Shown one piece after another: positions 1-64,000 of a stretch of 64,000 bases of DNA. How positions within the stretch are numbered: the stretch's first letter is position 1; each line of letters starts with the position of its first letter. A program made the position numbers and the translations under genes. The stretch lies in sequence record MT150133.1; one strand, 5' to 3'. Under the pieces are notes generated by a model. That model ran no database searches. It worked only from the letters and a program-made list of their open reading frames with translations, and was not told where the DNA came from. This DNA comes from Enterobacteria phage vB_EcoM_IME540.

Positions 1-364
1 CACGTTTAGCTTTAATTAGTTGCCATTCCTTTTCTTCTTTACGTAAATCATACCAGGACCATAAATTCATTAGGCCATACATTAAACCAACGGCTACCGC
101 TAGAATAAGAGCCAGTGTAACCAGTCCTAAAATAAAACCTAAACTTAAACCAACAGGAGTACTCAATACAAAGAACTGCTCCAATATACCGGCACCTGCA
201 ACAGTTAAGCCGAAAATAGTACTACCTGCAAGCACAGAACATATAAAGCACACCCAAACCATTTTCCAGAAGTAAGCACACAAAGAGTGTGGTCGAGAAT
301 GACGGTCATAAAAACGGTCATGAAGTTTAGCGTGCCAAGAGTTTGCATTGATAATCATAATCAT
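1..364 (-). CDS. membrane protein, 3' end cut by window edge
   Basis: ATG at 364 has an AAGGAA SD. My translation MIMIINANSWHAKLHDRFYDRHSRPHSLCAYFWKMVWVCFICSVLAGSTIFGLTVAGAGILEQFFVLSTPVGLSLGFILGLVTLALILAVAVGLMYGL... stays open to position 1 and has at least 2 hydrophobic helices. It is absent from the ORF track because no stop lies in the window. Confidence 0.5.
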   Translation of the reverse strand, partial: MIMIINANSWHAKLHDRFYDRHSRPHSLCAYFWKMVWVCFICSVLAGSTIFGLTVAGAGILEQFFVLSTPVGLSLGFILGLVTLALILAVAVGLMYGLMNLWSWYDLRKEEKEWQLIKAKR

Positions 365-374
365 AATATTTTCC

Positions 375-935
375 TTAAGAGTTCATAGTTGGGATAACAG
401 AGTTCAGATAAGAGACTAAAACTTTTAGTTCGTCTTTAGTAAATACCACTTCACTTTCACCATCGTGTCTTTGGGTCAAGGATAGCAAATCACGACCCTG
501 ATATTGATACACGGTTAATTCAGTATCATAATCCAGTTCTTCTTCGTCGCCTTCAAATGTTTCACTAGAGCGAATTACAGCATCTTGGCCAGGGACTTTC
601 CATTCGACTTCTGGCTTGCATTCTTCCTGGAACAGTTTGAAAATACAATCAAAGAATTTATCAGAATCGCTGATGCTCAGACATTCAATACCATTTTCCA
701 GATTAAACCCAGTTTCATTTTTATAGATATAGGCAAACACATCATCATTGATATCGATAGGAGCCCTATGTCGACCGTTAAGATAATCATGTCTATCTAA
801 AACCATTAAATCATAAAGCGGTTTAATATCAGCGATAGTCAGTACGATTTTATCGTCTTCTTGTGAAAGCTCAATTGCGTTATTAACTACTTCAGCGGAC
901 AGTTCGCCAAACAATTCAGTTGTTTCAATAATCAT
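375..935 (-). CDS. hypothetical acidic protein (186 aa)
   Basis: Track ORF. ATG with GAGGAA SD. D/E-rich product. No family recognised. Confidence 0.6.
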   Translation of the reverse strand: MIIETTELFGELSAEVVNNAIELSQEDDKIVLTIADIKPLYDLMVLDRHDYLNGRHRAPIDINDDVFAYIYKNETGFNLENGIECLSISDSDKFFDCIFKLFQEECKPEVEWKVPGQDAVIRSSETFEGDEEELDYDTELTVYQYQGRDLLSLTQRHDGESEVVFTKDELKVLVSYLNSVIPTMNS

Positions 936-945
936 TTTCTATTCC

Positions 946-1143
946 TCAACGGTTATGTTTTAAAATACTATAAAGCTCTTCGACTTGGTCTGCATTCAGA
1001 CAAATCATATCATTTTCTTGTTGGAGCGTAATTCCACCTTTTTCTTCCCAATCTTTAACAAAGACGTCATCGTCAGATTCTTCAACATCTGCTAAAAGGA
1101 CAATCACACCATCTTCAGAACAACCATTTGGGTCATATAACAT
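946..1143 (-). CDS. hypothetical small acidic protein (65 aa)
   Basis: Track ORF 946-1212 trimmed to the ATG at 1143, which has a GAGGAA SD. Product MLYDPNGCSEDGVIVLLADVEESDDD... Confidence 0.5.
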   Translation of the reverse strand: MLYDPNGCSEDGVIVLLADVEESDDDVFVKDWEEKGGITLQQENDMICLNADQVEELYSILKHNR

Positions 1144-1238
1144 TACAGTTTCCTCGCTAACCATGAAAAGAATAAACCAATTAAAACAGGCCCTACAGCC
1201 ATTGTTAACCAAGCCCAGGGTTCTAAGTAATAAATCAT
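1143..1238 (-). CDS. possible 31-aa single-helix membrane peptide
   Basis: MIYYLEPWAWLTMAVGPVLIGLFFSWLARKL. AGGAG SD 8 nt upstream; the stop overlaps the next ATG (TAATG). Below the track size cut-off. Confidence 0.3.
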   Translation of the reverse strand: MIYYLEPWAWLTMAVGPVLIGLFFSWLARKL

Positions 1239-1262
1239 CTCATACTCCTGTGCCAATAGCCA

Positions 1263-1445
1263 TTATGCTTTCAACTCATTAAGATACTCAACCAATGCCG
1301 CTTTAGAGTTATCCAAATCTCGTTTACACTGCTCTATTGCGGAATATGAATAGCCTTCACAATGTTCTACTGCACTATCATAAGAATCACGTTCAATAGC
1401 AGTAGCCAGCTTAAGGATTTGTTCAATCTGTTCAGTAGTTAACAT
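1263..1445 (-). CDS. hypothetical protein (60 aa)
   Basis: Track ORF with GGTGA SD, tightly packed behind ORF 1450-1686. Confidence 0.5.
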   Translation of the reverse strand: MLTTEQIEQILKLATAIERDSYDSAVEHCEGYSYSAIEQCKRDLDNSKAALVEYLNELKA

Positions 1446-1449
1446 ATTA

Positions 1450-1686
1450 TCACCAGTATTTGTTGATGGTAGAAATCAATTCTTGGGCTTGAGTAGTCTT
1501 CAGCTTACACCCACAACCCTTTAATGTATCTTTAAGGAGCCATGGTTCCTTGAGCTCGTCCTTTTCTAGGCGAATTCTGTATCCTCGATAATCGACAAAG
1601 ATGCTTCGGTCGTCGAATATCTTAACCTCAAGAAGGCGGTTATTAATTTCATATTCTAATGAAACCGTAGTACTTGTAAGTTTCAT
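1450..1686 (-). CDS. hypothetical protein (78 aa)
   Basis: Track ORF with GAGGAG SD. First gene behind early promoter 1715-1743. Confidence 0.6.
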   Translation of the reverse strand: MKLTSTTVSLEYEINNRLLEVKIFDDRSIFVDYRGYRIRLEKDELKEPWLLKDTLKGCGCKLKTTQAQELISTINKYW

Positions 1687-1714
1687 TTTGTTCTCCTCAT
1701 TAGTTGATAGGTCT

Positions 1715-1743
1715 ATAGTATCACGTTCCTAGAGGATGTAAAC
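1715..1743 (-). promoter_or_regulatory. sigma70-type early promoter (GTTTAC -17 nt- TGATACTAT)
   Basis: Minus strand reads GTTTACATCCTCTAGGAACGTGATACTATAGACCTATCAAC and contains the conserved 15-mer TACTATAGACCTATC. Confidence 0.7.
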
Positions 1744-1752
1744 ACCTAAACG

Positions 1753-1779
1753 AAAAAAGGTCCCACCGAAGTGAGACCT
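1753..1779 (-). terminator. rho-independent terminator
   Basis: Minus strand AGGTCTCAC-TTCG-GTGGGACCT followed by TTTTTT, directly after the stop of ORF 1784-2167. Confidence 0.75.
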
Positions 1780-1783
1780 TTGA

Positions 1784-2167
1784 TTATTCTAACGTTAGCA
1801 AATACTTAGTCTGGTAAAAGACCCCAGTGATATCGTCCAAAGTCGACTGGATGGCCTTAGGAAGGGTATCATAGATTTTATCAGATGCTTTAAGAAGCTC
1901 GTCAAGAAAATCTACCGGGTCCTTAGGCAAGTCTGAAGCAGACGGTAATGATGCTTTATATTCTTTGCCACTGAACCCGAGATATTGCTCGCTAAATTGG
2001 TCCAGCGGTCCTTGAACTTCTACATAATAGAAGTCATATGCTTTGTGTCTTGCATAGCTTTTGGTTTCTAAATGGGCTGACTTAAAATAGGCTAAAGAAA
2101 CCAGTAGCCAACCAATATAAGAATCCACTTCAGACCCTCGACCGGGTACGAAATCATTGAACTTCAT
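1784..2167 (-). CDS. hypothetical protein (127 aa)
   Basis: Track ORF overlapping the rI stop by 14 nt. Sits where T4 rI.-1 lies (synteny inference only). Confidence 0.6.
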   Translation of the reverse strand: MKFNDFVPGRGSEVDSYIGWLLVSLAYFKSAHLETKSYARHKAYDFYYVEVQGPLDQFSEQYLGFSGKEYKASLPSASDLPKDPVDFLDELLKASDKIYDTLPKAIQSTLDDITGVFYQTKYLLTLE

Positions 2168-2447
2168 CTTCCACCTTCATTAGTTTTGCATAACGCTCTC
2201 CGATGGCGCGACCTTCAATTGAGCACGCTTCTATAGTCCGACAACTTGAAATCTTCCAAGAAGCCGTAACATAGGCCCAATAGTCTTCGGAGGCTTTTAC
2301 GCTGGGTCTACTCATTTGCGCATAAACAGGCATCGCACTACTAGCAAATGCATCCATCAATTTATCGTTGGTACCATTTGCTAGTGAAACTGTAGGGCTT
2401 AAACATCCCGCCATAAGGATACAAGCCGCTGTACGGAAAATATCCAT
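2154..2447 (-). CDS. rI: lysis-inhibition antiholin RI
   Basis: 97 aa, the same length as T4 RI. Has an N-terminal signal-anchor-like segment. The C-terminal part ...SCRTIEACSIEGRAIGERYAKLMKVEDEVQ parallels recalled T4 ...CSSDFECIERGAEMAQSYARIMNIKLETE. Lies next to tk as in T4. Confidence 0.75.
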   Translation of the reverse strand: MDIFRTAACILMAGCLSPTVSLANGTNDKLMDAFASSAMPVYAQMSRPSVKASEDYWAYVTASWKISSCRTIEACSIEGRAIGERYAKLMKVEDEVQ

Positions 2448-2536
2448 ACAAAAGTCCTTTGTTGTTTTATACTATTTGCCTTTCGGCCTTAACCGATAGC
2501 GATTACCAAAAGCTAAAGCTCTACGGTTAGTATTAT

Positions 2537-2544
2537 TATTTATA
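2537..2544 (-). promoter_or_regulatory. candidate late promoter TATAAATA upstream of rI
   Basis: Exact TATAAATA on the minus strand in an ORF-poor gap, 90 nt upstream of the rI ATG. Chance occurrence is possible in AT-rich DNA. Confidence 0.35.
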
Positions 2545-2693
2545 GCTTTTTAAGCTTACGACAATAAGAATAGAACACGTCGTTAAAATTATGCTCAACC
2601 CAATTCCTCTGTATAGGCGAGGTAATGGAAAGCATATAATGCGCTTTAATTAAATCCATCCCATTTTTATTAGGACACTCTTTATTATTAGCA

Positions 2694-2819
2694 TTATACG
2701 TCGCTGCTACAACCTTCTATCTCTCTTTTGTAAGCCACATCATCCATGATAGGCGAAAGAACAATATAAGAAATAGCCACAGCGAACGCTAGAATTAAAA
2801 TCTTTGAATTTAGGTCCAT
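2694..2819 (-). CDS. possible 41-aa membrane peptide
   Basis: MDLNSKILILAFAVAISYIVLSPIMDDVAYKREIEGCSSDV. GAGGG SD lies within the last codons of tk. Has an N-terminal hydrophobic helix. Confidence 0.35.
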   Translation of the reverse strand: MDLNSKILILAFAVAISYIVLSPIMDDVAYKREIEGCSSDV

Positions 2820-2826
2820 AGTACCC

Positions 2827-3399
2827 TCAACTCGTTATTTCTATCCAGTGCTTCCTGCACAATGACACGTAAGAATCGTTGCCACCTATAGAAACTTGGG
2901 CTCCGTCCTTAATTGCGATACCATCTTGGATACGAGCCGTCATAGTAGCTTTACGGCCGCAATGGCACACACCTTTGTACTCAACGAGTTTATCTGCCGT
3001 AGCGAGTAATTCAGCAGAGCCAGGAAACAGTTTACCCTGAAAATCAGTTCTTAGCCCATAACACATAACTGGAACATTATAATTGTCTACTATCTTCGCC
3101 AGTTGTTTTATCTGTGCAGGTTCTAAGAACTGTGCTTCATCCACAAATACACAGTGGATATCTTTTTGAGATTCAGCCCAACGATAGAACTCGTATAGGT
3201 CCATATCCGGAGTCACGGCATTAGCCTCTTGACTAATCCCTATACGAGACGAAATGCTATGGCTTGATTCTCTATTGTCTACCGCGGGCTTTAAAAGGAG
3301 TACGCCCATACCACGTTCTTTGTAGTTATGAGCTGCCGTTAGCAATGAAGCGGTTTTCCCGGAATTCATCGCCGCATAGTGAAACATCAAGCTTGCCAT
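2827..3399 (-). CDS. tk: thymidine kinase
   Basis: 190 aa. P-loop MNSGKTASLL, VFVDEAQF, and a C-terminal Cys cluster CHCGRKAT...SLCRKH. Matches the T4 Tk pattern and position. Confidence 0.92.
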   Translation of the reverse strand: MASLMFHYAAMNSGKTASLLTAAHNYKERGMGVLLLKPAVDNRESSHSISSRIGISQEANAVTPDMDLYEFYRWAESQKDIHCVFVDEAQFLEPAQIKQLAKIVDNYNVPVMCYGLRTDFQGKLFPGSAELLATADKLVEYKGVCHCGRKATMTARIQDGIAIKDGAQVSIGGNDSYVSLCRKHWIEITS

Positions 3400-4124
3400 T
3401 TAAATACAACTCCTCTATAAGAGCAATTAGGATAACCTTTGCTTATAGCTATCTTTTTAAACATATATGCTGAAGGCTTATTGGATTCTTCCCATAAGAG
3501 TTTTAATTCATCGTAAAATTTCCAAGATTCGTTTCTTATAGGAGAAGGTTTTCCTGCCATAGCGCCCTTTTTACCGTACATGGGATTCTTTTTGCCCTTT
3601 TTGGCGTTACTCATATTTTCTATGGTTTCAGCGCTATGTTTAAATCCTTTTAATTTTTTAGAGGCTAATCCTATTTTAGCTTTATGCTCATCACTAAATC
3701 CTATTCTATTGGAATAATGGTTTAAACCTTTATTAGAAGTGGTGAATTTAGAAGCTTCTATTCTGGCTTTGCTCCATTTAACTCCTTTTCTAGACCTAGA
3801 CATTTTCTGTTTAGTTAAATTAGATAATTTGGTTCCTTTCTTTTTACCTCTTCCGCCATCAGCAAAATTTAAAGAATGCTTACCATATTTTAATTTAGCC
3901 TTTTCAACTAAAGGAATTTCGGCGGCATACGCCTCTTCTTCAGATTCGAAGAATTCTAATATACGAGTTTTATAAGGATGCTTTTTACAAATATTTTTAA
4001 CTACCGTACCACTTCCATAATACCCGTCTGAAAGATTATCAGTGGAGTGTTTACCTACATAGTAATAATTTGCCTTATGGGTTTTTATTACAGTCAAGTA
4101 ATTATAATGGAATTCCTTTGCCAT
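3387..4124 (-). CDS. GIY-YIG family homing endonuclease (Seg-like)
   Basis: N-terminal NYLTVIKTHKANYYYVGKHS...GYYGSG (GIY-x10-YIG type). Lys-rich NUMOD-like repeats (SDEHKAKIG..., SAETIENMSNAKKGKKNPMYGKKG). Overlaps the tk start by 13 nt. Confidence 0.75.
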   Translation of the reverse strand: MAKEFHYNYLTVIKTHKANYYYVGKHSTDNLSDGYYGSGTVVKNICKKHPYKTRILEFFESEEEAYAAEIPLVEKAKLKYGKHSLNFADGGRGKKKGTKLSNLTKQKMSRSRKGVKWSKARIEASKFTTSNKGLNHYSNRIGFSDEHKAKIGLASKKLKGFKHSAETIENMSNAKKGKKNPMYGKKGAMAGKPSPIRNESWKFYDELKLLWEESNKPSAYMFKKIAISKGYPNCSYRGVVFKWQA

Positions 4125-4133
4125 ATTACCTTC

Positions 4134-4325
4134 TTAAAGCGTATTCACATAAGCTATTAATTCGTTTTCTTTCTCATCAAATCGATTGACAAATTCTTCC
4201 TGATGTTCGGGAGATAGCGGGCCATATTCATCATAAAAAGAATTTGCTTCTGCATGCTCATCTAGAAGTTCATGGATAAGCTCAAACAATTTATCTTTCT
4301 GTTCTTTACTCAGACTCATAACCAT
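4134..4325 (-). CDS. hypothetical acidic helical protein
   Basis: Track ORF 4134-4340. The likely start is the ATG at 4325 or 4319; the latter forms an ATGA overlap with the upstream stop. Start uncertain. Confidence 0.5.
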   Translation of the reverse strand: MVMSLSKEQKDKLFELIHELLDEHAEANSFYDEYGPLSPEHQEEFVNRFDEKENELIAYVNTL

Positions 4326-4528
4326 TGTACCTTTAAGCAATATTCTTCTACATGCTGCTTACGTTTATTTTTATCTATAAAAGTATATTCAACATATTCA
4401 CCGATATACCATTTATCGGTGTTGTGTTGACTTTTTATAGGGCATTTAGTTACTCGGGTTTCGGACCAGTGTCGAATAATTTCCGCTTTATTTTTAGGGT
4501 CAAACGGATGCGGGTAATGGGCTTTCAT
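4316..4528 (-). CDS. hypothetical protein (70 aa)
   Basis: Track ORF overlapping the 3' end of the macrodomain gene by 29 nt. Confidence 0.5.
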   Translation of the reverse strand: MKAHYPHPFDPKNKAEIIRHWSETRVTKCPIKSQHNTDKWYIGEYVEYTFIDKNKRKQHVEEYCLKVQWL

Positions 4529-4967
4529 AATCTACCACCACTAAATTAATATCAGGAGTAAACAAATTAATCAATTGGTAAACCTTGTCCCAATCACCAC
4601 CAGCAATACCACAACCGATGCGAGGAATATAAATTCTTGGTTTAAACAAAAGACCTTTTGCTTGTTGATTTAATTCTATCATACAGTTTACTAAAGCACC
4701 GTAATCAAGATTAGGGCCTGGTTCGTATTGGGTGTATAAATTATAGCAAATTTGGCCCTTATTACCTGTGGCTTGAGTAAACGTGCCAAGTTTTTCCAAA
4801 TGGCCTAAATAAGTGGTTTTATCGATAGCGAGAATAGGCGGATAAGCCTTAGCCAATTGCCCAGCTACACCTGAACCCATTGTGTGGAAACAGTTACACC
4901 CGTGTGCAACATTATTACCTTGAAGAAATAGGGCGACAATATCGCCCTTAATATAATCAATAATCAT
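4500..4967 (-). CDS. macrodomain protein, TARG1/OARD1-like ADP-ribose binding/hydrolase
   Basis: 155 aa. HGCNCFHTMGSGVAGQLAKAYP and IPRIGCGIAGGDWDKV parallel the recalled human TARG1 motifs H-C-x-x-D-x-x-MGAGIA and PRIGCGLDRLQWENV. Sits where T4 tk.4 lies. Confidence 0.65.
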   Translation of the reverse strand: MIIDYIKGDIVALFLQGNNVAHGCNCFHTMGSGVAGQLAKAYPPILAIDKTTYLGHLEKLGTFTQATGNKGQICYNLYTQYEPGPNLDYGALVNCMIELNQQAKGLLFKPRIYIPRIGCGIAGGDWDKVYQLINLFTPDINLVVVDYESPLPASV

Positions 4968-5320
4968 TTAGAGTTTAATCCTCGATTGTATGAATCAACG
5001 AGTCTGTCTACCATAGACGCGCACATTTCTTTGTACTTTTTATCAGATGGAATACATTCAGTAACGTTTAGACGTTGCTCGTATCTTTTAGAAAGAGTTT
5101 TCTCTTTCATTCGACGATGCTCTACGTCGTTCTGCCCATCTTTAAAAGCAGCCGTGATTTTTGAACTGAATTCGATAATGCATTCAGTATTACTCGGATG
5201 ACAATAATCTTTTGCTGTACGGGTAGCATACTCGACAATTGAATTATTACTATCATAAACTTGTGACGCTAATACTCCCGGAGCAATCAACATAAGCGCT
5301 ATAGTCATCTGCTTAATCAT
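4964..5320 (-). CDS. secreted/periplasmic Cys-containing protein (118 aa)
   Basis: N-terminal signal peptide MIKQMTIALMLIAPGVLASQ and four Cys in the mature part. Sits where T4 vs lies, but identity was not verified. Confidence 0.55.
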   Translation of the reverse strand: MIKQMTIALMLIAPGVLASQVYDSNNSIVEYATRTAKDYCHPSNTECIIEFSSKITAAFKDGQNDVEHRRMKEKTLSKRYEQRLNVTECIPSDKKYKEMCASMVDRLVDSYNRGLNSK

Positions 5321-5884
5321 TTAATATACCGCCTCAAACATCTTTTTAGATTTTAGATAATTGGCCTTTTCTAGAACTTCAGAAGCATATTTACTGCCTG
5401 CTTCGACGTTCCAGCCCGCATTATAAGAAGCAATCGCTTTTCTCAGGTCACCTTTGTGAACATCAATCCAATAAGACAGTTCAATGTAGGCCCAAGAGGC
5501 ACTGTTCTGTCGTTTTTGGACCATACGAATTATTTCTTTGTCTGACATCTTCCAACCTACCTGTTGAACACGACTTCTTAACGTAGGCAAGTAATTTTGG
5601 AACATGCCATAAGCATGGTGCTTATCTTTATTTAAACCCTGATTAATTCCGGCAGATGATTCCTGCCATAGTAATCCGGCCATAATATATCCTAATCCTT
5701 TTTGATTAGGGGTTTCTTTGAACTTTCCCGACTTTTGGTATTGTTCACCGAAAGCATACGCATAATGTAAATTATCGAGCTGGGTTTCTGTAAATACGGG
5801 TTCTGCTGCACTTACAGAAAACGAACCACACATAATAGCCGCTATTAAAGAATATTTAAGTTTTTTTAGAAAAATCATAATCAA
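5321..5884 (-). CDS. secreted soluble lytic transglycosylase (SLT domain)
   Basis: Signal peptide ...CGSFSVSAAEP. All three SLT motifs are present: LLWQESSAG (catalytic E-S), YGMFQ and ASYNAGWN. Confidence 0.7.
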   Translation of the reverse strand: MIMIFLKKLKYSLIAAIMCGSFSVSAAEPVFTETQLDNLHYAYAFGEQYQKSGKFKETPNQKGLGYIMAGLLWQESSAGINQGLNKDKHHAYGMFQNYLPTLRSRVQQVGWKMSDKEIIRMVQKRQNSASWAYIELSYWIDVHKGDLRKAIASYNAGWNVEAGSKYASEVLEKANYLKSKKMFEAVY

Positions 5885-6590
5885 TAAGTCCTCGGTAATC
5901 TACATTAGGGAAGCCGTTCTTAATTGCGATTTTACTAAATCTTCCACACTTGAGCTTATTATTATCTACCCATAATTTATATAATTGTGAATACATCGGT
6001 TCATGCCATATAGGGGATTTACGCAAAGAGGCTTTTTTCCTTTCTATAGTTTCTTTAGAATTTTGTATGGCTTTAAATTTTTGTCTATTTTCAGGATTTT
6101 CAAAATACTTAACCCGTTTTTCAGACATTTTAGCTTTTACTTTTGGCGAATTTAAAATTTCTTTGAGCCGTTCTTTAGAGCCTTCCTTTTCAAAATACTT
6201 TATTAAAGCCATTGAATGAGCAGCCCTATTTTCCTTTTTAGAGAAAAATAAAATTTTATTAATAGATTGCAATTTTGAAAATGATTCTTTAGCCAACTTA
6301 TAATTTTCAGAATCTACAAAATAAGACCTTTGTTTTGAATTTGAAGTAGAGCTCATATTTAACCAGGCAAAATTCAACCCATAGTGGTTTGGATTAGCTT
6401 TGGCTAGATACATATGGGCCAAATAATGTTCATCAGCATAAAGCTCAACTAAATTGTCTTGAGTGTCAGGACCACCAACACAACTCGGAATTATATGATG
6501 CTTTTCTGTATAGGCGTCATTAGGTGTATCCCTAGATAAGGCCGCATTTATTATTTTATAGTAGTCATATGGATATTTTATAGTTTCCAT
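5856..6590 (-). CDS. HNH family homing endonuclease
   Basis: N-terminal EKHHIIPSCVGGPDTQDNLVELYADEHYLAHM (HNH core), a basic repeat region, and a C-terminal module shared with the GIY-YIG ORF 3387-4124. Inserted between the SLT gene and regB. Confidence 0.75.
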   Translation of the reverse strand: METIKYPYDYYKIINAALSRDTPNDAYTEKHHIIPSCVGGPDTQDNLVELYADEHYLAHMYLAKANPNHYGLNFAWLNMSSTSNSKQRSYFVDSENYKLAKESFSKLQSINKILFFSKKENRAAHSMALIKYFEKEGSKERLKEILNSPKVKAKMSEKRVKYFENPENRQKFKAIQNSKETIERKKASLRKSPIWHEPMYSQLYKLWVDNNKLKCGRFSKIAIKNGFPNVDYRGLIDYDFSKKT

Positions 6591-6597
6591 ACTGTCC

Positions 6598-7056
6598 TCA
6601 CAAGTAAATTACTTTCGTGCTGGTTTTACCTTCTAAACGTTTAGAGTTAACAAATGCCATACGACATTTAAGGGAATATCCTTTATCAGGATGTTTACGG
6701 TCTACTGTCATACCTAGCCATAAGGTTTTATCGGTAATTTCGAGACGCAATGGCCGATACACTTTACCAGGGACAATTTCGGATTCTACATCAGGCAGAG
6801 GTTCCTGGATTAAGAATTCATGGATTTCTTTAACATGGTTATGGAGTTGCTTGAATAAAGCAAAAACGTATTTTTCGTCGATTTCACGTTGGATAGCACG
6901 GTCCAACAAGTGGTTAGAGTACTTAATAAAGAAGGCTGGGACTCCGCTCTTAATGGCGGCTTTTTTGATGGACGTATTCAGTTCACGGAATTCGGTTTCG
7001 AACTGACGACGTAATTTATTGCGGCGGATGAATACTTCTGAATTAATTTCTGACAT
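6598..7056 (-). CDS. regB: RegB site-specific endoribonuclease
   Basis: 152 aa. MSEINSEVFIRRNKLRRQFETEF...LLDRAIQREIDEKYVF...YRPLRLEITDKTLWLG matches recalled T4 RegB (153 aa) throughout. Confidence 0.9.
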   Translation of the reverse strand: MSEINSEVFIRRNKLRRQFETEFRELNTSIKKAAIKSGVPAFFIKYSNHLLDRAIQREIDEKYVFALFKQLHNHVKEIHEFLIQEPLPDVESEIVPGKVYRPLRLEITDKTLWLGMTVDRKHPDKGYSLKCRMAFVNSKRLEGKTSTKVIYL

Positions 7057-7063
7057 TTTGTAA

Positions 7064-7106
7064 TCTCCTGTAGTTGATAGGTCTATAGTACCACGTCTAC
7101 AGGAGA
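7064..7106 (-). promoter_or_regulatory. 10-bp inverted repeat pairing the promoter spacer with the regB Shine-Dalgarno
   Basis: Minus strand TCTCCTGTAG (just after the -35) ... CTACAGGAGA (SD, 7 nt before the ATG). The loop holds the -10 and the start site. Confidence 0.7.
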
Positions 7107-7113
7107 TGTAAAC
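7085..7113 (-). promoter_or_regulatory. early promoter (GTTTAC -17 nt- TGGTACTAT)
   Basis: GTTTACATCTCCTGTAGACGTGGTACTATAGACCTATCAAC upstream of regB, with the conserved 15-mer. Confidence 0.75.
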
Positions 7114-7117
7114 TGCT

Positions 7118-7327
7118 TTATTCTTGGAATGGGGTAAGTTTTCCAGCAGCTGAACAAATTTCTACCAGTACAGGGTAAAACTCTTTCACTTGTTCAAGGC
7201 GTTGGGCTGCATACTGTACTTCACCTTCTTCGAGACAAGCCATTTGGTCGTCAAGCAAGTATTTGTGGTAGCCAGTACAGGCTTCACCGATGATACGCTG
7301 GAAATCTTGTAAACTTTCAATTTTCAT
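7118..7327 (-). CDS. hypothetical protein (69 aa)
   Basis: Track ORF trimmed to the ATG at 7327, which forms an ATGA overlap with the upstream stop. Confidence 0.55.
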   Translation of the reverse strand: MKIESLQDFQRIIGEACTGYHKYLLDDQMACLEEGEVQYAAQRLEQVKEFYPVLVEICSAAGKLTPFQE

Positions 7328-7605
7328 CAGTATTTTTCCTCGGGTTGGAAAACGGAACGACACGCCCACATACTTGCTTCTTTCAGACGGTCAATTGCAT
7401 TACGAATCTGGGTGATGCGTTCATGAGCCTGGTCTAGTTCTTGTTCAGAAACCTCTTCGGTATCTAAGTTCATATAATGAGTAACATGTTCTTCTTCCAG
7501 AGCTTTAAACATTAACCCAAGACGAACTTCAGCATCTTTGATAGCGTTTACTTTACCGATTTTATCGTCGGTATGCGGCTTATAACCCTTGATATCTTCA
7601 ATCAT
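7327..7605 (-). CDS. hypothetical protein (92 aa)
   Basis: Track ORF in translationally coupled packing. Confidence 0.55.
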   Translation of the reverse strand: MIEDIKGYKPHTDDKIGKVNAIKDAEVRLGLMFKALEEEHVTHYMNLDTEEVSEQELDQAHERITQIRNAIDRLKEASMWACRSVFQPEEKY

Positions 7606-7820
7606 TTCACTTCCTCGCCAGTTGCGATATCATATTCTACCAAACGAAGGCCTTCAGTCCAACCTTGCACGGAGATATAGGTAGTCGGGTAAATCATTTC
7701 TTTACCATTCCACCGACCGCCATCCCAGACTTCCAGAAAGTCTTGTTCACCTGGTCCATTAAGCCATTCAACAAATCTTTTCAGAGCTTCTTCAGAACCT
7801 TCAATTGTCAATTTAGACAT
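7602..7820 (-). CDS. hypothetical protein (72 aa)
   Basis: Track ORF with 4-nt overlaps on both sides. Confidence 0.55.
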   Translation of the reverse strand: MSKLTIEGSEEALKRFVEWLNGPGEQDFLEVWDGGRWNGKEMIYPTTYISVQGWTEGLRLVEYDIATGEEVK

Positions 7821-8109
7821 ATTTTTTCCAATCAGAAATCATATGAATCTCTTGGTCATAAGTCAAGAGACTACGAGCAATAATACCCTTACAAGGCCCT
7901 GAGATGAACTCGAGAGTGAAGTAAGGAACCTGTTTCATTAATCGGATACTAGGAGCATGACATCTAAAACGAGAGCCCTTAAAGGGCCCTGTCATGAATA
8001 CATATTCCAATGGGTAGAAATAAGCATATTCGAAATTTGCAGTAAGGTCCTCTCTTCGAACCTTACGTGAGAAATAACAGAACTCAAAAAGTTCTTCATC
8101 AGTCATCAT
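7813..8109 (-). CDS. hypothetical protein (98 aa)
   Basis: Track ORF trimmed to ATG 8109 (AGGAA SD; ATGATGA overlap with the upstream stop). Confidence 0.55.
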   Translation of the reverse strand: MMTDEELFEFCYFSRKVRREDLTANFEYAYFYPLEYVFMTGPFKGSRFRCHAPSIRLMKQVPYFTLEFISGPCKGIIARSLLTYDQEIHMISDWKKYV

Positions 8110-8633
8110 TGCATTCCTATCACAAAGAACAGAGGCAAAGGCTTGTCGCCTTGGCACATAAATTTATTAATCATTACCTGGTAAGCTTCATAGAACTTAT
8201 CCATCGCTGGAAGGCGCATTGGCTCTTCGATAATAATCAATAATCGAGTAACAGATAGTCCACGATACTTATGGAAATTGTCTTCATCAAGGAAACTGCG
8301 CACAGTATCATAGACAACAAAACCAGGACCTTCGACTTGGAGATGTGGGTGTGCCTTAGAAACCTGTTTTATTACATTACAAATTTCTCGCGAGCGATGC
8401 GAAGAACTCGACATAACAATCACATCATTACCCTTGGAAACCCAATCAGCGGCGAACTGAGCAAGGGCACTTGTTTTACCTGTTTGGCGTCCGCCATCAA
8501 GTCGAAGAGTACCAAACTCTTGCATTCTTGAAGCAGGTTCATACCATGTGTATTGGTCTGAGTCTAAACGTTCAATGGCGCGTTCAGCGAAGGCGTGCAT
8601 TAAGGTTAGATAAATGGGAGTTAAAAATTTCAT
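8106..8633 (-). CDS. P-loop NTPase-like protein (175 aa)
   Basis: Walker A GGRQTGKTS and a Walker B-like RLLIIIEEP. Confidence 0.55.
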   Translation of the reverse strand: MKFLTPIYLTLMHAFAERAIERLDSDQYTWYEPASRMQEFGTLRLDGGRQTGKTSALAQFAADWVSKGNDVIVMSSSSHRSREICNVIKQVSKAHPHLQVEGPGFVVYDTVRSFLDEDNFHKYRGLSVTRLLIIIEEPMRLPAMDKFYEAYQVMINKFMCQGDKPLPLFFVIGMQ

Positions 8634-8668
8634 AGTAGTCTCTTAGTGGTGGGGCCATTCCTTGGCAC

Positions 8669-8697
8669 ATAATTCGTCCATGTATCCGTATGTAAAC
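8669..8697 (-). promoter_or_regulatory. candidate early promoter (GTTTAC -17 nt- AATTAT)
   Basis: Minus strand GTTTACATACGGATACATGGACGAATTAT, 36 nt upstream of ATG 8633. The -10 is weak. Confidence 0.4.
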
Positions 8698-8793
8698 CCT
8701 TTACCGCACTTGGGCTCGACCTTATTACAGGTAGGGAAAGGTCCATCACTCAGAGGACGCGACGTTCATGAGGAGAGGGCCGGCTTGCCTTTA

Positions 8794-9093
8794 TTAGAAA
8801 GAACCAGAACCTCTAATTGTGTTCTGGCGACCTTTATTTTCTAATTCGGAGTGGTCGATTTCATATGCTTGTGCTACGCCAAAGGCCTTTTTAACTTTAG
8901 CTAAAGAACCTTTAGATGTAACAATATTAAAAGTATTACCTTTGGTAAAATCAACAAAATCGACTTGTACGCCCTGTTTACCGAGGCTTGCTACAATAGC
9001 ATCAACATATTCTTGGTCTAAATTGCCTTGAACTCCAATTTGAAATGCTTTAGGAGCTTTGGCTTCTGTGATAAATTCTTGATAAGTTTTCAT
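8794..9093 (-). CDS. internal head protein (IP) with capsid-targeting sequence
   Basis: The N-terminus MKTYQEFITE|A matches the T4 IP capsid-targeting sequence (MKTYQEFIAE) with the gp21 cleavage context. 99 aa. Confidence 0.75.
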   Translation of the reverse strand: MKTYQEFITEAKAPKAFQIGVQGNLDQEYVDAIVASLGKQGVQVDFVDFTKGNTFNIVTSKGSLAKVKKAFGVAQAYEIDHSELENKGRQNTIRGSGSF

Positions 9094-9118
9094 TGTTATT
9101 CCTTAAGTTGATAGAAGT

Positions 9119-9148
9119 ATTCTATCACGGATTTAATTAAGCGTAAAT
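9119..9148 (-). promoter_or_regulatory. candidate early promoter (ATTTAC -18 nt- TGATAGAAT)
   Basis: Extended -10 TGATAGAAT lies 26 nt upstream of the IP ATG. The -35 lies in the last codons of denV. Confidence 0.4.
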
Positions 9149-9553
9149 AGCCTTGCCATAATGTTTGTACCAGGTAGGACGCTGTGCAATTTTTTCATCC
9201 AAACGGGTCTGAGATATAGCAATAGAAGCTTCGTGTGGAGTATAGTCACCACGGAATTCCTGAGGAATGCCACTAATGTCCTGGACAGTAGTATCCTTGA
9301 TATTAAAACCACGTTTTAAACATTCGGCTATAAGCTCAATTTGTCGCTTACGTAAAAATTCAAGCTTATCGTAAAAGAATGTAACATGGCCTGTGCCAAG
9401 GATAAAAGTAGGACTGATTTTGAAATCACGGACACGTTTACCATTAGCAACATGCTTACGAACTGCACCGAAAACACGTGGTAATTCACGATATTCAGCC
9501 ATTAAGTGTTGGTCGGCCAATTCAGATACTAAGGTAAGGTTGATACGAGTCAT
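9137..9553 (-). CDS. denV: endonuclease V (pyrimidine-dimer DNA glycosylase)
   Basis: 138 aa, as in T4. [28 protein letters not shown]...[13 protein letters not shown] closely matches T4 DenV. Confidence 0.95.
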
Positions 9554-9559
9554 TTTTTA

Positions 9560-9602
9560 ATCTCCTGTAGTTGATAGGTCTATAGTATCATGCCTACAGG
9601 AG
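9560..9602 (-). promoter_or_regulatory. 10-bp inverted repeat pairing the promoter spacer with the denV Shine-Dalgarno
   Basis: Minus strand GTTTACA-TCTCCTGTAG-GCATGATACTATAGACCTATCAA-CTACAGGAGA-TTAAAAAATG. The arms are perfect. Confidence 0.7.
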
Positions 9603-9609
9603 ATGTAAA
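9581..9609 (-). promoter_or_regulatory. early promoter (GTTTAC -17 nt- TGATACTAT)
   Basis: Conserved 15-mer present. Drives denV. Confidence 0.75.
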
Positions 9610-9610
9610 C

Positions 9611-10009
9611 TTATTTATAGGTTTTCATCCAATTCTTGAACAAAGCTGCGACGTCTTTCTCTTTAACGTTCAGTTTAACGTCCAACATTTTACCACCGGC
9701 AGCACGTGTCTGACGAATCTTAGCAGTACCGGTTTCGCCATTCCACTCAACATAATACTGTCCGGTGTTCATTGCAATACCGTCGCCGTAGTCTTCATTT
9801 TTAGAAGTGGTGAATGCCAGCTTCATAGTCTTAGATACACGAGCCTGCATGCCTGTCTGAAGGGCATTACGAACGCGAATAACCTGAGGAGTGGCCTGGG
9901 TCAGGTTTTCATTCAGTTCTTCAGTGAACTCTTCAGATTCAAACATCGCCAAAAGTTCTTTAGATGCAGGAATTACATTCTCTGCGATAAATTCATTATA
10001 AGTTTTCAT
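9611..10009 (-). CDS. internal head protein (IP) with capsid-targeting sequence
   Basis: [10 protein letters not shown]|NV... 132 aa. Lies between e and denV, where T4 has ipIII/ipII. The body is unrelated to the other IPs in the window. Confidence 0.7.
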
Positions 10010-10490
10010 ATGCTTTCCAAGTACCTGTTTTAAATGTGGAAATCACGCGCTTAGCACGATTAGGAGTTTGTTTATACCAACGGGATTGAGCCAGGTTAAC
10101 TGCTGCATCATCCCAACGTTTTTGCTGAAGCATACGCAGAGAGTTAGTGAACCCTGCTACGCCTGCTTCACCCATTTGGAAGACCATGTTAATTAAAGCA
10201 CAACGACGAACTTCGTCCAGTACATCATAAACAGGTTTCAATTTAGGATTACGCAGAATAGCTCTACGAGCATTTTCAACCGACCGGTTAAAGAGTTGTT
10301 CGGCTTCAGCCATAGTAATACGACCATTGCAAACTCGACCCATAAGCTTATCAAGTTCAGCCCGAGCAACATCTTTAGAAGGATTCTTAGTAATCAATTG
10401 GCCAATACCAATAGTATAGTATCCCTCAGTATCCTTATATAAGTCTAATTTACAGCCTTCATCAAGGCGTAACATATCAAAAATATCCAT
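9996..10490 (-). CDS. e: endolysin (T4 lysozyme)
   Basis: 164 aa, as in T4. [30 protein letters not shown]...[27 protein letters not shown]...[20 protein letters not shown]. Confidence 0.96.
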
Positions 10491-10491
10491 A

Positions 10492-10520
10492 ATACCTCCT
10501 GAGTATAGGAGGTATTTATA
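10492..10520 (-). promoter_or_regulatory. gene e late promoter TATAAATA plus SD-sequestering hairpin
   Basis: Minus strand TATAAATACCTCCTATACTCAGGAGGTATTATG. The 9-bp stem ATACCTCCT/AGGAGGTAT buries the SD, and the late start falls inside the hairpin. Same arrangement as known for T4 e. Confidence 0.75.
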
Positions 10521-10970
10521 TCAAAAGAGCGAGTCTAAAACCTTAAACATCGACGGGCCCATGACATATTCCCATTGAGGTCGTTTAATCAAGGCGAACG
10601 CATCGAATTCAGGAATAGTACGACCCTCAGGGAATGTATGGTAAGCCGTACATTTGCAATCCTTGAACTGCTCGTGTTCCACAGGCACCGTATATAAGAA
10701 CAGATGTAGATTCTTATTGCTTGAATATTTGAACTCACCTAGGTCTTTCAGGAATGCAGGATCGTATGCTGTGAATCCAATCTCTTCTTCGGTTTCGCGC
10801 ATTGCCGCTTGAATAGGCTCTTCGCCTGGTTCGACATGACCTTTAGGAATGTCCCATTTATGACGCATATTCTCTGGATTACGAGAGCCTGTTACACGAC
10901 CCATGACCAGTTCTTTATCAACGGTCATGAATAAAATACCTGCCGATAATTCCTTAGCTTTCTTACTCAT
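10521..10970 (-). CDS. nudE: Nudix hydrolase
   Basis: Nudix box GHVEPGEEPIQAAMRETEEEIG. Track ORF trimmed to MSKKAKELSAG... (ATG 10970), giving 149 aa against about 151 in T4 NudE (e.1). Confidence 0.85.
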   Translation of the reverse strand: MSKKAKELSAGILFMTVDKELVMGRVTGSRNPENMRHKWDIPKGHVEPGEEPIQAAMRETEEEIGFTAYDPAFLKDLGEFKYSSNKNLHLFLYTVPVEHEQFKDCKCTAYHTFPEGRTIPEFDAFALIKRPQWEYVMGPSMFKVLDSLF

Positions 10971-11199
10971 CGTCTCGTTCCCATGATTGTTTAAAAATAT
11001 CTTGCATAATAATTTGAAGTCTATTTTCTGTTGATGGACTTTCACTATCAGACACTTGAAGCATATAGTCACCAATAGGACAGAACATATCCAAGTCGCT
11101 TTCTAAATCTTCTTTGATTTTCTCTTCTGACGTTCCGGTATCATAGGAATACAGATAAGAATCACATGACTCGGATTTAATATAAATCGCAATACTCAT
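10963..11199 (-). CDS. hypothetical acidic protein (78 aa)
   Basis: Track ORF with 8-nt and 4-nt overlaps to its neighbours. Confidence 0.55.
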   Translation of the reverse strand: MSIAIYIKSESCDSYLYSYDTGTSEEKIKEDLESDLDMFCPIGDYMLQVSDSESPSTENRLQIIMQDIFKQSWERDDE

Positions 11200-11789
11200 T
11201 TACGGCATTCCTCAATAAACTCATTTAAATTCCGTTTGATTTTACCTTCGTCGTAAAGACGTTGTTGACGACGTAAACGCCATGGCATTTCAATAGCCAA
11301 GCACCAAATACTTAAAGCAGCGCCAGCTGTGAAAAGGTTCATTAATCCAGCACCAATAATAGTTCGTTCTAGCGCATCATTCCAGTTAGCATCGATTAAA
11401 AATGAACTCAACACTAACATTGGAAGTAAAGTAATAAAATATGCTACAACATATCGTCTGAACGTAAGCCATTCAGTATCGATGAGCTTAGCCTTTCCAT
11501 CTTGGAGACAAATATACTTATCGTCAGTGCGGGTGATTTTCTTTACTGGTTGCCAGCCGTTTACGATATAGCCCATTTTATATTCCTCAATTAAAAGCTG
11601 TTTCATTTCGGCAGTACAACCTGACCAATCTATTGTACTGGCTGAAATTCCTTCATCACCGTCATCGATATTTCGCCAGGACTTTTTAATAATCATATGT
11701 TCACCACTTGGGATAATAATTCCAGCATTTTCCGACCGACGGATGAAGTTTGTATCAATACCCATACAACCGGGTTCATAAAGGGCCAT
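11196..11789 (-). CDS. membrane protein (197 aa), soluble N-domain plus 2 C-terminal TM helices
   Basis: Hydrophobic stretches VVAYFITLLPMLVLSSFLI and IIGAGLMNLFTAGAALSIWCLAI. C-terminal tail KRNLNEFIEECRK. Confidence 0.6.
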   Translation of the reverse strand: MALYEPGCMGIDTNFIRRSENAGIIIPSGEHMIIKKSWRNIDDGDEGISASTIDWSGCTAEMKQLLIEEYKMGYIVNGWQPVKKITRTDDKYICLQDGKAKLIDTEWLTFRRYVVAYFITLLPMLVLSSFLIDANWNDALERTIIGAGLMNLFTAGAALSIWCLAIEMPWRLRRQQRLYDEGKIKRNLNEFIEECRK

Positions 11790-12478
11790 TACCAGCCCTC
11801 CATAGGGAATTCCAGATATACTTGAGCATTAACGCGGATTTCATTAGTAATCTTTTTAACTCGGTCGGTATTACGAGACACACGACCAAACCAGCGCCAA
11901 CCGTTACTTACTGCACGAGAACCTGTATGCCATGTCTGCCAATCAAACTGGAGCAACGTGCGGTCGGGGGCATCCCACTTGGTTAATTCATTAGACTCAA
12001 TTTTTTCCAGAACTTCTTTATGCCACTGGCGATAGATAAGTTCGCCTTCAGGAATCTGACTGAATTGTGCAGTTCCGGTTGCAAAATGAGTAGGACACAC
12101 ATCAGCGTTAACAAGACCAAGAATATGTTCAGAATGGTATCGAGGATTATCATAATCAGGTTGCCCTGCGGTAATAAAGTGTTGACCCACCGGAATATCC
12201 GGGCGTGGTACATCATCATGGTGGAAGCCTGGAATTGCAGGGTACCAGCCAGGCATTAACATGTGTACACGGGAATCAAATACAATATCAGGGCCACATT
12301 GCCAATCTTCAGGCAGGTTTTCAATAAAGCTACGAGTAATAGGACCGCCATGTTTATGAGCAAAATAAGCATCGCAATTAAAGAACATAGGCTCATTTTT
12401 AATCATATCATTACTGATATCTTGAGCAAAACCACCTACTGCACGAGCTTTAGAATTAAAAATTTTTGGACCGTTCAT
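11789..12478 (-). CDS. putative 2OG-Fe(II) dioxygenase-fold protein (229 aa)
   Basis: HxD-type motif PGFHHDD, a distal His in WQTWHTG, and R-x-S (GRVSR) about 14 aa later. Motif-level call only. Confidence 0.4.
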   Translation of the reverse strand: MNGPKIFNSKARAVGGFAQDISNDMIKNEPMFFNCDAYFAHKHGGPITRSFIENLPEDWQCGPDIVFDSRVHMLMPGWYPAIPGFHHDDVPRPDIPVGQHFITAGQPDYDNPRYHSEHILGLVNADVCPTHFATGTAQFSQIPEGELIYRQWHKEVLEKIESNELTKWDAPDRTLLQFDWQTWHTGSRAVSNGWRWFGRVSRNTDRVKKITNEIRVNAQVYLEFPMEGW

Positions 12479-12492
12479 AATATTTTCCTCAC

Positions 12493-12705
12493 TTACTTTT
12501 TGTTGAAAAAGTACATTTTACCTTTAGGGGATAAGGATACACGAAGTGCGTTACCAATACCAACTGAACATTTAACCAGGTCAGCAGATTTCAATTCACC
12601 AAATGCTTGACGAAGGTCACCGTCACGAGTGTTAACCATCAGGCATTTAGCACCAGCTGCACGAACTTCGTTTAACATGTTGATTGCTTGGTTAGAAAGT
12701 TTCAT
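12493..12705 (-). CDS. hypothetical protein (70 aa)
   Basis: Track ORF 12493-12783 trimmed, because its 5' part covers promoter 12743-12771. The ATG at 12705 is preceded by GGAGAATAAA. Confidence 0.55.
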   Translation of the reverse strand: MKLSNQAINMLNEVRAAGAKCLMVNTRDGDLRQAFGELKSADLVKCSVGIGNALRVSLSPKGKMYFFNKK

Positions 12706-12742
12706 TTTATTCTCCATTTCACTCTGTTGTTTTGATAGGTCT

Positions 12743-12771
12743 ATAGTATCACACCTATAGACCTTGTACAC
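12743..12771 (-). promoter_or_regulatory. early promoter (GTGTAC -17 nt- TGATACTAT) with 10-bp palindrome
   Basis: Minus strand GTGTACA-AGGTCTATAG-GTGTGATA-CTATAGACCT-ATCAAAAC. Arms lie at 12737-12746 and 12755-12764. Confidence 0.65.
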
Positions 12772-12783
12772 TGTTTTGTGCAA

Positions 12784-13743
12784 TTATTTTTCGAAAGGAC
12801 GAATTAAATGTTGGTTACGCTTAAACCGTTCAATGTAGTCGTTTTCACCTAAAGTCTTGTACATATTAACCACAGCTTGGTAGTTTTCCCATGCATAAGT
12901 GCGGAACCAACCTGAAGTGATTGAGGTGCACACTTTCTCAAGGGCCATATAGAAACTTAATGATGGTGAAATATTGAAGTCATTAGGAACCTGTGAACGT
13001 TCTAGTGCCAGGACACAAGTTTCTTCATACACACCAGCCAGTTTAATAGCTTCAGGCAAAGCCTCGAACTTCTCACGAGAGGTCATGACTTCAGAACCTT
13101 CCTTCATATAAAAGGTATATGCAGGGCGCCCTGCCAATGCCACTGCTTCATGGATAGAGTCGTGGTCCAGAGTATAAATGGGATCATTAAAGAACGATGA
13201 TTTGTTTACATCCAATTTAGGGTGGGAATAGCTCAACGTTTCTTTTTGACGTTGCAACATAATTTCCTGGAGTTCTTCGTTAAGGGTGATACCTTTATTA
13301 CGAAGGTATTTGATGTGGGACATGGTTTTCAAGAAGAACGGATTATTCTTCAAGAAACGATGGGAGGTTTTGATAGCCAGACAGATATCAGGGGTTGCCC
13401 AATAGAAACCTGTAAGACGGTCCTTTTTAATATGATTTTCGGCATATTTCAGGAGACGATAACTTGAGGTGAAATCTTCGTCTTGAAGCTCACCGGTAAT
13501 TTCTCGTACGTTAGTCAGGGCACGAACGATATAAGCTTCAAAATAGGTTTCTTTACCATTGTACATGCATTTAAAAGCCTGGACATCAGGGTTATCCACA
13601 GGAACATGGGCACCAAACATCCGAGCTTTAAAGTGATTCCATGAGCCTTGGTCGGCAATGAAATCCCAATCAGAATTTTCGATATGCTTACTTTCAATCA
13701 GACCAGCGTGGTGCAGTGCACGAGAACCAATAACTAACATCAT
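12784..13743 (-). CDS. putative Pol-beta superfamily nucleotidyltransferase-like protein (319 aa)
   Basis: Trimmed to ATG 13743 (GAGGA SD). The N-terminus MMLVIGSRALHHAG...NSDWDFIAD resembles the hG[GS]xA...[S]DxD NTase signature, followed by a long helical C-terminal region. Motif-level call only. Confidence 0.4.
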   Translation of the reverse strand: MMLVIGSRALHHAGLIESKHIENSDWDFIADQGSWNHFKARMFGAHVPVDNPDVQAFKCMYNGKETYFEAYIVRALTNVREITGELQDEDFTSSYRLLKYAENHIKKDRLTGFYWATPDICLAIKTSHRFLKNNPFFLKTMSHIKYLRNKGITLNEELQEIMLQRQKETLSYSHPKLDVNKSSFFNDPIYTLDHDSIHEAVALAGRPAYTFYMKEGSEVMTSREKFEALPEAIKLAGVYEETCVLALERSQVPNDFNISPSLSFYMALEKVCTSITSGWFRTYAWENYQAVVNMYKTLGENDYIERFKRNQHLIRPFEK

Positions 13744-13762
13744 AATATTTTCCTCAGTAAAC

Positions 13763-14002
13763 TTAAATTTCAGCGACGTAATCGTTATGCAATTCCCACA
13801 TATCATCAGAATTATTCTTAATGATAGGAATTATCTCATTAGAGATTTCTTCAGCATAAGGGTCATTGATACAGTGGGCATCTTCAAAACGAACACCGTA
13901 ATCAGACTTCTTATAAGAGAAGCCATAAATCTTTTTAAACTTGGCGCGAGTAATGCGTACCGGTTCATTAGACTTATCGGACATCGGAGCGTAATACCAC
14001 AT
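13763..14002 (-). CDS. hypothetical protein (79 aa)
   Basis: Track ORF with a strong GAGGAG SD. First gene after candidate promoter 14030-14059. Confidence 0.55.
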   Translation of the reverse strand: MWYYAPMSDKSNEPVRITRAKFKKIYGFSYKKSDYGVRFEDAHCINDPYAEEISNEIIPIIKNNSDDMWELHNDYVAEI

Positions 14003-14029
14003 ATGTTCTCCTCATGTTTGTGTAGGGTA

Positions 14030-14059
14030 ATAGTAACATGATTTTCTAGAGTTGTACAT
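14030..14059 (-). promoter_or_regulatory. candidate early promoter (ATGTAC -18 nt- TGTTACTAT)
   Basis: Extended -10 TGTTACTAT and a degenerate -35. Overlaps the stop of ORF 14046-14375. Confidence 0.45.
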
Positions 14060-14375
14060 CACTTCTGCAATATTCTAAAAATAATTTATCATTGTCTACT
14101 GTATCCCAACGACGCCAAGACGGGTTCCAGACCAAAGCGTTGTCACCACAATCATTGAGCTTAAAATGGTCGTAGTACATAGCTATGTGTCTAGTCTCGT
14201 CACCAGAGAACCCCAGTATAGGCTCACCGTGGGTGTGATACATATGATGGTGCATTGAGAGGTCGCATTTGTAAAACATCTCACGTTTACCACGAACGAA
14301 CAAGAAGGCCTGTCCATTCATATAGAATTCTTTATTTGTTTTCAAAAGATATTTGAATACTGAATCTTTATGCAT
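14046..14375 (-). CDS. hypothetical His-rich protein (109 aa)
   Basis: Trimmed to ATG 14375 (TAGGAGG SD). Carries the cluster SMHHHMYHTHGE. Confidence 0.55.
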   Translation of the reverse strand: MHKDSVFKYLLKTNKEFYMNGQAFLFVRGKREMFYKCDLSMHHHMYHTHGEPILGFSGDETRHIAMYYDHFKLNDCGDNALVWNPSWRRWDTVDNDKLFLEYCRSDVQL

Positions 14376-14405
14376 AAGTCCTCCTACCACATCCATGTGG
14401 TTAAA

Positions 14406-14633
14406 TTATTTTCCTAACGAAATACGAGTAGGTTTTTTACCGAAATAGTCTTCATAAGAACCATCTAAACGACCTGCTTTAGACCGACAATATGAATCGT
14501 ACTTTTTGTAATAAGTCATCTCAGTATTATAACGCGGGTGTCTATCAGCCATAATAATACTTAACGGCCAACCTTTGGCATAATCGCGAAGACCATTTAT
14601 TTTACGAATGTATCTTTTCTTTAATTTTAGCAT
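14406..14633 (-). CDS. hypothetical basic protein (75 aa)
   Basis: Track ORF. Its ATG overlaps the last codons of the upstream paralogue (TCATGCTAA). No clear SD, so translational coupling is presumed. Confidence 0.45.
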   Translation of the reverse strand: MLKLKKRYIRKINGLRDYAKGWPLSIIMADRHPRYNTEMTYYKKYDSYCRSKAGRLDGSYEDYFGKKPTRISLGK

Positions 14634-14851
14634 GAGCTCGGATACCAGATTTTACCATCGGCCTGAGCAACGAAGGTGCGTCCAGCTTCTTCACCATAAC
14701 AAGAGCTATTCAGCCAATCTTCGAGACGAACTTCACCGTCATAATCGTCGAGCTCAACACCAAAACTTTGAGCAGAAGCCATATCTTTTACTTTCTTATA
14801 CAGTGCAGCCAGTTCAAGTGCGGCTTTTTCTAATTCATTAATATCAGTCAT
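14627..14851 (-). CDS. C-terminal-Cys paralogue 1 (74 aa)
   Basis: Track ORF trimmed to ATG 14851 (AAGGTGA SD). MTDINELEKAALELAALYKK...EDWLNSSCYGEE...GKIWYPSSC-stop. Confidence 0.6.
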   Translation of the reverse strand: MTDINELEKAALELAALYKKVKDMASAQSFGVELDDYDGEVRLEDWLNSSCYGEEAGRTFVAQADGKIWYPSSC

Positions 14852-14861
14852 TTTTATCACC

Positions 14862-15074
14862 TTAGCAAGACATAGAGGATGTAAACCAGAAACCTTCACC
14901 ATCTGGGATACCGTAATCATCACGGGCCCATTCATAATCATCATATTCCGGATTCTTTGGAGAAATGTATTGTCCACGACCAGAAACATGGAACTCTTCA
15001 CCCGTTTCGTCAGCCACGGCCTGGCCTTTACGTACTAATTCGCGGATTTGTTTTTCAATTTCATCAATAGTCAT
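14862..15074 (-). CDS. C-terminal-Cys paralogue 2 (70 aa)
   Basis: MTIDEIEKQIRELVRKG...GEGFWFTSSMSC-stop. Confidence 0.6.
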   Translation of the reverse strand: MTIDEIEKQIRELVRKGQAVADETGEEFHVSGRGQYISPKNPEYDDYEWARDDYGIPDGEGFWFTSSMSC

Positions 15075-15083
15075 TTTATTTCC

Positions 15084-15365
15084 TTAACATTCAGAAGAAG
15101 AGGACACCCAACCGCCATTTTCTAGGCTGGTGGTGTAATCATGCTGGTTTACAATAGCATACTGGGCTTCACCGTATTCTTCCCAGTGGGCAAGGTCGGC
15201 TTTCAAGGCGCCAGGAGAATAATAGTCACCGCCCATACCGCGAGCAGGGTATATATTAAAATGAGTCTCATATTTGTTAGCAATTTCCTCGGCACGACGA
15301 ATAGCTTTATGGATATCATTTACTGCGTCAGCCAGCTCTTTATTTTTACGGTAATCATTCATCAT
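15084..15365 (-). CDS. C-terminal-Cys paralogue 3 (93 aa)
   Basis: AAGGAA SD. ...DIHKAIRRAEEIANKY...GMGGDYYSPG...NGGWVSSSSEC-stop. Confidence 0.6.
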   Translation of the reverse strand: MMNDYRKNKELADAVNDIHKAIRRAEEIANKYETHFNIYPARGMGGDYYSPGALKADLAHWEEYGEAQYAIVNQHDYTTSLENGGWVSSSSEC

Positions 15366-15374
15366 AGCGTTTCC

Positions 15375-15665
15375 TTAGCACATTGCCGAAGAGGAGACCC
15401 AAGCACCAACTGTAACGACACCGTTTTCAACTTCACCGCCATTGTTTTCAATTTCATCTTTAAACCATTGGGAGCATTCATAACCGACAGGATAATATGT
15501 ACGGCCTGAACCATAACCACCGGTACTGAATTCAATACCATATTCATCTGCGATTTCTTCACATTTGGATTCGATGGTGCCTACTTTACCCAGCAGGTCA
15601 TAGATAGCCTTTTCTGCGGACAGCGCGCTGTTGTATTCAGGGATTTCAATTTCAATTTTATTCAT
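15375..15665 (-). CDS. C-terminal-Cys paralogue 4 (96 aa)
   Basis: ATGA overlap with the upstream gene. ...AEKAIYDLLGKV...GGYGSGRTYYPVG...VGAWVSSSAMC-stop. Confidence 0.6.
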   Translation of the reverse strand: MNKIEIEIPEYNSALSAEKAIYDLLGKVGTIESKCEEIADEYGIEFSTGGYGSGRTYYPVGYECSQWFKDEIENNGGEVENGVVTVGAWVSSSAMC

Positions 15666-16015
15666 GATTTACATTCCTTAATAAAGGTTTCAAGGTCATT
15701 ACGTTTAGTTTGTTTTACATACTCATTATAATTAACCATAGCTAAAGCATATCTCTTTTTACGCGGCTTGTTTATTTTATTAGTTTGGGCAATATCAAAG
15801 ACCCATGGGATAAAAAATCCTATTAAAGCCGGAACCCAAATCCATGCAAGGCTCATATCTTCAAACGGATGGCGAGGCATACCATTAATAATCCCACCGA
15901 CAAGAAATCCAATTATCCCTGCAGTCATACTAGTAGCAATGCCGAGGAATAAGGAAATAGCTATATCATAATCTGCTAATGCGTAACCAGGGTCGGTTTT
16001 ACTAGGCTTATGCAT
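15662..16015 (-). CDS. membrane protein (117 aa, about 3 TM helices)
   Basis: Trimmed to ATG 16015 (MHKPSKTDPG...). Hydrophobic segments IAISLFLGIATSMTAGIIGFLVGGII and LAWIWVPALIGFFIPWVF. Tail KRNDLETFIKECKS. Confidence 0.6.
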   Translation of the reverse strand: MHKPSKTDPGYALADYDIAISLFLGIATSMTAGIIGFLVGGIINGMPRHPFEDMSLAWIWVPALIGFFIPWVFDIAQTNKINKPRKKRYALAMVNYNEYVKQTKRNDLETFIKECKS

Positions 16016-16544
16016 TTTGAACCTCTTTAGCGTATTCGCGACATTCAGTAATAAAACGATTAAGTTTACGTTGTTGTTTACGAATCTCTGATGTATACTC
16101 ATTGGCTAAAATAATAAGCTCATCTTTATCGTAATTTTTAATATCCGAATAACTCGGGCGGCGGTCGACCATACCAAAGTGGTCACCATTTTCTAACATC
16201 AAATAGCATACTAAATGGTAATCATCGTCGGCATCAACAAGCTGTTTATAATCGCTTGGTTCATTTAAAGAGTATACTGAATAGCGTAGCCCAGCGAATT
16301 CCACTCGTTGAATAGCCAGATTTACGTCAATAATTTCTAAAGCATCTGCAAAAGAAAGGTCCTCAGCTAAAGCAAAGATAAAGGGTAATTTGGTAGTATG
16401 CCCACGGCTAGATGTTCTGCTTAAGAAATCGTTTGAATAACCTAGGTCTTGGCGAATTCTATAAAGAACTGCATTAGTTTCATGTGAAAGACCACTATGT
16501 TTAAACCAATCAATATTTGATATCAGGTCGTCGTATAAACTCAT
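16008..16544 (-). CDS. hypothetical protein (178 aa)
   Basis: Track ORF with GGAGGAGAGGAG SD. The C-terminal region contains RKLNRFITECREY. Confidence 0.6.
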   Translation of the reverse strand: MSLYDDLISNIDWFKHSGLSHETNAVLYRIRQDLGYSNDFLSRTSSRGHTTKLPFIFALAEDLSFADALEIIDVNLAIQRVEFAGLRYSVYSLNEPSDYKQLVDADDDYHLVCYLMLENGDHFGMVDRRPSYSDIKNYDKDELIILANEYTSEIRKQQRKLNRFITECREYAKEVQNA

Positions 16545-16567
16545 AATATTCTCCTCTCCTCCAAATA

Positions 16568-16585
16568 GGGAGACCGAAGTCTCCC
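16568..16585 (-). promoter_or_regulatory. intergenic hairpin GGGAGAC-TTCG-GTCTCCC
   Basis: Perfect 7-bp stem with a TTCG loop between ORFs 16593-17186 and 16008-16544. The same 18-mer forms the gene 23 terminator at 56603-56620. Confidence 0.55.
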
Positions 16586-16592
16586 GGTAACA

Positions 16593-17186
16593 TTACTTAA
16601 GTGAATTAATGTAGTCTTCGATATCAGCAGAAGTCGTATCCATTCCAACTTGCGGGCCTTTAAACGTTTCTACGCGCATCAGGGTGTCTTCGATATCAAT
16701 CTTGGTCAGTGCAGCAATTTCAACAACATCGTCGGCAGTAGCAATACCAAGGGCAGCCATATTACGAGTTTCACGGATGTACTCGAGCTTAACAGCCAGT
16801 TCCTGACGAGAGTCATCAAGTTCCTTAACCTTCAGTTTAATTTCATTACGCATTTCGATATAATCATCGGCTTTCTTACGAAGCTGAGTAGCTGTACGAC
16901 GATAAAGGAGACCGAGTTTAGCATGTACCTGGACATCAGAGCCTTCGGCAATCAGTTTACGAATTTCACGTTCTTTAGAAGCAGCGAGCTGGTCTTTTTC
17001 ATTAGCCAAAGCACGAATACGTTTTTCTTCATTCACAGACTTAACATGAGCAGTCTGGAGTTCAGTGATTTTATCAATCAGAGTAGAAGCAGCTTTGGTG
17101 TATTGGTCTTCGATTGACAGGTTCTGAGCCATTGCGGTGCCCAGTTTAGAACGAATGAATTCAACGATTTTCTTTAAAGTGTTCAT
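16593..17186 (-). CDS. coiled-coil protein, PspA/IM30-like (197 aa)
   Basis: Trimmed to ATG 17186 (AAGGAA SD), because the track 5' extension covers promoter 17230-17259. Long heptad-rich helices; the layout (IEDQ..., [17 protein letters not shown]..., [28 protein letters not shown]) resembles PspA. Pattern-level call only. Confidence 0.4.
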
Positions 17187-17229
17187 AGTATTTCCTTCAG
17201 TTGGTTGATATTTTGTAATCCATGAGGAC

Positions 17230-17259
17230 ATTATACCCTGTCCTCTGAGGTTTGTAAAC
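17230..17259 (-). promoter_or_regulatory. early promoter (GTTTAC -18 nt- TATAAT) with inverted repeat around the -10
   Basis: Minus strand GTTTACAAACCTCAGAGGACAGGGTATAATGTCCTC. The arms GAGGAC/GTCCTC bracket the -10. Confidence 0.7.
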
Positions 17260-17262
17260 ATT

Positions 17263-17661
17263 TTATTTCATTTTTGCGAGGCAGATTTCATTGGCTTCCC
17301 ATTGAGCTTGCTTAATAATAGCTTTGGATACAGGAGCCCTTTGCCCATAAGTTTTTGACGTTGAGAGAACAATACATTTGTTTGCTTCATTATGCCAGCC
17401 CCATGATTTTTCGCCATGAGTACCTTTAACTACAGCTGACACCTCAACAGAGCAACCGCCATCAGAAATCTTGGTTTCGACAACCCATTCATTTCTCTCA
17501 GCAGCTTCAATTTCTAATCTAGTTTTTTCTTCATACATCGCGGCCCAATCAGTTTTTGCCAAGTTGAAAGTAAGAGCTTTCTCTAATTCTTTGGCATATT
17601 TTTGTTGTTCAGGTGTTAATGAATTATACAACTCTTGCATTTCTTTATCTTCGATATTCAT
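17263..17661 (-). CDS. hypothetical protein (132 aa)
   Basis: Track ORF with GAGGAG SD, behind promoter 17687-17716. Confidence 0.6.
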
Positions 17662-17686
17662 TATGTTCTCCTCAAATTATGGGCTC

Positions 17687-17716
17687 ATAATATCTTAATC
17701 ATGAGCCCATGTAAAC
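17687..17716 (-). promoter_or_regulatory. early promoter (GTTTAC -18 nt- TATTAT) with 10-bp inverted repeat
   Basis: Minus strand GTTTAC-ATGGGCTCAT-GATTAAGATATT-ATGAGCCCAT. Arms lie at 17679-17688 and 17701-17710. Confidence 0.65.
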
Positions 17717-17719
17717 GTT

Positions 17720-17983
17720 TTATTTCATATTATTGAAATAATTTTCTGCATCAAAATCATTACCATGGTAAACTTTGGTAGACGATTTGGCGTAACCTTC
17801 AGCTGAGAACATATTAATCACAACTTTAATTGTATACCACTGTCCATCTTCATTACCCATTACTGCATAGGTTTCATACACCGGGTGTTCAGGACCGATA
17901 ACCTTAATATCGTTAACTGTGGCACCAAATTCTTCCGGAACGCATTTCATAAAGAAATTAAACACTTCACCATAATTATCCAT
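17720..17983 (-). CDS. hypothetical protein (87 aa)
   Basis: Track ORF starts at a GTG; trimmed to ATG 17983, which is preceded by GGAGAGTAAA. Confidence 0.55.
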   Translation of the reverse strand: MDNYGEVFNFFMKCVPEEFGATVNDIKVIGPEHPVYETYAVMGNEDGQWYTIKVVINMFSAEGYAKSSTKVYHGNDFDAENYFNNMK

Positions 17984-18018
17984 TTTACTCTCCTTCACTC
18001 TGTTGTTTTGATAGGTCT

Positions 18019-18047
18019 ATAGTATCATGTTTAAAGGAGGTGTAAAC
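18019..18047 (-). promoter_or_regulatory. early promoter (GTTTAC -17 nt- TGATACTAT)
   Basis: Conserved 15-mer present. The spacer CCTCCTT is complementary to the downstream SD AAGGAG. Confidence 0.7.
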
Positions 18048-18068
18048 ATCTTTTTTAAACTTTTAGAA

Positions 18069-18098
18069 ACAAAAAAGGCCCAACCTTTCGGAAGGGCC
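18069..18098 (-). terminator. rho-independent terminator (copy 1 of a 30-nt direct repeat)
   Basis: Minus strand GGCCCTTCC-GAAA-GGTTGGGCC followed by TTTTTTG, after the stop of ORF 18104-18658. Identical 30-mer at 18692-18721. Confidence 0.75.
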
Positions 18099-18103
18099 GT
18101 GAA

Positions 18104-18658
18104 TCAGTTCTTGTAGAACCGGAACGGGTTTATGTGGAAGGCTAACATAGCCTTAGGGATTTTACGAGACAAAAGACTCTTAAGTTTCCAACCACAGTAC
18201 ACGCGAAGGTAAAAGGTAATTCCACCTACTTTAAGATACGGAACCGAAGCAAAGACTCCCCATGCTTCATCATTCCACATCCATAACCAACCATGGTGAG
18301 CTTTATCAGGAGAACCAGATTCTACATCAGGATTACCGCGATAATGGAATTCTGAACTACAATCACGTCCTAGTTTATGATAAGCAAAGTTATAAGCTTT
18401 ATTTCGCCATAGCCAAGCTACTCTCTGGAGGTAAACACCACCAGGCATTTTCCTGATTTTAGCCCAACGTTTAATATGACCTTTGTCGCCATCAATTGGA
18501 TTATCGTATGTCATCATCCAATCAAAGCCATAAGGCAATTTACCGGTCTTTTTATTGTAGAAAGGAACTACAAAAGGCGCAAGGATAACGGCTAGAACCA
18601 TAGAGATAAAATCCAGCGGGACCAACAGAATCCAACTCAAATATTTTAAAAGTTTCAT
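18104..18658 (-). CDS. membrane-anchored protein (184 aa), apparently late-expressed
   Basis: N-terminal TM helix LSWILLVPLDFISMVLAVILAPFVVPF and a Trp/aromatic-rich body. Preceded by TATAAATA and flanked by identical terminators. Confidence 0.6.
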   Translation of the reverse strand: MKLLKYLSWILLVPLDFISMVLAVILAPFVVPFYNKKTGKLPYGFDWMMTYDNPIDGDKGHIKRWAKIRKMPGGVYLQRVAWLWRNKAYNFAYHKLGRDCSSEFHYRGNPDVESGSPDKAHHGWLWMWNDEAWGVFASVPYLKVGGITFYLRVYCGWKLKSLLSRKIPKAMLAFHINPFRFYKN

Positions 18659-18684
18659 ATTATTTCCTAAGTTAGTTTACTACA

Positions 18685-18692
18685 TATTTATA
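18685..18692 (-). promoter_or_regulatory. late promoter TATAAATA
   Basis: Exact motif on the minus strand, intergenic, 27 nt upstream of ATG 18658. Confidence 0.55.
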
Positions 18693-18721
18693 CAAAAAAG
18701 GCCCAACCTTTCGGAAGGGCC
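18692..18721 (-). terminator. rho-independent terminator (copy 2 of a 30-nt direct repeat)
   Basis: Same 30-mer acaaaaaaggcccaacctttcggaagggcc (plus-strand text). Ends the tRNA-Arg/noncoding transcript. Confidence 0.75.
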
Positions 18722-18952
18722 TTTAACCTAGGGTAACCTTGTCGGGGTTCCACCTGCTAGGCAAGTGTTCGGTGCGCCGTTTCAGCTGTGATAGTAAAGA
18801 GCCAGAACACAGTAAAACTGTGGGAGGAACTATACTCCAGGGAACATCAGTCCGACGACTTACCGGTAGCGACCCGGTTTCTTGTTTGGTGCGCCGGTGA
18901 ATGCTGGTAATCAGTCTTCATACGACGGCTTGACTATATAATAGTCTTCATT
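18722..18952 (-). ncRNA. candidate stable small RNA(s) downstream of tRNA-Arg (positional analogue of T4 rnaC/rnaD)
   Basis: 231 nt with no credible ORF, relatively GC-rich, between the tRNA-Arg 3' end and a strong terminator. Carries the duplicated motif CGGCGCACC(A/G)AAC, a duplicated ATGAAGACT and several hairpins. Homology not verified. Confidence 0.4.
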
Positions 18953-19027
18953 TGGTATCCCGCCCTGGGATCGAACCAGGACCGCAAACTTAGAAGGATC
19001 GTATGCTATCCATTACACCAGCGGGAC
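18953..19027 (-). tRNA. tRNA-Arg (anticodon UCU), CCA encoded
   Basis: GTCCCGCTGGTGTAATGGATAGCATACGATCCTTCTAAGTTTGCGGTCCTGGTTCGATCCCAGGGCGGGATACCA. The cloverleaf folds by hand: 7-bp acceptor stem, T arm CCTGG-TTCGATC-CCAGG, anticodon loop CTTCTAA. Confidence 0.9.
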
Positions 19028-19032
19028 GTAAT

Positions 19033-19698
19033 TCAAAATTTTATTTTACGGCCTTTATTCCAACCTTCAGGAATAATATCCGTTTTGTTAATACGTTTAG
19101 AAACTTTTTCTTCTAAAGAATGAATCCACATTTTTCCATATCCGGAATTATTTTCACCTTGTTGGTGTTTATTTCTGGCGTGAGATTCTTTCATTTTATT
19201 TTTGGTTTCATCTGAATGGGTCTTACCCAAGAAAGATTTAGTATTTGAAAATTTCTCTCTATACTTAGGATTATCCCAAAGTTGTTTAAACCTTTCCGAA
19301 CCCATTTTACGATATTTTTCTTTAAGGTCTGGGTCGTTCTCAAATCTGGTTTTAAAAGCGGCAACTCCTTTTAAGGAAGCTTCTTTCTTTTTATCTAAAT
19401 ATTCTTCAGTGTTTAAATGGTCCCAACCACCTTCACCACCTAATTTCAAATTATAAACATCAGGGCGCTTTAAAAACTCTTCAGTCACAATATTCTTTTC
19501 TGACTCAAACATAGAGGTTTTATCGTCAAAGAACTCTAATATTTCTTTAGAGAAATTTTCTATACCGTATTTGACCTGGGCCCTTTTTAAGAGTTTACCA
19601 GAACCAAAATATGCATCATTCAAATTTTCGGTTGAATGGGCGCCTATATAGATTTTATTATTAATTTTGTTTGTTATTTTATAAGTGTAATGGAACAT
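19033..19698 (-). CDS. segB: GIY-YIG homing endonuclease, SegB-like
   Basis: 221 aa. MFHYTYKITNKINNKIYIGAHST...FGSGK (GIY-YIG) plus NUMOD-like basic repeats. Sits between tRNA genes, as T4 segB does. Confidence 0.75.
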   Translation of the reverse strand: MFHYTYKITNKINNKIYIGAHSTENLNDAYFGSGKLLKRAQVKYGIENFSKEILEFFDDKTSMFESEKNIVTEEFLKRPDVYNLKLGGEGGWDHLNTEEYLDKKKEASLKGVAAFKTRFENDPDLKEKYRKMGSERFKQLWDNPKYREKFSNTKSFLGKTHSDETKNKMKESHARNKHQQGENNSGYGKMWIHSLEEKVSKRINKTDIIPEGWNKGRKIKF

Positions 19699-19739
19699 AA
19701 ATATCTCCTATTTCTAAGAGTATTTATGTTCTCAAAATA

Positions 19740-19810
19740 TGGCCCTGGGTGGAATCGAACCACCATCCAGCGATTATGAGTCGCTCGCTTGACCGTCCAG
19801 CTACAGGGCC
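19740..19810 (-). tRNA. tRNA with anticodon CAU (elongator Met, or Ile if lysidine-modified)
   Basis: GGCCCTGTAGCTGGACGGTCAAGCGAGCGACTCATAATCGCTGGATGGTGGTTCGATTCCACCCAGGGCC(A). 7-bp acceptor stem, anticodon stem AGCGA/TCGCT with loop CTCATAA, T arm GGTGG-TTCGATT-CCACC. CCA not encoded. Confidence 0.85.
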
Positions 19811-19815
19811 TTAAA

Positions 19816-20082
19816 TCAAACTACAAATCCAGCAGGAGCATTATCATCTTTAGCCATGTGCTGAATTGTATGATAAGTCATTTCTTCAGGAGCAACCAGA
19901 TAAGCCGCAGCGTTAACTAGTGGAATTATTTTTGGTTTAGCGAATGTGCTATCGGCAATTGCCATAAAGGGCTCGCCATCAGTCTCAACTTCGCCAAATT
20001 GACATTCATATGAAATAGAACAACGTTTGGTAGTTGTTGTCTTGGTTTCTGGGTCGTAAAAAGCTAATTTTAATACTAACAT
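19816..20082 (-). CDS. hypothetical protein (88 aa)
   Basis: Track ORF starts at a GTG; trimmed to ATG 20082 (GAGG SD). Ends 5 nt before the tRNA. Confidence 0.55.
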   Translation of the reverse strand: MLVLKLAFYDPETKTTTTKRCSISYECQFGEVETDGEPFMAIADSTFAKPKIIPLVNAAAYLVAPEEMTYHTIQHMAKDDNAPAGFVV

Positions 20083-20194
20083 AAACACCTCAAATAAAAT
20101 TAAGTAAAGTAAGTTTGATTAATAGACCTTGTCTATTATGAAAGGTTCTTTGAGGGAAGAACCTTTGGTAATAGAGGGTATTAATGATAGAGTA

Positions 20195-20219
20195 ATAATA
20201 ACACATTACTCTTAAAGCA
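20195..20219 (-). promoter_or_regulatory. middle (MotA-dependent) promoter: MotA box TGCTTTA -12 nt- TATTAT
   Basis: Minus strand ATATGCTTTAAGAGTAATGTGTTATTAT in the intergenic gap upstream of ORF 19816-20082 and the tRNA cluster. Confidence 0.6.
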
Positions 20220-20256
20220 TATTACTATTTTTAGGAATAGTCTGGTCAAATTTGAT

Positions 20257-20547
20257 TCATTGTGGCCACATATTAATGTAATCAAGTTTAATAGAAGCAA
20301 TCTTCAAAGGATTTTTAAAGATGTCGTATTCGATCAATCCGTTTTCAGTTGCGGTGTAGAAAGTAAAGTTAACAGAATTATAACGGCGACCATTAACTTT
20401 TAGTTTAACGTCGCTTGAACTACGACCAATATTAACCTGTTGGACATCAAGCACAGCACCTTTGCCAAAGTTGCGAATCAGTAGCTCTGCTGCAACCTGG
20501 TCTGAATTATAGCCATTCTCTGGATTAGTAACCTTAACGTATAGCAT
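20257..20547 (-). CDS. hypothetical protein (96 aa)
   Basis: Track ORF, abutting ORF 20548-20955. Confidence 0.55.
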   Translation of the reverse strand: MLYVKVTNPENGYNSDQVAAELLIRNFGKGAVLDVQQVNIGRSSSDVKLKVNGRRYNSVNFTFYTATENGLIEYDIFKNPLKIASIKLDYINMWPQ

Positions 20548-20955
20548 TTAACCCTCGTCTACAATAGTATGGGTATTAGCATTAACAATCTGCCACCAGT
20601 CACAGTCAAAACGATTAGAACCGTAACGAGGCTTTTTCTCATTTTCGTTAATAATATCACGTAGTTCGTCTTCAGAAAATGCTTTAGCGATTAAATCGGT
20701 ATAGCCGCCACGTGGATAATAGTTATCACCTGCGAACAGAAGGAAATTTACTTTACCAGAAGGAACATATGCTTCCTTAGGATACTTGTTTCCTGCTTGG
20801 TCTACCACTTCAATATAACGGTAAGGAATATCGGTACTTTCAACCCATTGCCAAGCTGCAGCAGGGGATTCAAAAGCATCTACACCTAAACGGTTATCTT
20901 CATCTTTAGACGGATTATTTTCATAATCCGCATATACATAATATTCAATGTTCAT
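20548..20955 (-). CDS. hypothetical protein (135 aa)
   Basis: Track ORF. No family recognised. Confidence 0.55.
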   Translation of the reverse strand: MNIEYYVYADYENNPSKDEDNRLGVDAFESPAAAWQWVESTDIPYRYIEVVDQAGNKYPKEAYVPSGKVNFLLFAGDNYYPRGGYTDLIAKAFSEDELRDIINENEKKPRYGSNRFDCDWWQIVNANTHTIVDEG

Positions 20956-21140
20956 TATTCACCTTTAGAGATTTTATCCATAACGAAAGAAATTGAACCA
21001 ATTAAGAATGCCACTACTAAAGAGATTATATTCTCGGAAGTTGAAAGCATATCGAGCATGAATCCTGCAAACATACTAAAGCCAAAAGCAGTAACAGCGG
21101 CCAGTGCAGTAACATTTCTAATTAATTCACAAGGTTTCAT
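20955..21140 (-). CDS. small membrane protein (61 aa)
   Basis: Trimmed to ATG 21140 (GGAGAATAAA leader identical to the one at 12705). Two hydrophobic helices. Confidence 0.55.
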   Translation of the reverse strand: MKPCELIRNVTALAAVTAFGFSMFAGFMLDMLSTSENIISLVVAFLIGSISFVMDKISKGE

Positions 21141-21176
21141 TTTATTCTCCAATCACTCATTTGTTTTGATAGGGCT

Positions 21177-21206
21177 ATAGTACCATCACTAAAGCCCGTT
21201 GTAAAC
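21177..21206 (-). promoter_or_regulatory. early promoter (GTTTAC -18 nt- TGGTACTAT), variant 15-mer
   Basis: Minus strand GTTTACAACGGGCTTTAGTGATGGTACTATAGCCCTATCAAAAC. Short inverted repeat GGGCT/AGCCC. Confidence 0.6.
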
Positions 21207-21208
21207 AA

Positions 21209-21481
21209 TTATTTTAAATAAATTGCATATTTTTTATAACCAGCCGTCTCGTGGCGCAGCCCTTTTTCATTAGCAAAACGTTCAATATTGTTAATTTGAT
21301 TCTGGTCGAGTTCTGAAGTATCAAATACAAAAAAGTTTCGCTTATTGCCTAAAGTTACGTGATTAGTCAAATCGATGTTATAGAGATGATTTATATTATC
21401 AATCATGGTCTTAACAGATTTGTTAATTTTTACTTCTTCATTAAGAATAGATTCAGCGATAAATTCTTGGTATGATTTCAT
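21209..21481 (-). CDS. internal head protein (IP) with capsid-targeting sequence
   Basis: MKSYQEFIAE|SIL... 90 aa. Starts 1 nt after the stop of the upstream IP gene. Confidence 0.7.
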   Translation of the reverse strand: MKSYQEFIAESILNEEVKINKSVKTMIDNINHLYNIDLTNHVTLGNKRNFFVFDTSELDQNQINNIERFANEKGLRHETAGYKKYAIYLK

Positions 21482-21482
21482 T

Positions 21483-21707
21483 TTATTCAGCGCCAGCAGC
21501 TTTCAAAAGTTTTTTAAGATTGGCTATGCCGCCAGCAGAAAACGTGACCTTGCCACCTTTTTCATTGATAGAGCCAGTCAATTTAGCAAGCTTATCACTA
21601 GGGACTTTTTTAAAATCAGCCAGTGTGCCATCAAAGGTTTTTGTAACAATTGGCAGTTCATCTTCATGTCTTTTAGCTTCGGTGATAAATTCTTGATAAG
21701 TTTTCAT
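21483..21707 (-). CDS. internal head protein (IP) with capsid-targeting sequence
   Basis: MKTYQEFITE|AKRHEDE... 74 aa. Sits where T4 ipI lies, next to 57B. Confidence 0.7.
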   Translation of the reverse strand: MKTYQEFITEAKRHEDELPIVTKTFDGTLADFKKVPSDKLAKLTGSINEKGGKVTFSAGGIANLKKLLKAAGAE

Positions 21708-21744
21708 TTTGATTTCCGTTTGGTTAGTTTGTTTTGATAGGTCT

Positions 21745-21773
21745 ATAGTATCATGCCTATAGACCTTGTAAAC
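21745..21773 (-). promoter_or_regulatory. early promoter (GTTTAC -17 nt- TGATACTAT) with 10-bp palindrome
   Basis: Minus strand GTTTACA-AGGTCTATAG-GCATGATA-CTATAGACCT-ATCAAAAC. Arms lie at 21739-21748 and 21757-21766. Confidence 0.7.
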
Positions 21774-21784
21774 AACTTTTTAAA

Positions 21785-22477
<693 letters not shown>

Positions 22478-22485
<8 letters not shown>

Positions 22486-23239
22486 TTTTATTTCCTAATA
22501 ATTTATCAATAGTGGTGTATAGTTCAGAAAGAGTGCCGTTATTTTCAACAACAACGTCACCAGGTAAAATTGGTAGACCCGCTTCAGTGATGTGCGAGTC
22601 TTGTACTTGACCGGTTTCAGCGCGAACTACATGAATAATCGTAGCACCCATCGCTCTGAGCGAATCAATTTCGTGTGTTTGACGAACATCAGGTACGACA
22701 TAGTATTTCGCATCAGAGTATATTTTATCAAAATAGTCTAAAGCGAACAACTTAACCCAATACATCTTATCAAATTGGTTAACAATAATATCAGTCCCAA
22801 GGGTCTGCATGAGACGACGTACTGACCAATTGTTATTTTTATTTATTACTTCAAACAGTTGGTCTTTTGTTTCTTCAGACAGATACTGGACTGCGGTAAG
22901 ACCATAATGATATGCGGTACGAACATCCATTCCTGGAATAGGAAGGATATTATTCAGTTTGACAATAGCATTTTCAAAGATATCAATCACATCATATGGT
23001 TTTAAAGGAATGATTTCTTCACGGTCGTAACCGATACCTTCAAAACAGTTAAAATCTAGTTTAGGCATGTAACTACGGTCGAATACAGGGTCATCAGAGA
23101 TGTATTCATAGGCTTCAGCCAGATACTTTTTAATAGGACCTGCGAGCTGAAATTTTACCGAATCCATATTTTCGATTACATAGTTAGCAACGGTATCCTT
23201 ACCGCTACGTTTGATTCCTACAATTGATATTAGTTTCAT
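22478..23239 (-). CDS. 1: deoxynucleoside monophosphate kinase (gp1)
   Basis: P-loop GIKRSGKDT. WSVRRLMQTLGTDIIVNQFDKMYWVKLFALDY and HITEAGLPI match T4 gp1. Confidence 0.92.
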
Positions 23240-23829
23240 TATTTTCTCATAGATGGATGCATAGACATACGAGCCACTCGTTGTTCGGCATACGAATCAA
23301 TTTGTGGACGACCTGTAACTATTGTACCATCTATTTCTACAGCAAACGATTTGAAGTTGAATGTTGCTGTAGCGATTATCGCTGGGTCAGAATCCTCTTT
23401 ATAAGAGTACTGGATTTCCGAGAGGTCAGATGGCCAACCACCGTAGTAATGAATGCTCATTACGATTTTTTGTTTGTTGTTATCAAGGATGTGGAGGGTG
23501 ATAGCTTCCGGTTGTCCTTTAGGGTGCCAGGCTTCTGAATCATGGGTTACATAGTTGTTTAATGACAACATCCACTTATAAACACCAAGCCATGATTTCA
23601 ATTCACGGTCTACAAGAAAGTTCACAATCAATGGATCGAATTCTACCGTAGAACCTGGCAGCTTAGCACGATGTATGCCCTGGGTCGATCCCGGGACGTC
23701 TGAGACCGGAATATGGATACCCGGTAGTGTTACATCTTGTACGTTCAATTTGAATGCCTGCGTCATTCCTGCGTCACTAACCTCTAAGATAAAGTTAGTA
23801 GTGTTAGTTTGGTTAAATAAACCGTTCAT
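23239..23829 (-). CDS. 3: gp3 tail completion / tube terminator protein
   Basis: Synteny (1-3-2-4). Track ORF trimmed to ATG 23829 (MNGLFNQTNTTNFILEVSDAG..., AGGAA SD). The longer form would cover the whole intergenic region. Start uncertain. Confidence 0.7.
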   Translation of the reverse strand: MNGLFNQTNTTNFILEVSDAGMTQAFKLNVQDVTLPGIHIPVSDVPGSTQGIHRAKLPGSTVEFDPLIVNFLVDRELKSWLGVYKWMLSLNNYVTHDSEAWHPKGQPEAITLHILDNNKQKIVMSIHYYGGWPSDLSEIQYSYKEDSDPAIIATATFNFKSFAVEIDGTIVTGRPQIDSYAEQRVARMSMHPSMRK

Positions 23830-23911
23830 AGGGTTCCTATATTGCTTAAGTCCCAGACAGTGTATAATGGTCCTAGGTCTGTTCCATTCAATAACTGGCT
23901 GGGATAATAGA

Positions 23912-24739
23912 TTAAGAATTCTTCCATACTTTCTGAGCTGAGTAACGCTTACCTTTCGATACAAATTGCTGAAGCGGTAATCCTATTACATTAGCCCAAT
24001 CAGACGGTTTTATCTCTACTAAAGGTCCCTTGATATTTCCAGGGATATAAGCTTTAATCATCACGTCGGCGCCAGCGAATCCTTTTACCTTACTCCAATC
24101 GATTTTTAATTTAGTCGAGTTCGTAATGGTAGGCGTACTCGCGTATTGCTTCAGCAATTCTTCCAGAAATTGTTGACGTGCTTTAGGTGGAATATAGTGT
24201 AAGTTCAGTCCGTACATTAAATTATGCTTACCTAACCCAAGATAAATTATTAAAGGATATTTGTCCCAGTATGGTAGGGTATCCTTATGTTTGGCATCAT
24301 AGATATAAGCATAAAGCTTACCAGGAGACGGTTTAGATACCTGGTGTCCACGAATTCCTTTCTTTAATGTTTCTGTAAACCATTTAGCTGATTTATTGTT
24401 TATGGCAGCGCCTTCGTTAGCAATCTTATCGCGAATACTCTTTCTAAAACTATTCACCAAAATTAATTGACGTTCTGCTTTGGTTAATTTATTGCCAGGT
24501 TTCTTCTGAAGTTTTTCAACCTGTACAGCAGTTTTAATTCGACTCGAGTATCGAGACATCGCAGATGTAAAGCTAGAATACTTGATGCCTTTATCTTCAG
24601 CGAATTTCTTAGCCGAAACACCTTTAGCCTTAGCGTTGGCATATTCAACGCCTAAAGTTATCCATTGTTGTTCTGAACGAGTAGGCTTGGAACCTTTTGT
24701 AGTTTCAGTAGCCTCGTTGATGTAAGAAAATATACTCAT
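23912..24739 (-). CDS. 2: gp2 DNA-end protector protein
   Basis: Trimmed to ATG 24739 (GGAAAGG SD, ATGA overlap with the gene 4 stop). 275 aa against 274 in T4. Synteny. Confidence 0.8.
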
Positions 24740-25185
24740 CCTTTCCATCCTAATTTTTTCAGTGAGTTTTCGGTAATCAATCTGAAATTAATTCCCATTT
24801 TATCTGCTGTAGCTTTAGCAGCTTTCCATTTATCTTTATTTACACTCCATGTATAATGTTCGTTGATATATCTCTTTTTAGCAGCTGTAGTCATTTTAGC
24901 AGGCGCCGCTGGAGGATGGGTCTCTTTAAAAGGTTTGACTTCGAAAAAGAATTGTTGACCATTGTCGAACTTCACCCAGAAGTCCATAAAATACCGACGT
25001 TTCTTTCCATCAGCGTTACTAAAATATGGAATCACAACCTCTTCCGAGTTCCACTGGACGACATTAGGATGGTTATCAAGCCAACGCATAAGCCATGCTT
25101 CCCAAGAGGAACGATATTGGATTTTCTTCCAATCACCTTTATATTTTTGTAAGTTTGTAGGTTTAAATTTCCCTGAGTAGGCCAT
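24736..25185 (-). CDS. 4: gp4 head completion protein
   Basis: 149 aa. [18 protein letters not shown]...SSWE... Diverges from gene 53 across a late-promoter pair, as in T4. Confidence 0.85.
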
Positions 25186-25195
25186 AGTGCCTCCT

Positions 25196-25203
25196 TATAA
25201 ATA
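25196..25203 (+). promoter_or_regulatory. late promoter TATAAATA (gene 53 rightward)
   Basis: Exact motif, intergenic, 28 nt before ATG 25231. Confidence 0.75.
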
Positions 25204-25210
25204 TTAATAT

Positions 25211-25218
25211 TATTTATA
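25211..25218 (-). promoter_or_regulatory. late promoter TATAAATA (genes 4-2-3 leftward)
   Basis: Exact motif on the minus strand, 26 nt before ATG 25185. Back-to-back with the plus-strand promoter. Confidence 0.75.
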
Positions 25219-25230
25219 CTCGGAGGCACT

Positions 25231-25833
25231 ATGCTCTTCTCATTTTTCGATCCCATCGATTACGAATCAAAAACAGTCAAGCCAGATTCCGGCTCATTAA
25301 CTGATGCCGATGTACTGAGCGTACCGATGACTGATATATTTAGAAACTATAAAGAATATTTTGATAAAGTGGCTAAAAATTATACACTTAAAACATATTA
25401 TATCAGTGGGGCCCCTCGTCCAGAAGAATTAGCCCATCAACTTTATGGTAACGTGCAATTATATTGGGTCCTTTTAATGTGTAACAATATCTATGACCCT
25501 TATTACGGCTGGATTACAGGCCAAGAATCTGCGTATCAAGCAGCTATTCAACGTTATGCTACTGCAGGCGGAAACCAAGTCCTTTATCATGTCAATGAAA
25601 AGGGTGAGAAATTCTGGAATCTAGTAAATACTCCGGAAAATCCTTATACTTGGTACGATAAAGGTGATACAGAAAAACGTTATCCTCAATATGAAGGTCC
25701 TTTGGCTGCAGTAGATATTTACGAGGACGCCATTCGTAAAAATGAATATAAGCGCGAAATAAAGATTATAGACCCTAATGACATCGAGTCCTTTGTTTCC
25801 GCTTTAATTAGAGAAATGGAGAAGTCACTCTAA
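25231..25833 (+). CDS. 53: gp53 baseplate wedge protein
   Basis: 200 aa. MLFSFFDPIDYE..., PMTDIFRNYKEYF, LYWVLLMCNNIYDPYYGWIT and YPQYEGPLAAVD match T4 gp53. Confidence 0.92.
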   Translation: MLFSFFDPIDYESKTVKPDSGSLTDADVLSVPMTDIFRNYKEYFDKVAKNYTLKTYYISGAPRPEELAHQLYGNVQLYWVLLMCNNIYDPYYGWITGQESAYQAAIQRYATAGGNQVLYHVNEKGEKFWNLVNTPENPYTWYDKGDTEKRYPQYEGPLAAVDIYEDAIRKNEYKREIKIIDPNDIESFVSALIREMEKSL

Positions 25834-26468
25834 TGTTTTATTACGTCTATAAAATAACCAATATAATTAATGGTAAATTTTATATCGGTGCTCATAGTAC
25901 ATCAAATATGGATGACGGTTATATGGGCTCAGGTAAATTAATTAAACGCGCTATACTAAAATATGGCATTGAAAATTTCAAAAAAGAAATATTAAAATTT
26001 GTTGATTCTAAAAAAGAAATGTATGAACTCGAAAAAGAACTTGTTGTCCTTACTGAAAATTCATACAATTTAAAACCGGGCGGTTCCGGTGGGTTTTTAA
26101 AACATGATAACTTTAAAGGCAGGTCCCATAGTCAGAAAACCAAAGATATTATGAGCGCTAATAACTCAGGCAAAAACAATCCTATGTATGGTAGAAAACG
26201 AGACCAACACGGAGAAAAAGCACCTAATTATGGTAAAAAGTGCTCTGAGGCTAAAAGAAAATTACTTTCTGAAAAATCTAAATCCTATTTTGAAAACCTT
26301 CAAACCATAACTAAAAATCTCGGCTTTGGTCCTACATCGGTTGAAACTAGATATGTATCAAGACATATTAAAAAGCTAGGATTAGATTTTTATAAATTTA
26401 ATCGTGATATAACAGAAACTAATGTTTCCATAGTTAGAAATATTTTAGAACAAAGGAAAGCGCTATGA
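25833..26468 (+). CDS. GIY-YIG homing endonuclease (Seg-like) inserted between genes 53 and 5
   Basis: MFYYVYKITNIINGKFYIGAHST...MGSGK. The N-domain is paralogous to SegB at 19033-19698, with NUMOD-like repeats. Its start overlaps the 53 stop (TAATG) and its stop overlaps the gene 5 start (ATGA). Confidence 0.8.
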   Translation: MFYYVYKITNIINGKFYIGAHSTSNMDDGYMGSGKLIKRAILKYGIENFKKEILKFVDSKKEMYELEKELVVLTENSYNLKPGGSGGFLKHDNFKGRSHSQKTKDIMSANNSGKNNPMYGRKRDQHGEKAPNYGKKCSEAKRKLLSEKSKSYFENLQTITKNLGFGPTSVETRYVSRHIKKLGLDFYKFNRDITETNVSIVRNILEQRKAL

Positions 26469-28207
26469 TTAACATGTCTGATAATGTAAGTTGGTTCGTC
26501 GGTGTGGTTGAAGACCGTATGGACCCACTCCAACAAGGACGCGTTCGAGTTCGTGTCTGGGGCCTGCATCCTTACGAAAAGGTCCAAGGTCCTGTAAAAG
26601 GCCTTCGTACAGAGGATTTACCGTGGATGTCCGTATTAATGCCTACATCTTCTGCCTCTGTTTCTGGTATCCAAACCGCTATGACTGGTATGGTTCCAGG
26701 TACTCAGGTTTATGGGCACTTTCTTGATAAGTGGAAATTAAACGGGCTTGTCCTCGGTACATATGGTTCCGCTTCAAGACAAAAGGCTAATCCTAATGAA
26801 GGTTTTAGTGACCCGACAGGTCAATACCCACTTTATTTGGGTAATGATGCTGCAGCACTAAACCGAGGTGGTGAAGTTGGATACGATGCCACTTCTAACG
26901 TAATACAAGATGCAAACACCGATGTAGGTATTAACCCAGACGGTTTGGATTTGAGCCAAGTCAAGCCTGATGATAATCCTAATTTCACAATAGAAAACAT
27001 GCTTCATCGTGATGAAGGGCTTAGACTGAAGGTATATTGGGATACCGAAGGTTATCCTACTATAGGTATAGGCCACCTTATCACACCACAACCTATTAGA
27101 GATATGAATCGAATAAACAAAATATTATCTAATCAGGTAGGACGAGAAGTTAAAGGTAACCCTGGTGCAATATCAATGGATGAGGCTTCTAAATTATTCC
27201 AAGAAGACCTTAAAAAAGTCCAAAACGATATAGGTCGGCATAGTGTTGTAGGTCCTGTTTACAATAAAGAAAACCGTTCAAGACAAATGGCTCTTGAAAA
27301 CATGGCTTTCCAAATGGGATTAGGTGGATTGGCTAAATTCCGTGGAATGCTTAGTGCAATGCTAATAGGCGATTATAAAAAGGCATTTGAGGAAGCTCGT
27401 AATTCAGTATGGTTTAACCAAACTAAAGGTCGCGCATCAAGGGTGTCAATGATTATCCTCACAGGTAACATGGAATCATATGGTATTATGGCCCCTAAAG
27501 AAAGGTCATTTAATGGCCGTTCGTATAGAATGATTCAAACCTTTGTGGCCCCTACAAATTCAGACCCTGCCGACCCGTGGACTCCAGAAGACACAAGGAT
27601 TCTTTTTAAAGAACCTGATTCTAGTTATAAAGGCGAATATCCATATGTCCAAACCATGCAAACTGAAGGCGGGCATATCCAAGAATTCGATAATACCCCA
27701 GGGCAAGAACGATACCGTTTAATCCATCCTACCGGTAGTTATGAAGAAGTTGCTCCTGACGGACGTAAAACTTCTAAGACGGTAGCCGATGGTTATTATA
27801 TGACCCAAGGCGATTCAAATACTTATGTTGGTGGTAATAATAAGGTCAATATAGGCGGCGATGAAACCTATTATAATATGGCAAACGTTCGTCGTCAAAC
27901 TGACGGGTCTGAAAGCATCCATATTCGTGGTAATGAAACTAAAACAGTAGAAGGTGACGGAACCCTTATTGTTAAAGGAAACGTAACAATTCTTGTCGAG
28001 GGTAGTGCTGATATAACTGTTAAGGGCGATGCTAAAACATTAGTTGAAGGCAATCATGACTATACCGTAAATGGAAACGTTAAATGGTCTGTAAATGGAA
28101 ACGTTGATATGACTGTTGCAGGTAATTGGTCTGAAACTATGTCAACTATGAGTTCTATTGCATCAGGTCAATATACTATTGATGGTTCGAGGATTGACAT
28201 TGGCTAA
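26465..28207 (+). CDS. 5: gp5 baseplate hub / cell-puncturing device with lysozyme domain
   Basis: 580 aa. OB domain WFVGVVEDRMDPLQQGRVRVRV, lysozyme domain DEGLRLKVYWDTEGYPTIGIGH, and a C-terminal beta-helix with VxGxxxxx repeats ending QYTIDGSRIDIG as in T4. Confidence 0.96.
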   Translation: MINMSDNVSWFVGVVEDRMDPLQQGRVRVRVWGLHPYEKVQGPVKGLRTEDLPWMSVLMPTSSASVSGIQTAMTGMVPGTQVYGHFLDKWKLNGLVLGTYGSASRQKANPNEGFSDPTGQYPLYLGNDAAALNRGGEVGYDATSNVIQDANTDVGINPDGLDLSQVKPDDNPNFTIENMLHRDEGLRLKVYWDTEGYPTIGIGHLITPQPIRDMNRINKILSNQVGREVKGNPGAISMDEASKLFQEDLKKVQNDIGRHSVVGPVYNKENRSRQMALENMAFQMGLGGLAKFRGMLSAMLIGDYKKAFEEARNSVWFNQTKGRASRVSMIILTGNMESYGIMAPKERSFNGRSYRMIQTFVAPTNSDPADPWTPEDTRILFKEPDSSYKGEYPYVQTMQTEGGHIQEFDNTPGQERYRLIHPTGSYEEVAPDGRKTSKTVADGYYMTQGDSNTYVGGNNKVNIGGDETYYNMANVRRQTDGSESIHIRGNETKTVEGDGTLIVKGNVTILVEGSADITVKGDAKTLVEGNHDYTVNGNVKWSVNGNVDMTVAGNWSETMSTMSSIASGQYTIDGSRIDIG

Positions 28208-28217
28208 TATCCTACCG

Positions 28218-28739
28218 ATGAGCACTGATTTAGGAGATTCCATGGAAGGAAGCTCTATCGATGTTACGTTTACCGCTCAACTAGAAACAAACGAAACATT
28301 AGTCGAAATAAATATAACAGAATATGAGCCAACAGAAGGCATCACAGTTGATGGAGCTCATTTATATGGAACCTACGAATCGGTATTTGGATTCTCTGAG
28401 GATGCATTAAAATACCGATTAGGTGACGAATTTAAAACTGCTGGTTCATGGAAAGATTTACCGGAGGACGAGAGCACCCAATTATACCTCTGGAAAGCCC
28501 CTAGTAATCTCCAGAAGACTTTTTCTTATACGGTCACATTAATCTATGACTTTCAGGAAGAGACGTCAGGAGGTGATACAGGGAACTCAGGAGGTAGTAA
28601 TTCCAGAGCCGGTAACGAAACCGATCCGCCTCCTGCTCCAATAAGAAAAACCCTTACTAAGGTTTATACCAAGGTTATAGTGGGTAATTGGAGTCGCTGG
28701 GGAGACCAATTAAGAGAATATGTATATGCGAGGCCATAA
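28218..28739 (+). CDS. 5.1: gp5.1-position protein (173 aa)
   Basis: The track ORF begins at a TTG inside gene 5. The first ATG after the gene 5 stop is 28218. Has a Gly/Ser/Asn/Pro-rich segment. Synteny only; start uncertain. Confidence 0.6.
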
Positions 28740-29032
28740 TGTCGGGCTTAAGTTATAACCAATGCGTAACCGCAGGTCATGAAGCATGGCCTCCTACAGT
28801 AATAAACGCCACCCAAGGTAAAGTATTTACGGGTGGTATTCCTGTATTAGTAGATGGTGACCCTATTACAGAACACACCGAAATTAAAAAACCATATGAA
28901 ACCCATGGTGGGGTAACCCAACCTAGAACATCAAAGGTATATGTTACAGGCAAAAAGGCCGTCCAGATGGCAGACCCTATTTCGTGCGGAGATACAGTCG
29001 CACAAGCCTCATCTAAAGTATTCATAAAATAG
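28739..29032 (+). CDS. 5.4: gp5.4 PAAR-repeat spike-tip protein
   Basis: 97 aa from ATG 28739 (TAATG overlap). [33 protein letters not shown]...[16 protein letters not shown] closely matches T4 gp5.4. Confidence 0.92.
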
Positions 29033-29040
29033 GAATTAAA

Positions 29041-30999
29041 ATGGCTACTCCTACGAATTACCAATTAACAAGAACCGTTAACGCTATCCCAAAAGTATTT
29101 GTGGGAGCTACGTTTGAAGAGATTAAAAAGAATATTATCGATTGGCTTTCTAGTCAGAAAGAATTCCAGGATTATGATTTCGTAGGTTCGCGAATGAATA
29201 TCCTGATTGACATGTTAGCTTACAATACCCTGTATATGCAGCAATTTGCTAACACTGCTGTATATGAATCATTTATTGGCACAGCTAACTTGCGTTCCTC
29301 TGTAGTCCAGGCTGCACAGGATAATGGCTACCTTCCTAGTTCTAAATCAGCAGCAAAAACAAGTATCATGTTGACCTGTACCCAGGCTCTTAATGAAAAG
29401 AATATTCGTATCCCACGTGGTACTAAATTCTTGGCTTATGCCCGTGATACTTCGGCCGACCCGTATGCTTTTGTTACCACGGAAAACGTTATTGCCGTAC
29501 GTGATGTTAACAACCAATATCTTCCTATTGTATCTTTAGCACAGGGTCGTATTATCCGTACCGAACTCAAGTATGACCCTAAAACTCCTATTCTTATTCG
29601 CGACCCGGATATCGACCGTCAAGAAGTTAAGCTTTATGTTGATGGTGCAGAATGGATTAACTGGACTAATAAATCAATGGTTCACGCTGGTAGCACATCT
29701 ACCATTTATTATATGCGCGAAACCGTAGATGGTAATACAGAATTCTTCTTTGGTGAGGGTGAAGCTGAGAAATCTGTTGCTGGTGGAGTATTGGAAGCTA
29801 ATTATATTGGTGGTCTAAAACCGGTTAAAGATTCTACCATTGTTATAGAATACCTTCGAACAGATGGTGAAGTTGCAAACGGTGCAGTTGACTTTAGTTA
29901 TGCTGACTCCTTAGCATATATTACGGTAGAAAAAATTACTGAAAACTACAACAACGACCCTGATTATGTGGGTGCTGATGGTGGTGGTGACCCTGAAGAT
30001 ATTGAACGTATTCGTGAATTGGCTGTAGTTAAGCGCGAAGCCCAGATGCGTGCTGTAACTGGTACAGATTATGATACATTCGTTTCGGAACGATTTGGGT
30101 CTATTGTACAAGCAGTACAAACCTTTACCGATTCAAATAAACCAGGTTATGCTTTTGTTACTATTAAGCCTAAATCCGGATTATATTTGACGGCGGTACA
30201 ACGCGAAGATATCCAAAATTATCTTTCAGAATTTAACTTGGCACCTATTACTCCTTCGGTTATTTCTCCTGACTACTTGTTCTTGAAGCATAAAATTAAG
30301 GTTTCATATGCACTGAACAAATTACAGGAATCTGAACAGTGGTTGTCAGCCCAAATCCTTTCCCAAATAGACCGTTATTATATTAACGAAGTTGAGATAT
30401 TCAACCATGGGTTCGCTAAGTCTAAAATGTTGTCTTATATTGATAATGCCGACCATAGTATCCTTGGTTCTTCTGCTACGGTGACCATGGTTCGCGAGGT
30501 ATTGAACTTTTTCAAAACACCTGAATCAGGTATTAAATACTATAATCAATACACCAACCGTTCTGTAGCTTCTAGTGAATTTGAGTTCGTCCCAACAAAC
30601 GTATCTGATGATATTAAATCTTATAACGTGCGTATTGTTGCTACAGATAAAGACGAACGGGGCGATGGTAAAATGGTTATAGGTCCTTTCCGACCTGGTG
30701 ATGTAATTGAAAACCAATACATCCAACCTTATACCGGAGATGACTTCGATAAAATGGCAGCGCCTGCAGACCAATCAGTTTACTATGTTATTGGCGAAAT
30801 TGATTATTACTCAGACTTTATTTTCTGGGATATCGCCGCAATAGGCCTTACTTCAGATCGTTTTGAAGTCCAGTCTATTGAACTTTATGCAGGGCCAGAC
30901 CAAGACAACATCTTTACCAAAGACGGTTCTTTAATCGTATTTGAAGATGACCTTCGCCCTCAGTACACAACTATAGAGTTGGAACCCATTACAATATAA
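29041..30999 (+). CDS. 6: gp6 baseplate wedge protein
   Basis: 652 aa (T4 660). Synteny between 5.4 and 7, with recalled similarity. Confidence 0.88.
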   Translation: MATPTNYQLTRTVNAIPKVFVGATFEEIKKNIIDWLSSQKEFQDYDFVGSRMNILIDMLAYNTLYMQQFANTAVYESFIGTANLRSSVVQAAQDNGYLPSSKSAAKTSIMLTCTQALNEKNIRIPRGTKFLAYARDTSADPYAFVTTENVIAVRDVNNQYLPIVSLAQGRIIRTELKYDPKTPILIRDPDIDRQEVKLYVDGAEWINWTNKSMVHAGSTSTIYYMRETVDGNTEFFFGEGEAEKSVAGGVLEANYIGGLKPVKDSTIVIEYLRTDGEVANGAVDFSYADSLAYITVEKITENYNNDPDYVGADGGGDPEDIERIRELAVVKREAQMRAVTGTDYDTFVSERFGSIVQAVQTFTDSNKPGYAFVTIKPKSGLYLTAVQREDIQNYLSEFNLAPITPSVISPDYLFLKHKIKVSYALNKLQESEQWLSAQILSQIDRYYINEVEIFNHGFAKSKMLSYIDNADHSILGSSATVTMVREVLNFFKTPESGIKYYNQYTNRSVASSEFEFVPTNVSDDIKSYNVRIVATDKDERGDGKMVIGPFRPGDVIENQYIQPYTGDDFDKMAAPADQSVYYVIGEIDYYSDFIFWDIAAIGLTSDRFEVQSIELYAGPDQDNIFTKDGSLIVFEDDLRPQYTTIELEPITI

Positions 31000-31026
31000 G
31001 CCTCTTCGGAGGTTTAAGGAGATTTA

Positions 31027-34000
31027 ATGTCTGTACAAGCGCCTTATGTTACTAGTCTGAGAATTGATAAACTCTCGGCTAACCATGTGAGCATTCTTTG
31101 GGATGACGTAGGCGCCAACTTCTATTATTTTGTAGAACTGGCCCAAACGAAGGATGCGGGTGTAGAAATTCCCGACGATAGATTATTTTGGAGAAATTTA
31201 GGTTACACCCCTAACAACGAATGGTTTGAAGAGGCATTCATTTCTCCTAATTCGTTTTATAAAATGCGAGTTGCGGTGGCAGCCCAGGGGTTTGAGCAGT
31301 CTGAATGGGTTTATACTGAAGAATTTGAAACTTTCTCTACCAACGCATATACATTTGAGCATATGCGTGAATTCACTTTGTCTAATAAGTTTATTGAAGA
31401 AAAATTCACAAACAATAACCAGAATTATGTGAACTTTAATACTGACGCCATTATGGCTTCTTTGATGAGTGAAGATTTTAACTTTACCCCTGCATATTCG
31501 CATTTGTCATCTATATCGAATTATGTTTTAAAAGCCGATCGTTTCCATGAAATCCAAGGAAGCATCCAAGCTGTTTGTAAAGACCCTAAACGTTCTATTT
31601 TAATGGAACTTGGTGGTGTACTTTACCTTTTAGAAAGATTCCAAAGCACCGCTAAGGTTTCTAATGATAAAGGGCAGAACTGGCATTATATCCGTTTGTT
31701 TAATGACCGGGTAGGTAATCCTGTTTCACGTACGGTACATTACCAAACCGACACGACCACTTATGTTCTAGGTTATGACCAAATATTTTACGGGCGTAAA
31801 TCAAGTGATATTCGTTGGTCTGCTGATGATGTTAGATTTAGTTCCCAAGATGTAACATTTGCTAAAATCGGTAGTGATATTGACCTTCCATTTGAAATCG
31901 AGATATTTGGTTCTTATGCGAAACTTCCTTTGCCTATTTCCACTATTGCTGAAGCTATGTGTGCTTCGGACGATTTCATTTATGTTGCAGGTAGAGACAG
32001 GGTTTATAAAGCAAAAACATCTGAGGCCCCTATCGACACGGACCCTAGTTCTCCGACTTACGGGGAGAAGATATTTGAAAGCGGTTATTCAACCATCACA
32101 GGGAACCCTAAAGCTGTTTGTTATAAATTAGATTCGATTCAAGGAAATACCTTTGCTTTAATTACAGGTGAAGTTAAAGAAGAGAAAATGGACCCTACAG
32201 TCGAATCCAATGTTATTGATTCTGAATCTAAAGGTGTTTATTGGTTAGACACTTCAACCGATACATGGACCCGTGTATTTGGAAACACCGAAGAAGAACG
32301 TCGTCGTATAGAACACGGATATACTAGCATGTCTACCGACGGAGAGGAATTATTTTTCAGTTCAAGCAACTTTAGATATGAAGTAGAGGTTGATTCTGAA
32401 CTTCCTTTGGAATATCCTGAAATTGTTACCTCAGCCGTTAAATATGTTAAAGACGAACAATGGATTCATGATAAGCATTATTTGATGATGAGTTTTAGGT
32501 CCAACTCTAAATCAGATTTTAAAGAATTTAAACCAGGGCGTATGGCTTATTATGCCGAACCATTCTTTAGTTGGTCCCGTCGTGATGGAACCCGTTCGTG
32601 GATTACTACTAGCGACCATGCGATGGTTGTTTATAATGATGCTTTATATCAGAAAATTATCGACCTGAACAGTGGTTCTTCACCTGAACGTATTGTTCAT
32701 GAGATTTGGAATAAAGGTTTTTGTAAAGTCACATCTCCTAATATAGAGTTTAATGGCTTTAAGAAATATTCTTCAGGAATGATGATTCATAAATCGACAG
32801 GTGAATTGGTTGGATATTTTGAATTCGACTATCGTGTACGTGATGAAGTTCGCGTCATTTGGAAGCCTAAAGAAATTATGTTTACGGCCGAATTACAAAA
32901 CCAGGAACATGAAATCCCATGGAAACCTAAAGAGGAAGTTGGTGAGCAGGACCCAGACCTCCAGCCTTTACTGGTTAAAATGATTCCAGATAGTTATTTG
33001 CTTCAAGATTCTAACTTTGAAAAATTCTGCGAATACTATCTCCAATTTATTAGTGATGGTTCCGGTACACACTATAATAATTTGTTGAATCTTATTCGTA
33101 ACCAATACCCACGTGAAGAAGATTCATGGGAATATTTGTGGTCAGAAATCTATAAGCGTAATATCTATTTGTCGAAGGAAAAACGTGATGAAGTTGTTCG
33201 TTTTTTCCAGGCACGCCAAAGCGATTTTTGGTCTACTAAAGGTACCGAAGCTTCTTATAAGTTCCTGTTTAAATTGCTTTATAACGAAGATGTTGAAATT
33301 GATATCGAGTCCAAGAACTCTATTGAATACGATATCATCGTAGAATCTGATAATATCAGTGAAGATATTGTCGGCCAAACCATTTATACTCCTACAGGAC
33401 GTAGTAATGTTACTTATATTGAACGTAACTATAAACAAGGTAAACTGCAATGGCGTTTAACCATTCATAACCTTTTGGGTCGTTTTATAGTCGGCCAGGA
33501 AATTAAATCTGAACGTACTTCGTTCAAGGGTATGATTGTGCGTGGTGTACGTGGTAAAGAACTTTTAAGTAACAATATAGACTATATCAACCGTAACCGC
33601 TCTTATTACGTGATGACTATTAAATCTAATCTCCCTACCTCTCGTTATCGCAACGATGTTTTGAGATTTGTCCATCCGGTAGGTTTCGGCTTTGTAGGTA
33701 TAACTTTGCTTTCTATGTTTGTTAACGTTGGTTTAACGCTAAAACATACAGAAACTATTATTAATGTCCTTAAGAACTACAAATGGGACTCTGGTTTGCC
33801 ATCTGAATGGTATGATAGAGTTGCTGTAATAGGTTTTGATGGTAATATAGAACGAGACCCTCGTACAGGTGCTCCGATGTACAACGTCGGCCCTAAAGCA
33901 GGTGAACCGTTTGATATTCCTGCCGATTATGATGCAGAAAACGATTTCTCTGTATTCCAAGGTCAATTACCACACGAACGTATTAAAAAGCATAGTCCAT

Positions 34001-34122
34001 TGTTTGACCAAAGTGCTGTGACCTTTGCCAATTGGCGTGCACTGGTTGATAAACGTCTTAAAGACGATATTGGAAATCCTAGAGACCCTAAAGTTCCAAC
34101 TCAGGTAAAAATTAATGATTAA
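31027..34122 (+). CDS. 7: gp7 baseplate wedge initiator
   Basis: 1031 aa (T4 1032). AAGGAG SD. Synteny. Confidence 0.9.
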   Translation: MSVQAPYVTSLRIDKLSANHVSILWDDVGANFYYFVELAQTKDAGVEIPDDRLFWRNLGYTPNNEWFEEAFISPNSFYKMRVAVAAQGFEQSEWVYTEEFETFSTNAYTFEHMREFTLSNKFIEEKFTNNNQNYVNFNTDAIMASLMSEDFNFTPAYSHLSSISNYVLKADRFHEIQGSIQAVCKDPKRSILMELGGVLYLLERFQSTAKVSNDKGQNWHYIRLFNDRVGNPVSRTVHYQTDTTTYVLGYDQIFYGRKSSDIRWSADDVRFSSQDVTFAKIGSDIDLPFEIEIFGSYAKLPLPISTIAEAMCASDDFIYVAGRDRVYKAKTSEAPIDTDPSSPTYGEKIFESGYSTITGNPKAVCYKLDSIQGNTFALITGEVKEEKMDPTVESNVIDSESKGVYWLDTSTDTWTRVFGNTEEERRRIEHGYTSMSTDGEELFFSSSNFRYEVEVDSELPLEYPEIVTSAVKYVKDEQWIHDKHYLMMSFRSNSKSDFKEFKPGRMAYYAEPFFSWSRRDGTRSWITTSDHAMVVYNDALYQKIIDLNSGSSPERIVHEIWNKGFCKVTSPNIEFNGFKKYSSGMMIHKSTGELVGYFEFDYRVRDEVRVIWKPKEIMFTAELQNQEHEIPWKPKEEVGEQDPDLQPLLVKMIPDSYLLQDSNFEKFCEYYLQFISDGSGTHYNNLLNLIRNQYPREEDSWEYLWSEIYKRNIYLSKEKRDEVVRFFQARQSDFWSTKGTEASYKFLFKLLYNEDVEIDIESKNSIEYDIIVESDNISEDIVGQTIYTPTGRSNVTYIERNYKQGKLQWRLTIHNLLGRFIVGQEIKSERTSFKGMIVRGVRGKELLSNNIDYINRNRSYYVMTIKSNLPTSRYRNDVLRFVHPVGFGFVGITLLSMFVNVGLTLKHTETIINVLKNYKWDSGLPSEWYDRVAVIGFDGNIERDPRTGAPMYNVGPKAGEPFDIPADYDAENDFSVFQGQLPHERIKKHSPLFDQSAVTFANWRALVDKRLKDDIGNPRDPKVPTQVKIND

Positions 34123-35119
34123 TTCTACAGTAGTTTACCGTTCTATTGTTACTTCAAAATTTAGAACGGAAAAAATGTACAACTTTTACAGAACAATAGG
34201 TGATGGTGAAGATCAGAACACTATGTATGTATCTTTCGGAAGGGCCCGACCATGGGCCGATAACGAAAATGACCCAGGTTTTGCACCACCATATCCTGTA
34301 GATGATTCTGAAGGCGTAGAAGACGTCTGGACCAACATGATGGGTTGTGTTAAGGTTTATAAGAGTATGCTGGATTGTGTTGTCCCTCGCAAAGACTGGG
34401 GTGACACCTCTTATCCTAACCCGTTTACTTTCCAGATTGGTGAAATTGTAGTGGCGAACAGCCAGCCGCAAAACCGTACTGATGTCGGCGCTGGATGGAT
34501 GGTTTATCGTTGTGTAGATATTCCTGAATCGGGTACATGTTCTATTTTGTCCCTTGATAATAAAACCGAGTGTATTAAACTTGGTGGTAAATGGACTTCA
34601 AATGTACAGTCGGTTAAAGCCCCTGCAGGACAAGGCGATACGGAAGGTATGGTTGATACAGGAGATGGTTATCTCTGGGAATATTTGTATGAGATTCCAC
34701 CTGATGTAAGTATCAACCGTTGCACTAATGAATATATTGTGGTTCCATGGCCAGAAGAAATTGCTGAAGACCCAGAACGTTGGGGATACGAGAATAACCT
34801 TACTTGGCAGCAAGACGATTATGGATTGATTTATCGTATTAAAGGCAATACCATTCGTTTTAAAGCATTCTTAGATTCAGTTTACTTCCCTGAATTTAGT
34901 CTTCCCGGTAACAAAGGATTTAGACAGCTTTCGATAATTTCTAATCCATTAGAAGCTAAAGCTCACCCATCCGATCCGATCATTAAAGCCGAAAAAGAGT
35001 ACTATGATGTTATAGACCTCTCCCGCCATTCAGGTGAAATGATTTATATGGAAAACCGTCCTCCGGTTATTCGTTCCATGGACCAAACAGAAGAAATTAA
35101 CATTATCTTCGAATTCTAA
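34115..35119 (+). CDS. 8: gp8 baseplate wedge protein
   Basis: 334 aa, as in T4. VYRSIVTSKFRTEKM, GFAPPYP, YLWEYLYEIPPDVSINRCTNEYIVVPWPEE and HSGEMIYMENRPP match T4 gp8. Confidence 0.95.
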   Translation: MINSTVVYRSIVTSKFRTEKMYNFYRTIGDGEDQNTMYVSFGRARPWADNENDPGFAPPYPVDDSEGVEDVWTNMMGCVKVYKSMLDCVVPRKDWGDTSYPNPFTFQIGEIVVANSQPQNRTDVGAGWMVYRCVDIPESGTCSILSLDNKTECIKLGGKWTSNVQSVKAPAGQGDTEGMVDTGDGYLWEYLYEIPPDVSINRCTNEYIVVPWPEEIAEDPERWGYENNLTWQQDDYGLIYRIKGNTIRFKAFLDSVYFPEFSLPGNKGFRQLSIISNPLEAKAHPSDPIIKAEKEYYDVIDLSRHSGEMIYMENRPPVIRSMDQTEEINIIFEF

Positions 35120-35122
35120 TAA

Positions 35123-35140
35123 GGGCCGCAAGGCCCTTTC
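35123..35140 (+). terminator. hairpin terminator after gene 8
   Basis: GGGCC-GCAA-GGCCC followed by TTTC. Weak U tract. Confidence 0.5.
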
Positions 35141-35181
35141 GGGGTTTAATAAATACAGTATATCAATAATGAGGCATACCT

Positions 35182-36042
35182 ATGATTAAGCAAACTGGTA
35201 AAGAACTAATTGACGTCGGTGAAATTGGTAATGCCAGCACCGGCGACATTCTTTATGACGGCGGTGTTAAACTGAACACTGACTTAAACAACATCTATAA
35301 TACTTTTGGCGACCAACGTAAAACTGCTTTAACCGGCGAATTAACAGGTCAGAAATTACACGCTACAGGCTACTATCAAAAATTTGGTGATACCGACCAA
35401 GCAAGTTCAGTTGATTTAGGCTCCTTGGTAGATATCGATGCTTCTACCGGTTCTATCGTATTAACCACTGTAAAAGGTGCAGTCGGTGAAGGAATCGAGA
35501 TTATCAACTCTAATGGAAGTATTTCTTCCACTAATTATCTTGAAATCCGTATATTGGATACTTTTGCAAGCCATTCAACTTCGACTTTGCGCATCGTAAC
35601 ACCTTATACACGAGTTCTTTTATGGTGTGTATCGGATACAAACGGCGTTGCGGTATGGGATTATTCAATTGAAAGTATGTTTGGCGATAAACGAGTTCCA
35701 TTAAATAAGACATATAATATATCTTCTGTCGCTCGTGATATCCCGGTGGTTTATTCCGGCCAGTACTCATTGCTCAAACTTTTAGTTACGGCAGTGAATG
35801 CTAATGAAACCATTTACAAAGCTTCAGAATATCTTGTGTTTATCGACAACCAAGCTAAAAAGATTTATTCCACTGAATACGGTGTTATTAAACGTGGACA
35901 AACTTCAGATGATGACGAAATTTATTCTCTAGATTTTAAATTCGATACATCAAACTATATTATCGCGACCGCTTCTTCTGTCAACCCTATGAGGCTTGCA
36001 ATTAAGGTCGTAGAAACCCAAACTATTGGAGTTCCAGTATAA
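35182..36042 (+). CDS. 9: gp9 baseplate wedge / long tail fibre socket
   Basis: 286 aa (T4 288). GEIGNASTGDILYDGG, YNTFGDQRK, HATGYYQK, NSNGSIS and WDYSIESMFG match T4 gp9. Confidence 0.94.
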   Translation: MIKQTGKELIDVGEIGNASTGDILYDGGVKLNTDLNNIYNTFGDQRKTALTGELTGQKLHATGYYQKFGDTDQASSVDLGSLVDIDASTGSIVLTTVKGAVGEGIEIINSNGSISSTNYLEIRILDTFASHSTSTLRIVTPYTRVLLWCVSDTNGVAVWDYSIESMFGDKRVPLNKTYNISSVARDIPVVYSGQYSLLKLLVTAVNANETIYKASEYLVFIDNQAKKIYSTEYGVIKRGQTSDDDEIYSLDFKFDTSNYIIATASSVNPMRLAIKVVETQTIGVPV

Positions 36043-37853
36043 TGAAACAAGACTTAAAAGTAGGTTCCGCTGTTGATGACGGGTCCGGTGATTACCTGCG
36101 CGCAGGTGGTCTTAAAATTAATAACAACTTCAATGAGCTTTATTACCAATTAGGCGATGGCAATAACCCGCATGCAGCAGGTGCTTGGAAACAACATTCT
36201 ACTGAAGATGGTGCTTTGTTGAACGCCGTAATGGGTCATAGCTATACCCTGAATACCCAAGGCGGACGTATTAACGTTCAGCTTCCTAAAGGCTCCCCTG
36301 AAGAATATAACTTTGTTATCCGTGTACGTGACGTGTATTCTTCATGGCAAGCTAACCCGGTGACCCTAATCCCTGCCACAGGTGATACCATTAAGGGTTC
36401 AGCTACTCAAGTAGAAATTGCTCGCAACTTCTCTGACCTTGAATTAGTTTATTGTGCCCCAGGACGTTGGGAATATGTTGAAAATAAGCAAGTAAACCGT
36501 ATTCCAAATAACGACCTTGCTACTGTAGCAACCAAGCAGTTTATTGCCACCGAAGGTCAAACAGATTTTCTAGATGTTTTCCCAGGTCTTTCTTATAACG
36601 TAGCAAGTTTAAGCGTTTCACAACGTGGTAACAATTTGTTCTACGGTATTGATGATATTTTTGATGCGGCTACTGCAGAGTTCGGTTCCCCAGGTGCTCA
36701 ACCAGGTGAATTGGTTGCCTTGAATGGTAAGGACATCCGTTTAAAATATCCTTGTGAAGCAGGTGATACTGTTATTATCAAATCGTATAATGACGGGCTT
36801 GCTCAATGGCGTAGTTCTTATAACCGTCGTGATATAACAATCCAAAGTTCAGAATTGACTAAAAATGTTTCTGTTCCTGGTTCTTCTTTCGTCGGAGATT
36901 TGAATACTTCACATGTTATATCGGCCGCAGATTTGAATATTTCTGTTAATAGTCCTATCAACCCAAATGCTTGCCAAGTTATGCTGAATAGCACATTACT
37001 TCATCAAGCTGGTACGGCAGGACTTCCTTCGTTTTATTGTGAAGGCGCTGATGGTCGTACTGCTACCGAGTGTTTTAATGCTGGTGGCCAATGGACCCGA
37101 TCTAAATCTGATTATATTTTTAATTTGACTCCTGAAGATAAGATTGAATCCATCGAATTTGGACGTAACTTCGAACATGGCGATATTCTTACAGTAATTT
37201 GGTACAATAATGATATCGGTACTACCATGGAAATTGATGAGATTTTGGATTATACCAACAACATCTATATTTCTAAAGGTCCATCTATTGATATAACAGG
37301 CCAGGTTCGTATTACTGATGTAGATAATCCTTTTGCACCTAACGTTGAGCCGGTTGCCTCGTCTAATATTACAATAGACACAGCAGCAACATTTTTTGAT
37401 TTAATTTACCCTATAGGAACTATCTACGAGAACACCGTGAATCCTAATAACCCTAAAACTTATATGGGCTTTGGGTCATGGAAGCGTTTATCTGATGTGT
37501 TCTTGGTAGGTTGGTCTCCTGACGCGGCTTCTTTGTTTAATGCAAATAATAACGATCTGGATTCTGCTGGTATTCCACAGTCAACTGCAGGTGGTACTGG
37601 TGGTGCTCATGTGGCTAATTTGAAATATGAGAATATCCCTGAACTTAATACTGATGATAAAGTCCTTATTGCTGATAACGATGGCCCTATTTTTGTAGGT
37701 GGATGTTTAGTTGACCCTGATTCACAAGGACCGGCTTATACAAAATATCGTGAAGATAAAGCCAGTATTAATAAGGCTCAAGGAACCACTCCTATCCCGG
37801 TTAATACTCTACCACCATACTTAACTGTTCATCGCTGGATGAGGATTGCATAA
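36042..37853 (+). CDS. 10: gp10 baseplate wedge protein
   Basis: 603 aa (T4 602). DDGSGDYLRAGG, DLELVYCAPGRWEYVENKQ, IYPIGTIYENTVNPNNPKTYMGFGSWK and YTKYREDKAS match T4 gp10. Confidence 0.95.
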   Translation: MKQDLKVGSAVDDGSGDYLRAGGLKINNNFNELYYQLGDGNNPHAAGAWKQHSTEDGALLNAVMGHSYTLNTQGGRINVQLPKGSPEEYNFVIRVRDVYSSWQANPVTLIPATGDTIKGSATQVEIARNFSDLELVYCAPGRWEYVENKQVNRIPNNDLATVATKQFIATEGQTDFLDVFPGLSYNVASLSVSQRGNNLFYGIDDIFDAATAEFGSPGAQPGELVALNGKDIRLKYPCEAGDTVIIKSYNDGLAQWRSSYNRRDITIQSSELTKNVSVPGSSFVGDLNTSHVISAADLNISVNSPINPNACQVMLNSTLLHQAGTAGLPSFYCEGADGRTATECFNAGGQWTRSKSDYIFNLTPEDKIESIEFGRNFEHGDILTVIWYNNDIGTTMEIDEILDYTNNIYISKGPSIDITGQVRITDVDNPFAPNVEPVASSNITIDTAATFFDLIYPIGTIYENTVNPNNPKTYMGFGSWKRLSDVFLVGWSPDAASLFNANNNDLDSAGIPQSTAGGTGGAHVANLKYENIPELNTDDKVLIADNDGPIFVGGCLVDPDSQGPAYTKYREDKASINKAQGTTPIPVNTLPPYLTVHRWMRIA

Positions 37854-38518
37854 TGACTTTAACTGAAATGAAAAGCGGGTTAAAATCCCGCTTAGCTGAT
37901 TATTTGGAATTATCTTATACCAGTGACAAGCCTACTGCTGTCGCTGACCAACGACCTATTGGTGGCCCTTCTGCAAACCAAACCCAGAAGGGTGTTTATT
38001 TTCCTACGGTCCAAAGTGCAATAGATGATATTGCATTTAGAGCAGAGCTTCCTGTGAACTCTGTTATTGTTACTACGGAAAATAGAGCCCCCGGATTTAT
38101 TCAGCAATCTGATAAAATTACATTTACTGGTTCTATTTCTTCGGGTGGTGAACTTGGCGACCCGGTTATTATTAAAGTGTTTGGACTTCCTGTAGAGGTC
38201 TTAGTTGGTGATTCATCCGTATTGGTTGCATCTAAAGTAAATGATGTGTTTTTAGACGCTATTGCTAATAGCTATATTTTGGCCGAAACTGCTATTGATG
38301 CCTTAGACCAATCTACCTTGAATATTAAATACAATGACTATCAGAATCATATTTTTTCACCATATAAACAATCGGGTTGTACAATTTCCCATACCATAGT
38401 CCAACAGCCGAGGGCTGGATACGGCAAGTGGGAATACTTAGGTAACTCTACCCAATCGTTAGCAGGTGGTACAGTTAACGGCACGATTCCTTTATATTAC
38501 TATAAGAGATTATATTAA
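37853..38518 (+). CDS. 11: gp11 baseplate wedge / short tail fibre connector
   Basis: 221 aa (T4 219). SRLADYL, VFGLPV and GYGKWEYLG match the pattern of T4 gp11. Synteny. Confidence 0.88.
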   Translation: MTLTEMKSGLKSRLADYLELSYTSDKPTAVADQRPIGGPSANQTQKGVYFPTVQSAIDDIAFRAELPVNSVIVTTENRAPGFIQQSDKITFTGSISSGGELGDPVIIKVFGLPVEVLVGDSSVLVASKVNDVFLDAIANSYILAETAIDALDQSTLNIKYNDYQNHIFSPYKQSGCTISHTIVQQPRAGYGKWEYLGNSTQSLAGGTVNGTIPLYYYKRLY

Positions 38519-40044
38519 TGTCAACAAACACACTAAAACACATTAGTGATAAATCGGAATTCAAATCATTCGACCCTACTGGGTCGAATTTCCCACCTGA
38601 TATTACTAATGTTCAAGAAGCATTGGCAACTATTTCATTAATCGGTGTCACAGGTAATGTTCCTTCAGCCACAGAAACATCCCAAGGTATTATTCGTCTG
38701 GCCACAACACAAGAAGTAATGGATGGATTGGATGCTTATAGTGCAGTGACCCCAGCAACTTTAAAAGCCCGTTTAGATATTCCTACTCAGGCAACAGAAA
38801 CTTATGTAGGTATCACCCGTTACGCTACTAACGCTGAAGCTATAGCAGGCACAGAGCCCCAGGCTGCAATCGTAGCAACCTCTTTGAAAGCGGTAATGGA
38901 TTATACATTTGAGAACCGTTTATCAACAGAGAACGCCACAGGCGTTATCAAGATTTCAACTACACCTGCTGCATTAGCTGGTACCGATGATACCACAGCG
39001 ATGTCCCCACTTAAAGTATCGCAAGCAATTGGTGCAGCGACAGCAGCTTTACCGGTTTATTCTACGGCAACGACTACAAATGAAGGTTTAGTTCGTTTAG
39101 CGACTAATGCTGAAGTTGGTAATGGAAATCTTTCTGTAGGTATCGCTATTTCTCCAGCAGGATTAGCCACATTAACTTCCACCGAAGAACGAAGCGGTAT
39201 TATTAAACTCGCTGGTTGGGATATGGTATCTAATGGTACTGACCACACCGCCGCTGTTACACCTGCTTCTTTGTTAGCTCGTACAGGTAATACCGGACGC
39301 ATTGGATTGGTTCGATTATCTACTACCGTAGGTCAAGGCGACGGTAATACAGCACTGGCTTATAATGCTAACGTTATTTCTACTTCAGGCGGTGAAATAT
39401 GGGGTACTTTAAACGTTAATGGCGCATTACGCCGTAATGGTGTTGATGTTGTTACCCACGACCAATTATCAGATAGCGTCCCGGTAGGTACTATTTGTAT
39501 GTGGGGTGGCCATGAAGGTAATATACCTGGTAAATGGCGTGCTTGTGTAGGTGGGACTTACACCGGTGGAGCATATTTAAATGCTGTTGGTGGACGTTGG
39601 GGATGGTGGGGTGCTATTCCGGATTTCCGTGGATTATATCCTCGTGGCGCTAACATGGTTGGCGGATATTCTGAAGGCGAAGTTAACCCACATATTGCCG
39701 GTAACCGAGGAGAAGACGGTAAAGGTAAAGCCCGTTTAGGTAATGGTGTTGGTTCGTTCCCACAATCTTCCGTTCAAGCCCAAGCATTACGTTATCATAA
39801 ACATGCTGGTGGTTTTGGTGAACACGATAACTATGGCGCTTTTGGTAACACCGCTAACTCCGGATATGTTGGTACTCGTAAAGGACTTGACTGGGATAAC
39901 CGTAGTTATTTTACTAACGAAGGGTTTGAAACCACCGATCCTTGGAACCGTGATGGCCATAGCACACTGAATAGTGAAGGACTTATTGCAAATGAAACAC
40001 GTCCTTGGACAATGTCCGTTCTTTTTATTATTAAAGTAGAATAA
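38518..40044 (+). CDS. 12: gp12 short tail fibre
   Basis: 508 aa (T4 527). FDPTGSNFPPDITNVQ and the repeated (A)VTPA(T/S)L units. The C-terminal receptor domain with YHKHAGGFGEHDNYGAFGNT...GTRKGLDWDNRSYFTNEG...ETRPW matches T4 gp12. Confidence 0.95.
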   Translation: MSTNTLKHISDKSEFKSFDPTGSNFPPDITNVQEALATISLIGVTGNVPSATETSQGIIRLATTQEVMDGLDAYSAVTPATLKARLDIPTQATETYVGITRYATNAEAIAGTEPQAAIVATSLKAVMDYTFENRLSTENATGVIKISTTPAALAGTDDTTAMSPLKVSQAIGAATAALPVYSTATTTNEGLVRLATNAEVGNGNLSVGIAISPAGLATLTSTEERSGIIKLAGWDMVSNGTDHTAAVTPASLLARTGNTGRIGLVRLSTTVGQGDGNTALAYNANVISTSGGEIWGTLNVNGALRRNGVDVVTHDQLSDSVPVGTICMWGGHEGNIPGKWRACVGGTYTGGAYLNAVGGRWGWWGAIPDFRGLYPRGANMVGGYSEGEVNPHIAGNRGEDGKGKARLGNGVGSFPQSSVQAQALRYHKHAGGFGEHDNYGAFGNTANSGYVGTRKGLDWDNRSYFTNEGFETTDPWNRDGHSTLNSEGLIANETRPWTMSVLFIIKVE

Positions 40045-40053
40045 GGGTAAAAA

Positions 40054-42216
40054 ATGATTAACAAATTGGAACTTAGTGAGTTACCATTTGTTGACGGCGT
40101 ACCTGATGCTCCTCAAAAGCGTATCCAATGGATACGCGAGGGTGATTGTATGTCTGCAGCAAAAACAAAATACGGCAATGAAGGTAATTTGAACGCTGCT
40201 GCTTTAGGAGTTCAGAAAAACGTTGAAGCTCTTGATGCGAATGATTTGAAAACAGCAGATAAAGTTAACGAACTGGTAGAAAACGTTAATAATATCAATG
40301 ATGCCTTAGAAATGGCTACTGATATTTCCGTCATCCAGCAAATTGAGAAAAACCGTGTTGATATCGTGGACCTTAAAAAGGTTACTTCAGAAACAACAGG
40401 AAAATTGGATGAGTTAACCACCAATTTTGATTACTTGCGTGAAGACGTTGGTTACCATGACCCTTTACAAGACGGCCCATATTTAACTGTACGTGAAAAT
40501 ATTGTTCTTCTTAAAACCGAAATAGGTCATTATGAAAACCAGGATATAAATGGCAATCCATTGCCTCCGGGTGAAACCAATGAAGCCACTGGTATGAAAC
40601 GTCGCATCATTGATAATACCACTCAATTGGTCGACCATCGTCTTCGCATTGATACCCTTGAAAGGAATTATGAAGATTCTGACGTCGGGCAACTAGGTAT
40701 TAAATTAAATGAAATTCGTGCTGAACTTGGCCCTCATTCTGATACTGTAGGTAAACAACCGGCTTATACCCGAATTTCTGTATTAGAAACGGCTGCAATT
40801 AATTTCAATACATCTATCGACGAAATTAAGACTAATATTGATTTCTCCGGTATGCCTATAAAGGACCGAGTAACTACTTTAGAAAGCAAAACTCTTACCC
40901 TAGAAAATTCAGTCAACGTTGATTTAAAACCTCGTGTAACATCAATTGAAACCCAAATAGGATCCGAATCAACTCCTACTTCTATTAATGGGCGTTTGAG
41001 CGGTCTTCGCACCGATGTAAATGACCTTAAAACCATAGTAGGTGTTAGTTCAAGTGATGGCTTACGTTTCCAAGTTACTGATATCAACCGCCGTTTAGGT
41101 GGTGAAGTATCTCCGGCAGCTGGGACCATTAATAAGCGTTTAAATGACGTTATTATCCAAGCAAACCAATCTACTTCATCTATCCAGGATATTCAAGTAG
41201 AAATTGGAAATAACCAATCCGGTATTAAGGGTACTTTACTTAAACTCACCAATAAGGTTGACGGGACAAACCCTAACGGTGCTACTGTAGAAGAACGTGG
41301 TCTTATTAACGCGGTTACTTCTTTAGAAACCCAGATGTTAGGTAAGTTGAATGATGCCCCTTCCGATGGTAAACTTTATGCTCGTCGTAATGCTACATGG
41401 ACCGAAGTTCCTAACGTTTCTACTGAAATAGAATCTGTTAAGGATGATTTAGTTGTTACCGATGGTAAAGTGGCAGCTTTAACTTCTAGAGTCGATGGTA
41501 ATGATACCTCAATTTCTTCTCTTGATACTCGCACCGGTGCATTAAACACTTCGGTTGGTGAGATTAAAGCAGATATCGTTACTATAAAGGCTAAAGACCT
41601 TGAACAGGACAGTCGTTTAACAGCACTTGAATCTAGTGATGTTACTGTTAATGGAAAAATAACGGCACTTGAATCTAAAACCGATACCACCGATTCTGAT
41701 GTTACCGCTTTGGCCTTAGATGTGAGTTCTATAGAATCACAATTAATTCCTATTAAAGCTGATATAACTAAGAACAAAGGCGATATAGTTACTTTAACCG
41801 GACGAGTAGCTGCTAATGAAGGTGAAATTGCCGATATTAAATTAGACACCGCTAAAATAGCTCCTTTGGCTACTCGAGTCACTACTGCTGAAGGTAAAAT
41901 TACCACCTTAGAAACAGGTTTGGCAGCAGTTAAAGTTGAATCCGATAAAGTTGCAGGAATCAATACCCGTTTAGGTACGGTAGAAGGTAAAGTTGGTACT
42001 CTTGAAACAGGTTTAGCAGCGGTTAAAGTTGAATCTGATAAAGTTGCTGATTTAGGAACCCGTTTAACTGCGGCTGAAGGTAAAATCACTGCACTAGAAA
42101 CTGAGTTGGCCAAACGCCCTCCTGTTGCTCCTGTTGCTGATGGACTTCCATATGTTCTTGTTGATAATGCGTGGGTGCTATTGTCAGATTTTGTGACTTT
42201 AAACCCAGCACCATAA
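40054..42216 (+). CDS. wac: fibritin (whisker/collar fibre), extended 720-aa form
   Basis: N-terminus LSELPFVDGVPDAPQKRIQWI... and the central EIGNNQSGIKGTLLKLTNKVDGTNPNGATVEERGL match T4 Wac. C-terminal foldon-like DGLPYVLVDNAWVLLSDFV. T4 Wac is 487 aa. Confidence 0.92.
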   Translation: MINKLELSELPFVDGVPDAPQKRIQWIREGDCMSAAKTKYGNEGNLNAAALGVQKNVEALDANDLKTADKVNELVENVNNINDALEMATDISVIQQIEKNRVDIVDLKKVTSETTGKLDELTTNFDYLREDVGYHDPLQDGPYLTVRENIVLLKTEIGHYENQDINGNPLPPGETNEATGMKRRIIDNTTQLVDHRLRIDTLERNYEDSDVGQLGIKLNEIRAELGPHSDTVGKQPAYTRISVLETAAINFNTSIDEIKTNIDFSGMPIKDRVTTLESKTLTLENSVNVDLKPRVTSIETQIGSESTPTSINGRLSGLRTDVNDLKTIVGVSSSDGLRFQVTDINRRLGGEVSPAAGTINKRLNDVIIQANQSTSSIQDIQVEIGNNQSGIKGTLLKLTNKVDGTNPNGATVEERGLINAVTSLETQMLGKLNDAPSDGKLYARRNATWTEVPNVSTEIESVKDDLVVTDGKVAALTSRVDGNDTSISSLDTRTGALNTSVGEIKADIVTIKAKDLEQDSRLTALESSDVTVNGKITALESKTDTTDSDVTALALDVSSIESQLIPIKADITKNKGDIVTLTGRVAANEGEIADIKLDTAKIAPLATRVTTAEGKITTLETGLAAVKVESDKVAGINTRLGTVEGKVGTLETGLAAVKVESDKVADLGTRLTAAEGKITALETELAKRPPVAPVADGLPYVLVDNAWVLLSDFVTLNPAP
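41911..42096 (+). repeat. tandem 93-nt (31-aa) duplication inside wac
   Basis: Copies at 41911-42003 and 42004-42096. TLETGLAAVKVESDKVAGINTRLGTVEGKVG against TLETGLAAVKVESDKVADLGTRLTAAEGKIT. The first ~45 nt of each copy are near-identical. Confidence 0.85.
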
Positions 42217-42217
42217 T

Positions 42218-42240
42218 AAAAGGGCTTCGGCCCTTTTTTG
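42218..42240 (+). terminator. rho-independent terminator after wac
   Basis: AAAGGGC-TTCG-GCCCTTT followed by TTTG. Confidence 0.75.
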
Positions 42241-42241
42241 C

Positions 42242-42249
42242 TATAAATA
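42242..42249 (+). promoter_or_regulatory. late promoter TATAAATA (gene 13)
   Basis: Exact motif, intergenic, 21 nt before ATG 42271. Confidence 0.75.
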
Positions 42250-42270
42250 CGGTTATTAGAGGAATAAACC

Positions 42271-43206
42271 ATGGCAAGTGAATCATATAACCCTAAGCAA
42301 CTCAAGGACGCAATCCTGCGCCGCCTGGGTGCACCGATTACGAATATTGAAGTAACTACAGACCAAGTATACGATTGCATCCAGCGCGCCCTGGAGCTCT
42401 ACGGTGAGTATCATTATAACGGCTATAACAAAGGTTATCAGGCTTTTTATATAGGCCATGATGACGAAGAAAAATTCCGTAACGGCGTATTTGACCTTAA
42501 AGGCCGTAATATATTTGCGGTAACACAAATTTTAAGAACTAATGTAGGTTCTTTAACATCTATGGATGGCCAAGCGACTTATCCATGGTTTACTGATTTT
42601 GTATTAGGCCTAGCTGGTATTAATGGCGGTCTTGGAACTTCTTGTAACAGCTTTGGGCCTAATGCCTTTGGTGCTGACCTCGGGTATTTTACACAATTAA
42701 TGCAATATCGTTCTATGATGCAGGACCTTTTGGTTCCATTGCCTGATTATTGGTATAACGATGCCACTGAACAGTTGAAGGTAATGGGTAACTTTGTTAA
42801 AGGCGATTTTATTGTAATTGAAGTTTATACTCGCTCTTTTAATGGGGTCGATTCTATGGTAGGAAATACCGCAGGATATGGATATGCCTCTGGTGGGTGC
42901 GACGAAAATGAATGGAGCCCCGGAGCTATTTGGGATAACCCGGCTCGTCGTATTTCAGGTATGAGGGCAGGTGAAGACCTTGGTTTGCAAGATGGTTCAT
43001 ATAATAACCGTTGGGTCAAAGATTATGCGACGGCATTGGTTAAAGAAGTCAATGGTAATATTTTGGCCAAACACCAAGGCATGCAACTTGCGGGTGGAAC
43101 CACTGTAGATGGTATTCGATTGATTGAAGAAGCTCGTTTAGAAAAAGAACGCCTTCGCGAAGAATTAGATTTACTCGACCCACCAACACCTATTTTAATT
43201 GGATAA
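42271..43206 (+). CDS. 13: gp13 neck protein
   Basis: 311 aa (T4 309). Synteny wac-13-14-15. Confidence 0.85.
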
Positions 43207-43208
43207 TT

Positions 43209-43982
43209 ATGGCTACTTTCGATTCGAGTTTATTTGCCAAGCTGGAAAATAATACTGGCTATGCTAACACGAACGAAACTGAAATAATGAATCCGTTCGT
43301 CAACTTCTACAAGCATGAGAATACCCAAACATTGGCTGATGCTTTAGTTGCTGAGTCTATTCAAATGCGTGGTATTGAGCTTTATTATATACCACGTGAA
43401 TACGTTAATCCAGACCAGATATTTGGCGAAGACCTTCAGAACAAATTTACTAAAGCCTGGAAATTTGCAGGTTATTTGGATTCCTTTGAAGGTTATTCCG
43501 GTGACAATACTTATTTCAGTAAGTTCGGTATGATGGTTAATGATGAAGTAACAATCACAATTAACCCTAACCTTTTTAAACATCAATGCAATGGCACTGA
43601 ACCTGTTTCAGGTGATTTGATTTATTTCCCTATGGATAACAGCCTATTCGAAATTAACTGGGTGCAACCTTATGACCCGTTCTATCAAGTGGGTGCTAAT
43701 GTCCAGCGTCGAATCACTGCTACCAAGTTCATTTACAATGGTGAAGAACTTCGTCCTGAATTACAGAGAAATGAAGGTATTAATATTCCTGAGTTTAGTG
43801 AGCTTGATTTAATGCCTGTTAAGAATATCGACGGATTGGCTGATATCTCCGACATTCAATATGAAGAGGTCAATGAGATTAATGCTGAAGCGGCGGAATT
43901 CGTACATCCTTATGTTGTAATTAATGGACGAGGAGAAGATGCTCCTCCTACAGCATTCGATGATGCTTTTTTAGATGATTAA
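43209..43982 (+). CDS. 14: gp14 neck protein
   Basis: 257 aa (T4 256). Synteny. Confidence 0.85.
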
Positions 43983-43989
43983 ATAATAC

Positions 43990-44011
43990 ATGGCGCATGG
44001 TGCGCCATTTT
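43990..44011 (+). terminator. hairpin (weak terminator) between 14 and 15
   Basis: ATGGCGCA-TGG-TGCGCCAT followed by TTT. Abuts the gene 15 SD TAGGAGG. Confidence 0.4.
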
Positions 44012-44021
44012 AGGAGGTTTG

Positions 44022-44884
44022 ATGTTTGGACATTGGTATAATAGTTCGCTACGTCGCTATATTGTTTTGATGGGTGATTTATTTTCCCATGTTCAAGTAG
44101 CACGTCAAAGAGAAGATACAGGGCTTAAATTTATTAAAGTTCCTATTACGTATGCTTCTAAAGAAAGATTTATGGCAAATTTGGGTAAATGGACGGCAGT
44201 ACAGAATATTCCAAATCCTAATATGACAGCTAAAGAACGGGCCGAACAAAAAGCTAAAGTGGAAACAGTTCTTCCGCGTATGAACCTCCAAATGGTTGAT
44301 ATGCTTTACAACTCACAATATAAAACAGCCCTTCAAAACAGAACACAAATTCAATTTGAGAATGGCGACCCACGTAAGCGTGTCAGCCAATATTCTCCTA
44401 CTCCGGTTAAAATGATTTTCGAACTGGGTATTTACACTAGAACCCAAGATGATATGTTCCAAATTGTAGAACAGATTATGCCTTATTTCCAACCTCACTT
44501 CAATACAACTATCACTGAACTCTATACAAACGAAATTAAATTTGACCGTGATATCCGTATTGTGTTCCAATCTATAGCAATGGATGAACAATTAGAAGGT
44601 GATACCACTTCTAGACGTCGCTTAGAGTGGTCTATGATGTTTGAGGTTAATGGTTGGTTATATCCTCCTGTGAAGGAAATGGAAGGCGAAATTAAAACCA
44701 TTTATCTTGATTTCTTTGCCAACTCAAAGGAACTCGCTCCTGAAGGTAATTTCGAATCGGTTGATAGCGAAGTGGTTCCTAGAGGTGTAGAAGAAAAAGA
44801 ATGGGACGGTAAGTCCATTCAAACATATTCACAAGATATTCCAGTGCCTGTCGAGCCAGCGCCTCCAGCACCAAGGAGAAACCC

Positions 44885-44888
<4 letters not shown>
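44022..44888 (+). CDS. 15: gp15 tail sheath stabiliser / tail terminator
   Basis: The track start at 44019 is a TTG; ATG 44022 follows [61 protein letters not shown] and [11 protein letters not shown] match T4 gp15. Confidence 0.93.
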
Positions 44889-47198
<2,310 letters not shown>

Positions 47199-47227
47199 AC
47201 AATAAAGCATAACCAAGAGGATTCAAA

Positions 47228-49210
47228 ATGGCTTTATTATCACCGGGCATTGAGCTCAAAGAAACGTCCGTACAGAGTACTGTCGTTCGTAACGCAACGG
47301 GTCGTGCAGCGCTGGTTGGTAAATTCCAGTGGGGCCCTGCTTTCCAGGTAACTCAAATTACTAACGAAGTTGAACTGGTGGATTTGTTTGGAGGTCCTAA
47401 TAACGAAGTTGCTGATTACTTCATGTCGGGTATGAACTTCCTCCAGTATGGTAACGACCTTCGTACTGTTCGTGTTGTTAACCGTGAATTCGCTAAAAAC
47501 GCGTCTCCGGTAGCGGGTAACGTCCAAACCACTATTACTACTGCAGGTTCTAACTATGCGGTAGGCGATAAAATTAATATCAAATATAACCAGACTGTTG
47601 TTGAATCTGAAGGTCGTGTAACTTCGGTCGATACAGACGGTAAAATTCTATCAGTGTTTATTCCTACCGGCAAGATTATTTCTTATGCTCGTTCTGTTAA
47701 CCAGTATCCGAACCTAGGCCCTGCGTGGACTGCTGAAGTTACTTCTGCCTCTTCCGGTGTTTCTGGTACTATTACTGTCGGTAAAATTGTAACCGATTCC
47801 GGTATTCTGTTGACTGAAGCAGAGAACAGTGAAGAAGCTATTACTTCCCTGGAGTTCCAAGCATCTCTTAAACAGTTTGGTATGCCTGGTGTGGTCGCCC
47901 TTTATCCTGGTGAAATTGGTAGTACTCTAGAAGTTGAAATTGTTTCTAAAGCGGCTTATGATGCTGGTTCTACTAAAATGTTGGATATTTATCCAAACGG
48001 TGGTACTCGTGCTTCTGTAGCTAAAGCGGTATTCAACTACGGCCCTCAGTCCGATAACCAGTATGCTATTATTGTTCGTCGTGATGGTGCAATCGTAGAA
48101 TCCGTCGTACTTTCTACCAAAGAAGGCGAAAAAGACGTTTACGGTAATAACATCTATCTGGATGATTATTTCGCTAAAGGCACTTCGAACTATATCTTCG
48201 CTACCTCTCTGAACTGGCCGGCCGGTTTTAGTGGTATCATCAATCTTATGGGTGGTGTATCTGCTAACGATCAGGTTACTGCGAGTGATTTGATGCAGGG
48301 TTGGGATTTGTTTGCCGACCGTGAAGCACTCCATATTAACCTTTTGATTGCTGGTGCCGTTGCCGGTGAAGGTGATGAAGTTGCTTCTACCGTCCAGAAA
48401 CACGTTGTTAGTATTGCTGATGAACGTCAGGATTGCTTGGCATTTATTTCTCCTCCTAAAGGACTGTTGGTTAACGTTCCATTGACTCGTGCAGTAGATA
48501 ATCTTATCGACTGGCGTACCGGTGCAGGTACTTTCGATACCAACAACATGAACATTAGCACCACTTATGCTGCTATTGATGGTAACTATAAATATCAGTA
48601 TGACAAATATAATGACGTAAACCGTTGGGTGCCTCTGGCCGCTGATATGGCTGGTTTGTGTGCACGTACTGATGATGTTTCTCAGCCTTGGATGTCTCCG
48701 GCAGGTTATAACCGTGGCCAGATTCTTAACGTTCTGAAATTGGCAATTGAACCACGTCAAGCACAACGTGACCGCATGTACCAGGAAGCTATTAACCCAG
48801 TTGTTGGTTTTGCTGGCGGTGATGGTTTCGTATTGTTTGGTGATAAGACTGCAACTAAAGTTCCATCTCCGATGGACCACATTAACGTTCGCCGTCTGTT
48901 CAACATGCTTAAGAAAAATATCGGTGATGCCTCTAAATATAAACTGTTTGAATTGAACGACAACTTCACTCGTTCAAGCTTCCGTATGGAAGTTTCTCAG
49001 TACTTAGATGGTATTAAGGCACTTGGTGGGATTTATGAAGGACGCGTGGTTTGTGATACTACAGTGAACACCCCTGCGGTTATCGACCGTAATGAGTTTA
49101 TTGCTAATATCTACGTTAAACCGGCCCGTTCTATTAACTACATCACGTTGAACTTCGTTGCAACGAGCACTGGTGCTGATTTTGATGAATTGATTGGACC
49201 TTTAGTATAA
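47228..49210 (+). CDS. 18: gp18 contractile tail sheath
   Basis: 660 aa (T4 659). MALLSPGIELKETSVQSTV... Synteny. Confidence 0.95.
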   Translation: MALLSPGIELKETSVQSTVVRNATGRAALVGKFQWGPAFQVTQITNEVELVDLFGGPNNEVADYFMSGMNFLQYGNDLRTVRVVNREFAKNASPVAGNVQTTITTAGSNYAVGDKINIKYNQTVVESEGRVTSVDTDGKILSVFIPTGKIISYARSVNQYPNLGPAWTAEVTSASSGVSGTITVGKIVTDSGILLTEAENSEEAITSLEFQASLKQFGMPGVVALYPGEIGSTLEVEIVSKAAYDAGSTKMLDIYPNGGTRASVAKAVFNYGPQSDNQYAIIVRRDGAIVESVVLSTKEGEKDVYGNNIYLDDYFAKGTSNYIFATSLNWPAGFSGIINLMGGVSANDQVTASDLMQGWDLFADREALHINLLIAGAVAGEGDEVASTVQKHVVSIADERQDCLAFISPPKGLLVNVPLTRAVDNLIDWRTGAGTFDTNNMNISTTYAAIDGNYKYQYDKYNDVNRWVPLAADMAGLCARTDDVSQPWMSPAGYNRGQILNVLKLAIEPRQAQRDRMYQEAINPVVGFAGGDGFVLFGDKTATKVPSPMDHINVRRLFNMLKKNIGDASKYKLFELNDNFTRSSFRMEVSQYLDGIKALGGIYEGRVVCDTTVNTPAVIDRNEFIANIYVKPARSINYITLNFVATSTGADFDELIGPLV

Positions 49211-49216
49211 TCTATT

Positions 49217-49301
49217 ATCCCAGGCTGTAATATAAAGAACCTAAAACCATTATACCATGTGTTTGGTTACAGCGTACATCACGTAGAATTGCGCCTGGGA
49301 T
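49217..49301 (+). promoter_or_regulatory. structured intergenic element after gene 18 (function unknown)
   Basis: 9-bp long-range stem ATCCCAGGC/GCCTGGGAT (49217-49225 and 49293-49301) enclosing a second stem GCTGTAA/TTACAGC (49224-49230 and 49267-49273). Confidence 0.45.
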
Positions 49302-49347
49302 TGATTATTCTCTTGGAATATGATTTATCAACTGTATAACTAAAAAC

Positions 49348-49374
49348 GTCGCAGGCGCAATCCTGCGACTTTCT
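49348..49374 (+). terminator. rho-independent terminator after gene 18
   Basis: GTCGCAGG-CGCAAT-CCTGCGAC followed by TTTCT. Confidence 0.7.
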
Positions 49375-49378
49375 GGTA

Positions 49379-49386
49379 TATAAATA
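49379..49386 (+). promoter_or_regulatory. late promoter TATAAATA abutting the HNH ORF start
   Basis: Exact motif, intergenic, only 5 nt before ATG 49392. The expected start site therefore falls at or inside the ATG. Confidence 0.55.
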
Positions 49387-49391
49387 TAAGT

Positions 49392-50075
49392 ATGATTACT
49401 AATACTCTATTTGAAATACCTATAACAAATCGTAACGTTTCTGCTTTTAAAAATCTTGGGTATCAAGTTAAAAGTGGGAGCTCCCATTTAATAAAATTAG
49501 AAGACTGCCCTGGAAAAATTGCTGTTACGTGTAAATGTGATAAATGTGGCACTTATTATACTGTAACAAAAGGGCGACTTAATGAAACCAATTCTAAGTT
49601 CTGTAAAGAGCATCGTTGGGAAGTCTATTCAGAAACAAGAAAAGAATATTGGAATTCTGATGAAGGCATAAAAATCCGTAAAACCAAAGGGCCTAAAATT
49701 TCTAAGTCTAAAAAAGGTATAAAGATTGAAGCTTGTTCAGGACCTAAAAACGGAAGATGGAATCCTAACAAATCTGAACGTAATAAATATTATTATTCAG
49801 TGAGGTCTTTTACTAATAAGACTTTTAAAGAAGAAGTTGATAATCTACCAAATAGACATCTAAGCGGGATATGTGGTGTTAAAGGAGCTTATCAATTAGA
49901 CCATAGGGTATCTATCAAATATGGATTTGAAAATGGCGTCCCTCCCGAAATAATAGGACACATTTGCAATCTAGAAATGATTCCTTGGGAAAAGAATCGA
50001 AGTAAAGATTCTAAAAATAGTATAGATTTAGATATGCTATTCCATTTAATTGAAGAATATGATAGGAAACACTAA
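49392..50075 (+). CDS. HNH homing endonuclease between genes 18 and 19
   Basis: 227 aa. C-terminal HNH core YQLDHRVSIKYGFENGVPPEIIGHICNLEMIPWEKNRSK, an N-terminal Cys cluster CKCDKCG...FCKEH, and a basic linker. T4 has nothing at this position. Confidence 0.75.
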   Translation: MITNTLFEIPITNRNVSAFKNLGYQVKSGSSHLIKLEDCPGKIAVTCKCDKCGTYYTVTKGRLNETNSKFCKEHRWEVYSETRKEYWNSDEGIKIRKTKGPKISKSKKGIKIEACSGPKNGRWNPNKSERNKYYYSVRSFTNKTFKEEVDNLPNRHLSGICGVKGAYQLDHRVSIKYGFENGVPPEIIGHICNLEMIPWEKNRSKDSKNSIDLDMLFHLIEEYDRKH

Positions 50076-50078
50076 CTT

Positions 50079-50570
50079 ATGGAACTTACGGATATCACTA
50101 GGGCCTTCGAGTCAGGTGACTTTGCACGCCCTAACCTTTTCGAAGTGGAAATTCCATTTCTGGGTAAAAACTTTAGCTTTAAATGTAAAGCAGCACCTAT
50201 GCCGGCAGGCATTGTAGAAAAAGTACCGGTTGGCTACATGAACCGTAAAATTAACGTAGCCGGTGACCGTACGTTTGATGATTGGACCATTACCATTTAT
50301 AACGATGATGCACATGACACCCGTCAAGCAATTGTCGATTGGCAGAATCTCTGTCACGGTATGACCAATGAAATTACCGGTGCAGCACCTGCAGAATATA
50401 AGAAACAAGCAGTAGTTCGCCAGTTCCATCGTGACGGCAAGACTGTGACCAAAGAAGTTACAATTTACGGCTTATGGCCTACTAACGTTGGTGAAGTCCA
50501 GATGGACTGGGACTCGAATAACGAGGTAGAAACATTTGAAAGCACATTTGCTATTGACTGGTGGGAATAA
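50079..50570 (+). CDS. 19: gp19 tail tube protein
   Basis: 163 aa, as in T4. Synteny. FARPNLFEVEIPFLG... Confidence 0.92.
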   Translation: MELTDITRAFESGDFARPNLFEVEIPFLGKNFSFKCKAAPMPAGIVEKVPVGYMNRKINVAGDRTFDDWTITIYNDDAHDTRQAIVDWQNLCHGMTNEITGAAPAEYKKQAVVRQFHRDGKTVTKEVTIYGLWPTNVGEVQMDWDSNNEVETFESTFAIDWWE

Positions 50571-50599
50571 GTTTTTACTTTTATAGCAAATTATGATAG

Positions 50600-50607
50600 T
50601 ATAAATA
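50600..50607 (+). promoter_or_regulatory. late promoter TATAAATA
   Basis: Exact motif, intergenic, 30 nt before ATG 50638. Confidence 0.65.
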
Positions 50608-50637
50608 CATTCAAACAATGAAGTCAAGGAGTTTAGA

Positions 50638-51219
50638 ATGTATTGTACTTACTTAACCATATACACGGGGTCTAAACTACCCCGTCGTTATATTGGCTCA
50701 ACATACGTTGAAAGGATTCTCAAAGAAGGATATAATGGTTCTGTATTATCCCAAGCATATAAAAAGATTTGGAATCTAGAACGTAAAGAAAATCCGCACC
50801 TTTTCAAAACCAGAATTTTATCTTTATTTGAAACCGATAAAGAAGCTCGTATAGCTGAGAAAGAGCTTCAAATAAAGTATAATGTAGTTAAATCTAAAAA
50901 CTATATAAATATGTCATTAGCTCAGCCTGACGGGTTCTTTGGAATGTCTCGTAAAGGGATTCCAATGAGTGAACATGCCAAACAGCTACAAAGAGATTGT
51001 AGGTTAGGTAAAAAGAGGCCTGAACATTCTAAAGCTCTAAAAGGACGTAAGCGACCAGACCAAGCCAAAGCTATGTCTGGTGAAGGTAATCCGATGTTTG
51101 GTAAAGAACATCCGGCTAAAGGCAAAAAGATTAATCAGCCAAGGATGATTTGCCCTATCTGTGGTGTTGAATCAACTCGTTCGGCTATAACACGTTATCA
51201 CAAACATGAAAATGAATGA
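50638..51219 (+). CDS. GIY-YIG homing endonuclease between genes 19 and 20
   Basis: 193 aa. MYCTYLTIYTGSKLPRRYIGSTY...GYNGS (GIY-YIG type). NUMOD3-like repeats (PMSEHAKQLQ, RPEHSKALKGRKRP, GEGNPMFGKEHPAKGK). C-terminal CPICG zinc motif. Confidence 0.75.
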   Translation: MYCTYLTIYTGSKLPRRYIGSTYVERILKEGYNGSVLSQAYKKIWNLERKENPHLFKTRILSLFETDKEARIAEKELQIKYNVVKSKNYINMSLAQPDGFFGMSRKGIPMSEHAKQLQRDCRLGKKRPEHSKALKGRKRPDQAKAMSGEGNPMFGKEHPAKGKKINQPRMICPICGVESTRSAITRYHKHENE

Positions 51220-51220
51220 G

Positions 51221-51228
51221 TATAAATA
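51221..51228 (+). promoter_or_regulatory. late promoter TATAAATA (gene 20)
   Basis: Exact motif, intergenic, 48 nt before ATG 51277. Confidence 0.7.
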
Positions 51229-51236
51229 GAATTATC

Positions 51237-51254
51237 AAGGAGCTTCGGCTCCTT
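51237..51254 (+). promoter_or_regulatory. 5'-leader hairpin of the gene 20 late transcript
   Basis: AAGGAGC-TTCG-GCTCCTT, a few nt downstream of the expected late start site. Confidence 0.5.
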
Positions 51255-51276
51255 ATCCCATTCATCGGAGACTCTA

Positions 51277-52851
51277 ATGGCAAACTTTAATACAATATTA
51301 AGTTTTCTTAAGCCATGGGCTAATGAAGACGAAAAAGAATATAAACAACAAATTAATAACAATTTAGAGTCTGTCACCGCACCTAAGCTTGATGATGGCG
51401 CTCGCGAAATTGAGACACAAGAGCAAAATATTCCTTATAATGCTCTTATGCAACAGATGTTTGGTAGTAATGAGCCTGAAGTTAAAAATACCAGGGAACT
51501 TATTGATACCTACCGTAATTTAATGAACAACTATGAAGTCGACAATGCCGTACAGGAAATTGTGTCTGACGCTATTGTCTATGAGGATGATAAAGAAGTA
51601 GTTGCATTGAATTTAGACGGGACAGAATTTAGTCAAGCAATTAAAGATAAAATCTTGGCCGAATTCAGTGAAGTTTTAAACCTTTTAAATTTCCAACGTA
51701 AAGGTACTGACCATTTCCAACGCTGGTATGTAGACTCAAGAATTTTCTTTCATAAAATTATAAACCCTAAAAAAATGAAAGATGGCGTACAAGAGCTTCG
51801 TCGCTTAGACCCACGCCAAGTCCAATATATTCGTGAAATCGTTACACGTATGGAAGATGGCGTTAAAGTTGTAGACGGATATCGCGAGTTTTTCGTTTAT
51901 GATACAGGCCATGAAAGTTATTGCGCTGATGGACGCATTTATTCAGCCGGGACTAAAGTTAAAATTCCTCGTGCTGCAGTGGTTTATGCTCATTCTGGAT
52001 TATTAGATTGTTGTGGTAAAAACATCATTGGCTATTTGCAACGTGCTATTAAGCCTGCAAACCAGCTTAAATTGATGGAAGACGCAATGGTCATCTACCG
52101 TATTACACGTGCTCCTGACCGTCGTGTGTTTTATATCGATACAGGTAATATGCCTTCACGTAAGGCTGCAGCACAAATGCAACATATCATGAACACGATG
52201 AAAAACCGTGTGGTGTATGATGCTTCGACAGGTAAAATTAAAAACCAACAACACAATATGTCCATGACTGAAGACTATTGGTTGCAACGTCGTGATGGTA
52301 AAGCGGTAACAGAAGTTGATACAATGCCAGGTGCTACTGGTATGAGTGATATGGATGACGTTCTTTATTTCCGCACAGCACTTTACCGTGCGTTGCGTGT
52401 TCCTGAATCACGTATCCCTAGCGAGTCTAATTCTGGTGTTATGTTTGATGCCGGTACAGCAATCACTCGTGACGAATTAAAATTCTCTAAATGGATTCGT
52501 CAACTACAAAACAAATTTGAAGAAATTTTCCTAGACCCGTTAAAAACAAACCTCATTCTTAAAAAGATTATTACAGAAGATGAGTGGGAAAAGGAAATAA
52601 ATAATATTAAAGTTACGTTTAACCGTGATAGCTATTTCAGTGAAATGAAAGATGCTGAAATCATGGAACGCAGAATCAATATGCTAACGATGGCTGAACC
52701 ATTTATTGGTAAGTATATTTCACATCAAACGGCTATGAAAGATTTCCTCCAAATGACCGACGAAGAAATTAATCAAGAAGCTAAGCAAATTGAAGAAGAG
52801 TCTAAAGAGGCTCGTTTCCAAAACCCAGATGAAGAAGAAGAGGATTTCTAA
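51277..52851 (+). CDS. 20: gp20 portal protein
   Basis: 524 aa, as in T4. Synteny, with recalled similarity ([14 protein letters not shown]...). Confidence 0.95.
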
Positions 52852-53096
52852 TGGAAGATTTAATCGAAGCTATTAAATCAAACGACCTCGTAGCAGTTCG
52901 TAAAGCAGCAGCCCCGCTTATCGAATCTCGAGTAACCGCTTTGATTGAAGCCCGTAAAGCAGAAATTGCTCGCTCCGTTATGATTGAAGGCGAAGAAGCT
53001 GACGAAGATGACGAAGACGACGAAAAATCCGATAAAGCAGATAAGAAAGACAAAAAAGAATCTGACGATGCGGATGATGACGAGGACGACGAATAA
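52851..53096 (+). CDS. 67: gp67 prohead core protein
   Basis: 81 aa. [20 protein letters not shown]... with a poly-acidic tail, like T4 gp67 ([18 protein letters not shown]...). Confidence 0.9.
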
Positions 53097-53524
53097 TGTT
53101 CCTTATCCCTGATGATTACGAATTAACTCTAGAAAGCGTAGAGGCCAAAATTCCAGAAGCACAGGGACGTTTTGCTGCTCTTTCTGAAGCGCTCGAGAAA
53201 AGCGATATAAATAATCTTGTAGAGAACATGATTGCTGAAGGCGATATCGAATGTGCTATCGCTCTTGGTTCTTTAAATGAATCAATGGCTCTTAACGAAT
53301 TTATAGTTAAACACGTTTCCTCTAAAGGTGAGCTTACTCGTACTAAAGATATTAAAACCCGTCAACGTAATGCGTTCCAAACGACAGGTTTATCTAAAGC
53401 AAAACGCCGTCAGATTGCTCGTAAAGCATCTAAAACCAAACGTGCTAATCCGTCTACTCAAGTACGTGCCGAACGTAAGCGTAAGAAAGCCCGTTCTAAA
53501 CGTAAAGCTTTTGGACTCAACTAA
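53096..53524 (+). CDS. 68: gp68 prohead core protein
   Basis: 142 aa (T4 141). Basic C-terminus. Synteny. Confidence 0.85.
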
Positions 53525-54159
53525 TGAAACCTGAATTGCTCATCGAACATTGGGGACAACCAGGTGAAATTATCGATGGGGTTCCTATGTTGGAATCTCA
53601 TGATGGAAAAAATTCTGGGCTTGCTCCCGGCCTTTATATAGAAGGCATTTTCATGCAAGCAGAGGTAGTTAACCGTAATAAACGCCTTTACCCAAAACCT
53701 ATTTTGGAAAAAGCCGTTGCCGATTATATGGCAGAACAGGTTGCTACTAAACAAGCTTTAGGAGAATTAAACCACCCACCTCGTGCTAACGTTGACCCTA
53801 TGCAAGCTGCTATCATTATTGAAGATATGTGGTGGAAAGGTAATGATGTTTATGGACGTGCACGTATCATCGAAGGTGACCATGGCCCTGGTGATAAACT
53901 AGCTGCAAATATCCGAGCTGGCTGGGTTCCTGGTGTTAGTTCTCGCGGTCTTGGTTCTTTAACTGAAACCAATAAAGGATATAAGCGTGTAAACGAAGGT
54001 TATAAATTAACCGTCGGTGTTGATGCAGTATGGGGACCATCTGCTCCTGATGCTTATGTAACTCCGAAGCAAATTACAGAATCACAAACGGTAGAAACCG
54101 ATACCAGTGCCGATGACGCCTTTATGGCTCTCGCAGAGGCCATGAAAAAAGCGTTATAA
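53524..54159 (+). CDS. 21: gp21 prohead core protease
   Basis: 211 aa (T4 212). LGELNHP and SSRGLGS motifs. Synteny. Confidence 0.92.
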   Translation: MKPELLIEHWGQPGEIIDGVPMLESHDGKNSGLAPGLYIEGIFMQAEVVNRNKRLYPKPILEKAVADYMAEQVATKQALGELNHPPRANVDPMQAAIIIEDMWWKGNDVYGRARIIEGDHGPGDKLAANIRAGWVPGVSSRGLGSLTETNKGYKRVNEGYKLTVGVDAVWGPSAPDAYVTPKQITESQTVETDTSADDAFMALAEAMKKAL

Positions 54160-54162
54160 ATA
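54155..54162 (+). promoter_or_regulatory. late promoter TATAAATA (gene 22)
   Basis: Exact motif overlapping the gene 21 stop codon, 27 nt before ATG 54190. Confidence 0.7.
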
Positions 54163-54189
54163 TTATTATCTAAACAACAGGACTACAAA

Positions 54190-55005
54190 ATGCTTAAAGA
54201 ACAACTGATCGCCGAAGCACAGAATATTGATGCTTCCGTTGCTCTTGACAGTATTTTCGAATCAGTTAATATTTCTCCGGAAGCAAAAGAAACTTTCGGC
54301 ACTGTATTCGAAGCTACCGTCAAGCAACACGCCGTGAAACTGGCTGAATCTCACATCGCTAAAATCGCTGAAAAAGCGGAAGAAGAAGTCGAGAAAAATA
54401 AAGAAGAAGCTGAAGAAAAAGCCGATAAGAAAATCCAAGAAGCTGCCGGTCGTTTCCTTGACCACGTTGCTAAAGAATGGATGGCTGAAAACCAGCTGGC
54501 TGTTGATAAAGGTATTAAAGCCGAACTGTTCGAATCCATGTTGATGGGTATGAAAGAACTGTTTGTTGAACACAATGTGGTTGTTCCAGAAGAAGCAGTA
54601 GATGTTGTTGCTGAAATGGAAGAAGAACTCCAAGAGCAGAAAGATGAAACCGCTCGTCTGTTCGAAGAAGTTGGTAAGCGCGACGCGTATATTAATTACG
54701 TACAGCGTGAAGTTGCTGTTACGGAAGCAACTAAAGACCTGACTGAATCCCAAAAAGAAAAAGTTAGTTCTCTGGTAGAAGGCATGGATTATTCCGATGC
54801 ATTCGGTAAAAAAATTGGCGCTATTGTTGAAATGGTTAAAGGTCAATCTGACGTTGAAAACCCAATCACCGAAGCCGCTATAAATAAAAATGTAGACGAT
54901 GCTGCGGCACTGAATTACATTTCAGAAGCAGTTGAAGAAAAAGGCGCTAAGCCTACCCTGTCCTTCGCGGACCTGTCTGCAATCGCAGCATCACGAATTT
55001 CTTAA
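54190..55005 (+). CDS. 22: gp22 major prohead scaffolding core protein
   Basis: 271 aa (T4 269). Glu/Lys-rich and helical. Synteny. Confidence 0.92.
   Translation: MLKEQLIAEAQNIDASVALDSIFESVNISPEAKETFGTVFEATVKQHAVKLAESHIAKIAEKAEEEVEKNKEEAEEKADKKIQEAAGRFLDHVAKEWMAENQLAVDKGIKAELFESMLMGMKELFVEHNVVVPEEAVDVVAEMEEELQEQKDETARLFEEVGKRDAYINYVQREVAVTEATKDLTESQKEKVSSLVEGMDYSDAFGKKIGAIVEMVKGQSDVENPITEAAINKNVDDAAALNYISEAVEEKGAKPTLSFADLSAIAASRIS
54879..54886 (+). promoter_or_regulatory. candidate late promoter TATAAATA for gene 23, inside the 3' end of gene 22
   Basis: Exact motif 140 nt upstream of ATG 55027. No motif exists in the short 22-23 gap. Could be a chance occurrence. Confidence 0.4.
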
Positions 55006-55026
55006 TTTAATAAGGTTATACAACAC

Positions 55027-56586
55027 ATGAAAAAGAATGCATTAGTTCAAAAATGGTCCGCTCTGCTGGAAAACGAAGCCCTTCCTGAAATCGTGGGTGC
55101 TTCTAAACAAGCTATCATTGCTAAAATTTTCGAAAACCAGGAACAAGATATTCTGACCGCTCCTGAATACCGTGACGAAAAAATCTCCGAAGCATTTGGT
55201 TCTTTCCTGACCGAAGCTGAAATTGGCGGTGACCACGGTTATGATGCTACCAATATCGCAGCTGGCCAGACTTCTGGTGCTGTAACTCAGATTGGGCCGG
55301 CAGTAATGGGTATGGTTCGTCGTGCTATTCCTCATCTGATTGCTTTTGATATTTGTGGTGTTCAGCCTCTGAATAACCCTACCGGCCAGGTATTTGCCCT
55401 TCGTGCAGTTTATGGTAAAGACCCTATCGCTGCTGGCGCTAAAGAAGCTTTCCATCCGATGTATTCTCCGGACGCTATGTTCTCTGGTCAGGGCGCTGCT
55501 GAAACTTTCGAAGCACTGGCTGCAAGCAAAGTTCTGGAAGTTGGTAAAATTTATTCTCACTTCTTCGAAGCTACCGGTGCTGCACACTTCCAGGCTGTTG
55601 AAGCCGTAACCGTTGATGCTGCTGCTACTGATGCCGCTAAACTGGATGCTGCTATTACCGCTTTGATTGAAGCTGGTAAGTTGGCTGAATTGGCTGAAGG
55701 TATGGCTACTTCTATCGCTGAACTTCAGGAAGGCTTTAACGGTTCCCAGGACAACCCGTGGAACGAAATGGGCTTCCGCATCGACAAACAAGTTATCGAA
55801 GCTAAATCCCGTCAGCTGAAAGCAAGCTATTCTATCGAACTGGCACAGGACCTTCGTGCAGTACACGGTATGGATGCAGATGCTGAACTGTCCGGTATCC
55901 TTGCTACCGAAATTATGCTCGAAATCAACCGTGAAGTTATCGATTGGATTAACTACTCTGCACAGGTTGGTAAATCTGGTATGACCAACACCGTTGGCGC
56001 TAAAGCTGGTGTGTTTGACTTCCAGGACCCGATTGATATCCGTGGTGCTCGTTGGGCCGGTGAGAGCTTTAAAGCCCTTCTGTTCCAGATTGATAAAGAA
56101 GCAGCCGAAATCGCTCGTCAGACCGGTCGTGGTGCTGGTAACTTCATCATCGCTTCCCGTAACGTAGTTAACGTACTGGCTGCAGTTGATACTTCTGTAA
56201 GTTATGCAGCTCAAGGTCTGGGTCAAGGTTTCAACGTTGACACAACCAAAGCAGTATTTGCCGGTGTTCTTGGTGGTAAATATCGCGTTTACATCGACCA
56301 GTATGCACGTTCCGATTACTTCACCATCGGTTATAAAGGCGCTAACGAAATGGACGCAGGTATCTACTATGCTCCGTACGTTGCACTGACCCCGCTGCGT
56401 GGTTCCGATCCGAAGAACTTCCAACCGGTAATGGGCTTCAAAACTCGTTACGGTATCGGTATCAACCCGTTCGCTGACCCGTCTGCACAGGCTCCTACCA
56501 AACGTATTCAGAGCGGTATGCCTGACATCGTTAACAGCCTTGGTCTGAATGGTTACTTCCGTCGCGTATATGTTAAAGGTATCTAA
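55027..56586 (+). CDS. 23: gp23 major capsid protein precursor
   Basis: 519 aa (T4 521). Long matching stretches to recalled T4 gp23, including AIIAKIFENQE, GSFLTEAEIGGDHGY and the C-terminal FRRVYVKGI. Confidence 0.98.
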   Translation: MKKNALVQKWSALLENEALPEIVGASKQAIIAKIFENQEQDILTAPEYRDEKISEAFGSFLTEAEIGGDHGYDATNIAAGQTSGAVTQIGPAVMGMVRRAIPHLIAFDICGVQPLNNPTGQVFALRAVYGKDPIAAGAKEAFHPMYSPDAMFSGQGAAETFEALAASKVLEVGKIYSHFFEATGAAHFQAVEAVTVDAAATDAAKLDAAITALIEAGKLAELAEGMATSIAELQEGFNGSQDNPWNEMGFRIDKQVIEAKSRQLKASYSIELAQDLRAVHGMDADAELSGILATEIMLEINREVIDWINYSAQVGKSGMTNTVGAKAGVFDFQDPIDIRGARWAGESFKALLFQIDKEAAEIARQTGRGAGNFIIASRNVVNVLAAVDTSVSYAAQGLGQGFNVDTTKAVFAGVLGGKYRVYIDQYARSDYFTIGYKGANEMDAGIYYAPYVALTPLRGSDPKNFQPVMGFKTRYGIGINPFADPSAQAPTKRIQSGMPDIVNSLGLNGYFRRVYVKGI

Positions 56587-56602
56587 GATATAACCTTATT
56601 AT

Positions 56603-56632
56603 GGGAGACTTCGGTCTCCCATTCTTGTTTCT
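56603..56632 (+). terminator. rho-independent terminator after gene 23
   Basis: GGGAGAC-TTCG-GTCTCCC followed by ATTCTTGTTTCTG. Also sits just downstream of the convergent minus-strand ORF. Confidence 0.75.
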
Positions 56633-56635
56633 GTA

Positions 56636-56902
56636 TTATGCAATCTTAACTCGGCGGTTGATGATATCACGGAAGTCAATACGATTTTCTTGGATTTTCA
56701 GCCAGTTACCAGATTTGTCTTTGGTATGGGTAGAGTATTCACCGTTCCACCAGAAGTCGGTAGCATAAGCCATGGCTTCGTATTTCTTAACTAAGGCATT
56801 CACTGCATTACCATTAGGATTGTTACCGAATTTTTCTACCAGAGCTTTGATGTCTTTATCAAGAGCGGAAAGAGTAGTACGAATAAAGTTTAACTTGTTC
56901 AT
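56636..56902 (-). CDS. hypothetical early protein (88 aa) antisense to the late cluster
   Basis: Trimmed to ATG 56902 (GAGGAG SD). Has its own early promoter at 56932-56961. MNKLNFIRTTLSALDKDIKALVEKFG... No family recognised. Confidence 0.6.
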   Translation of the reverse strand: MNKLNFIRTTLSALDKDIKALVEKFGNNPNGNAVNALVKKYEAMAYATDFWWNGEYSTHTKDKSGNWLKIQENRIDFRDIINRRVKIA

Positions 56903-56931
56903 TTTTAATCTCCTCATGTTTTGATAGGTCT

Positions 56932-56961
56932 ATAGTAACATGTGAGAATCTTGCTGTAAAC
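56932..56961 (-). promoter_or_regulatory. early promoter (GTTTAC -18 nt- TGTTACTAT)
   Basis: Conserved 15-mer TACTATAGACCTATC present. Interleaved with the plus-strand late promoter of gene 24. Confidence 0.7.
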
Positions 56962-56967
56962 AACTTT

Positions 56968-56975
56968 TATAAATA
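56968..56975 (+). promoter_or_regulatory. late promoter TATAAATA (gene 24)
   Basis: Exact motif, intergenic, 28 nt before ATG 57004. Confidence 0.75.
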
Positions 56976-57003
56976 AACATATACCCTCAATAAGGAAAGC
57001 GCA

Positions 57004-58287
57004 ATGGCAAAGATTAACGAATTACTGCGCGAGTCAACAACTACTTCCAGCAACTCATTGGGTCGCCCTAATCTTGTTGCTTTGACCCGTGCTACAACCA
57101 AATTGATTTACCGTGATATTATCGCCGAACAACGTACTAGCCAGCCTATTGCTGCACTGTATGGTGTCAAATATCTTACCCCTGATAATGAATTTAGTTT
57201 CCAGACAGGTGCCTCTTATGGTGGTGAAGTTGGTTCTAAAGACCGTGAAACTATCCCAGAACTCACAGATAAGGCCCAGGCGATTGCTCAGGGTGAATAT
57301 TTCAAGTACCAGAATGTGGTTTATAAGGCTCTTAAAGCAAGCCCACTCGCGTCCACTAGCGCCACAGAATTGGCTGATGCTCTTCAAGAAGGTTTAGTGT
57401 CATTAACATGTCGTCTGGTTCCTGATGCTGCCCATACCACTAAATTTGAAGCGAGTGATGTAGAAATCTCTGATGCTGTATTCCAGGTTAATAAATGGAA
57501 TGCTCCGGTTAAGACCCGTAAATTGAAGACGGCTTTGACTGTAGAATTAGCGCAGGATATGGAATCAAATGGCTTTGACGCGCCGGCGTTCTTAGAAGAC
57601 CTCTTGGCTACAGTAATGGCAGATGAAATTAATAAAGACGTTCTGCAATCTCTAATAACCGTATCCAAACGTTATAAAGTTACTGGTGTATCTGATAACG
57701 GCATCATCGATTTGTCTTATGACAGTGCTCCTGAATCTGCACGTAAACTTTATGAACTCGTTTGTGAGATGAATTCTGAAATCCAGAAAACTACTTCTTA
57801 TTCTGGCACGTTTGTTGTGGCTTCAAGTCGTGTGGCTGCAATGCTTGCAGGTTCTGGCTGGTTAAAACATAAACCCGAAGATAATAATTGGCTTCCGGAA
57901 ACTGCATACGGATATTTGTTGAATGGTCTGCCTCTGTTTTGTGACGTTAACAGTCCATTAGATTATGTTACCGTTGGTGTTAAAGAGAATTACGGCGGTA
58001 ATGAAGTTGTCGGTTCTATTTTCTACGCTCCCTATACCGAAGGCTTAGATTTAGATGACCAAGAACACGTCGGTGCTTATAAGGTTATTGTTGACCCGGA
58101 TTCATTACAACCTTCTATTTCTCTGATGGTTCGTTATGCACTATCAGCTAACCCGTACACCGTGGCTAAAGACGATAAAGAAGCTCGTGTTATCGATGCA
58201 ACCAATATGGATTTAATGGCTGGACAGAGCAATATGTCTTATCTGGTTGGCGTTAAACTTCCGGCAATTATTTACGAGGCTGATTAA
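57004..58287 (+). CDS. 24: gp24 head vertex protein precursor
   Basis: 427 aa, as in T4. MAKINELLRESTTT..., RKLKTALTVELAQDMESNGFDAP and RYALSANPYTVAKDDKEAR match T4 gp24. Confidence 0.95.
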   Translation: MAKINELLRESTTTSSNSLGRPNLVALTRATTKLIYRDIIAEQRTSQPIAALYGVKYLTPDNEFSFQTGASYGGEVGSKDRETIPELTDKAQAIAQGEYFKYQNVVYKALKASPLASTSATELADALQEGLVSLTCRLVPDAAHTTKFEASDVEISDAVFQVNKWNAPVKTRKLKTALTVELAQDMESNGFDAPAFLEDLLATVMADEINKDVLQSLITVSKRYKVTGVSDNGIIDLSYDSAPESARKLYELVCEMNSEIQKTTSYSGTFVVASSRVAAMLAGSGWLKHKPEDNNWLPETAYGYLLNGLPLFCDVNSPLDYVTVGVKENYGGNEVVGSIFYAPYTEGLDLDDQEHVGAYKVIVDPDSLQPSISLMVRYALSANPYTVAKDDKEARVIDATNMDLMAGQSNMSYLVGVKLPAIIYEAD

Positions 58288-59567
58288 TGTCTAAGATTGT
58301 AGACCTAATTAAAGAATCCACATTGACGGCTGCCAGCTCGGTTGGCCGTCCTGCTCTTCTTTCATACACCCAAGCAACTAATAAACGAATCTTTAAAGCC
58401 CTAGTTGCTGAACAAAAAACAAATCAACCGGTTGCTGCTCTGTATGGGGTACGTGTACTGAATCCTGACGACAAAATGACTTATCTTGGTGGAGCAACAT
58501 TTGCGGGCCAGATTGGTATGACGGAACGTGAAAATATTCCAGAATTTACTGATTCATCTACAGCTTATGCGGTCGGTGATATGTTCCAGTTTGAAAGCGT
58601 AGTGTTTAAAGTTCTAGAAGCATCTCCTTTCGCCGGAACCACAGAAACCAACCTCAGCGAAGTTATTTCTGAAGCAGTGGCAGCCGGCCATATCCGTATG
58701 GCGTCGGATGCTGCTATTACTTCTAAATTTGAACAAGGCCATCCTGAAATTGCTGAAACCGGATTCCGTATCGACAAATGGCAATCTGAAGTTAAATCGC
58801 GTAAACTGAAAACTTCATTGACAGTCGAATTAGCCCAAGACCTAGAATCTAACGGGTTTAATGCTCCTAATTTCGTTGAAAATCTGCTAGGCATTCAAAT
58901 GGCAGAAGAAATTAATAAGGATGTATTACAGTCATTAATTACCGTGAGCTCTCGTTTTAAAGTCCAGGGTGTTTCTGAAAAGGGTGTATTAGACCTTACC
59001 AACCCTCGCTACGATAATGCCCAGGACCGTGCTCGCACATTATATTATTATATGTGTGAGATGAACTCTGCCGTCCAACGACAGACTTCTTTTGCCGGGA
59101 CTTATGCAGTAGCTAGTTCTCGTTGTGCTGCTATTCTCGCCGCCTCTGGTTGGGTTGAGAAAAAGGAAGACCAGGACGAATTGGCTTATGGTATATTAAA
59201 GAATGGCCTACCACTTTATGCTGATATGAATAGTCCATGTGATTATGTTATTGTTGGTGTAAATGCCCAGATGGGTGAAGGACAGACGGTCGCATCTTTA
59301 TATTATGCGCCTTATACGGAAGGTTTGAATGTGGTTGACGAAGAAGGTGATACTTCAGTTGGTGAATTTAAGGTTATTGTTGACCCGGAAAGCTTACAAC
59401 CTACAGTAGCATTGCTTGCTCGTTATGCATTGACTGCAAACCCTTATACCGTCGCTAAGGACGATAAAGAAGCCCGCATTATTGATGGTTCTGATATGGA
59501 CAAAATGGCTAATCAAAGTCAATTGAGTTCTTATCTCGGCGTAAAATTACCGCCTTTAGAAAAATAA
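58287..59567 (+). CDS. second gp24-family vertex protein paralogue
   Basis: 426 aa, collinear with the upstream gp24; roughly half the positions are identical by eye. Keeps the propeptide MSKIVDLIKE|S and RKLKTSLTVELAQDLESNGFNAP. TAATG junction. Confidence 0.85.
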   Translation: MSKIVDLIKESTLTAASSVGRPALLSYTQATNKRIFKALVAEQKTNQPVAALYGVRVLNPDDKMTYLGGATFAGQIGMTERENIPEFTDSSTAYAVGDMFQFESVVFKVLEASPFAGTTETNLSEVISEAVAAGHIRMASDAAITSKFEQGHPEIAETGFRIDKWQSEVKSRKLKTSLTVELAQDLESNGFNAPNFVENLLGIQMAEEINKDVLQSLITVSSRFKVQGVSEKGVLDLTNPRYDNAQDRARTLYYYMCEMNSAVQRQTSFAGTYAVASSRCAAILAASGWVEKKEDQDELAYGILKNGLPLYADMNSPCDYVIVGVNAQMGEGQTVASLYYAPYTEGLNVVDEEGDTSVGEFKVIVDPESLQPTVALLARYALTANPYTVAKDDKEARIIDGSDMDKMANQSQLSSYLGVKLPPLEK

Positions 59568-59590
59568 AAGGGACCTTGCGGCCCTTTATC
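59567..59590. terminator. bidirectional hairpin terminator between the convergent gene-24 paralogue and rnlB
   Basis: AAAGGGACC-TTGC-GGCCCTTT, with U-rich tracts on both strands. Confidence 0.7.
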
Positions 59591-59592
59591 AT

Positions 59593-60600
59593 TTATTTGG
59601 ATACTAGTTCAATCCATACGGCTCGTAGGGTATCTTTTACACACTCAACGAGCTGCTTTTTAACTTCAACAGGATTTTCTGCATCAGTTAATTCTAATTC
59701 TTCACGGGCAGCTTCTTCTAAGATATCTTGGACTGCCAAGCCCATTACCTTTCCAAAATCCTTCGGCGATACTTCGCCAATCTTACTGATAACGTTGTTA
59801 ATACGGTTAACAGTCACATAATCAGTGAATTGCCACATCAAATCCATATCGTCTTGGGACAAAACTACAGCCGCCTTAATAGGCTTATCAGACTTTTTCT
59901 TCTCGCTGAATTTAGAGTTCTTACATTTAATCGCCACGCGATTTCCATTAGGAAGCCAGATAGGAATATCGGGTTTAAGTACAAAGCCTTCAGCCGTGAA
60001 TACTTTACCTTCTACCTTAGGAATAAAGTCTGTAGAGTTTGCAATAGTTAGGCCTGCGTTATCAACCGCAAAATTATAATCAGGAATAACTGAATCAAAG
60101 TCATTAGGTAATTTAATAAGGTCTTCAAAGCTACCAGTAGCCAGACATGGCGCGACCTTAAACTTATGGATAATACAGAAGGCTTCCATCAATGTATCGG
60201 TTAGAACAGATTCTGAACCATCTTCTTTAGTAACTCGGATATCGAACACATAAAAGTCTTTATCGCCGTAGTCCACATTCTTCTGGATGCCTGTCCCAGC
60301 GAATTCGCCATAAATCTGGTATGACTGATAATTAATCGATTCAATTAGATGTTGAACTGATTTAATAGAATCAGCGTAGTTCTTAAGTACAATTTCATAA
60401 CCATAGAAATCTTCAGCAGGGAGGATAGGGCCAGTGCGCTTGGCGCATGTGACTGCGTCACGTTCTATGATTAAACTAAAGTTGGTTCCATGAATCTTCT
60501 CACGTGCTACCCATTCACCACCAGTCAAACCGTTAGTACGGAGTTTTTCGATAAACTTACTGTTGTAGTGGTTTTCGAGACTGCTATATTTCTTGAACAT
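59593..60600 (-). CDS. rnlB: RNA ligase 2
   Basis: 335 aa (T4 334). [20 protein letters not shown]...[16 protein letters not shown] (ligase motif I KxHGxN)...[24 protein letters not shown] matches T4 Rnl2. Confidence 0.96.
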
Positions 60601-60686
60601 AAATCACCATAATAAATATAATTAAATAGAAGAGCTAGTAGTCTTCTGTCACCAAGCCAAATGGGTTAACGGAAGGACCTAGACCC

Positions 60687-60712
60687 ATTATATCACACCT
60701 AAATTTAAAGCA
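60687..60712 (-). promoter_or_regulatory. middle (MotA-dependent) promoter: TGCTTTA -13 nt- TGATATAAT
   Basis: Minus strand ATATGCTTTAAATTTAGGTGTGATATAAT, 87 nt upstream of the rnlB ATG. Confidence 0.6.
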
Positions 60713-60714
60713 TA

Positions 60715-60924
60715 TTACTTTGAACTAGAACGCGCTTTGCGCCGAACCTTGTTGTTCAATCTTTTACGATAAACAACCTTTTCTTTCGCTTTAAATTTGG
60801 CCTTGGCTTGTTCTACATCAACCCATGCTTTGGCCATGTCCTTAGCGGTCCCACCCATTTTTTTAGCAATTTCTATAAAATTCAACCCAGATTCGTGTAA
60901 AAAATGTACTTTAACCTTATCCAT
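60715..60924 (-). CDS. hypothetical small basic protein (69 aa), T4 24.2/24.3 position
   Basis: Trimmed to ATG 60924, because the track 5' extension covers the promoter. MDKVKVHFLHESGLNFIEIAKKMGGTAKDMAKAW... looks HTH-like, with a Lys/Arg-rich tail. Confidence 0.55.
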   Translation of the reverse strand: MDKVKVHFLHESGLNFIEIAKKMGGTAKDMAKAWVDVEQAKAKFKAKEKVVYRKRLNNKVRRKARSSSK

Positions 60925-60953
60925 AACAATTCTCTCGTTGAGTTGGTAAACCC

Positions 60954-60983
60954 ATCTTAACATAGAATTTTTAACTTGTAAAC
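60954..60983 (-). promoter_or_regulatory. early promoter (GTTTAC -18 nt- TGTTAAGAT)
   Basis: Minus strand GTTTACAAGTTAAAAATTCTATGTTAAGAT, 30 nt upstream of ATG 60924. Confidence 0.5.
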
Positions 60984-61002
60984 AGGAATTTTGTACTTTA
61001 AC

Positions 61003-61025
61003 GCAAAATGGGCCTTGCGGCCCAT
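61003..61025 (-). terminator. rho-independent terminator after hoc
   Basis: Minus strand ATGGGCC-GCAA-GGCCCAT followed by TTTTG. Confidence 0.7.
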
Positions 61026-61027
61026 TA

Positions 61028-61876
61028 TTAATAAATGTAATCGTATATAATACCAGCTTCTAAAGCGGTGCGATGAATAATTCGACCATTACGAGATTCT
61101 TGTACATCAACCTCTGAATAGTCGGTAATCATTTTTTGAAGTGTATATCGGTGCAAATAATACGGGCTATCCGGGTCATCTGTTTTCCAGTCTTTGCCTT
61201 CAAGAGTCATTTTCTGGATTTCATCCATAACCCACCAACCAACCCAAATATATGCTGAATTACGAACAGGGAGTGGATGAACGTAAGGTAATTCGCCATC
61301 CGGAACCGGTGCGACTTTAGCCGTGACTGTTACATTACCGGTTTTTGTGACAGTCGCCGGGTTATAATCAGTCGCCGAAACCACAACAGAAACTTCAATA
61401 ACCTGCGAACCTTCAGTGCTTGTATCGATTGCTAGAGTATCCGTGGTGCCAACTACAGGAGAACCGTCTTTCTTCCAAGAATAGGCAAAAGTAGCACCAG
61501 CAGGAGCGCCGACCACATCCGCTTTAAAAGAAGCTGGAGTGCCTTCCGGAACATTAATCGAAGCTGGGGTTAATGTCACAGAAACACCGGAAATGGTTTT
61601 ATTCTGGATAGTTAAAGTTGTTTCAGCTTCAGCTGTTTCTGGTTCGCCGTCCGCCGGTGTAGTTGTTGCAACAACTTTAATAGTCTTGCTGCCTGCCGGG
61701 CCAACAGCAACATAATCCATTGCAGCAGTCACAGAAGATTGAGGAACGCCATCAACGGTCCAGACAAATGATTCGGTACCTTCAGCTGCAGCACCGGAAC
61801 CGGTCGCAGTGAAATTGGTTGTTGCTCCAATAACGGCCGTAGCCGCCAAAGGAGCCATATCTACGGTATAAGCCAT
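61028..61876 (-). CDS. hoc: Hoc highly immunogenic outer capsid protein, short (two Ig-like domains) form
   Basis: 282 aa. The C-terminal capsid-binding domain ELPYVHPLPVRNSAYIWVGWWVMDEIQKMTLEGKDWKTDDPDSPYYLHRYTLQKM matches T4 Hoc. The N-terminal part has two Ig-like repeats (T4: three; 376 aa). Confidence 0.9.
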   Translation of the reverse strand: MAYTVDMAPLAATAVIGATTNFTATGSGAAAEGTESFVWTVDGVPQSSVTAAMDYVAVGPAGSKTIKVVATTTPADGEPETAEAETTLTIQNKTISGVSVTLTPASINVPEGTPASFKADVVGAPAGATFAYSWKKDGSPVVGTTDTLAIDTSTEGSQVIEVSVVVSATDYNPATVTKTGNVTVTAKVAPVPDGELPYVHPLPVRNSAYIWVGWWVMDEIQKMTLEGKDWKTDDPDSPYYLHRYTLQKMITDYSEVDVQESRNGRIIHRTALEAGIIYDYIY

Positions 61877-61885
61877 AATAAACCC

Positions 61886-62557
61886 TTATTTTAAAGTGAC
61901 AAAAGATGAGTTACGAGTTTCACGTACTAATACTGAACCATTACGATTAATGTAATAAATCAGACTAAATAATGTTTGGTGGGCAGAAGGATGTTGGAAA
62001 GCAGTTGGACGTTCTTTCCAATCCGGAGTCTCAGAAATCCATTGGTAAATCCACCAAGGAACGGTGCAATAACCTGGGTTCTTACCGATAAGCAAAAGAT
62101 TAGGACTGAAGTTTTCAGGTAAAGAGAATACAGGTTTTTCAGATTCAACAACCTTGGCTATAGCCCCTTTGAATTTCTCTTCGTCAAATGGAACATCCTC
62201 TTCGATAATCTCTACCTTAGGAAGTTCGGCTACCTCAACGACTTCTACTGCAGCCTCAGGGGCATCGAACAACAGGGTGGCTTCTTCTTTAGCTGGTTCA
62301 GCACCATCAACAAATTCGTTAGCACCTGTAAGTTCGTCGGCAGCATCAATCAAATCAGAAATGGACAACCCTTCGGTTTCTGGAAGTGGTTCGTCAGCCA
62401 AGGCTTTAAAGCCTTCAGAGATATCGATAATCAAATTATCAAACGAACGGGTTTTCTTAAGTTTTAAACCGAACTGTTCGCCGTATTCGATTAACTTAGC
62501 TTTAGCTTCTTTTTTATCTTCGAGTGCACGAAGCTCTTCAATATATTGAGTATCCAT
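61886..62557 (-). CDS. inh: Inh, inhibitor of prohead protease gp21
   Basis: 223 aa (T4 about 226). Position between hoc and uvsW as in T4. Sequence identity not independently recalled. Confidence 0.7.
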   Translation of the reverse strand: MDTQYIEELRALEDKKEAKAKLIEYGEQFGLKLKKTRSFDNLIIDISEGFKALADEPLPETEGLSISDLIDAADELTGANEFVDGAEPAKEEATLLFDAPEAAVEVVEVAELPKVEIIEEDVPFDEEKFKGAIAKVVESEKPVFSLPENFSPNLLLIGKNPGYCTVPWWIYQWISETPDWKERPTAFQHPSAHQTLFSLIYYINRNGSVLVRETRNSSFVTLK

Positions 62558-62576
62558 AATTAGTCTCTTGTTGGTG

Positions 62577-62584
62577 TATAAATA
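62577..62584 (+). promoter_or_regulatory. late promoter TATAAATA (uvsW)
   Basis: Exact motif, intergenic, 28 nt before ATG 62613. Confidence 0.7.
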
Positions 62585-62590
62585 TAACTA

Positions 62591-62598
62591 TATTTATA
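62591..62598 (-). promoter_or_regulatory. late promoter TATAAATA (inh-hoc leftward)
   Basis: Exact motif on the minus strand, 34 nt before ATG 62557. Back-to-back with the uvsW promoter. Confidence 0.7.
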
Positions 62599-62612
62599 AC
62601 TGAGAATTACTT

Positions 62613-64000
62613 ATGCAAATTCAAGTACATTTTGATAATTTTAGTCATGTCCGTATTGAATGCGATGAATCTACATTCTACGAACTCAGAGACTATTTTA
62701 GCTTTGAAGCTGATGGATATAAATTCAACCCTAAATTTCGTTATGGCCAATGGGACGGACGTATTCGCCTTCTGGATTACAACCGTAAACTTCCTTATGG
62801 ATTGGTCCCTCAAATTAAAAAGTTCGCTGAACAATTTGAATACTCTCTGTGGATTGACCCACGTATTCTTGAACAGGAAGATATTTCTCGTGAAGATTTT
62901 GATTCATGGGTAGCTTCTCAAGAAATTTATTCAGGGTCTACCAAGATTGAGCCTCATTGGTATCAGAATGAAGCCGTATACAACGGCCTGACAAAACGTC
63001 GTGCAATTCTGAATTTACCTACATCCGCAGGTAAATCATTAATCCAGGCGCTCCTGAGTCGATATTACGTTGAGAACTATGAAGGTAAAATCCTCATCTT
63101 AGTTCCTACTACTGCACTTGTCGACCAGATGATTAATGACTTCATCGATTATCGATTGTTCCCTAAAGCAGCAATGCTTGGTATTCGTTCAGGTACTGCT
63201 CGTGATTCCGATGCAATGATTTATGTTTCAACTTATCAAACCGCTATCAAGCAACCTAAAGAATGGTTTGCTCAGTTCGGTATGTTTATGAACGACGAAT
63301 GCCATTTGGCTACAGGTAAATCTATTTCTACTATCATCGAAGGCCTAACCAACTGTATGTTTAAATTCGGTTTGTCGGGTTCTTTAAAAGATGGTAAAGC
63401 TAATTTAATGCAATATATGGGCTTGTTTGGTGATGTGTTTAAGCCAGTATCCACCTCCCAATTAATGGAAGAAGGACAGGTTACTGACCTTAAAATCAAC
63501 AGTATTTTCCTTCGATACCCAGACGAATTCACGGTTAAAATGAAAGGTAAAGATTACCAATCAGAAATCAAGGTCATTACTAAGGCTACTCGTCGTAATA
63601 AATGGGTTGCTAATTTAGCTGTTAAACTCGCTAAGAAAGAAGAGAACGTATTCCTGATGTTTAAAAACATCGAACACGGTAAAACTCTTTTTGAAATGGT
63701 TAAAGAGCAACATAAAGAAGTTTATTACGTATCAGGTGAAGTTAATACCGAAACGCGTAATGCTCTGAAGGTAATGGCGGAAAATGGTAAGGGTATTATT
63801 GTTGTGGCAAGTTATGGTGTGTTCTCTACAGGTATTTCCGTTAAGAACCTTCACCACGTTGTATTTGCCCATCCAGTAAAATCTAAAATCATTGTACTCC
63901 AGACAATTGGTCGTGTACTCCGTAAACATGCCTCTAAATCAACAGCACAGGTGTGGGATATCATCGACGACATGGGTGTTAAGCCTAAATCAGCTACGGC
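62613..64000 (+). CDS. uvsW: UvsW RNA-DNA / DNA-DNA helicase, 3' end cut by window edge
   Basis: My translation MQIQVHFDNFSHVRIECDESTFYELRDYFSFEADGYKFNPKFRYGQWDGRIRLLDY...LPTSAGKSLIQ...NDECH...VASYGVFSTGISVKNLHH...LQTIGRVLRKH matches T4 UvsW. Absent from the ORF track because no stop lies in the window. Confidence 0.93.
   Translation, partial: MQIQVHFDNFSHVRIECDESTFYELRDYFSFEADGYKFNPKFRYGQWDGRIRLLDYNRKLPYGLVPQIKKFAEQFEYSLWIDPRILEQEDISREDFDSWVASQEIYSGSTKIEPHWYQNEAVYNGLTKRRAILNLPTSAGKSLIQALLSRYYVENYEGKILILVPTTALVDQMINDFIDYRLFPKAAMLGIRSGTARDSDAMIYVSTYQTAIKQPKEWFAQFGMFMNDECHLATGKSISTIIEGLTNCMFKFGLSGSLKDGKANLMQYMGLFGDVFKPVSTSQLMEEGQVTDLKINSIFLRYPDEFTVKMKGKDYQSEIKVITKATRRNKWVANLAVKLAKKEENVFLMFKNIEHGKTLFEMVKEQHKEVYYVSGEVNTETRNALKVMAENGKGIIVVASYGVFSTGISVKNLHHVVFAHPVKSKIIVLQTIGRVLRKHASKSTAQVWDIIDDMGVKPKSAT

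Follow-up and report, generated by a model that had tools for sequence, protein, structure and literature searches.

Early promoter cassettes of a JS98-like Dhakavirus and the inverted repeats nested in them

The early promoters of the window

The window, a stretch of 64,000 nucleotides (64 kb) from Enterobacteria phage vB_EcoM_IME540 (MT150133.1), belongs to a JS98-like Dhakavirus. Its positions 1-22,000 comprise the hyperplastic region mobD-tk-regB-denV-e-tRNA-ip, which is syntenic with mobD-tk-regB-denV-e-tRNA-ipI of T4. A 15-mer, GATAGGTCTATAGTA on the plus strand, occurs exactly seven times, at 1706, 7076, 9573, 12734, 18010, 21736 and 56923, and once with one mismatch at 21168. The earlier note had listed these eight copies correctly except for 9572, which is off by one. 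With up to two mismatches allowed, there are eight matches compared with 0.23 expected, and eight were reached in none of 100 shuffles. On the minus strand the copies have the layout GTTTAC-N17/18-TGn-TACTAT-AGACCT-ATC. As had been noted, TGn directly precedes every copy, and the -35 element, GTGTAC at the 12734 copy and GTTTAC at the others, is 17-18 nt upstream. All eight copies have a Shine-Dalgarno (SD) sequence and ATG 25-37 nt downstream. The upstream DNA is AT-rich in most copies, that of the 7090 and 1720 promoters being just 0.52-0.60 AT.

Because all eight copies share this layout, the region is syntenic with that of T4, and the T4 denV promoter carries the 15-mer, the latter is the core of the ordinary T4-type, sigma70-dependent early promoters of the phage. 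The earlier description, early promoters recurring as a cassette within a hyperplastic region of T4 type, is thus borne out. Transcription from sigma70 promoters usually starts about 7 nt after the -10 element. The 9 nt that follow TACTAT, previously taken to be transcribed, are for this reason probably the discriminator AGACCT (-6 to -1) and the ATC at +1 to +3, and would be mostly non-transcribed. The downstream leaders of the cassettes at 12705, 17983 and 21140, described as common to them, are similar, but only approximately so (ATCAAAACAACAGAGTGAAATGGAGAATAAAATG, ...AGAGTGAAGGAGAGTAAAATG and ...AAATGAGTGATTGGAGAATAAAATG).

In the syntenic region the dominant block after the -10 is AGACCT in the window (seven times), ACAACT in T4 (three to four times) and AGTCCT in RB69 (four to six times); with the bases that follow, all three lineage-specific blocks end in CTATC. 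The 15-mer is the lineage-dominant allele of a Tevenvirinae-wide consensus, TAyTAT-nnnnCT-ATC, and its conservation does extend beyond what sigma70 requires. T4 early promoters are known to have "additional regions of consensus" besides the sigma70 elements (Hinton 2010, PMC2988021). The identity of the copies would be due partly to function, namely that of the -10 and of CTATCA at the start site, and also to recombinational exchange of cassette parts.

The promoters and adjoining terminators are given below. A cassette spans from the -35 GTTTAC through the ATG. The 5' arm of each inverted repeat lies inside the spacer between the -35 and -10; the 3' arm is formed in class A by the last bases of the -10 and the discriminator, and in class B by the SD of the gene which the promoter serves. 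The z values are from spacer shuffles.

1684..1743, minus strand: early promoter cassette 5' of ORF 1450-1686; 15-mer 1706-1720; weak class B, CCTC/GAGG; z=-2.1
1756..1781, minus strand: intrinsic terminator hairpin and T-run adjoining the 1720 promoter upstream, a true PeSL-type arrangement
7054..7113, minus strand: regB early promoter cassette; 15-mer 7076-7090; class B; z=-4.9, p=0.001
9091..9148, minus strand: early promoter of an internal-protein gene, ATTTAC-N18-TGa-TAGAAT; without the 15-mer; z=+0.4
9551..9610, minus strand: denV early promoter cassette; 15-mer 9573-9587; class B, arms 9594-9604 and 9560-9570; z=-5.7
12703..12771, minus strand: early promoter cassette with GTGTAC as -35; 15-mer 12734-12748; class A, 12737-12764; z=-4.8
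17184..17259, minus strand: e.6 early promoter, TATAAT; without the 15-mer; class A, GAGGAC-N10-GTCCTC, 17224-17245; z=-2.7
17659..17716, minus strand: early promoter, TATTAT; without the 15-mer; class A, ATGGGCTCAT-N12-ATGAGCCCAT, 17679-17710; z=-5.9
17981..18047, minus strand: e.8 early promoter cassette; 15-mer 18010-18024; class B; z=-2.5
18070..18098, minus strand: terminator-like hairpin and T-run of PeSL type, upstream of the 18024 promoter
21150..21206, minus strand: trna.4 early promoter; variant block TACTATAGCCCTATC, 21168-21182; class A; z=-1.7
21705..21773, minus strand: early promoter cassette of an internal-protein gene; 15-mer 21736-21750; class A, 21739-21766; z=-5.7
56893..56961, minus strand: early promoter cassette of ORF 56636-56895; 15-mer 56923-56937
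60922..60983, minus strand: early promoter of a small ORF downstream of hoc, TAAGAT; without the 15-mer; weak inverted repeat, z=-0.4
~61008-61025: terminator hairpin preceding the promoter at 60922..60983

Inverted repeats nested in the promoters

The inverted repeats bracketing the -10 that had been reported earlier (12737-12764, 21739-21766, 17679-17710 and 17224-17245) are all correctly placed; the first two are AGGTCTATAG-N8-CTATAGACCT. The second kind, spacer against SD, had been overlooked. It is exemplified by ATCTCCTGTAG/CTACAGGAGAT at 9560-9604 and 7063-7107, the regB arms lying at 7097-7107 (spacer) and 7063-7073 (SD), and by e.8, where the arms are CCTCCTT in the spacer and AAGGAGAG at the SD (~17988-17995). 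Complementarity of the spacer to downstream sequence exceeds that of 1000 spacer shuffles at 10 of the 12 early promoters of the window (p<0.07), with p<=0.002 at six of the 12 and a mean z of -3.2. The same test finds no significant repeat at the other two, 9124 (in 9091..9148, z=+0.4) and 60959. T4 and RB69 likewise have an excess, with p<=0.002 at 6 of 13 promoters (mean z -2.6) and at 5 of 16 (mean z -2.1), respectively, in 1000 spacer shuffles each, and with other arm sequences at orthologous genes.

The sequence of the arms varies from promoter to promoter while the geometry is kept. The arms of the orthologous regB promoters are TTTTCCTCTTgAC/GTTAAGAGGAGAA in T4, TTCTCCTCTAGTTG/CAACTAGAGGAGAA in RB69 and ATCTCCTGTAG/CTACAGGAGAT in the window; the T4 denV promoter, GTTTACatctcctgtaggtatgaTACTATAGACCTATCaactacaggag, has the same 15-mer and arms as that of the window. 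At trna.4 the class A pair is GGGCTTTAG/CTATAGCCC (21172-21197), and comparison with GGTC/GACC shows a compensatory replacement of T:A by G:C; Dhakavirus has three doubly compensated class B variants, CTCCTGTAG/CTACAGGAG, CTCCAGTAG/CTACTGGAG and CTCCATTAG/CTAATGGAG. When 31 promoters are taken together, pairing is present in 74% of cells, compared with 33-51% when the partner is slid. Their covariation score is 0.28 versus 0.06-0.14 and is matched by none of 500 shuffles, although such shuffle statistics overstate independence, the promoters being kin by descent and duplication. Spacers also pair better with their own leaders than with permuted ones (z=-7.3). The nested hairpins are real.

These repeats had been called PeSL-like. 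The published PeSL stem-loop, however, is a terminator situated immediately upstream of the AT-rich/-35 part of the promoter (PMC2839356; PMC4122927, Fig. 3 legend), whereas the repeats of the window run across the -10; their identification with the PeSL stem-loop was rejected. An upstream hairpin with a T-run is present at only three of the 12 promoters (1720, 18024 and 60959). A strong repeat is present at none of the 6 promoters that follow an intrinsic terminator and at 18 of the 38 others, the threshold (z<-3) having been chosen after seeing the data; a rank test gives p=0.12.

Gene gain and loss at the cassettes

In comparisons with five relatives, 13 of 53 unique breakpoints are no more than 20 nt from a promoter core (4.6% expected, p=7e-7), and 9 of 10 promoter junctions have a breakpoint versus 17 of the 42 remaining junctions (p=0.005). 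The proposed coincidence of breakpoints with cassettes therefore holds as an enrichment, but 40 of the 53 lie away from cassettes and involve the tRNA cluster, three ORFs for homing endonucleases and further sites. Relatives also have breakpoints at 18053-18098, at the terminator-like hairpin. Some joints fall within shared sequence of the 15-mer, spacer or SD. Those mapped lie at short stretches of direct homology, namely a leader repeat of some 20 nt, the GGAGA of the SD, and the -35 plus ATCTCCT. In a chimeric promoter, L111, a mismatched spacer and leader are joined at the 15-mer. The -10 and leader of the denV cassette are identical to those of the T4 denV promoter. As the window phage lacks ipII and ipIII, the upstream half of the cassette is that of the MX01 ipIII promoter. 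Promoter, leader and SD sequences in common would thus serve, in a PeSL-like manner, as short homologies for the gain, loss and swap of genes.

The copy at 56.9 kb serves a small ORF (56636-56895, phrog_6003) on the opposite strand between g23 and g24, and was proposed to have delivered this early gene into the late cluster. Dhakavirus CLB_P2 lacks the ORF, the joint falling within the 15-mer, and at least 80% of the ORF query is covered in 112 phage records. Delivery by the cassette is therefore plausible, but it is not a recent event of the window phage.

Proposed read-through hairpins and alternative explanations

The best reading of the repeats is an RNA hairpin that would exist only in read-through transcripts and would mask the SD in class B. 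Since transcription from the own promoter would start downstream of the 5' arm, both arms would be found together only in RNA from promoters further upstream. Some arm variants pair solely via G-U (GGTCTgTAG, GGTCTATgG, CTCCgGTAG). Of 30 stable hairpins from three genomes, 24 have greater stability in the sense strand than in the antisense, with 32 G-U pairs in sense helices and 17 in antisense ones, a comparison possibly biased by the base composition of the coding strand. The counts of G-U versus A-C in Dhakavirus are small (6 vs 1 in class B, 5 vs 4 in class A). The predicted probability that the class B SD..AUG segment is unpaired is lower in read-through RNA than in the own transcript at five promoters: 0.33 and 0.59, 0.44 and 0.64, 0.27 and 0.82 (e.8), 0.15 and 0.76 (1720), and 0.32 and 0.67. 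Class A hairpins make no contact with the SD, and at two of them no drop is predicted (0.76 and 0.79, 0.72 and 0.78).

The repeats and the identity of the 15-mers might have no function beyond the promoter and have arisen incidentally through gene conversion, quasi-palindrome correction and recent duplication among promoter copies, which appears unlikely. The dominant discriminator block differs from genus to genus, as concerted evolution predicts, and chimeric cassettes occur. Templated quasi-palindrome mutation and correction is known in T4 and could match arm changes without selection. However, the geometry recurs in three genera with differing arms at orthologous genes, the class B 3' arm is consistently on the SD, and strong repeats are absent at promoters with a preceding terminator. 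Moreover, frequent module swapping is expected to erode pairing, and own spacer-leader pairs nevertheless match better than permuted ones.

Slightly less likely still is a strict PeSL interpretation, according to which the repeat is a DNA-level signal (cruciform or hairpin) for a recombination or junction-cutting enzyme, mobilising promoter-ORF modules, for example as mini-circles, and the RNA hairpin is incidental. The breakpoint enrichment, the joints inside the 15-mer, spacer or SD and the differing combinations of spacer and leader modules before the same gene agree with it, and the PeSL authors speculated that the stem-loop may be a protein target (PMC2839356). Yet the published stem-loop is not over the -10 (PMC4122927, Fig. 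3 legend), the majority of breakpoints are elsewhere, and the mapped joints are at direct homologies and not at the loop or stem base. The G-U pairs of several arm variants would be mismatches in DNA, and a DNA signal gives no reason for class B arms to target the SD specifically.

Very improbable is an operator at which a dimeric phage or host protein shuts off the early promoters, a shut-off that ModA and AsiA do not explain (Hinton 2010, PMC2988021): AGGTCTATAG-N8-CTATAGACCT, a perfect palindrome, does overlap the -10, but the arms are unrelated between promoters (AGGTCTATAG, ATGGGCTCAT and GAGGAC; GATGAGGTA and GTTGACAAGATT in T4) and co-vary, which argues against the sequence-specific factor suggested earlier, the loop ranges from 8 to 23 nt, the partner arm in half of the promoters is an SD about 30 nt off, and it is structure rather than sequence that is conserved, which typifies a nucleic-acid helix and not a protein site.

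In the read-through hairpin of class B, the SD would be buried together with the GGAG target of RegB, and translation of the gene would be confined to its own short early transcript. Masking hairpins are documented for the T4 genes e, soc, 49 and I-TevI, and RNA structure shields GGAG from RegB (Uzan & Miller 2010, PMC3014915); the class B hairpin is proposed as the early-promoter counterpart of the former. The function of class A is a guess, because its hairpins do not touch the SD. Alone at a cistron boundary, such a hairpin would most likely be a 3'-end barrier or insulator, in place of the separate upstream stem-loop of PeSL. At nrdC.8 the RB69 spacer is class A and those of Dhakavirus and T4 are class B; selection may therefore act on the presence of any hairpin spanning the -10 instead of on SD masking.

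The account as a whole, early promoters with nested read-through hairpins that would mask the SD or insulate and with joints for recombination, is considered reasonably probable. The cassettes would then represent mostly known biology, together with a variant of T4 translational masking that has been little described.

The early-promoter core

The first 22 kb of the window match the JS98-like Dhakavirus phages MX01, ABTNLS3, IME08, AnYang and JS10 at 91-95% identity over only 45-82% of the query, which shows the region to be highly mosaic. Synteny with MX01 and T4 identifies it as the mobD-rI-tk-vs-regB-denV-ip-e-nudE-e.x-tRNA-ip hyperplastic region, with leftward transcription. The g23/g24 intergenic ORF region (56560-57030) is 100% identical to phage Bp7 and window 1-18027 matches the same phage at ~95% identity with 65% coverage, a difference that marks the genome as mosaic, its segments differing in their relationships. 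Two tandem plus-strand paralogues encode gp24, the capsid vertex protein: 57004-58287 (427 aa) and 58287-59567 (426 aa).

The 15-mer GATAGGTCTATAGTA is found exactly at 1706, 7076, 9573, 12734, 18010, 21736 and 56923; the earlier note had the same list with the third copy one nucleotide off, at 9572. The one-mismatch copy that it placed at 21168 is present as GATAGGGCTATAGTA. Dinucleotide shuffles gave a mean of 0.23 matches and never reached 8. All copies read, on the minus strand, GTTTAC (GTGTAC at 12734), 17-18 nt, TGn and TACTATAGACCTATC, as had been described, and a Shine-Dalgarno sequence (SD) and ATG lie 25-37 nt downstream of each. The leader said to be shared by several copies is present, but merely approximate from copy to copy. 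The nine nucleotides after TACTAT had been taken as transcribed; by the usual sigma70 geometry they would instead be the discriminator AGACCT followed by ATC at +1 to +3.

A generic sigma70 scan of the window was uninformative (63 sites against 58 from shuffles), and the T4-type pattern was therefore searched explicitly. This yielded 12 good minus-strand promoters, designated here by their window positions, eight of which contain the 15-mer or its variant. The sigma70 early layout (-35 GTTTAC, spacer of 17 +/- 1, TGn, -10 TAnnnT) is found in all eight of these; the four others fit the -35/-10 layout, two of them (17692 and 17235) without TG. The 25 nt upstream of the -35 have an AT fraction of 0.52-0.92, reaching 0.72 or more in 8 of the 12, as in an UP-like region. 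The promoters precede early genes in the same orientation, and T4 has promoters at matching positions for denV, regB, nrdC.8, ipI and trna.4. T4 early promoters, the 'uber' type with UP element, GTTTAC, TGn and -10, number 13-15 in the syntenic 50 kb and resemble those of the window in the -35 hexamer, the spacing, the extended -10, the AT-rich DNA upstream and the genes served. The T4 denV promoter, GTTTACatctcctgtaggtatgaTACTATAGACCTATCaactacaggag, is identical to that of the window in 15-mer, spacer (an arm of the inverted repeat discussed below) and leader (the SD arm), so the repeat is the core of ordinary T4-type early promoters. On sequence the window elements belong with the T4-type sigma70 early promoters, with a predicted start site. 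Rather than a new element, the repeat is the core of the early promoters in a JS98-like phage.

The claim that conservation extends past the needs of sigma70 was borne out, and it has two layers. The first is a family-wide block, nnCTATC(A), common to T4, RB69 and all Dhakavirus relatives, which share its CTATC at the start site; it agrees with the 'additional regions of consensus' noted by Hinton for T4 early promoters (PMC2988021). The second is a discriminator that dominates in each lineage: AGACCT in the window (7 exact), ACAACT in T4 (3-4) and AGTCCT in RB69 (4-6). In the window region most early promoters have come to carry AGACCT (7-8 copies), compared with one in the syntenic 50 kb of T4.

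In IMG/VR, 72 distinct promoter instances carry the exact 15-mer, in genomes of ~170 kb, several with at least 12 copies each. Matches outside T4-like genomes were single copies within ORFs and were dismissed as chance. Four metagenome contig loci (L033, L054, L090 and L068) have the 15-mer after an ATGTAC -35-like hexamer and before aaaacaagaggag-ATG; they resemble early promoters from a T4-like group further removed, with the -10/discriminator block in common. On the plus strand at 12718-12747 and 17994-18023 the reverse complement of the 15-mer is itself a good -10 (TATAGT), and the leader ...AGAGTGAA supplies TTCACT 18 nt upstream of it. The pair is a possible antisense promoter aimed back into the upstream gene, and may be a mere by-product of the CTATAG palindrome.

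Cassettes and recombination joints

A cassette is taken here as an early promoter from the -35 to the ATG. Window 1-24,000 was compared with five relatives, using a stricter extension because permissive gap penalties had merged indels into long alignments, and 53 unique indel or replacement breakpoints were obtained. The proposal that breakpoints coincide with cassettes held as an enrichment: 13 of the 53 are no more than 20 nt from a promoter core, where 4.6% would be expected (p=7e-7), but the other 40 lie elsewhere, at homing-endonuclease ORFs, the tRNA cluster and other junctions. Among intergenic junctions, 9 of 10 with a promoter contain a breakpoint, compared with 17 of 42 others (p=0.005).

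Several joints can be read at the nucleotide level. The denV cassette of the window consists of the upstream half of the MX01 ipIII promoter (through GTTTACATCTCCT) joined to a T4-like denV -10 and leader, with ipII and ipIII missing between. JS10 is without e.8, two consecutive leaders having crossed over at their SD (GGAGA), and IME08 has an extra ORF between direct leader/SD repeats of ~20 nt. The Dhakavirus CLB_P2 is without the g23/g24 ORF, and its joint lies inside the 15-mer, after TACTATAG and before ACCTATC. In the IMG/VR set one gene stands behind different spacer modules and one leader before unrelated ORFs; one locus, L111, is a chimera with mismatched arms. Loss of this ORF has left CLB_P2 with an orphan early promoter, GTTTAC...TACTATAG, at the g23-g24 junction; it now points into a bidirectional terminator hairpin, GGGAGACTTCGGTCTCCC, downstream of g23.

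The largest indels relative to the relatives are three ORFs resembling homing endonucleases (phrog_314, phrog_655), which are window-specific or polymorphic and are not flanked by promoter cassettes:

Homing-endonuclease-like ORFs in the window
3387-4124, minus strand, tk/tk.2
5856-6590, minus strand, vs.1/regB
19033-19698, minus strand, tRNA-Arg/tRNA-Met

At 15077-15111, where there is no promoter, four of the five relatives have a 172-nt insertion; a 35-nt overlap of the alignment ends points to a short direct repeat at the joint. A coding repeat also serves as a recombination substrate. Four minus-strand genes (8794-9093, 9611-10009, 21209-21481 and 21483-21707) open with the capsid-targeting peptide of internal proteins (IP), MK(T/S)Y(Q/N)EFI(T/A)E, and two or three of them sit behind the early promoters. 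In ABTNLS3 two tandem IP genes are fused at their repeated targeting-peptide coding sequences by a 186-nt deletion (window 21487-21674), with 41 nt of overlap. The conserved promoter/leader elements of T-even IP loci are, in the account of Repoila 1994 cited in PMC2839356, T4 early promoters with weak AT-rich stem-loops; as far as that account goes, these loci are like the window in having IP genes behind conserved early promoters.

Promoter-early stem-loop (PeSL) cassettes are known from RB49/phi1, PST/T4 and nt-1/KVP40 (Arbiol 2010, PMC2839356; Comeau 2014, PMC4122927). Like them, the window cassettes are a repeated composite motif comprising a strong early promoter with an AT-rich upstream part and ending in SD and start codon, and they recur in hyperplastic regions, beside small ORFs, where indels and replacements separate close relatives. 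The earlier note had equated the inverted repeat around the -10 with the PeSL stem-loop. This equation fails: the published stem-loop is a terminator upstream of the AT-rich/-35 part (PMC2839356; PMC4122927, Fig. 3 legend), and an upstream hairpin with a T-run precedes only 3 of the 12 promoters (1720, 18024 and 60959). At the others the stop codon of the upstream gene lies directly against the -35, and it is the -10 that the repeat spans. Unlike the PeSL stem-loop, the window repeats lie across the -10, lack a T-run and vary in sequence among copies. Setting them apart from it corrects the stem-loop assignment. Since only three promoters fit the PeSL definition, the elements are classed as T4-type early promoters with PeSL-like shuffling; the cassettes partly behave like PeSLs in genome shuffling.

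Inverted repeats nested in the promoters

The four inverted repeats reported earlier all exist where they had been placed, but they represent just one of two kinds, called class A here. The 5' arm lies within the -35/-10 spacer in every case, upstream of the predicted start site. In class A the spacer pairs with the final 2-4 nt of the -10 and the discriminator; in class B it pairs with the SD region.

Arms of the nested inverted repeats (5' arm/3' arm; minus strand)
12748 and 21750, class A: AGGTCTATAG/CTATAGACCT, spacer against -10 end and discriminator
21182 (trna.4), class A: GGGCTTTAG/CTATAGCCC
17692, class A: ATGGGCTCAT/ATGAGCCCAT
17235, class A: GAGGAC/GTCCTC
9587 (denV) and 7090 (regB), class B: ATCTCCTGTAG/CTACAGGAGAT, spacer against Shine-Dalgarno region
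18024 (e.8), class B: CCTCCTT/AAGGAGAG
1720, 56937 and 60959, class B, weaker pairing

The 3' arm covers the SD and/or AUG at 7090, 9587, 18024, 1720 and 56937 (class B) and neither at 12748, 17235, 17692, 21182 and 21750 (class A). Arm sequences vary among promoters and genera and the geometry is constant:

Arms at corresponding promoters
regB: T4 TTTTCCTCTTgAC/GTTAAGAGGAGAA; RB69 TTCTCCTCTAGTTG/CAACTAGAGGAGAA; window ATCTCCTGTAG/CTACAGGAGAT
trna.4: T4 ATAGGGT/ACCCTAT; window GGGCTTTAG/CTATAGCCC
ipI position: T4 GATGAGGTA/TACCTCATC; window AGGTCTATAG/CTATAGACCT

Dhakavirus class B promoters include three doubly compensated variants (CTCCTGTAG/CTACAGGAG, CTCCAGTAG/CTACTGGAG and CTCCATTAG/CTAATGGAG) and a G-U variant, CTCCgGTAG/CTACTGGAG.

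Against 1000 shuffles per spacer, complementarity is raised (p<0.07) in 10 of 12 window promoters, six of them with p<=0.002, and the mean z is -3.2; the same test gives p<=0.002 for 6 of 13 promoters in T4 and 5 of 16 in RB69. The class B helix was scored on an ungapped alignment of 31 promoters with a leader starting AACTA. Paired cells amount to 74%, and sliding the partner by 1-3 columns lowers this to 33-51%; covariation scores 0.28 against 0.06-0.14, and both sides have changed in 35 cells against 6-17. The observed values were reached by none of 500 shuffles, and own spacer-leader pairs are more complementary than permuted ones (z=-7.3), although the covariation and permutation p-values are optimistic because the promoters are related by descent. 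At nrdC.8 the RB69 spacer is of class A and those of T4 and Dhakavirus of class B. This switch of class suggests that the selected trait may be simply a hairpin across the -10.

Proposed hairpins in read-through RNA

With the 5' arm in the spacer, RNA from a gene's own promoter would lack that arm, and in class A it would lack both. The hairpin could consequently form solely in RNA from an upstream promoter, or in DNA. It is structure that is kept, and not sequence, which favours RNA. Pairing is maintained by G-U alone in several variants (GGTCTgTAG, GGTCTATgG, T4 regB and nrdC.8), and the sense fold of T4 regB and nrdC.8 is 7 kcal/mol better than the antisense. Of 30 stable hairpins from three genomes, 24 are more stable on the sense strand, with 32 G-U pairs in sense and 17 in antisense; the within-genus counts are small and strand composition may bias the comparison, which is suggestive, not decisive, of a hairpin acting as RNA. 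Within the window, sense and antisense energies did not discriminate RNA from DNA, since the helices are nearly all Watson-Crick. The G-U information comes just from the relatives, T4 and RB69, and G-U against A-C counts in Dhakavirus are too small to decide.

Partition-function folding predicts that in class B the stretch from SD to AUG is much less accessible in read-through RNA (0.15-0.44) than in the own transcript (0.59-0.82); in class A the same calculation showed no comparable drop. The nested hairpin is best compared with the masking hairpins established for T4 e, soc, 49 and I-TevI, which have a late promoter inside (Uzan & Miller 2010, PMC3014915). As in these genes, the 5' arm of window class B lies upstream of the proximal promoter start and the 3' arm on the SD, with masking predicted for long transcripts and an open state for short ones. 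The T4 internal promoters are late and masking delays expression, whereas in the window the internal promoter is early, the 5' arm is the promoter's own -35/-10 spacer and masking would limit translation to the early transcript made from that promoter. RNA structure is also known to shield GGAG from RegB (PMC3014915). The short early transcript of a class B gene would then be the only RNA on which the gene is translated and on which RegB later inactivates it at the GGAG.

Class A hairpins of the window leave the SD uninvolved, unlike those of e, soc, 49 and I-TevI. They were ruled out as intrinsic terminators because no T-run follows them. They stand alone at the end of the upstream cistron, where they might, with low confidence, be a 3'-end barrier or insulator.

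As indirect evidence of read-through, the minus strand from promoter 12748 to promoter 9587 contains only one weak terminator-like site (10217-10205, 5 pairs). A strong repeat occurs at none of six promoters preceded by an intrinsic terminator and at 18 of 38 others, which fits a read-through logic, although the rank test is not significant (p=0.12) and ~0.03 is reached just with a threshold chosen post hoc.

It is tentatively proposed, as a possible rather than a probable rule, that T4-like early promoters are routinely 'self-insulating': the spacer would be the 5' arm of an RNA hairpin in upstream-derived transcripts only, by which class B restricts translation and RegB exposure to own-promoter RNA and class A caps the upstream message. 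The rule would be genome-wide, linking promoter architecture to translational insulation, and conserved, with covariation, across Tequatrovirus, Mosigvirus and Dhakavirus at least.

Known biology, namely T4 early promoters and shuffling of the PeSL type, accounts for most of the finding. Gene loss, gain and promoter swapping, seen at the sequence level at short common sequences, support modular shuffling in a fourth T4-like lineage; most breakpoints nonetheless belong to homing endonucleases or to other junctions. The -35/-10 spacer of T4-type early promoters, normally regarded as carrying no information, seems in three genera to be under selection for pairing with the SD or discriminator downstream. 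Two T4 reviews contain no description of a promoter-nested hairpin conserved with covariation in three genera. The nested hairpin is a directly testable variation on a known masking mechanism. If true, it would carry the classic e/soc principle, so far one of a few late genes, over to many early ones, and would explain why early genes behind strong upstream promoters retain a promoter of their own.

What the first reader, a model, noticed from the sequence alone, without database searches (positions are those of the whole stretch)
4500..4967. TARG1/DarG-like macrodomain encoded in the early tk-regB block
The 155-aa product carries HGCNCFHTMGSGVAGQL and PRIGCGIAGGDW. These parallel the two signature segments of the TARG1/OARD1 branch of macrodomains as I recall them (H-C-x-x-D-x-x-MGAGIA and PRIGCGLDRLQW). 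That branch includes the antitoxin domain of DarG, which removes ADP-ribose from DNA. It also includes enzymes that remove ADP-ribose from acidic residues. A phage-encoded copy could erase host ADP-ribosylation-based defence marks (DarT-type DNA modification, or ART toxins). It could also edit the phage's own Alt/Mod ADP-ribosylation programme. The gene occupies the T4 tk.4 position, so it may be widespread but functionally unassigned.
Basis: partly seen in the sequence, partly recalled or inferred. Interest (0 to 1): 0.55.

Follow-up and report, generated by a model that had tools for sequence, protein, structure and literature searches.

The report
Phage macrodomain that counters DarTG2 defence

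Summary

The idea is not new. RefSeq has long noted T4 tk.4's A1pp (macro) motif. A November 2025 preprint (HIDEN-SEQ) found tk.4 as the single T4 gene needed on DarTG2 hosts and named it adfM.

One refinement: it is neither a DarG nor a TARG1 family member. The catalytic Lys (DarG K80, TARG1 K84, PhiKZ AdfM K78) is an invariant Gln80 here, and TARG1 Asp125 is Ala122. That matches the SCO6735/BT1257 Gln-type subclass, which cleaves thymidine-linked ADP-ribose without the lysine. The phage family lacks that subclass's long mobile loop. All 80 bacterial relatives examined are Gln-type, and no DarT was detected beside any of them.

Verdict: observation confirmed, interpretation supported, already known, low interest. 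Direct enzymology on the T4-type protein is still missing.

The parts
4500..4967 (-). tk.4 / adfM ortholog: 155-aa single-domain macrodomain protein (predicted DNA ADP-ribosylglycohydrolase)
4854..4904 (-). Residues 22-38, HGCNCFHTMGSGVAGQL: His22, Asn25 and the first glycine-rich ADP-ribose-binding loop (G31-S-G33)
   Evidence: H22, G23, N25 and G33 are invariant in 70 family members. N25 aligns with PhiKZ AdfM N23 and Taq DarG N22; the N23A mutation reduced PhiKZ AdfM activity (PMC13309987). H22 aligns with Poa1p His23.
4728..4742 (-). Residues 76-80, NLYTQ: end of the central strand. Gln80 occupies the position of the catalytic Lys of DarG (K80), TARG1 (K84) and PhiKZ AdfM (K78), and of Gln in BT1257 (SCO6735 Gln85 by the paper's structural alignment)
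   Evidence: N76, Y78 and Q80 are invariant. Register agrees in hhalign, hmmsearch and hmmalign. Gln in 80 of 80 bacterial relatives. SCO6735 Q85A/E is inactive (PMC9411070).
4590..4625 (-). Residues 115-126, PRIGCGIAGGDW: second (diphosphate-binding) loop. Ala122 sits at the TARG1 Asp125 position
   Evidence: Reverse-complement translation of the sequence. P115, G118 and G120 are invariant; A122, G123, G124 and W126 are conserved in 90% or more. Aligned to TARG1 GCGLDRLQW and BT1257 GCGLAGGKW.
4930..4948 (-). 8-bp stem-loop (AGGGCGAT-ATT-GTCGCCCT, about -13 kcal/mol) plus a U-rich tail, inside codons 7-13 of the ORF and 17-35 nt after the vs stop. Possible attenuator or terminator; function unproven
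   Evidence: Terminator-like scan. The 20-nt core is 100% identical to T4, including wobble positions. Kept in Tequatrovirus and Krischvirus, lost in five other genera. Annotated 'terminator' in MT682709.1.
4964..5320 (-). vs (valyl-tRNA synthetase modifier), immediately upstream. Its TGA stop overlaps the tk.4 ATG (ATGA at 4964-4967), which suggests co-transcription and translational coupling
   Evidence: ORF and sequence. A gene of the same length and position is annotated vs in EcWhh-1 and T4.
4316..4528 (-). tk.3 (DUF7202), immediately downstream; overlaps the tk.4 3' end by 29 nt

Best explanation
The ORF encodes the ortholog of T4 Tk.4/AdfM, a free-standing early-gene macrodomain that acts as an orphan antitoxin-like enzyme. 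When a host DarT2 toxin ADP-ribosylates thymidines on single-stranded phage DNA during replication, this protein binds the ADP-ribose in its macrodomain cleft and hydrolyses the thymine-ribose bond. That restores replicable DNA and lets the phage grow on DarTG2-carrying hosts. Its active site is of the SCO6735/BT1257 type. An invariant Gln80 replaces the catalytic Lys of DarG and TARG1, so catalysis is probably lysine-independent: Gln positions the substrate and a water network, as proposed for SCO6735. Shown here: fold, class, orthology, synteny and active-site residue identities. Shown in the literature for the T4 ortholog: the genetic requirement on DarTG2 hosts. Inferred: the enzymatic step for T4-type AdfM, and transfer of the phenotype to this phage.
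Against: No enzymatic assay exists for any T4-type (Gln) AdfM; the preprint only says hydrolysis 'seems likely'. The DarG/TARG1 catalytic Lys is absent. The SCO6735 mobile loop and its DNA-contacting Lys34/Lys89 are not conserved: Ser32 sits at the Lys34 position and the loop is 6 residues shorter. This phage's protein is only 53% identical to T4's and differs in loop 2 (GCGIAGG against GAGIGKG). Catalytically dead SCO6735 still inhibits DarT by binding, so protection need not be purely enzymatic. The T4 phenotype was measured at 30 C in minimal medium only.
Confidence: 0.75

Rival explanations
1. It is an ADP-ribose-1''-phosphate phosphatase or O-acetyl-ADP-ribose deacetylase that acts on small soluble ADP-ribose derivatives. 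These could be RNA-repair by-products or NAD-derived immune signals. This is the reading behind the RefSeq/PHROG label 'phosphatase'.
Against: The only phenotype on record for the ortholog is DarTG2-specific. Poa1p Phe152 corresponds to Ala122 and Ser30 to Thr29. The label comes from domain naming, not from an assay. No Tpt1/KptA-type source of Appr1p lies in the immediate neighbourhood.
Confidence: 0.08
2. It is a protein de-mono-ADP-ribosylase. It would either trim the phage's own Alt/ModA/ModB modifications or reverse host protein-targeting ART toxins.
For: TARG1 and SCO6735 both hydrolyse Glu/Asp-linked protein ADP-ribose (PMC9411070). The gene is in the early block, when the Alt and Mod enzymes act (established T4 knowledge).
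Against: By established knowledge Alt, ModA and ModB make arginine-linked ADP-ribose. The activities reported for this macrodomain class in the papers read here are Glu/Asp-linked protein ADPr, thymidine-DNA and uracil-RNA, not arginine-linked ADPr. The TARG1 Lys84/Asp125 dyad used for protein substrates is absent. The HIDEN-SEQ passages read here report tk.4 as a hit only on the DarTG2 host.
Confidence: 0.07
3. It chiefly erases ADP-ribose from RNA, for example uracil-linked or phosphate-linked marks laid by RNA-targeting ART defence systems.
For: TARG1, Taq DarG and SCO6735 all reverse uracil-base ADP-ribosylation of ssRNA in vitro (PMC13036486). RNA-targeting ART defences exist, such as CmdTAC (PMC11618068).
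Against: CmdTAC still defends robustly against wild-type T4, which carries tk.4, so Tk.4 does not neutralise that system. No uracil-ADPr defence system against phages appears in the papers read here.
Confidence: 0.05
4. It protects mainly without catalysis, by binding and blocking DarT2 or shielding modified DNA, as the small inhibitors AdfA and AdfB do for DarT.
For: Catalytically dead SCO6735 (Q85A) inhibited DarT in vitro more strongly than dead DarG or TARG1 (PMC9411070). The canonical catalytic Lys is missing here.
Against: The full ADP-ribose-binding and catalytic constellation is invariant across phage and bacterial relatives that have no DarT partner. That argues for selection on enzymology. 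The DarG C-terminal DarT-binding domain is absent.
Confidence: 0.05

Closest known systems
T4 Tk.4 = AdfM (anti-DarT factor Macrodomain), bioRxiv 10.1101/2025.11.20.689424
   Same: Same length (155 aa), 53% identity end to end, and the same position between vs and tk.3 in the tk-regB early block. Same NLYTQ strand and HGCNCFHTMGSGVAGQL motif. Same sole PADLOC hit, DarG.
   Different: Loop 2 is GCGIAGGDW here and GAGIGKGNW in T4. The 3' overlap with tk.3 is 29 nt here and 4 nt in T4. The phenotype has been tested only in T4.
SCO6735 (Streptomyces coelicolor) / BT1257 (Bacteroides thetaiotaomicron): the Gln-type subclass of ALC1-like macrodomains
   Different: The phage family lacks the roughly 5-6-residue extension of the mobile loop that defines the subclass: 8 residues against 14 between the Gln and the next conserved Tyr. 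SCO6735 Lys34 corresponds to Ser32. Identity is only about 24-28%.
DarG / DarG2 antitoxin macrodomain (T. aquaticus, M. tuberculosis)
   Different: Catalytic Lys80 is replaced by Gln80. There is no C-terminal DarT-binding domain (155 aa against about 340; NCBIfam DarG scores 20 bits against a cut-off of 250). It is not encoded next to a DarT.
PhiKZ gp104 'AdfM' (chimallivirus DarG2-like antitoxin), PMC13309987
   Same: A phage-encoded single macrodomain that counters DarTG2. It has the same name, and in vitro removal of DarT2 marks has been shown.
   Different: A different lineage. It is a close DarG relative (E=9e-25 to Mtb DarG) with FPTK Lys78. It shares only about 18% identity with the Tk.4 family (hhalign E=7e-10), and it is imported into the phage nucleus.
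Human TARG1 / OARD1
   Same: Top Foldseek hit (E=1e-9, TM about 0.8).
   Different: The Lys84/Asp125 catalytic dyad is replaced by Gln80/Ala122. Identity is 21-23%.

Membership tests
Macro domain superfamily (Pfam PF01661) | Profile score at or above the curated gathering score | tested here: met
   32.6 bits against 22, E=8.5e-8, covering profile positions 2-117 of 118.
Macro domain superfamily (Pfam PF01661) | Three-layer alpha/beta/alpha macro fold with two glycine-rich ADP-ribose-binding loops | tested here: met
   [not shown]
ALC1/TARG1-like macrodomain class | Closer in structure and sequence to TARG1, DarG, SCO6735 and Poa1p than to MacroD-, PARG- or viral nsp3-type macrodomains | tested here: met
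   [not shown]
AdfM of T4 (Tk.4 orthologous group) | Full-length homology and conserved genomic position between vs and tk.3 | tested here: met
   53% identity, 155 of 155 aa, E=8e-62. Synteny.
AdfM of T4 (Tk.4 orthologous group) | Required for phage growth on DarTG2-expressing hosts | not testable with these tools
   Shown only for T4.
DarG (DarG2) antitoxin | Catalytic lysine (Taq K80) at the end of the central strand | tested here: not met
   Gln80 occupies that column in hhalign, hmmsearch and hmmalign alignments.
DarG (DarG2) antitoxin | C-terminal DarT-binding domain; full-length model score | tested here: not met
   The protein is 155 aa. The NCBIfam DarG equivalog scores 20.3 bits against a cut-off of 250 and matches only model positions 3-138 of 338.
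DarG (DarG2) antitoxin | Encoded in an operon with a DarT toxin | tested here: not met
   The neighbours are vs and tk.3.
TARG1/OARD1 | Lys84/Asp125 catalytic dyad | tested here: not met
   Gln80 and Ala122 align to these positions. The TARG1 sequence was verified against PDB 2lgr.
SCO6735/BT1257 Gln-type subclass | Gln at the catalytic-Lys position plus the GCG[LI]AGGxW loop | tested here: met
   Q80 is invariant and A122, G123, G124 are conserved in 90% or more. Aligned with BT1257 NMIGQ and GCGLAGGKW.
SCO6735/BT1257 Gln-type subclass | Mobile loop about five residues longer than in DarG/TARG1 (PMC9411070) | tested here: not met
   BT1257 has a 6-residue insertion relative to the phage family. 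There are 8 residues here (as in TARG1), 14 in BT1257, and mostly 11 in bacterial relatives.
Poa1p-like Appr-1''-p phosphatase | Residues probed by the PDB mutants: His23, Ser30, Phe152 | tested here: inconclusive
   His23 aligns with invariant His22, Ser30 with Thr29 and Phe152 with Ala122. No activity data exist.

The most novel reading that the evidence does not exclude
The T4-type AdfM is not a captured DarG2 antitoxin. It would be a phage branch of the large bacterial family of orphan Gln-type macrodomains (SCO6735/BT1257-like). It would use a lysine-independent mechanism with a shortened mobile loop, and like SCO6735 it would have a wider substrate range (thymidine-DNA, uracil-RNA, Glu/Asp-protein ADP-ribose). 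If so, it would protect T4-like phages against ADP-ribosylating defences beyond DarTG2. The name 'AdfM' would then cover two independently recruited enzyme lineages with different chemistry.
Probability: 0.3. Interest if true: 0.4.

Novelty: already known. Interest (0 to 1): 0.15.

Why it matters
It shows that a sequence-only reading correctly predicted a counter-defence function that experiments have since confirmed for the T4 ortholog. The family occurs in 2,732 of 50,697 deposited phage genomes, and many of those records still call it 'hypothetical protein' or 'phosphatase', so they could be re-annotated as AdfM-type anti-DarTG2 macrodomains. The remaining scientific value is mechanistic. 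The T4-type enzyme lacks the DarG/TARG1 catalytic lysine, and nobody has yet tested its chemistry or substrate range.

Tried and rejected
(1) A 7-sequence MAFFT alignment put TARG1 K84 and DarG K80 two residues away from Gln80 and misplaced BT1257's Gln. I rejected it because three profile-based alignments and hmmalign to the family HMM agree with each other. They also agree with the model's strand boundary (E73-80) and with the published structure-based equivalence Gln85 = K84 = K80.

(2) The single-sequence phmmer alignment to BT1257 likewise put the loop gap before the strand, and the profile alignment supersedes it.

(3) DarG membership was rejected: the NCBIfam equivalog scores far below its cut-off, there is no C-terminal domain and no Lys.

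(4) The promoter-like scan of 2500-8500 was no better than shuffles (21 found against 18.7 +/- 4.6). Terminator-like sites were only about 2 sd above shuffles (8 against 3.8 +/- 2.0). No promoter claim is made.

(5) A DarT2 probe (P. aeruginosa 505 DarT2) found no DarT-like ORF within +/-4 kb of any of 80 bacterial relatives. Seven sampled neighbours gave six Pfam hits to unrelated genes (EamA, LspA, MarR, MscS, a MacroD-type Macro domain, DUF72) and one with no hit. A single-sequence probe has limited sensitivity.

(6) Literature searches for direct biochemistry on T4 Tk.4 found none beyond the HIDEN-SEQ genetics.

(7) The 'edits Alt/Mod' idea was considered and set aside on linkage chemistry: those enzymes make Arg-ADPr.

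Full report
OBSERVATION. The window has an ATG-initiated ORF of 155 codons at 4500..4967 on the minus strand. The ORF start overlaps the stop of the upstream gene (ATGA at 4964-4967), and its last 29 nt overlap the next ORF. Pfam identifies thymidine kinase at 2827..3399 and RegB at 6598..7056, so the 'tk-regB block' description is correct.

WHAT GENOME. The region is 95-97% identical to Dhakavirus-type T4-like coliphages such as PSD2002, Bp7 and WG01. The protein is 98% identical to a 'hypothetical protein / tk.4 gene product' of Dhakavirus EcWhh-1, which has the same gene order regB, vs.1, vs, tk.4, tk.3, tk.2, tk. T4 itself has tk, tk.1, tk.2, tk.3, tk.4, vs, vs.1, regB. RefSeq describes T4 tk.4 as 'phosphatase; contains A1pp phosphatase motif'. 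The window protein and T4 Tk.4 are both 155 aa and are 53% identical end to end (E=8e-62). This is the tk.4 ortholog.

FOLD AND CLASS. Pfam Macro (PF01661) is matched above its curated threshold (32.6 against 22 bits). PHROG 335 ('phosphatase') is matched at 3e-67. In PADLOC the only hit is DarG, for this protein (6.5e-6) and for T4 Tk.4 (1.3e-9).

CATALYTIC RESIDUES: WHERE IT IS NOT TARG1 OR DarG. I verified a recalled human TARG1 sequence against PDB 2lgr and found it identical. I took DarG sequences from printed PDB alignments and PhiKZ gp104 from the methods of PMC13309987.

hhalign, hmmsearch and hmmalign to the family HMM all place the family's invariant Gln80 (NLYTQ) in one column. That column holds TARG1 Lys84 (YLITK), DarG Lys80 (NFPTK), PhiKZ AdfM Lys78 (MFPTK) and the Gln of BT1257 (NMIGQ). 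Ala122 aligns with TARG1 Asp125. Asn25 aligns with PhiKZ Asn23 and Taq DarG Asn22, the residues drawn as the active site in PMC13309987. A small MAFFT alignment disagreed by two residues and was rejected.

This is the situation described for SCO6735 (PMC9411070). There, Gln85 replaces the catalytic Lys, and Q85A/E mutants are inactive. The enzyme still removes thymidine-linked ADP-ribose from DarT-modified DNA faster than DarG or TARG1, rescues E. coli from DarT, and also acts on protein substrates. However, the defining extra of that subclass, a mobile loop about five residues longer, is absent from the phage family. There are 8 residues between Gln80 and the next conserved Tyr, as in TARG1, against 14 in BT1257. 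SCO6735 Lys34 corresponds to Ser32. The phage Tk.4 family thus combines a Gln-type centre with a DarG/TARG1-length loop.

WHAT IS ALREADY KNOWN. [quoted passage not shown] A clean knockout sensitised T4 to DarTG2. The authors noted AlphaFold similarity to the Mtb DarG macrodomain and named the gene adfM. They inferred, but did not show, enzymatic removal of ADP-ribose from DNA.

Independently, Cell Reports 2026 (PMC13309987) named the PhiKZ macrodomain gp104 'AdfM'. That study showed in vitro removal of DarT2 marks, rescue from DarT2 toxicity, and DarTG2 sensitivity of mutants. PhiKZ gp104 is a genuine DarG-type protein (E=9e-25 to Mtb DarG, Lys78) and only about 18% identical to the Tk.4 family. 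The two 'AdfM' proteins therefore belong to different lineages of the class.

The companion system is also known: T4 30.3/AdfN, a NADAR enzyme, counters DarTG1 (PMC11825919). Deposited phage genomes already label homologs 'macro domain protein', 'Appr-1-p processing protein', 'Poa1p-like' or 'ADP-ribose binding module'.

DISTRIBUTION AND ORIGIN. tblastn finds the family in 2,732 of 50,697 phage records at E of 1e-5 or better. These include Straboviridae of many genera and also Felixounavirus-, Vequintavirus-, Pakpunavirus- and Kuttervirus-type phages.

A scan of one genome per bacterial species found at least 479 loci encoding relatives at 32-43% identity, in Rhodobacterales, Desulfobacterota, Verrucomicrobiota, Planctomycetota, Bacteroidota and others. 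In the best 80, Gln occupies the catalytic column in 80 of 80; that column was not part of the search patterns. The loop is mostly 11 residues. No DarT2-like ORF lies within +/-4 kb. Of seven sampled neighbours, six matched unrelated Pfam families (EamA, LspA, MarR, MscS, DUF72 and a MacroD-type Macro domain) and one had no hit.

This favours descent of Tk.4-type AdfM from orphan Gln-type macrodomains rather than capture of a DarG2 antitoxin. It remains an inference: the search patterns were biased towards this motif set, the DarT probe was a single sequence, and no tree was built.

MECHANISM. The best-supported model is an early-expressed, free-standing ADP-ribosylglycohydrolase, probably co-transcribed and translationally coupled with vs. 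It strips DarT2-installed ADP-ribose from thymidines on single-stranded phage DNA. Gln80 and Asn25 would position the substrate and a water network instead of a Lys nucleophile or base.

Steps shown here: fold, class, orthology, and invariance of the pocket. Shown elsewhere: the T4 genetic requirement, the activity of Gln-type SCO6735, and the activity of Lys-type PhiKZ AdfM. Inferred: the activity of T4-type AdfM and the phenotype in this phage.

Rivals follow.
- Small-molecule Appr-1''-p or OAADPr processing is the source of the 'phosphatase' label. His22 matches Poa1p His23, but Phe152 corresponds to Ala122.
By established knowledge those enzymes make Arg-linked ADP-ribose, and the TARG1 dyad is absent.
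- RNA de-ADP-ribosylation is possible in vitro for the class (PMC13036486). But CmdTAC still defends against tk.4-bearing T4 (PMC11618068).
- Non-catalytic DarT inhibition has a precedent: dead SCO6735 inhibits DarT.

VERDICT. The finding is already known: the macrodomain annotation is long-standing, and the anti-DarTG2 role was published for the T4 ortholog in 2025. The only increment here is the residue-level classification. The protein is a Gln-type, short-loop macrodomain that is not a DarG or TARG1 family member and is distinct from the PhiKZ 'AdfM'. There is also evidence that its nearest cellular relatives are orphan macrodomains. Interest is low (0.15).

SIDE OBSERVATIONS. A stable hairpin sits inside codons 7-13 of the ORF (4930-4948, minus strand). 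It is identical at every wobble position between this phage and T4, although the proteins are only 53% identical. It is preserved with a changed loop, and the closing T.G pair becomes T-A, in Krischvirus. It is lost in Gelderland-, Karam-, Jiaoda-, Lazarus- and Tulanevirus. One GenBank record annotates it as a terminator.

Two homing-endonuclease-like ORFs interrupt the block relative to EcWhh-1: 3387..4124, which has a NUMOD3 motif, and 5856..6590.

Noticed in passing
window 4930-4948 (minus strand), inside codons 7-13 of tk.4: Stem-loop AGGGCGAT-ATT-GTCGCCCT (about -13 kcal/mol) followed by a U-rich tract, 17-35 nt after the vs stop. The 20-nt core is 100% identical to T4, including all synonymous positions, while the proteins are 53% identical. 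It is kept in Tequatrovirus and Krischvirus (different loop; the T.G closing pair becomes T-A) and lost in five other genera. MT682709.1 annotates it as a terminator. It could be an attenuator between vs and tk.4.
   Followed up: partly
window 3387-4124 (-) and 5856-6590 (-): Two homing-endonuclease-like ORFs. The first carries a NUMOD3 motif. The second has an HNH-looking EKHHIIP...DNLV...HYLAH segment but no Pfam hit at E of 1e-3 or better. They are inserted between tk and tk.2 and between vs.1 and regB. Both are absent from the 98%-identical relative EcWhh-1 and from most relatives (61-82% query coverage).
   Followed up: partly
literature; PhiKZ gp104 versus window 4500-4967: The name 'AdfM' is used for two different macrodomain lineages. 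T4 Tk.4 is Gln-type and SCO6735/BT1257-like. PhiKZ gp104 is Lys-type, a close DarG relative at E=9e-25 to Mtb DarG. They share only about 18% identity.
   Followed up: yes
loci L012-L091 (bacterial genomes): At least 479 bacterial loci from many phyla encode relatives of the phage protein. In the best 80, all have Gln at the catalytic column, an intermediate mobile-loop length (mostly 11 residues) and no detectable DarT within 4 kb. Neighbours are unrelated housekeeping genes. In L086 the adjacent gene is a second, MacroD-type macrodomain.
   Followed up: partly
window 4500-4528: The tk.4 3' end overlaps the tk.3 start by 29 nt, as in EcWhh-1, NiC89 and SP1. T4 has a 4-nt overlap. The last 10 or so residues of the protein are predicted disordered (pLDDT about 49).
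   Followed up: no
[not shown]
   Followed up: no
T4 biology / DarT2 motif (no window coordinates): DarT2 targets the second T of TNTC motifs (PMC13309987). In T4-like phages every C is glucosyl-hydroxymethylcytosine, yet T4 lacking adfM is still restricted by DarTG2. So DarT2 either tolerates modified C in its motif or acts before or around the modification. The papers read here do not address this.
   Followed up: no

Follow-up and report, generated by a model that had tools for sequence, protein, structure and literature searches.

Four internal-protein genes with one T4-type capsid-targeting leader and unrelated cargos in a JS98/QL01-like coliphage

The window analyzed here, a stretch of 64,000 nucleotides from Enterobacteria phage vB_EcoM_IME540 (MT150133.1), is 97 to 99.9% identical to phage QL01, which places it in a Dhakavirus, a T4-type coliphage of the JS98/QL01 kind. 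Its minus strand carries four open reading frames (ORFs) whose products all start with MK(T/S)Y(Q/N)EFI(A/T)E, and the ORF listing bore out the positions that an earlier note, made from the sequence alone, had given for them. These are IPa, an Ip7-like internal protein (IP) gene (8794-9093; 99 amino acids [aa], with the leader MKTYQEFITE and a cargo of 89 aa), IPb (9611-10009; 132 aa, with a cargo of 122 aa), Ip9 (21209-21481; 90 aa, with the leader MKSYQEFIAE and a cargo of 80 aa), and Ip8 (21483-21707; 74 aa, with the leader MKTYQEFITE and a cargo of 64 aa); the cargo lengths, counted in the translations from the residue after the Glu, are those claimed before. By synteny with T4 and QL01, the genes occupy the two canonical IP loci of T4, e-denV-vs.8 and 57B-trna.4. 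Searches with the two loci matched 547 and 112 phage records. IPb begins inside gene e, sharing 14 nt with its 3' end, and Ip9 starts 1 nt after the stop codon of Ip8, the IP gene upstream of it. Anti-CBASS genes lie next to both IP loci: 57B (Acb1; 21785-22240, minus strand; Pfam Acb1, E 8.9e-59) is the immediate upstream neighbor of Ip8, and a vs.4-like Acb2/Tad1 gene (7327-7605, minus strand; Pfam Acb2_Tad1_hairpin, E 1.3e-15) is found ~1.2 kb downstream of IPa. The gene for the prohead core protease gp21, the enzyme expected to remove the leader, is present on the plus strand (53524-54159; Pfam Peptidase_S77, E 6.4e-103), adjoined by ORFs that were assigned by position to gp20 and to the core proteins gp67, gp68, and gp22.

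The leader was proposed to be the capsid-targeting sequence (CTS) of T4, and indeed, it differs little or not at all from MKTYQEFIAE, the CTS of T4 IPII and IPIII. A six-frame scan with a strict and a relaxed motif found it on only these four ORFs in the 64 kb, and a relaxed scan of the window for an IPI-type leader (MKTFKEF...) added no IP gene to these. Y4, F7, I8, and E10 are invariant in all four proteins, and variation is limited to positions 3, 5, and 9. According to the summary of Mullaney & Black 1996 in PMC9026906, residues 4 and 7 (Tyr4 and Phe7 in IPIII) are critical for targeting, and residues 8 and 10 are critical for processing by gp21 (I/L-x-E, with Glu, not Asp, at position 10); all of these residues are kept here. 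The shared start of about 26 nt that had been reported for two of the genes was also recovered: GTGATAAATTCTTGATAAGTTTTCAT is present without a mismatch at 9068-9093 and 21682-21707, was not found in any of 100 shuffles, and occurs again at 9984-10009 with 3 mismatches. IPa and Ip8 in fact have 12 residues in common (MKTYQEFITEAK), not 10. The 30-nt CTS coding segments of IPa (9064-9093), IPb (9980-10009), Ip9 (21452-21481), and Ip8 (21678-21707), all on the minus strand, are identical to each other at 23 to 29 of the 30 positions, with 29/30 for IPa and Ip8, whereas their flanks are at chance level in pairwise comparison (9 to 13 of 40 nt upstream, 11 to 14 of 30 nt downstream). Ile8 is encoded by ATC in all four genes, a codon that makes up 26% of the Ile codons of the window (p about 0.005). 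In IMG/VR, a scan found the CTS on at least 143 distinct ORFs with at least 65 cargo families, and in 132 distinct CTS coding sequences the synonymous codons follow ordinary usage while the peptide is conserved. Since synonymous codons are free across these 132 sequences, conservation acts at the level of the peptide. Near-identical CTS copies at the DNA level were found only within the lineage of the window phage. The four ORFs are genuine, and it is nearly certain that all of them are CTS-bearing IP genes.

Behind the leader, the four proteins are unrelated to each other, as the earlier note had claimed: an all-versus-all BLASTP of residues 11 onward gave a best E of 0.66, and the proteins fall into four different PHROGs, with cross-matches among them limited to the first 16 to 46 residues. 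All cargos are small and mildly basic (mature pI, 8.0 to 9.6). IPa was assigned to PHROG 2667 ("internal head protein," E 7e-43), is 50% identical to Ip7 of RB15 (E 3e-29), and has its family in 283 phage records. Ip9 (PHROG 7673, E 6.5e-56; QL01 counterpart annotated "Ip9 gene product") is 77% identical to RB15 Ip9 (E 4e-53), with homologues in 192 phage records, and Ip8 (PHROG 8765, E 8e-27; QL01 counterpart annotated "Ip8") is 85% identical to RB15 Ip8 (E 1e-46), with homologues in 107. The homologues of Ip8 and Ip9 are spread over phages of several genera. IPb belongs to PHROG 15461 ("unknown function," E 1e-91), a narrow family of 17 clusters; it was found in 49 phage records, and among the matches listed, 14/14 were labeled "hypothetical protein" and none was labeled as an IP. 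It matched none of the four RB15 proteins Ip5, Ip9, Ip7, and Ip8.

No cargo resembled T4 Ip1, Ip2, or Ip3 in BLASTP, where matches were restricted to the leader, and a Pfam scan of the four proteins returned only subthreshold noise. Also, no resemblance to a solved structure was found in PDB sequence searches, which gave weak unrelated matches for IPa and Ip8 and none for Ip9, or, for IPa, with Foldseek. A match of IPb to the small domain of M.HhaI (PDB, E 0.011) vanished when the family profile was used, and an equally weak match to flagellin appeared instead, so that we attribute it to chance. AlphaFold predicted a beta-alpha-beta-beta-alpha-beta fold for IPa (pLDDT 75.8), and IPa may thus form a defined globule; its Foldseek matches in the PDB were to the ubiquitous ferredoxin/ACT-like sandwich (E of 7e-3 or higher, TM 0.4 to 0.55), which says nothing about function. 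The model of IPb (pLDDT 55) was too poor for a fold search. When the cargo of IPb was used as the query of an exhaustive HMMER search, the matches were only to other CTS proteins, to a protein of 194 aa in which two IP cargos are fused (P0039), and to two large proteins with repeats (E 1e-6 and 2e-5). These repeats have a short motif in common with IPb, and we judged the two proteins to be uninformative.

The window contains nine near-identical T4-type early promoter cassettes with stem-loops on its minus strand. An early promoter cassette had been placed just upstream of the IP genes, and this holds for Ip8, which is directly preceded by a canonical cassette (GTTTACA...GATACTATAGACCTATCAA with stem-loop; 21745-21773, minus strand). 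Upstream of IPa, there is only a degenerate promoter-like site, TTTACG-17-TAGAAT followed by CTATCAA (9119-9147, minus strand), which is a match to the consensus and no more, and IPb and Ip9 have no upstream cassette of their own. Further cassettes, both on the minus strand, lie between Ip9 and trna.4 (21177-21206), at the right border of the second locus, and immediately after the stop codon of IPb, upstream of denV (9582-9610). The late-promoter consensus TATAAATA was found on the minus strand at 9612-9619, over the last codons and the stop of IPb, as a candidate for denV and IPa, and at 10513-10520, upstream of gene e, as a candidate for e and IPb; both are consensus matches only. For Ip8 and Ip9, the single exact late-promoter consensus upstream on the coding strand is at 25218, about 3.5 kb away. 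Late synthesis of Ip8 and Ip9, which packaging requires, would then come from read-through. The IP genes of T4 are transcribed early and their products are packaged all the same.

A comparison with relatives located three junctions at which the IP repertoire has changed, two inside the coding CTS and one in an early promoter. In IME341, an IpII-type cargo replaces that of IPb. The alignment to the window (92% over 715 nt) is nearly free of mismatches across the junction, from gene e through nt 24 of the IPb CTS, and beyond nt 24, the left junction of the replacement, the IME341 sequence follows T4 ipII. In ABTNLS3, Ip8 was lost by a crossover between the CTSs of Ip8 and Ip9 within the 12 nt CAAGAATTTATC common to both. 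The suggestion that the CTS provides a constant 5' anchor for the exchange of cargos is borne out by these replacement and deletion junctions. QL01 has, compared to the window, an additional module of promoter and IpIII, and this is bounded by the 13-nt early-promoter repeat GTTTACATCTCCT, the start of the minus-strand cassette at 9582-9610. Moreover, the Ip7-family gene is at the second locus in RB15 and WG01 but at the first in the window phage. As far as can be read from aligned sequences, CTS and promoter sequences very likely serve as recombination junctions: recombination at the CTS coding sequence would replace or delete cargos, and recombination at the flanking early promoter cassettes would lead to gain or loss of units of promoter and IP gene.

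A new, small point concerns the Ip9 cargo, which, judged by sequence, is encoded without a CTS in Kagunavirus siphophages, where its gene comes first in an array of small genes. Bas70_0057 of a Kagunavirus (a Guernseyvirinae siphophage of 43 to 45 kb) is 53% identical to residues 19 to 90 of Ip9. This protein of 72 aa starts with MNKATAS and has neither a CTS nor an in-frame extension. Its gene opens a rightward array of small genes and borders on a divergent intergenic region, and the protein is called "internal head protein" through annotation transfer only. The CTS-less relatives were found by tblastn but not when the Ip9 cargo was run through a word-indexed protein search. Tentatively, the CTS might be a portable "inject-me" tag whose own coding sequence is the site of recombination and which turns early anti-defense genes into injected effectors, although we regard this as rather doubtful. 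Ip9 would be the worked example, as it lacks the CTS in Kagunavirus but bears it, as a head protein, in Tequatrovirus and Dhakavirus. If this is true, the target of Ip9 is probably a defense that acts independently of cytosine glycosylation, IPb would be one more injected effector, as yet unannotated, and the case of Ip9 would run counter to a recent proposal in which every protein of the two Ip loci has a GmrSD variant as its target.

Taken together, we explain the four genes as encoding cargos that are delivered by the CTS, that counteract host defense by analogy with T4, and whose repertoire is rebuilt by recombination, a reading to which we give a probability of roughly 0.75. From the T4 work, one would expect the CTS to bind the scaffolding core during prohead assembly and to bring the cargo into the head, gp21 to cleave after Glu10 (I-x-E), and the freed cargo to remain in the head until it is ejected with the DNA into the next host. 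By this analogy, packaging and processing of all four IPs are highly probable. A search of the literature for virion proteomics of Ip7, Ip8, Ip9, IPb, or JS98 returned nothing useful. A cargo that is ejected together with the DNA would act before any phage gene is expressed. T4 IPI* is reportedly an injected inhibitor of a type IV restriction enzyme (GmrSD; Bair et al. 2007). Each of T4 Ip1, Ip2, and Ip3 is an inhibitor of its own GmrSD enzyme and does not protect against the others (Silas et al. 2025, PMC12373910), and by analogy, each cargo of the window may neutralize one particular first-line host defense. The most likely target would be a type IV restriction enzyme of the GmrSD/BrxU type or a different nuclease directed at hypermodified phage DNA. 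Because the cargos are unlike Ip1 to Ip3, Pfam families, and solved structures, the case for function is one of analogy and of context, to which the neighboring anti-CBASS genes, the cytoplasmic activity of T4 IPIII without a CTS, and the CTS-less Ip9 homologue of Kagunavirus phages belong; it makes an anti-defense role of the four cargos likely, whereas the narrower assignment to a type IV restriction enzyme falls somewhat short of even odds. The modification predicted for Dhakavirus DNA is arabinosylated 5-hydroxycytosine, not glucosyl-hmC (PMC13326640). In view of this predicted modification, the spread of Ip8 and Ip9, and the Ip9 cargo in a siphophage, a strict model of one IP for one GmrSD acting on glucosyl-hmC may not transfer to these proteins.

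The IPs could also be packaged and yet have a generic physical role, such as neutralization of DNA charge or help in packing or ejection; which cargo is present would then matter little, and their diversity would be a product of drift and replacement, not of specific anti-defense targets. The basic pI of 8.0 to 9.6 and the lack of a recognizable enzymatic or binding domain in the cargos would fit, as would the fact that the window phage does without IpIII, the extra IP of QL01 at the same locus, which suggests that IPs are interchangeable. However, the IPs of T4 were once considered generic as well and turned out to be specific for one GmrSD each (PMC12373910). Cargo families conserved over 283, 49, 192, and 107 phage records, the globular fold predicted for IPa, and a siphophage that keeps the Ip9 cargo without a CTS, and so is unable to package it that way, also speak against a merely physical function, which we regard as unlikely. 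Slightly less probable still is that one or more of the proteins, above all Ip8 and Ip9, are barely packaged and act mainly as early cytoplasmic proteins, the CTS being left over from recombination. Ip8 and Ip9 do follow a canonical early promoter and have no late consensus within 3.5 kb upstream, the Ip9 cargo is a free-standing gene in Kagunavirus phages, and T4 IPIII still functions in the cytoplasm when deprived of its CTS (Srikant et al. 2022, PMC9391042). Against this, every CTS residue known from experiments to be critical is kept in all four proteins next to unconstrained flanks. The 132 CTS sequences, with free codons and a conserved peptide, argue for selection on the function of the peptide and not for a relic at the DNA level. 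Furthermore, early transcription, as known for the T4 IPs, is compatible with packaging.

Very improbable, finally, is a shared N terminus that acts as a translational or mRNA element, for example as an efficient initiation region of small genes, and not as a targeting signal. The identity over 26 nt in two genes of the window and the use of ATC for Ile8 in 4/4 genes, at 26% of the Ile codons overall, could be read in this way, but in IMG/VR the peptide is conserved while its codons vary. Moreover, the peptide equals the experimentally defined CTS of T4, and the genes are in the IP loci of T4 in a phage that has the gp21 protease. CTS-delivered cargos with a probable anti-defense role are the reading that we prefer.

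Injected internal proteins are the earliest-acting counter-defense of a T4-type phage, and since 2022 to 2025, all three T4 IPs are known to disarm specific type IV enzymes that limit the host range on natural E. coli. As the window phage has a wholly different set (Ip7-like, IPb, Ip8, and Ip9) and probably a different DNA modification, its four proteins are ready-made probes for the first-line defenses that act on JS98-like therapeutic phages. The mapped junctions offer a concrete, testable model for exchange within the repertoire and point to the possibility of introducing new cargos by design.

The first reading of these genes was correct, but it is not new, because the "internal protein" system has been in the literature as a polymorphic set since Repoila et al. 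1994 (EMBO J 13:4181, as described in PMC2839356 and PMC12373910). The established concept is unchanged; what is added is detail and one unannotated member, IPb. The window proteins share with T4 IPII and IPIII the 10-residue leader with Y4, F7, I8, and E10, the e-denV locus, gp21, and small basic products, but the similarity ends within residues 1 to 21, and the gene order is e-IPb-denV-IPa in the window and e-ipIII-ipII-denV in T4. The four proteins are not orthologous to T4 IPI, IPII, or IPIII, and the window has no IpIII or IpII orthologue. With T4 Ip1 (IPI*), Ip2, and Ip3, the window proteins would, by analogy, have in common the logic of CTS, packaging, and injection, as well as genomic hotspots with unrelated cargos behind one leader; they differ in their nonhomologous cargos and in the DNA modification of the phage, predicted to be arabinosyl-5-hydroxycytosine (PMC13326640). 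Another counterpart is provided by RB15 (GenBank Z35082), whose Ip7, Ip8, and Ip9 were named by Repoila et al. 1994 (as cited in PMC2839356 and PMC12373910) and which has homologous cargos, the same leader, and the same hyperplastic 57B-trna.4 locus. In RB15, the four modules Ip5-Ip9-Ip7-Ip8 have one early promoter apiece, whereas in the window Ip8 and Ip9 follow one promoter and the Ip7-family gene is at the other locus, downstream of denV, instead of between 57B and trna.4. Modular shuffling is known to be mediated by PeSL and "PeSL-like" promoter/stem-loop cassettes (Arbiol et al. 2010, PMC2839356; Comeau et al. 2014, PMC4122927). In the window, near-identical early promoter/stem-loop cassettes lie upstream of Ip8 and downstream of Ip9 and IPb, and the IpIII indel is bounded by the 13-nt promoter repeat. 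However, IPb and Ip9 lack an upstream cassette and IPa has a degenerate one, the cassettes of the window are of the T4 early promoter type, in contrast to the sigma-70-like PeSLs of RB49 (PMC2839356), and 2 of the 3 junctions are in the coding CTS and not in a regulatory cassette.

The phage belongs to the JS98-like Tevenvirinae (genus Dhakavirus), and its internal protein (IP) genes lie on the minus strand at two loci, with the gene order nudE, e, IPb, denV, IPa, vs.8 at locus 1 and 1, 57A, 57B, Ip8, Ip9, trna.4 at locus 2. The earlier note had described four ORFs with a common 10-residue N-terminal capsid-targeting sequence (CTS) and unrelated remainders (cargos), and indeed all four were present in the ORF listing with an exact match of coordinates: IPa (8794-9093; 99 aa, starting with MKTYQEFITE), IPb (9611-10009; 132 aa, CTS-led), Ip9 (21209-21481; 90 aa, MKSYQEFIAE), and Ip8 (21483-21707; 74 aa, MKTYQEFITE). 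A six-frame scan of the 64 kb with a strict motif and a relaxed motif, the latter also able to catch leaders of the T4 IPI type, gave no CTS-led ORF beyond these. The noted 26-mer identity between IPa and Ip8 is exact (9068-9093 and 21682-21707); the 26-mer recurs with three mismatches at 9984-10009 and had no occurrence among 100 shuffles. The 30-nt stretches coding for the four leaders agree pairwise at 23 to 29 of 30 positions, and their flanks agree no better than by chance (9 to 13 of 40 nt upstream, 11 to 14 of 30 nt downstream). The cargos proved as dissimilar as claimed, with a best BLASTP E value of 0.66 and an assignment to four different PHROGs whose cross-matches were N-terminal only; IPa and Ip8 have 12 rather than the noted 10 residues in common.

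The leader of T4 IPII and IPIII is MKTYQEFIAE. As reviewed in PMC9026906, work by the Black laboratory found the 10 N-terminal residues of IPIII to be enough for packaging, with targeting determined mainly by residues 4 and 7, and processing determined by residues 8 and 10. Y4, F7, I8, and E10 are kept in all four window proteins, which vary at positions 3, 5, and 9 only. The protease gp21 is encoded at 53524-54159 (Peptidase_S77, E = 6e-103) and is adjoined by ORFs at the positions of gp20, gp67, gp68, and gp22. A free-standing ORF of 193 aa (50638-51219, plus strand) was seen between gp20 and a 163-aa ORF (50079-50570), which we take to be gene 19, and another of 244 aa with an HNH-like EKHHIIP...DNL motif (5856-6590, minus strand) adjoins regB; neither had a Pfam match at an E value of ≤1e-3, and both are possible homing endonucleases. 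By analogy with T4, we infer that the four IPs would be packaged, cleaved, and injected. A second I/L-x-E motif (LNE) follows soon after the CTS in IPb (residues 32 to 34, 9908-9916) and Ip9 (residues 13 to 15, 21437-21445). Since L32 and E34 of IPb are invariant among relatives while its residues 11 to 30 are variable or deleted and predicted to be disordered, and since the alignment of a CTS-less Kagunavirus protein to Ip9 begins at residue 19, mature IPb and Ip9 may begin later than residue 11.

Identity to Escherichia phage QL01 is 97% at locus 1 and 99.9% at locus 2, and the locus 2 IP genes are annotated Ip8 and Ip9 in QL01, IME08, and WG01. GenBank Z35082, the 1994 record of Repoila et al. 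for phage RB15 ("DNA for Ip5, Ip9, Ip7, Ip8"), encodes proteins with 85% identity to Ip8 and 77% to Ip9, and its Ip7 is 50% identical to IPa (E = 3e-29); three of the four genes already have IP names in close relatives. IPb matched none of the four RB15 proteins. It belongs to PHROG 15461 ("unknown function") and to a narrow family from Dhakavirus, Klebsiella (Marfa-like), Serratia, and Erwinia phages, and it occurs in 49 phage records, being a "hypothetical protein" in all matches listed. One metagenomic protein of 194 aa (P0039), with the diverged leader MKSFDQYIMES, is an apparent fusion of two IP cargos: its N-terminal domain resembles, by eye, the GAFKVRAFAGDAEDFG... IP family, and its second part is the cargo of IPb, at 49% identity. 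The protein suggests that fusion between neighboring IP genes is possible.

Nine near-identical T4-type early promoter cassettes were found on the minus strand by their match to GTTTAC-N15-19-TAnnnT, starting at 56961, 21773, 21206, 18047, 17716, 17259, 9610, 7113, and 1743. Seven have the core GTTTACA-N(about 14)-GATACTATAGACCTATCAA, and those at 17716 and 17259 diverge. The cassettes usually lie within an inverted repeat, which in those inspected brackets the -10 region at least at 9610, 7113, 21773, and 21206; at 9610 and 7113, the Shine-Dalgarno sequence is inside the 3' arm. The cassettes are PeSL-like elements of T-even phages. The claim that such a cassette lies just upstream of the IP genes applies to one gene, because only Ip8 is directly downstream of one (21773-21745), or to two if a degenerate match upstream of IPa (TTTACG-17-TAGAAT, 9147-9119) is counted, but it fails for IPb and Ip9. 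One cassette follows Ip9 (21206-21177), and another stands immediately after the IPb stop codon, upstream of denV (9610-9582). IPb starts within the last codons of the lysozyme gene e (14-nt overlap, 9996-10009), and the AAT codon for its CTS residue Asn5 has nucleotides in common with the TAA stop of e; this overlap may account for the MKTYN leader of IPb and likewise of the cargo-replaced gene of IME341. The Ip8 stop and the Ip9 start are 1 nt apart. By consensus match only, candidate late promoters (TATAAATA) were found upstream of e and IPb (10520) and upstream of denV and IPa (9619, where the site overlaps the stop codon of IPb); on the coding strand of Ip8 and Ip9, the closest exact site by the same match is at 25218.

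The earlier note proposed a constant 5' anchor for swapping cargo, and two homology junctions between relatives were found inside the leader. At locus 1, IME341 aligns with the window at 92% identity over 715 nt, from gene e up to and including nucleotide 24 of the CTS (ATGAAAACTTATAATGAATTTATC), and the 121-nt junction stretch has one mismatch; past nucleotide 24, IME341 has a T4-ipII-type gene and the window has IPb, until homology returns shortly ahead of the start codon of denV. The change is a true cargo replacement with its left junction inside the CTS. At locus 2, Salmonella phage ABTNLS3 is missing Ip8: the Ip8 promoter leads into Ip8-type codons 1 to 4, followed by the 12-nt CAAGAATTTATC present in both leaders and then by Ip9-type sequence, which is a CTS-to-CTS crossover. 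Between its IPb and denV genes, QL01 has an extra 690-nt module (3057-3746 of its locus) that consists of an early promoter and IpIII; the indel borders carry a 13-nt direct repeat, GTTTACATCTCCT, located at the -35 end of two promoter cassettes (window 9598-9610). IpIII and its promoter are present in QL01 and JS98 and missing from the window and IME281. IP family members also change locus and order between phages: RB15 has the order Ip5-Ip9-Ip7-Ip8, WG01 has a 69-aa IP and then Ip8, Ip9, and Ip7 at locus 2, and the window has its Ip7-family gene at locus 1. The 69-aa CTS-bearing gene (MKTYNEFLTEAMES...; 1554-1763 of the WG01 locus, 1187-1396 of the IME281 locus), a "hypothetical" gene overlapping the end of 57B, is not in the window, where the indel junction is at the 57B stop (21787-21793). 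Therefore, the CTS anchor is supported by these junctions and rearrangements alongside the published promoter-cassette mechanism. According to PMC2839356, Repoila et al. saw PeSL-like elements of the early-promoter kind at both IP loci, the number of known IP variants exceeds 30, and the elements may restrict IP shuffling to these two loci.

When IMG/VR was scanned with a degenerate pattern for the CTS, at least 120 loci were obtained; these held at least 143 different ORFs that begin with the CTS and have 40 aa or more, from at least 65 cargo families of 52 to 610 aa. Codon usage at synonymous positions was ordinary across 132 distinct CTS coding sequences, and therefore, the leader is conserved as a peptide. 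The window copies are more alike than the IMG/VR pattern, with Ile8 encoded by ATC in all four versus 26% of Ile codons in the window, which fits local homogenization supplying the 12- to 26-nt identities at junctions. Some of the CTS-led ORFs lie on metagenomic contigs of 4 to 235 kb, so use of the CTS tag may extend outside the IP loci of coliphages and to large proteins.

Pfam searches with the four proteins gave nothing, and PDB sequence searches with the cargos gave no credible match. The predicted structure of IPa, with a pLDDT of 75.8, forms a beta-alpha-beta-beta-alpha-beta sandwich of a generic kind, and that of IPb (pLDDT 55) is unreliable. Since nothing in the cargo sequences or models points to a biochemical activity, we infer function by analogy and context. 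Both IP loci adjoin known anti-CBASS genes: 57B, directly upstream of Ip8 and then Ip9, is Acb1 (21785-22240, minus strand; E = 9e-59), and 1.2 kb downstream of IPa is a vs.4-like gene of the Acb2/Tad1 type (7327-7605, minus strand; E = 1e-15). T4 Ip1, Ip2, and Ip3 do not cross-protect, each inhibiting a single type IV restriction enzyme of the GmrSD family, and GmrSD variants were proposed as the targets of all proteins from both Ip loci (PMC12373910); CTS-less IPIII is active from a plasmid (PMC9391042). A homologue of the Ip9 cargo (21209-21451, minus strand) that has 72 aa and no CTS occurs in 12 siphophage genomes of the Kagunavirus type (43 to 45 kb; at 2507-2725 and 3001-3219 of two of the loci, both plus strand). 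It is 53% identical over Ip9 residues 19 to 90 (e.g., Bas70_0057), and in Bas70, the one annotated context examined, it heads a rightward array of small hypothetical genes. The name "internal head protein" that some records give it probably stems from annotation transfer. The homologue shows that a cargo can exist independently, as a module of phages that are not of the T4 type, and it suggests that the Ip9 target may not depend on T-even type DNA modification. Dhakaviruses have a predicted arabinosyl-5-hydroxycytosine rather than a glucosyl-hmC pathway (PMC13326640). This predicted modification and the CTS-less homologue argue against a simple transfer of the GmrSD model.

The four-gene finding is real, was correctly read, and is ordinary for a T4-type phage, every element of it being established knowledge. 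The CTS is said to go back to Mullaney and Black in 1996, and IPs have reportedly been recognized as injected anti-restriction proteins since Bair et al. in 2007. The latter role is also reported by Srikant et al. 2022 (PMC9391042) and Silas et al. 2025 (PMC12373910), and the polymorphism of IP genes behind a shared leader, at two hyperplastic loci with early-promoter flanks, is attributed to Repoila et al. 1994 and Comeau et al. 2007 in PMC2839356. The additions are modest: IPb as an unannotated IP member, two homology junctions mapped inside the CTS coding sequence, the lack of the QL01 IpIII in the window phage, and the CTS-less Ip9 homologue in siphophages. The four proteins showed no relation to T4 IPI, IPII, or IPIII past the leader, and no orthologue of IpIII, IpII, or IPI was found anywhere in the window; the two loci themselves are the same in T4, where they hold ipIII/ipII (locus 1) and ipI (locus 2).
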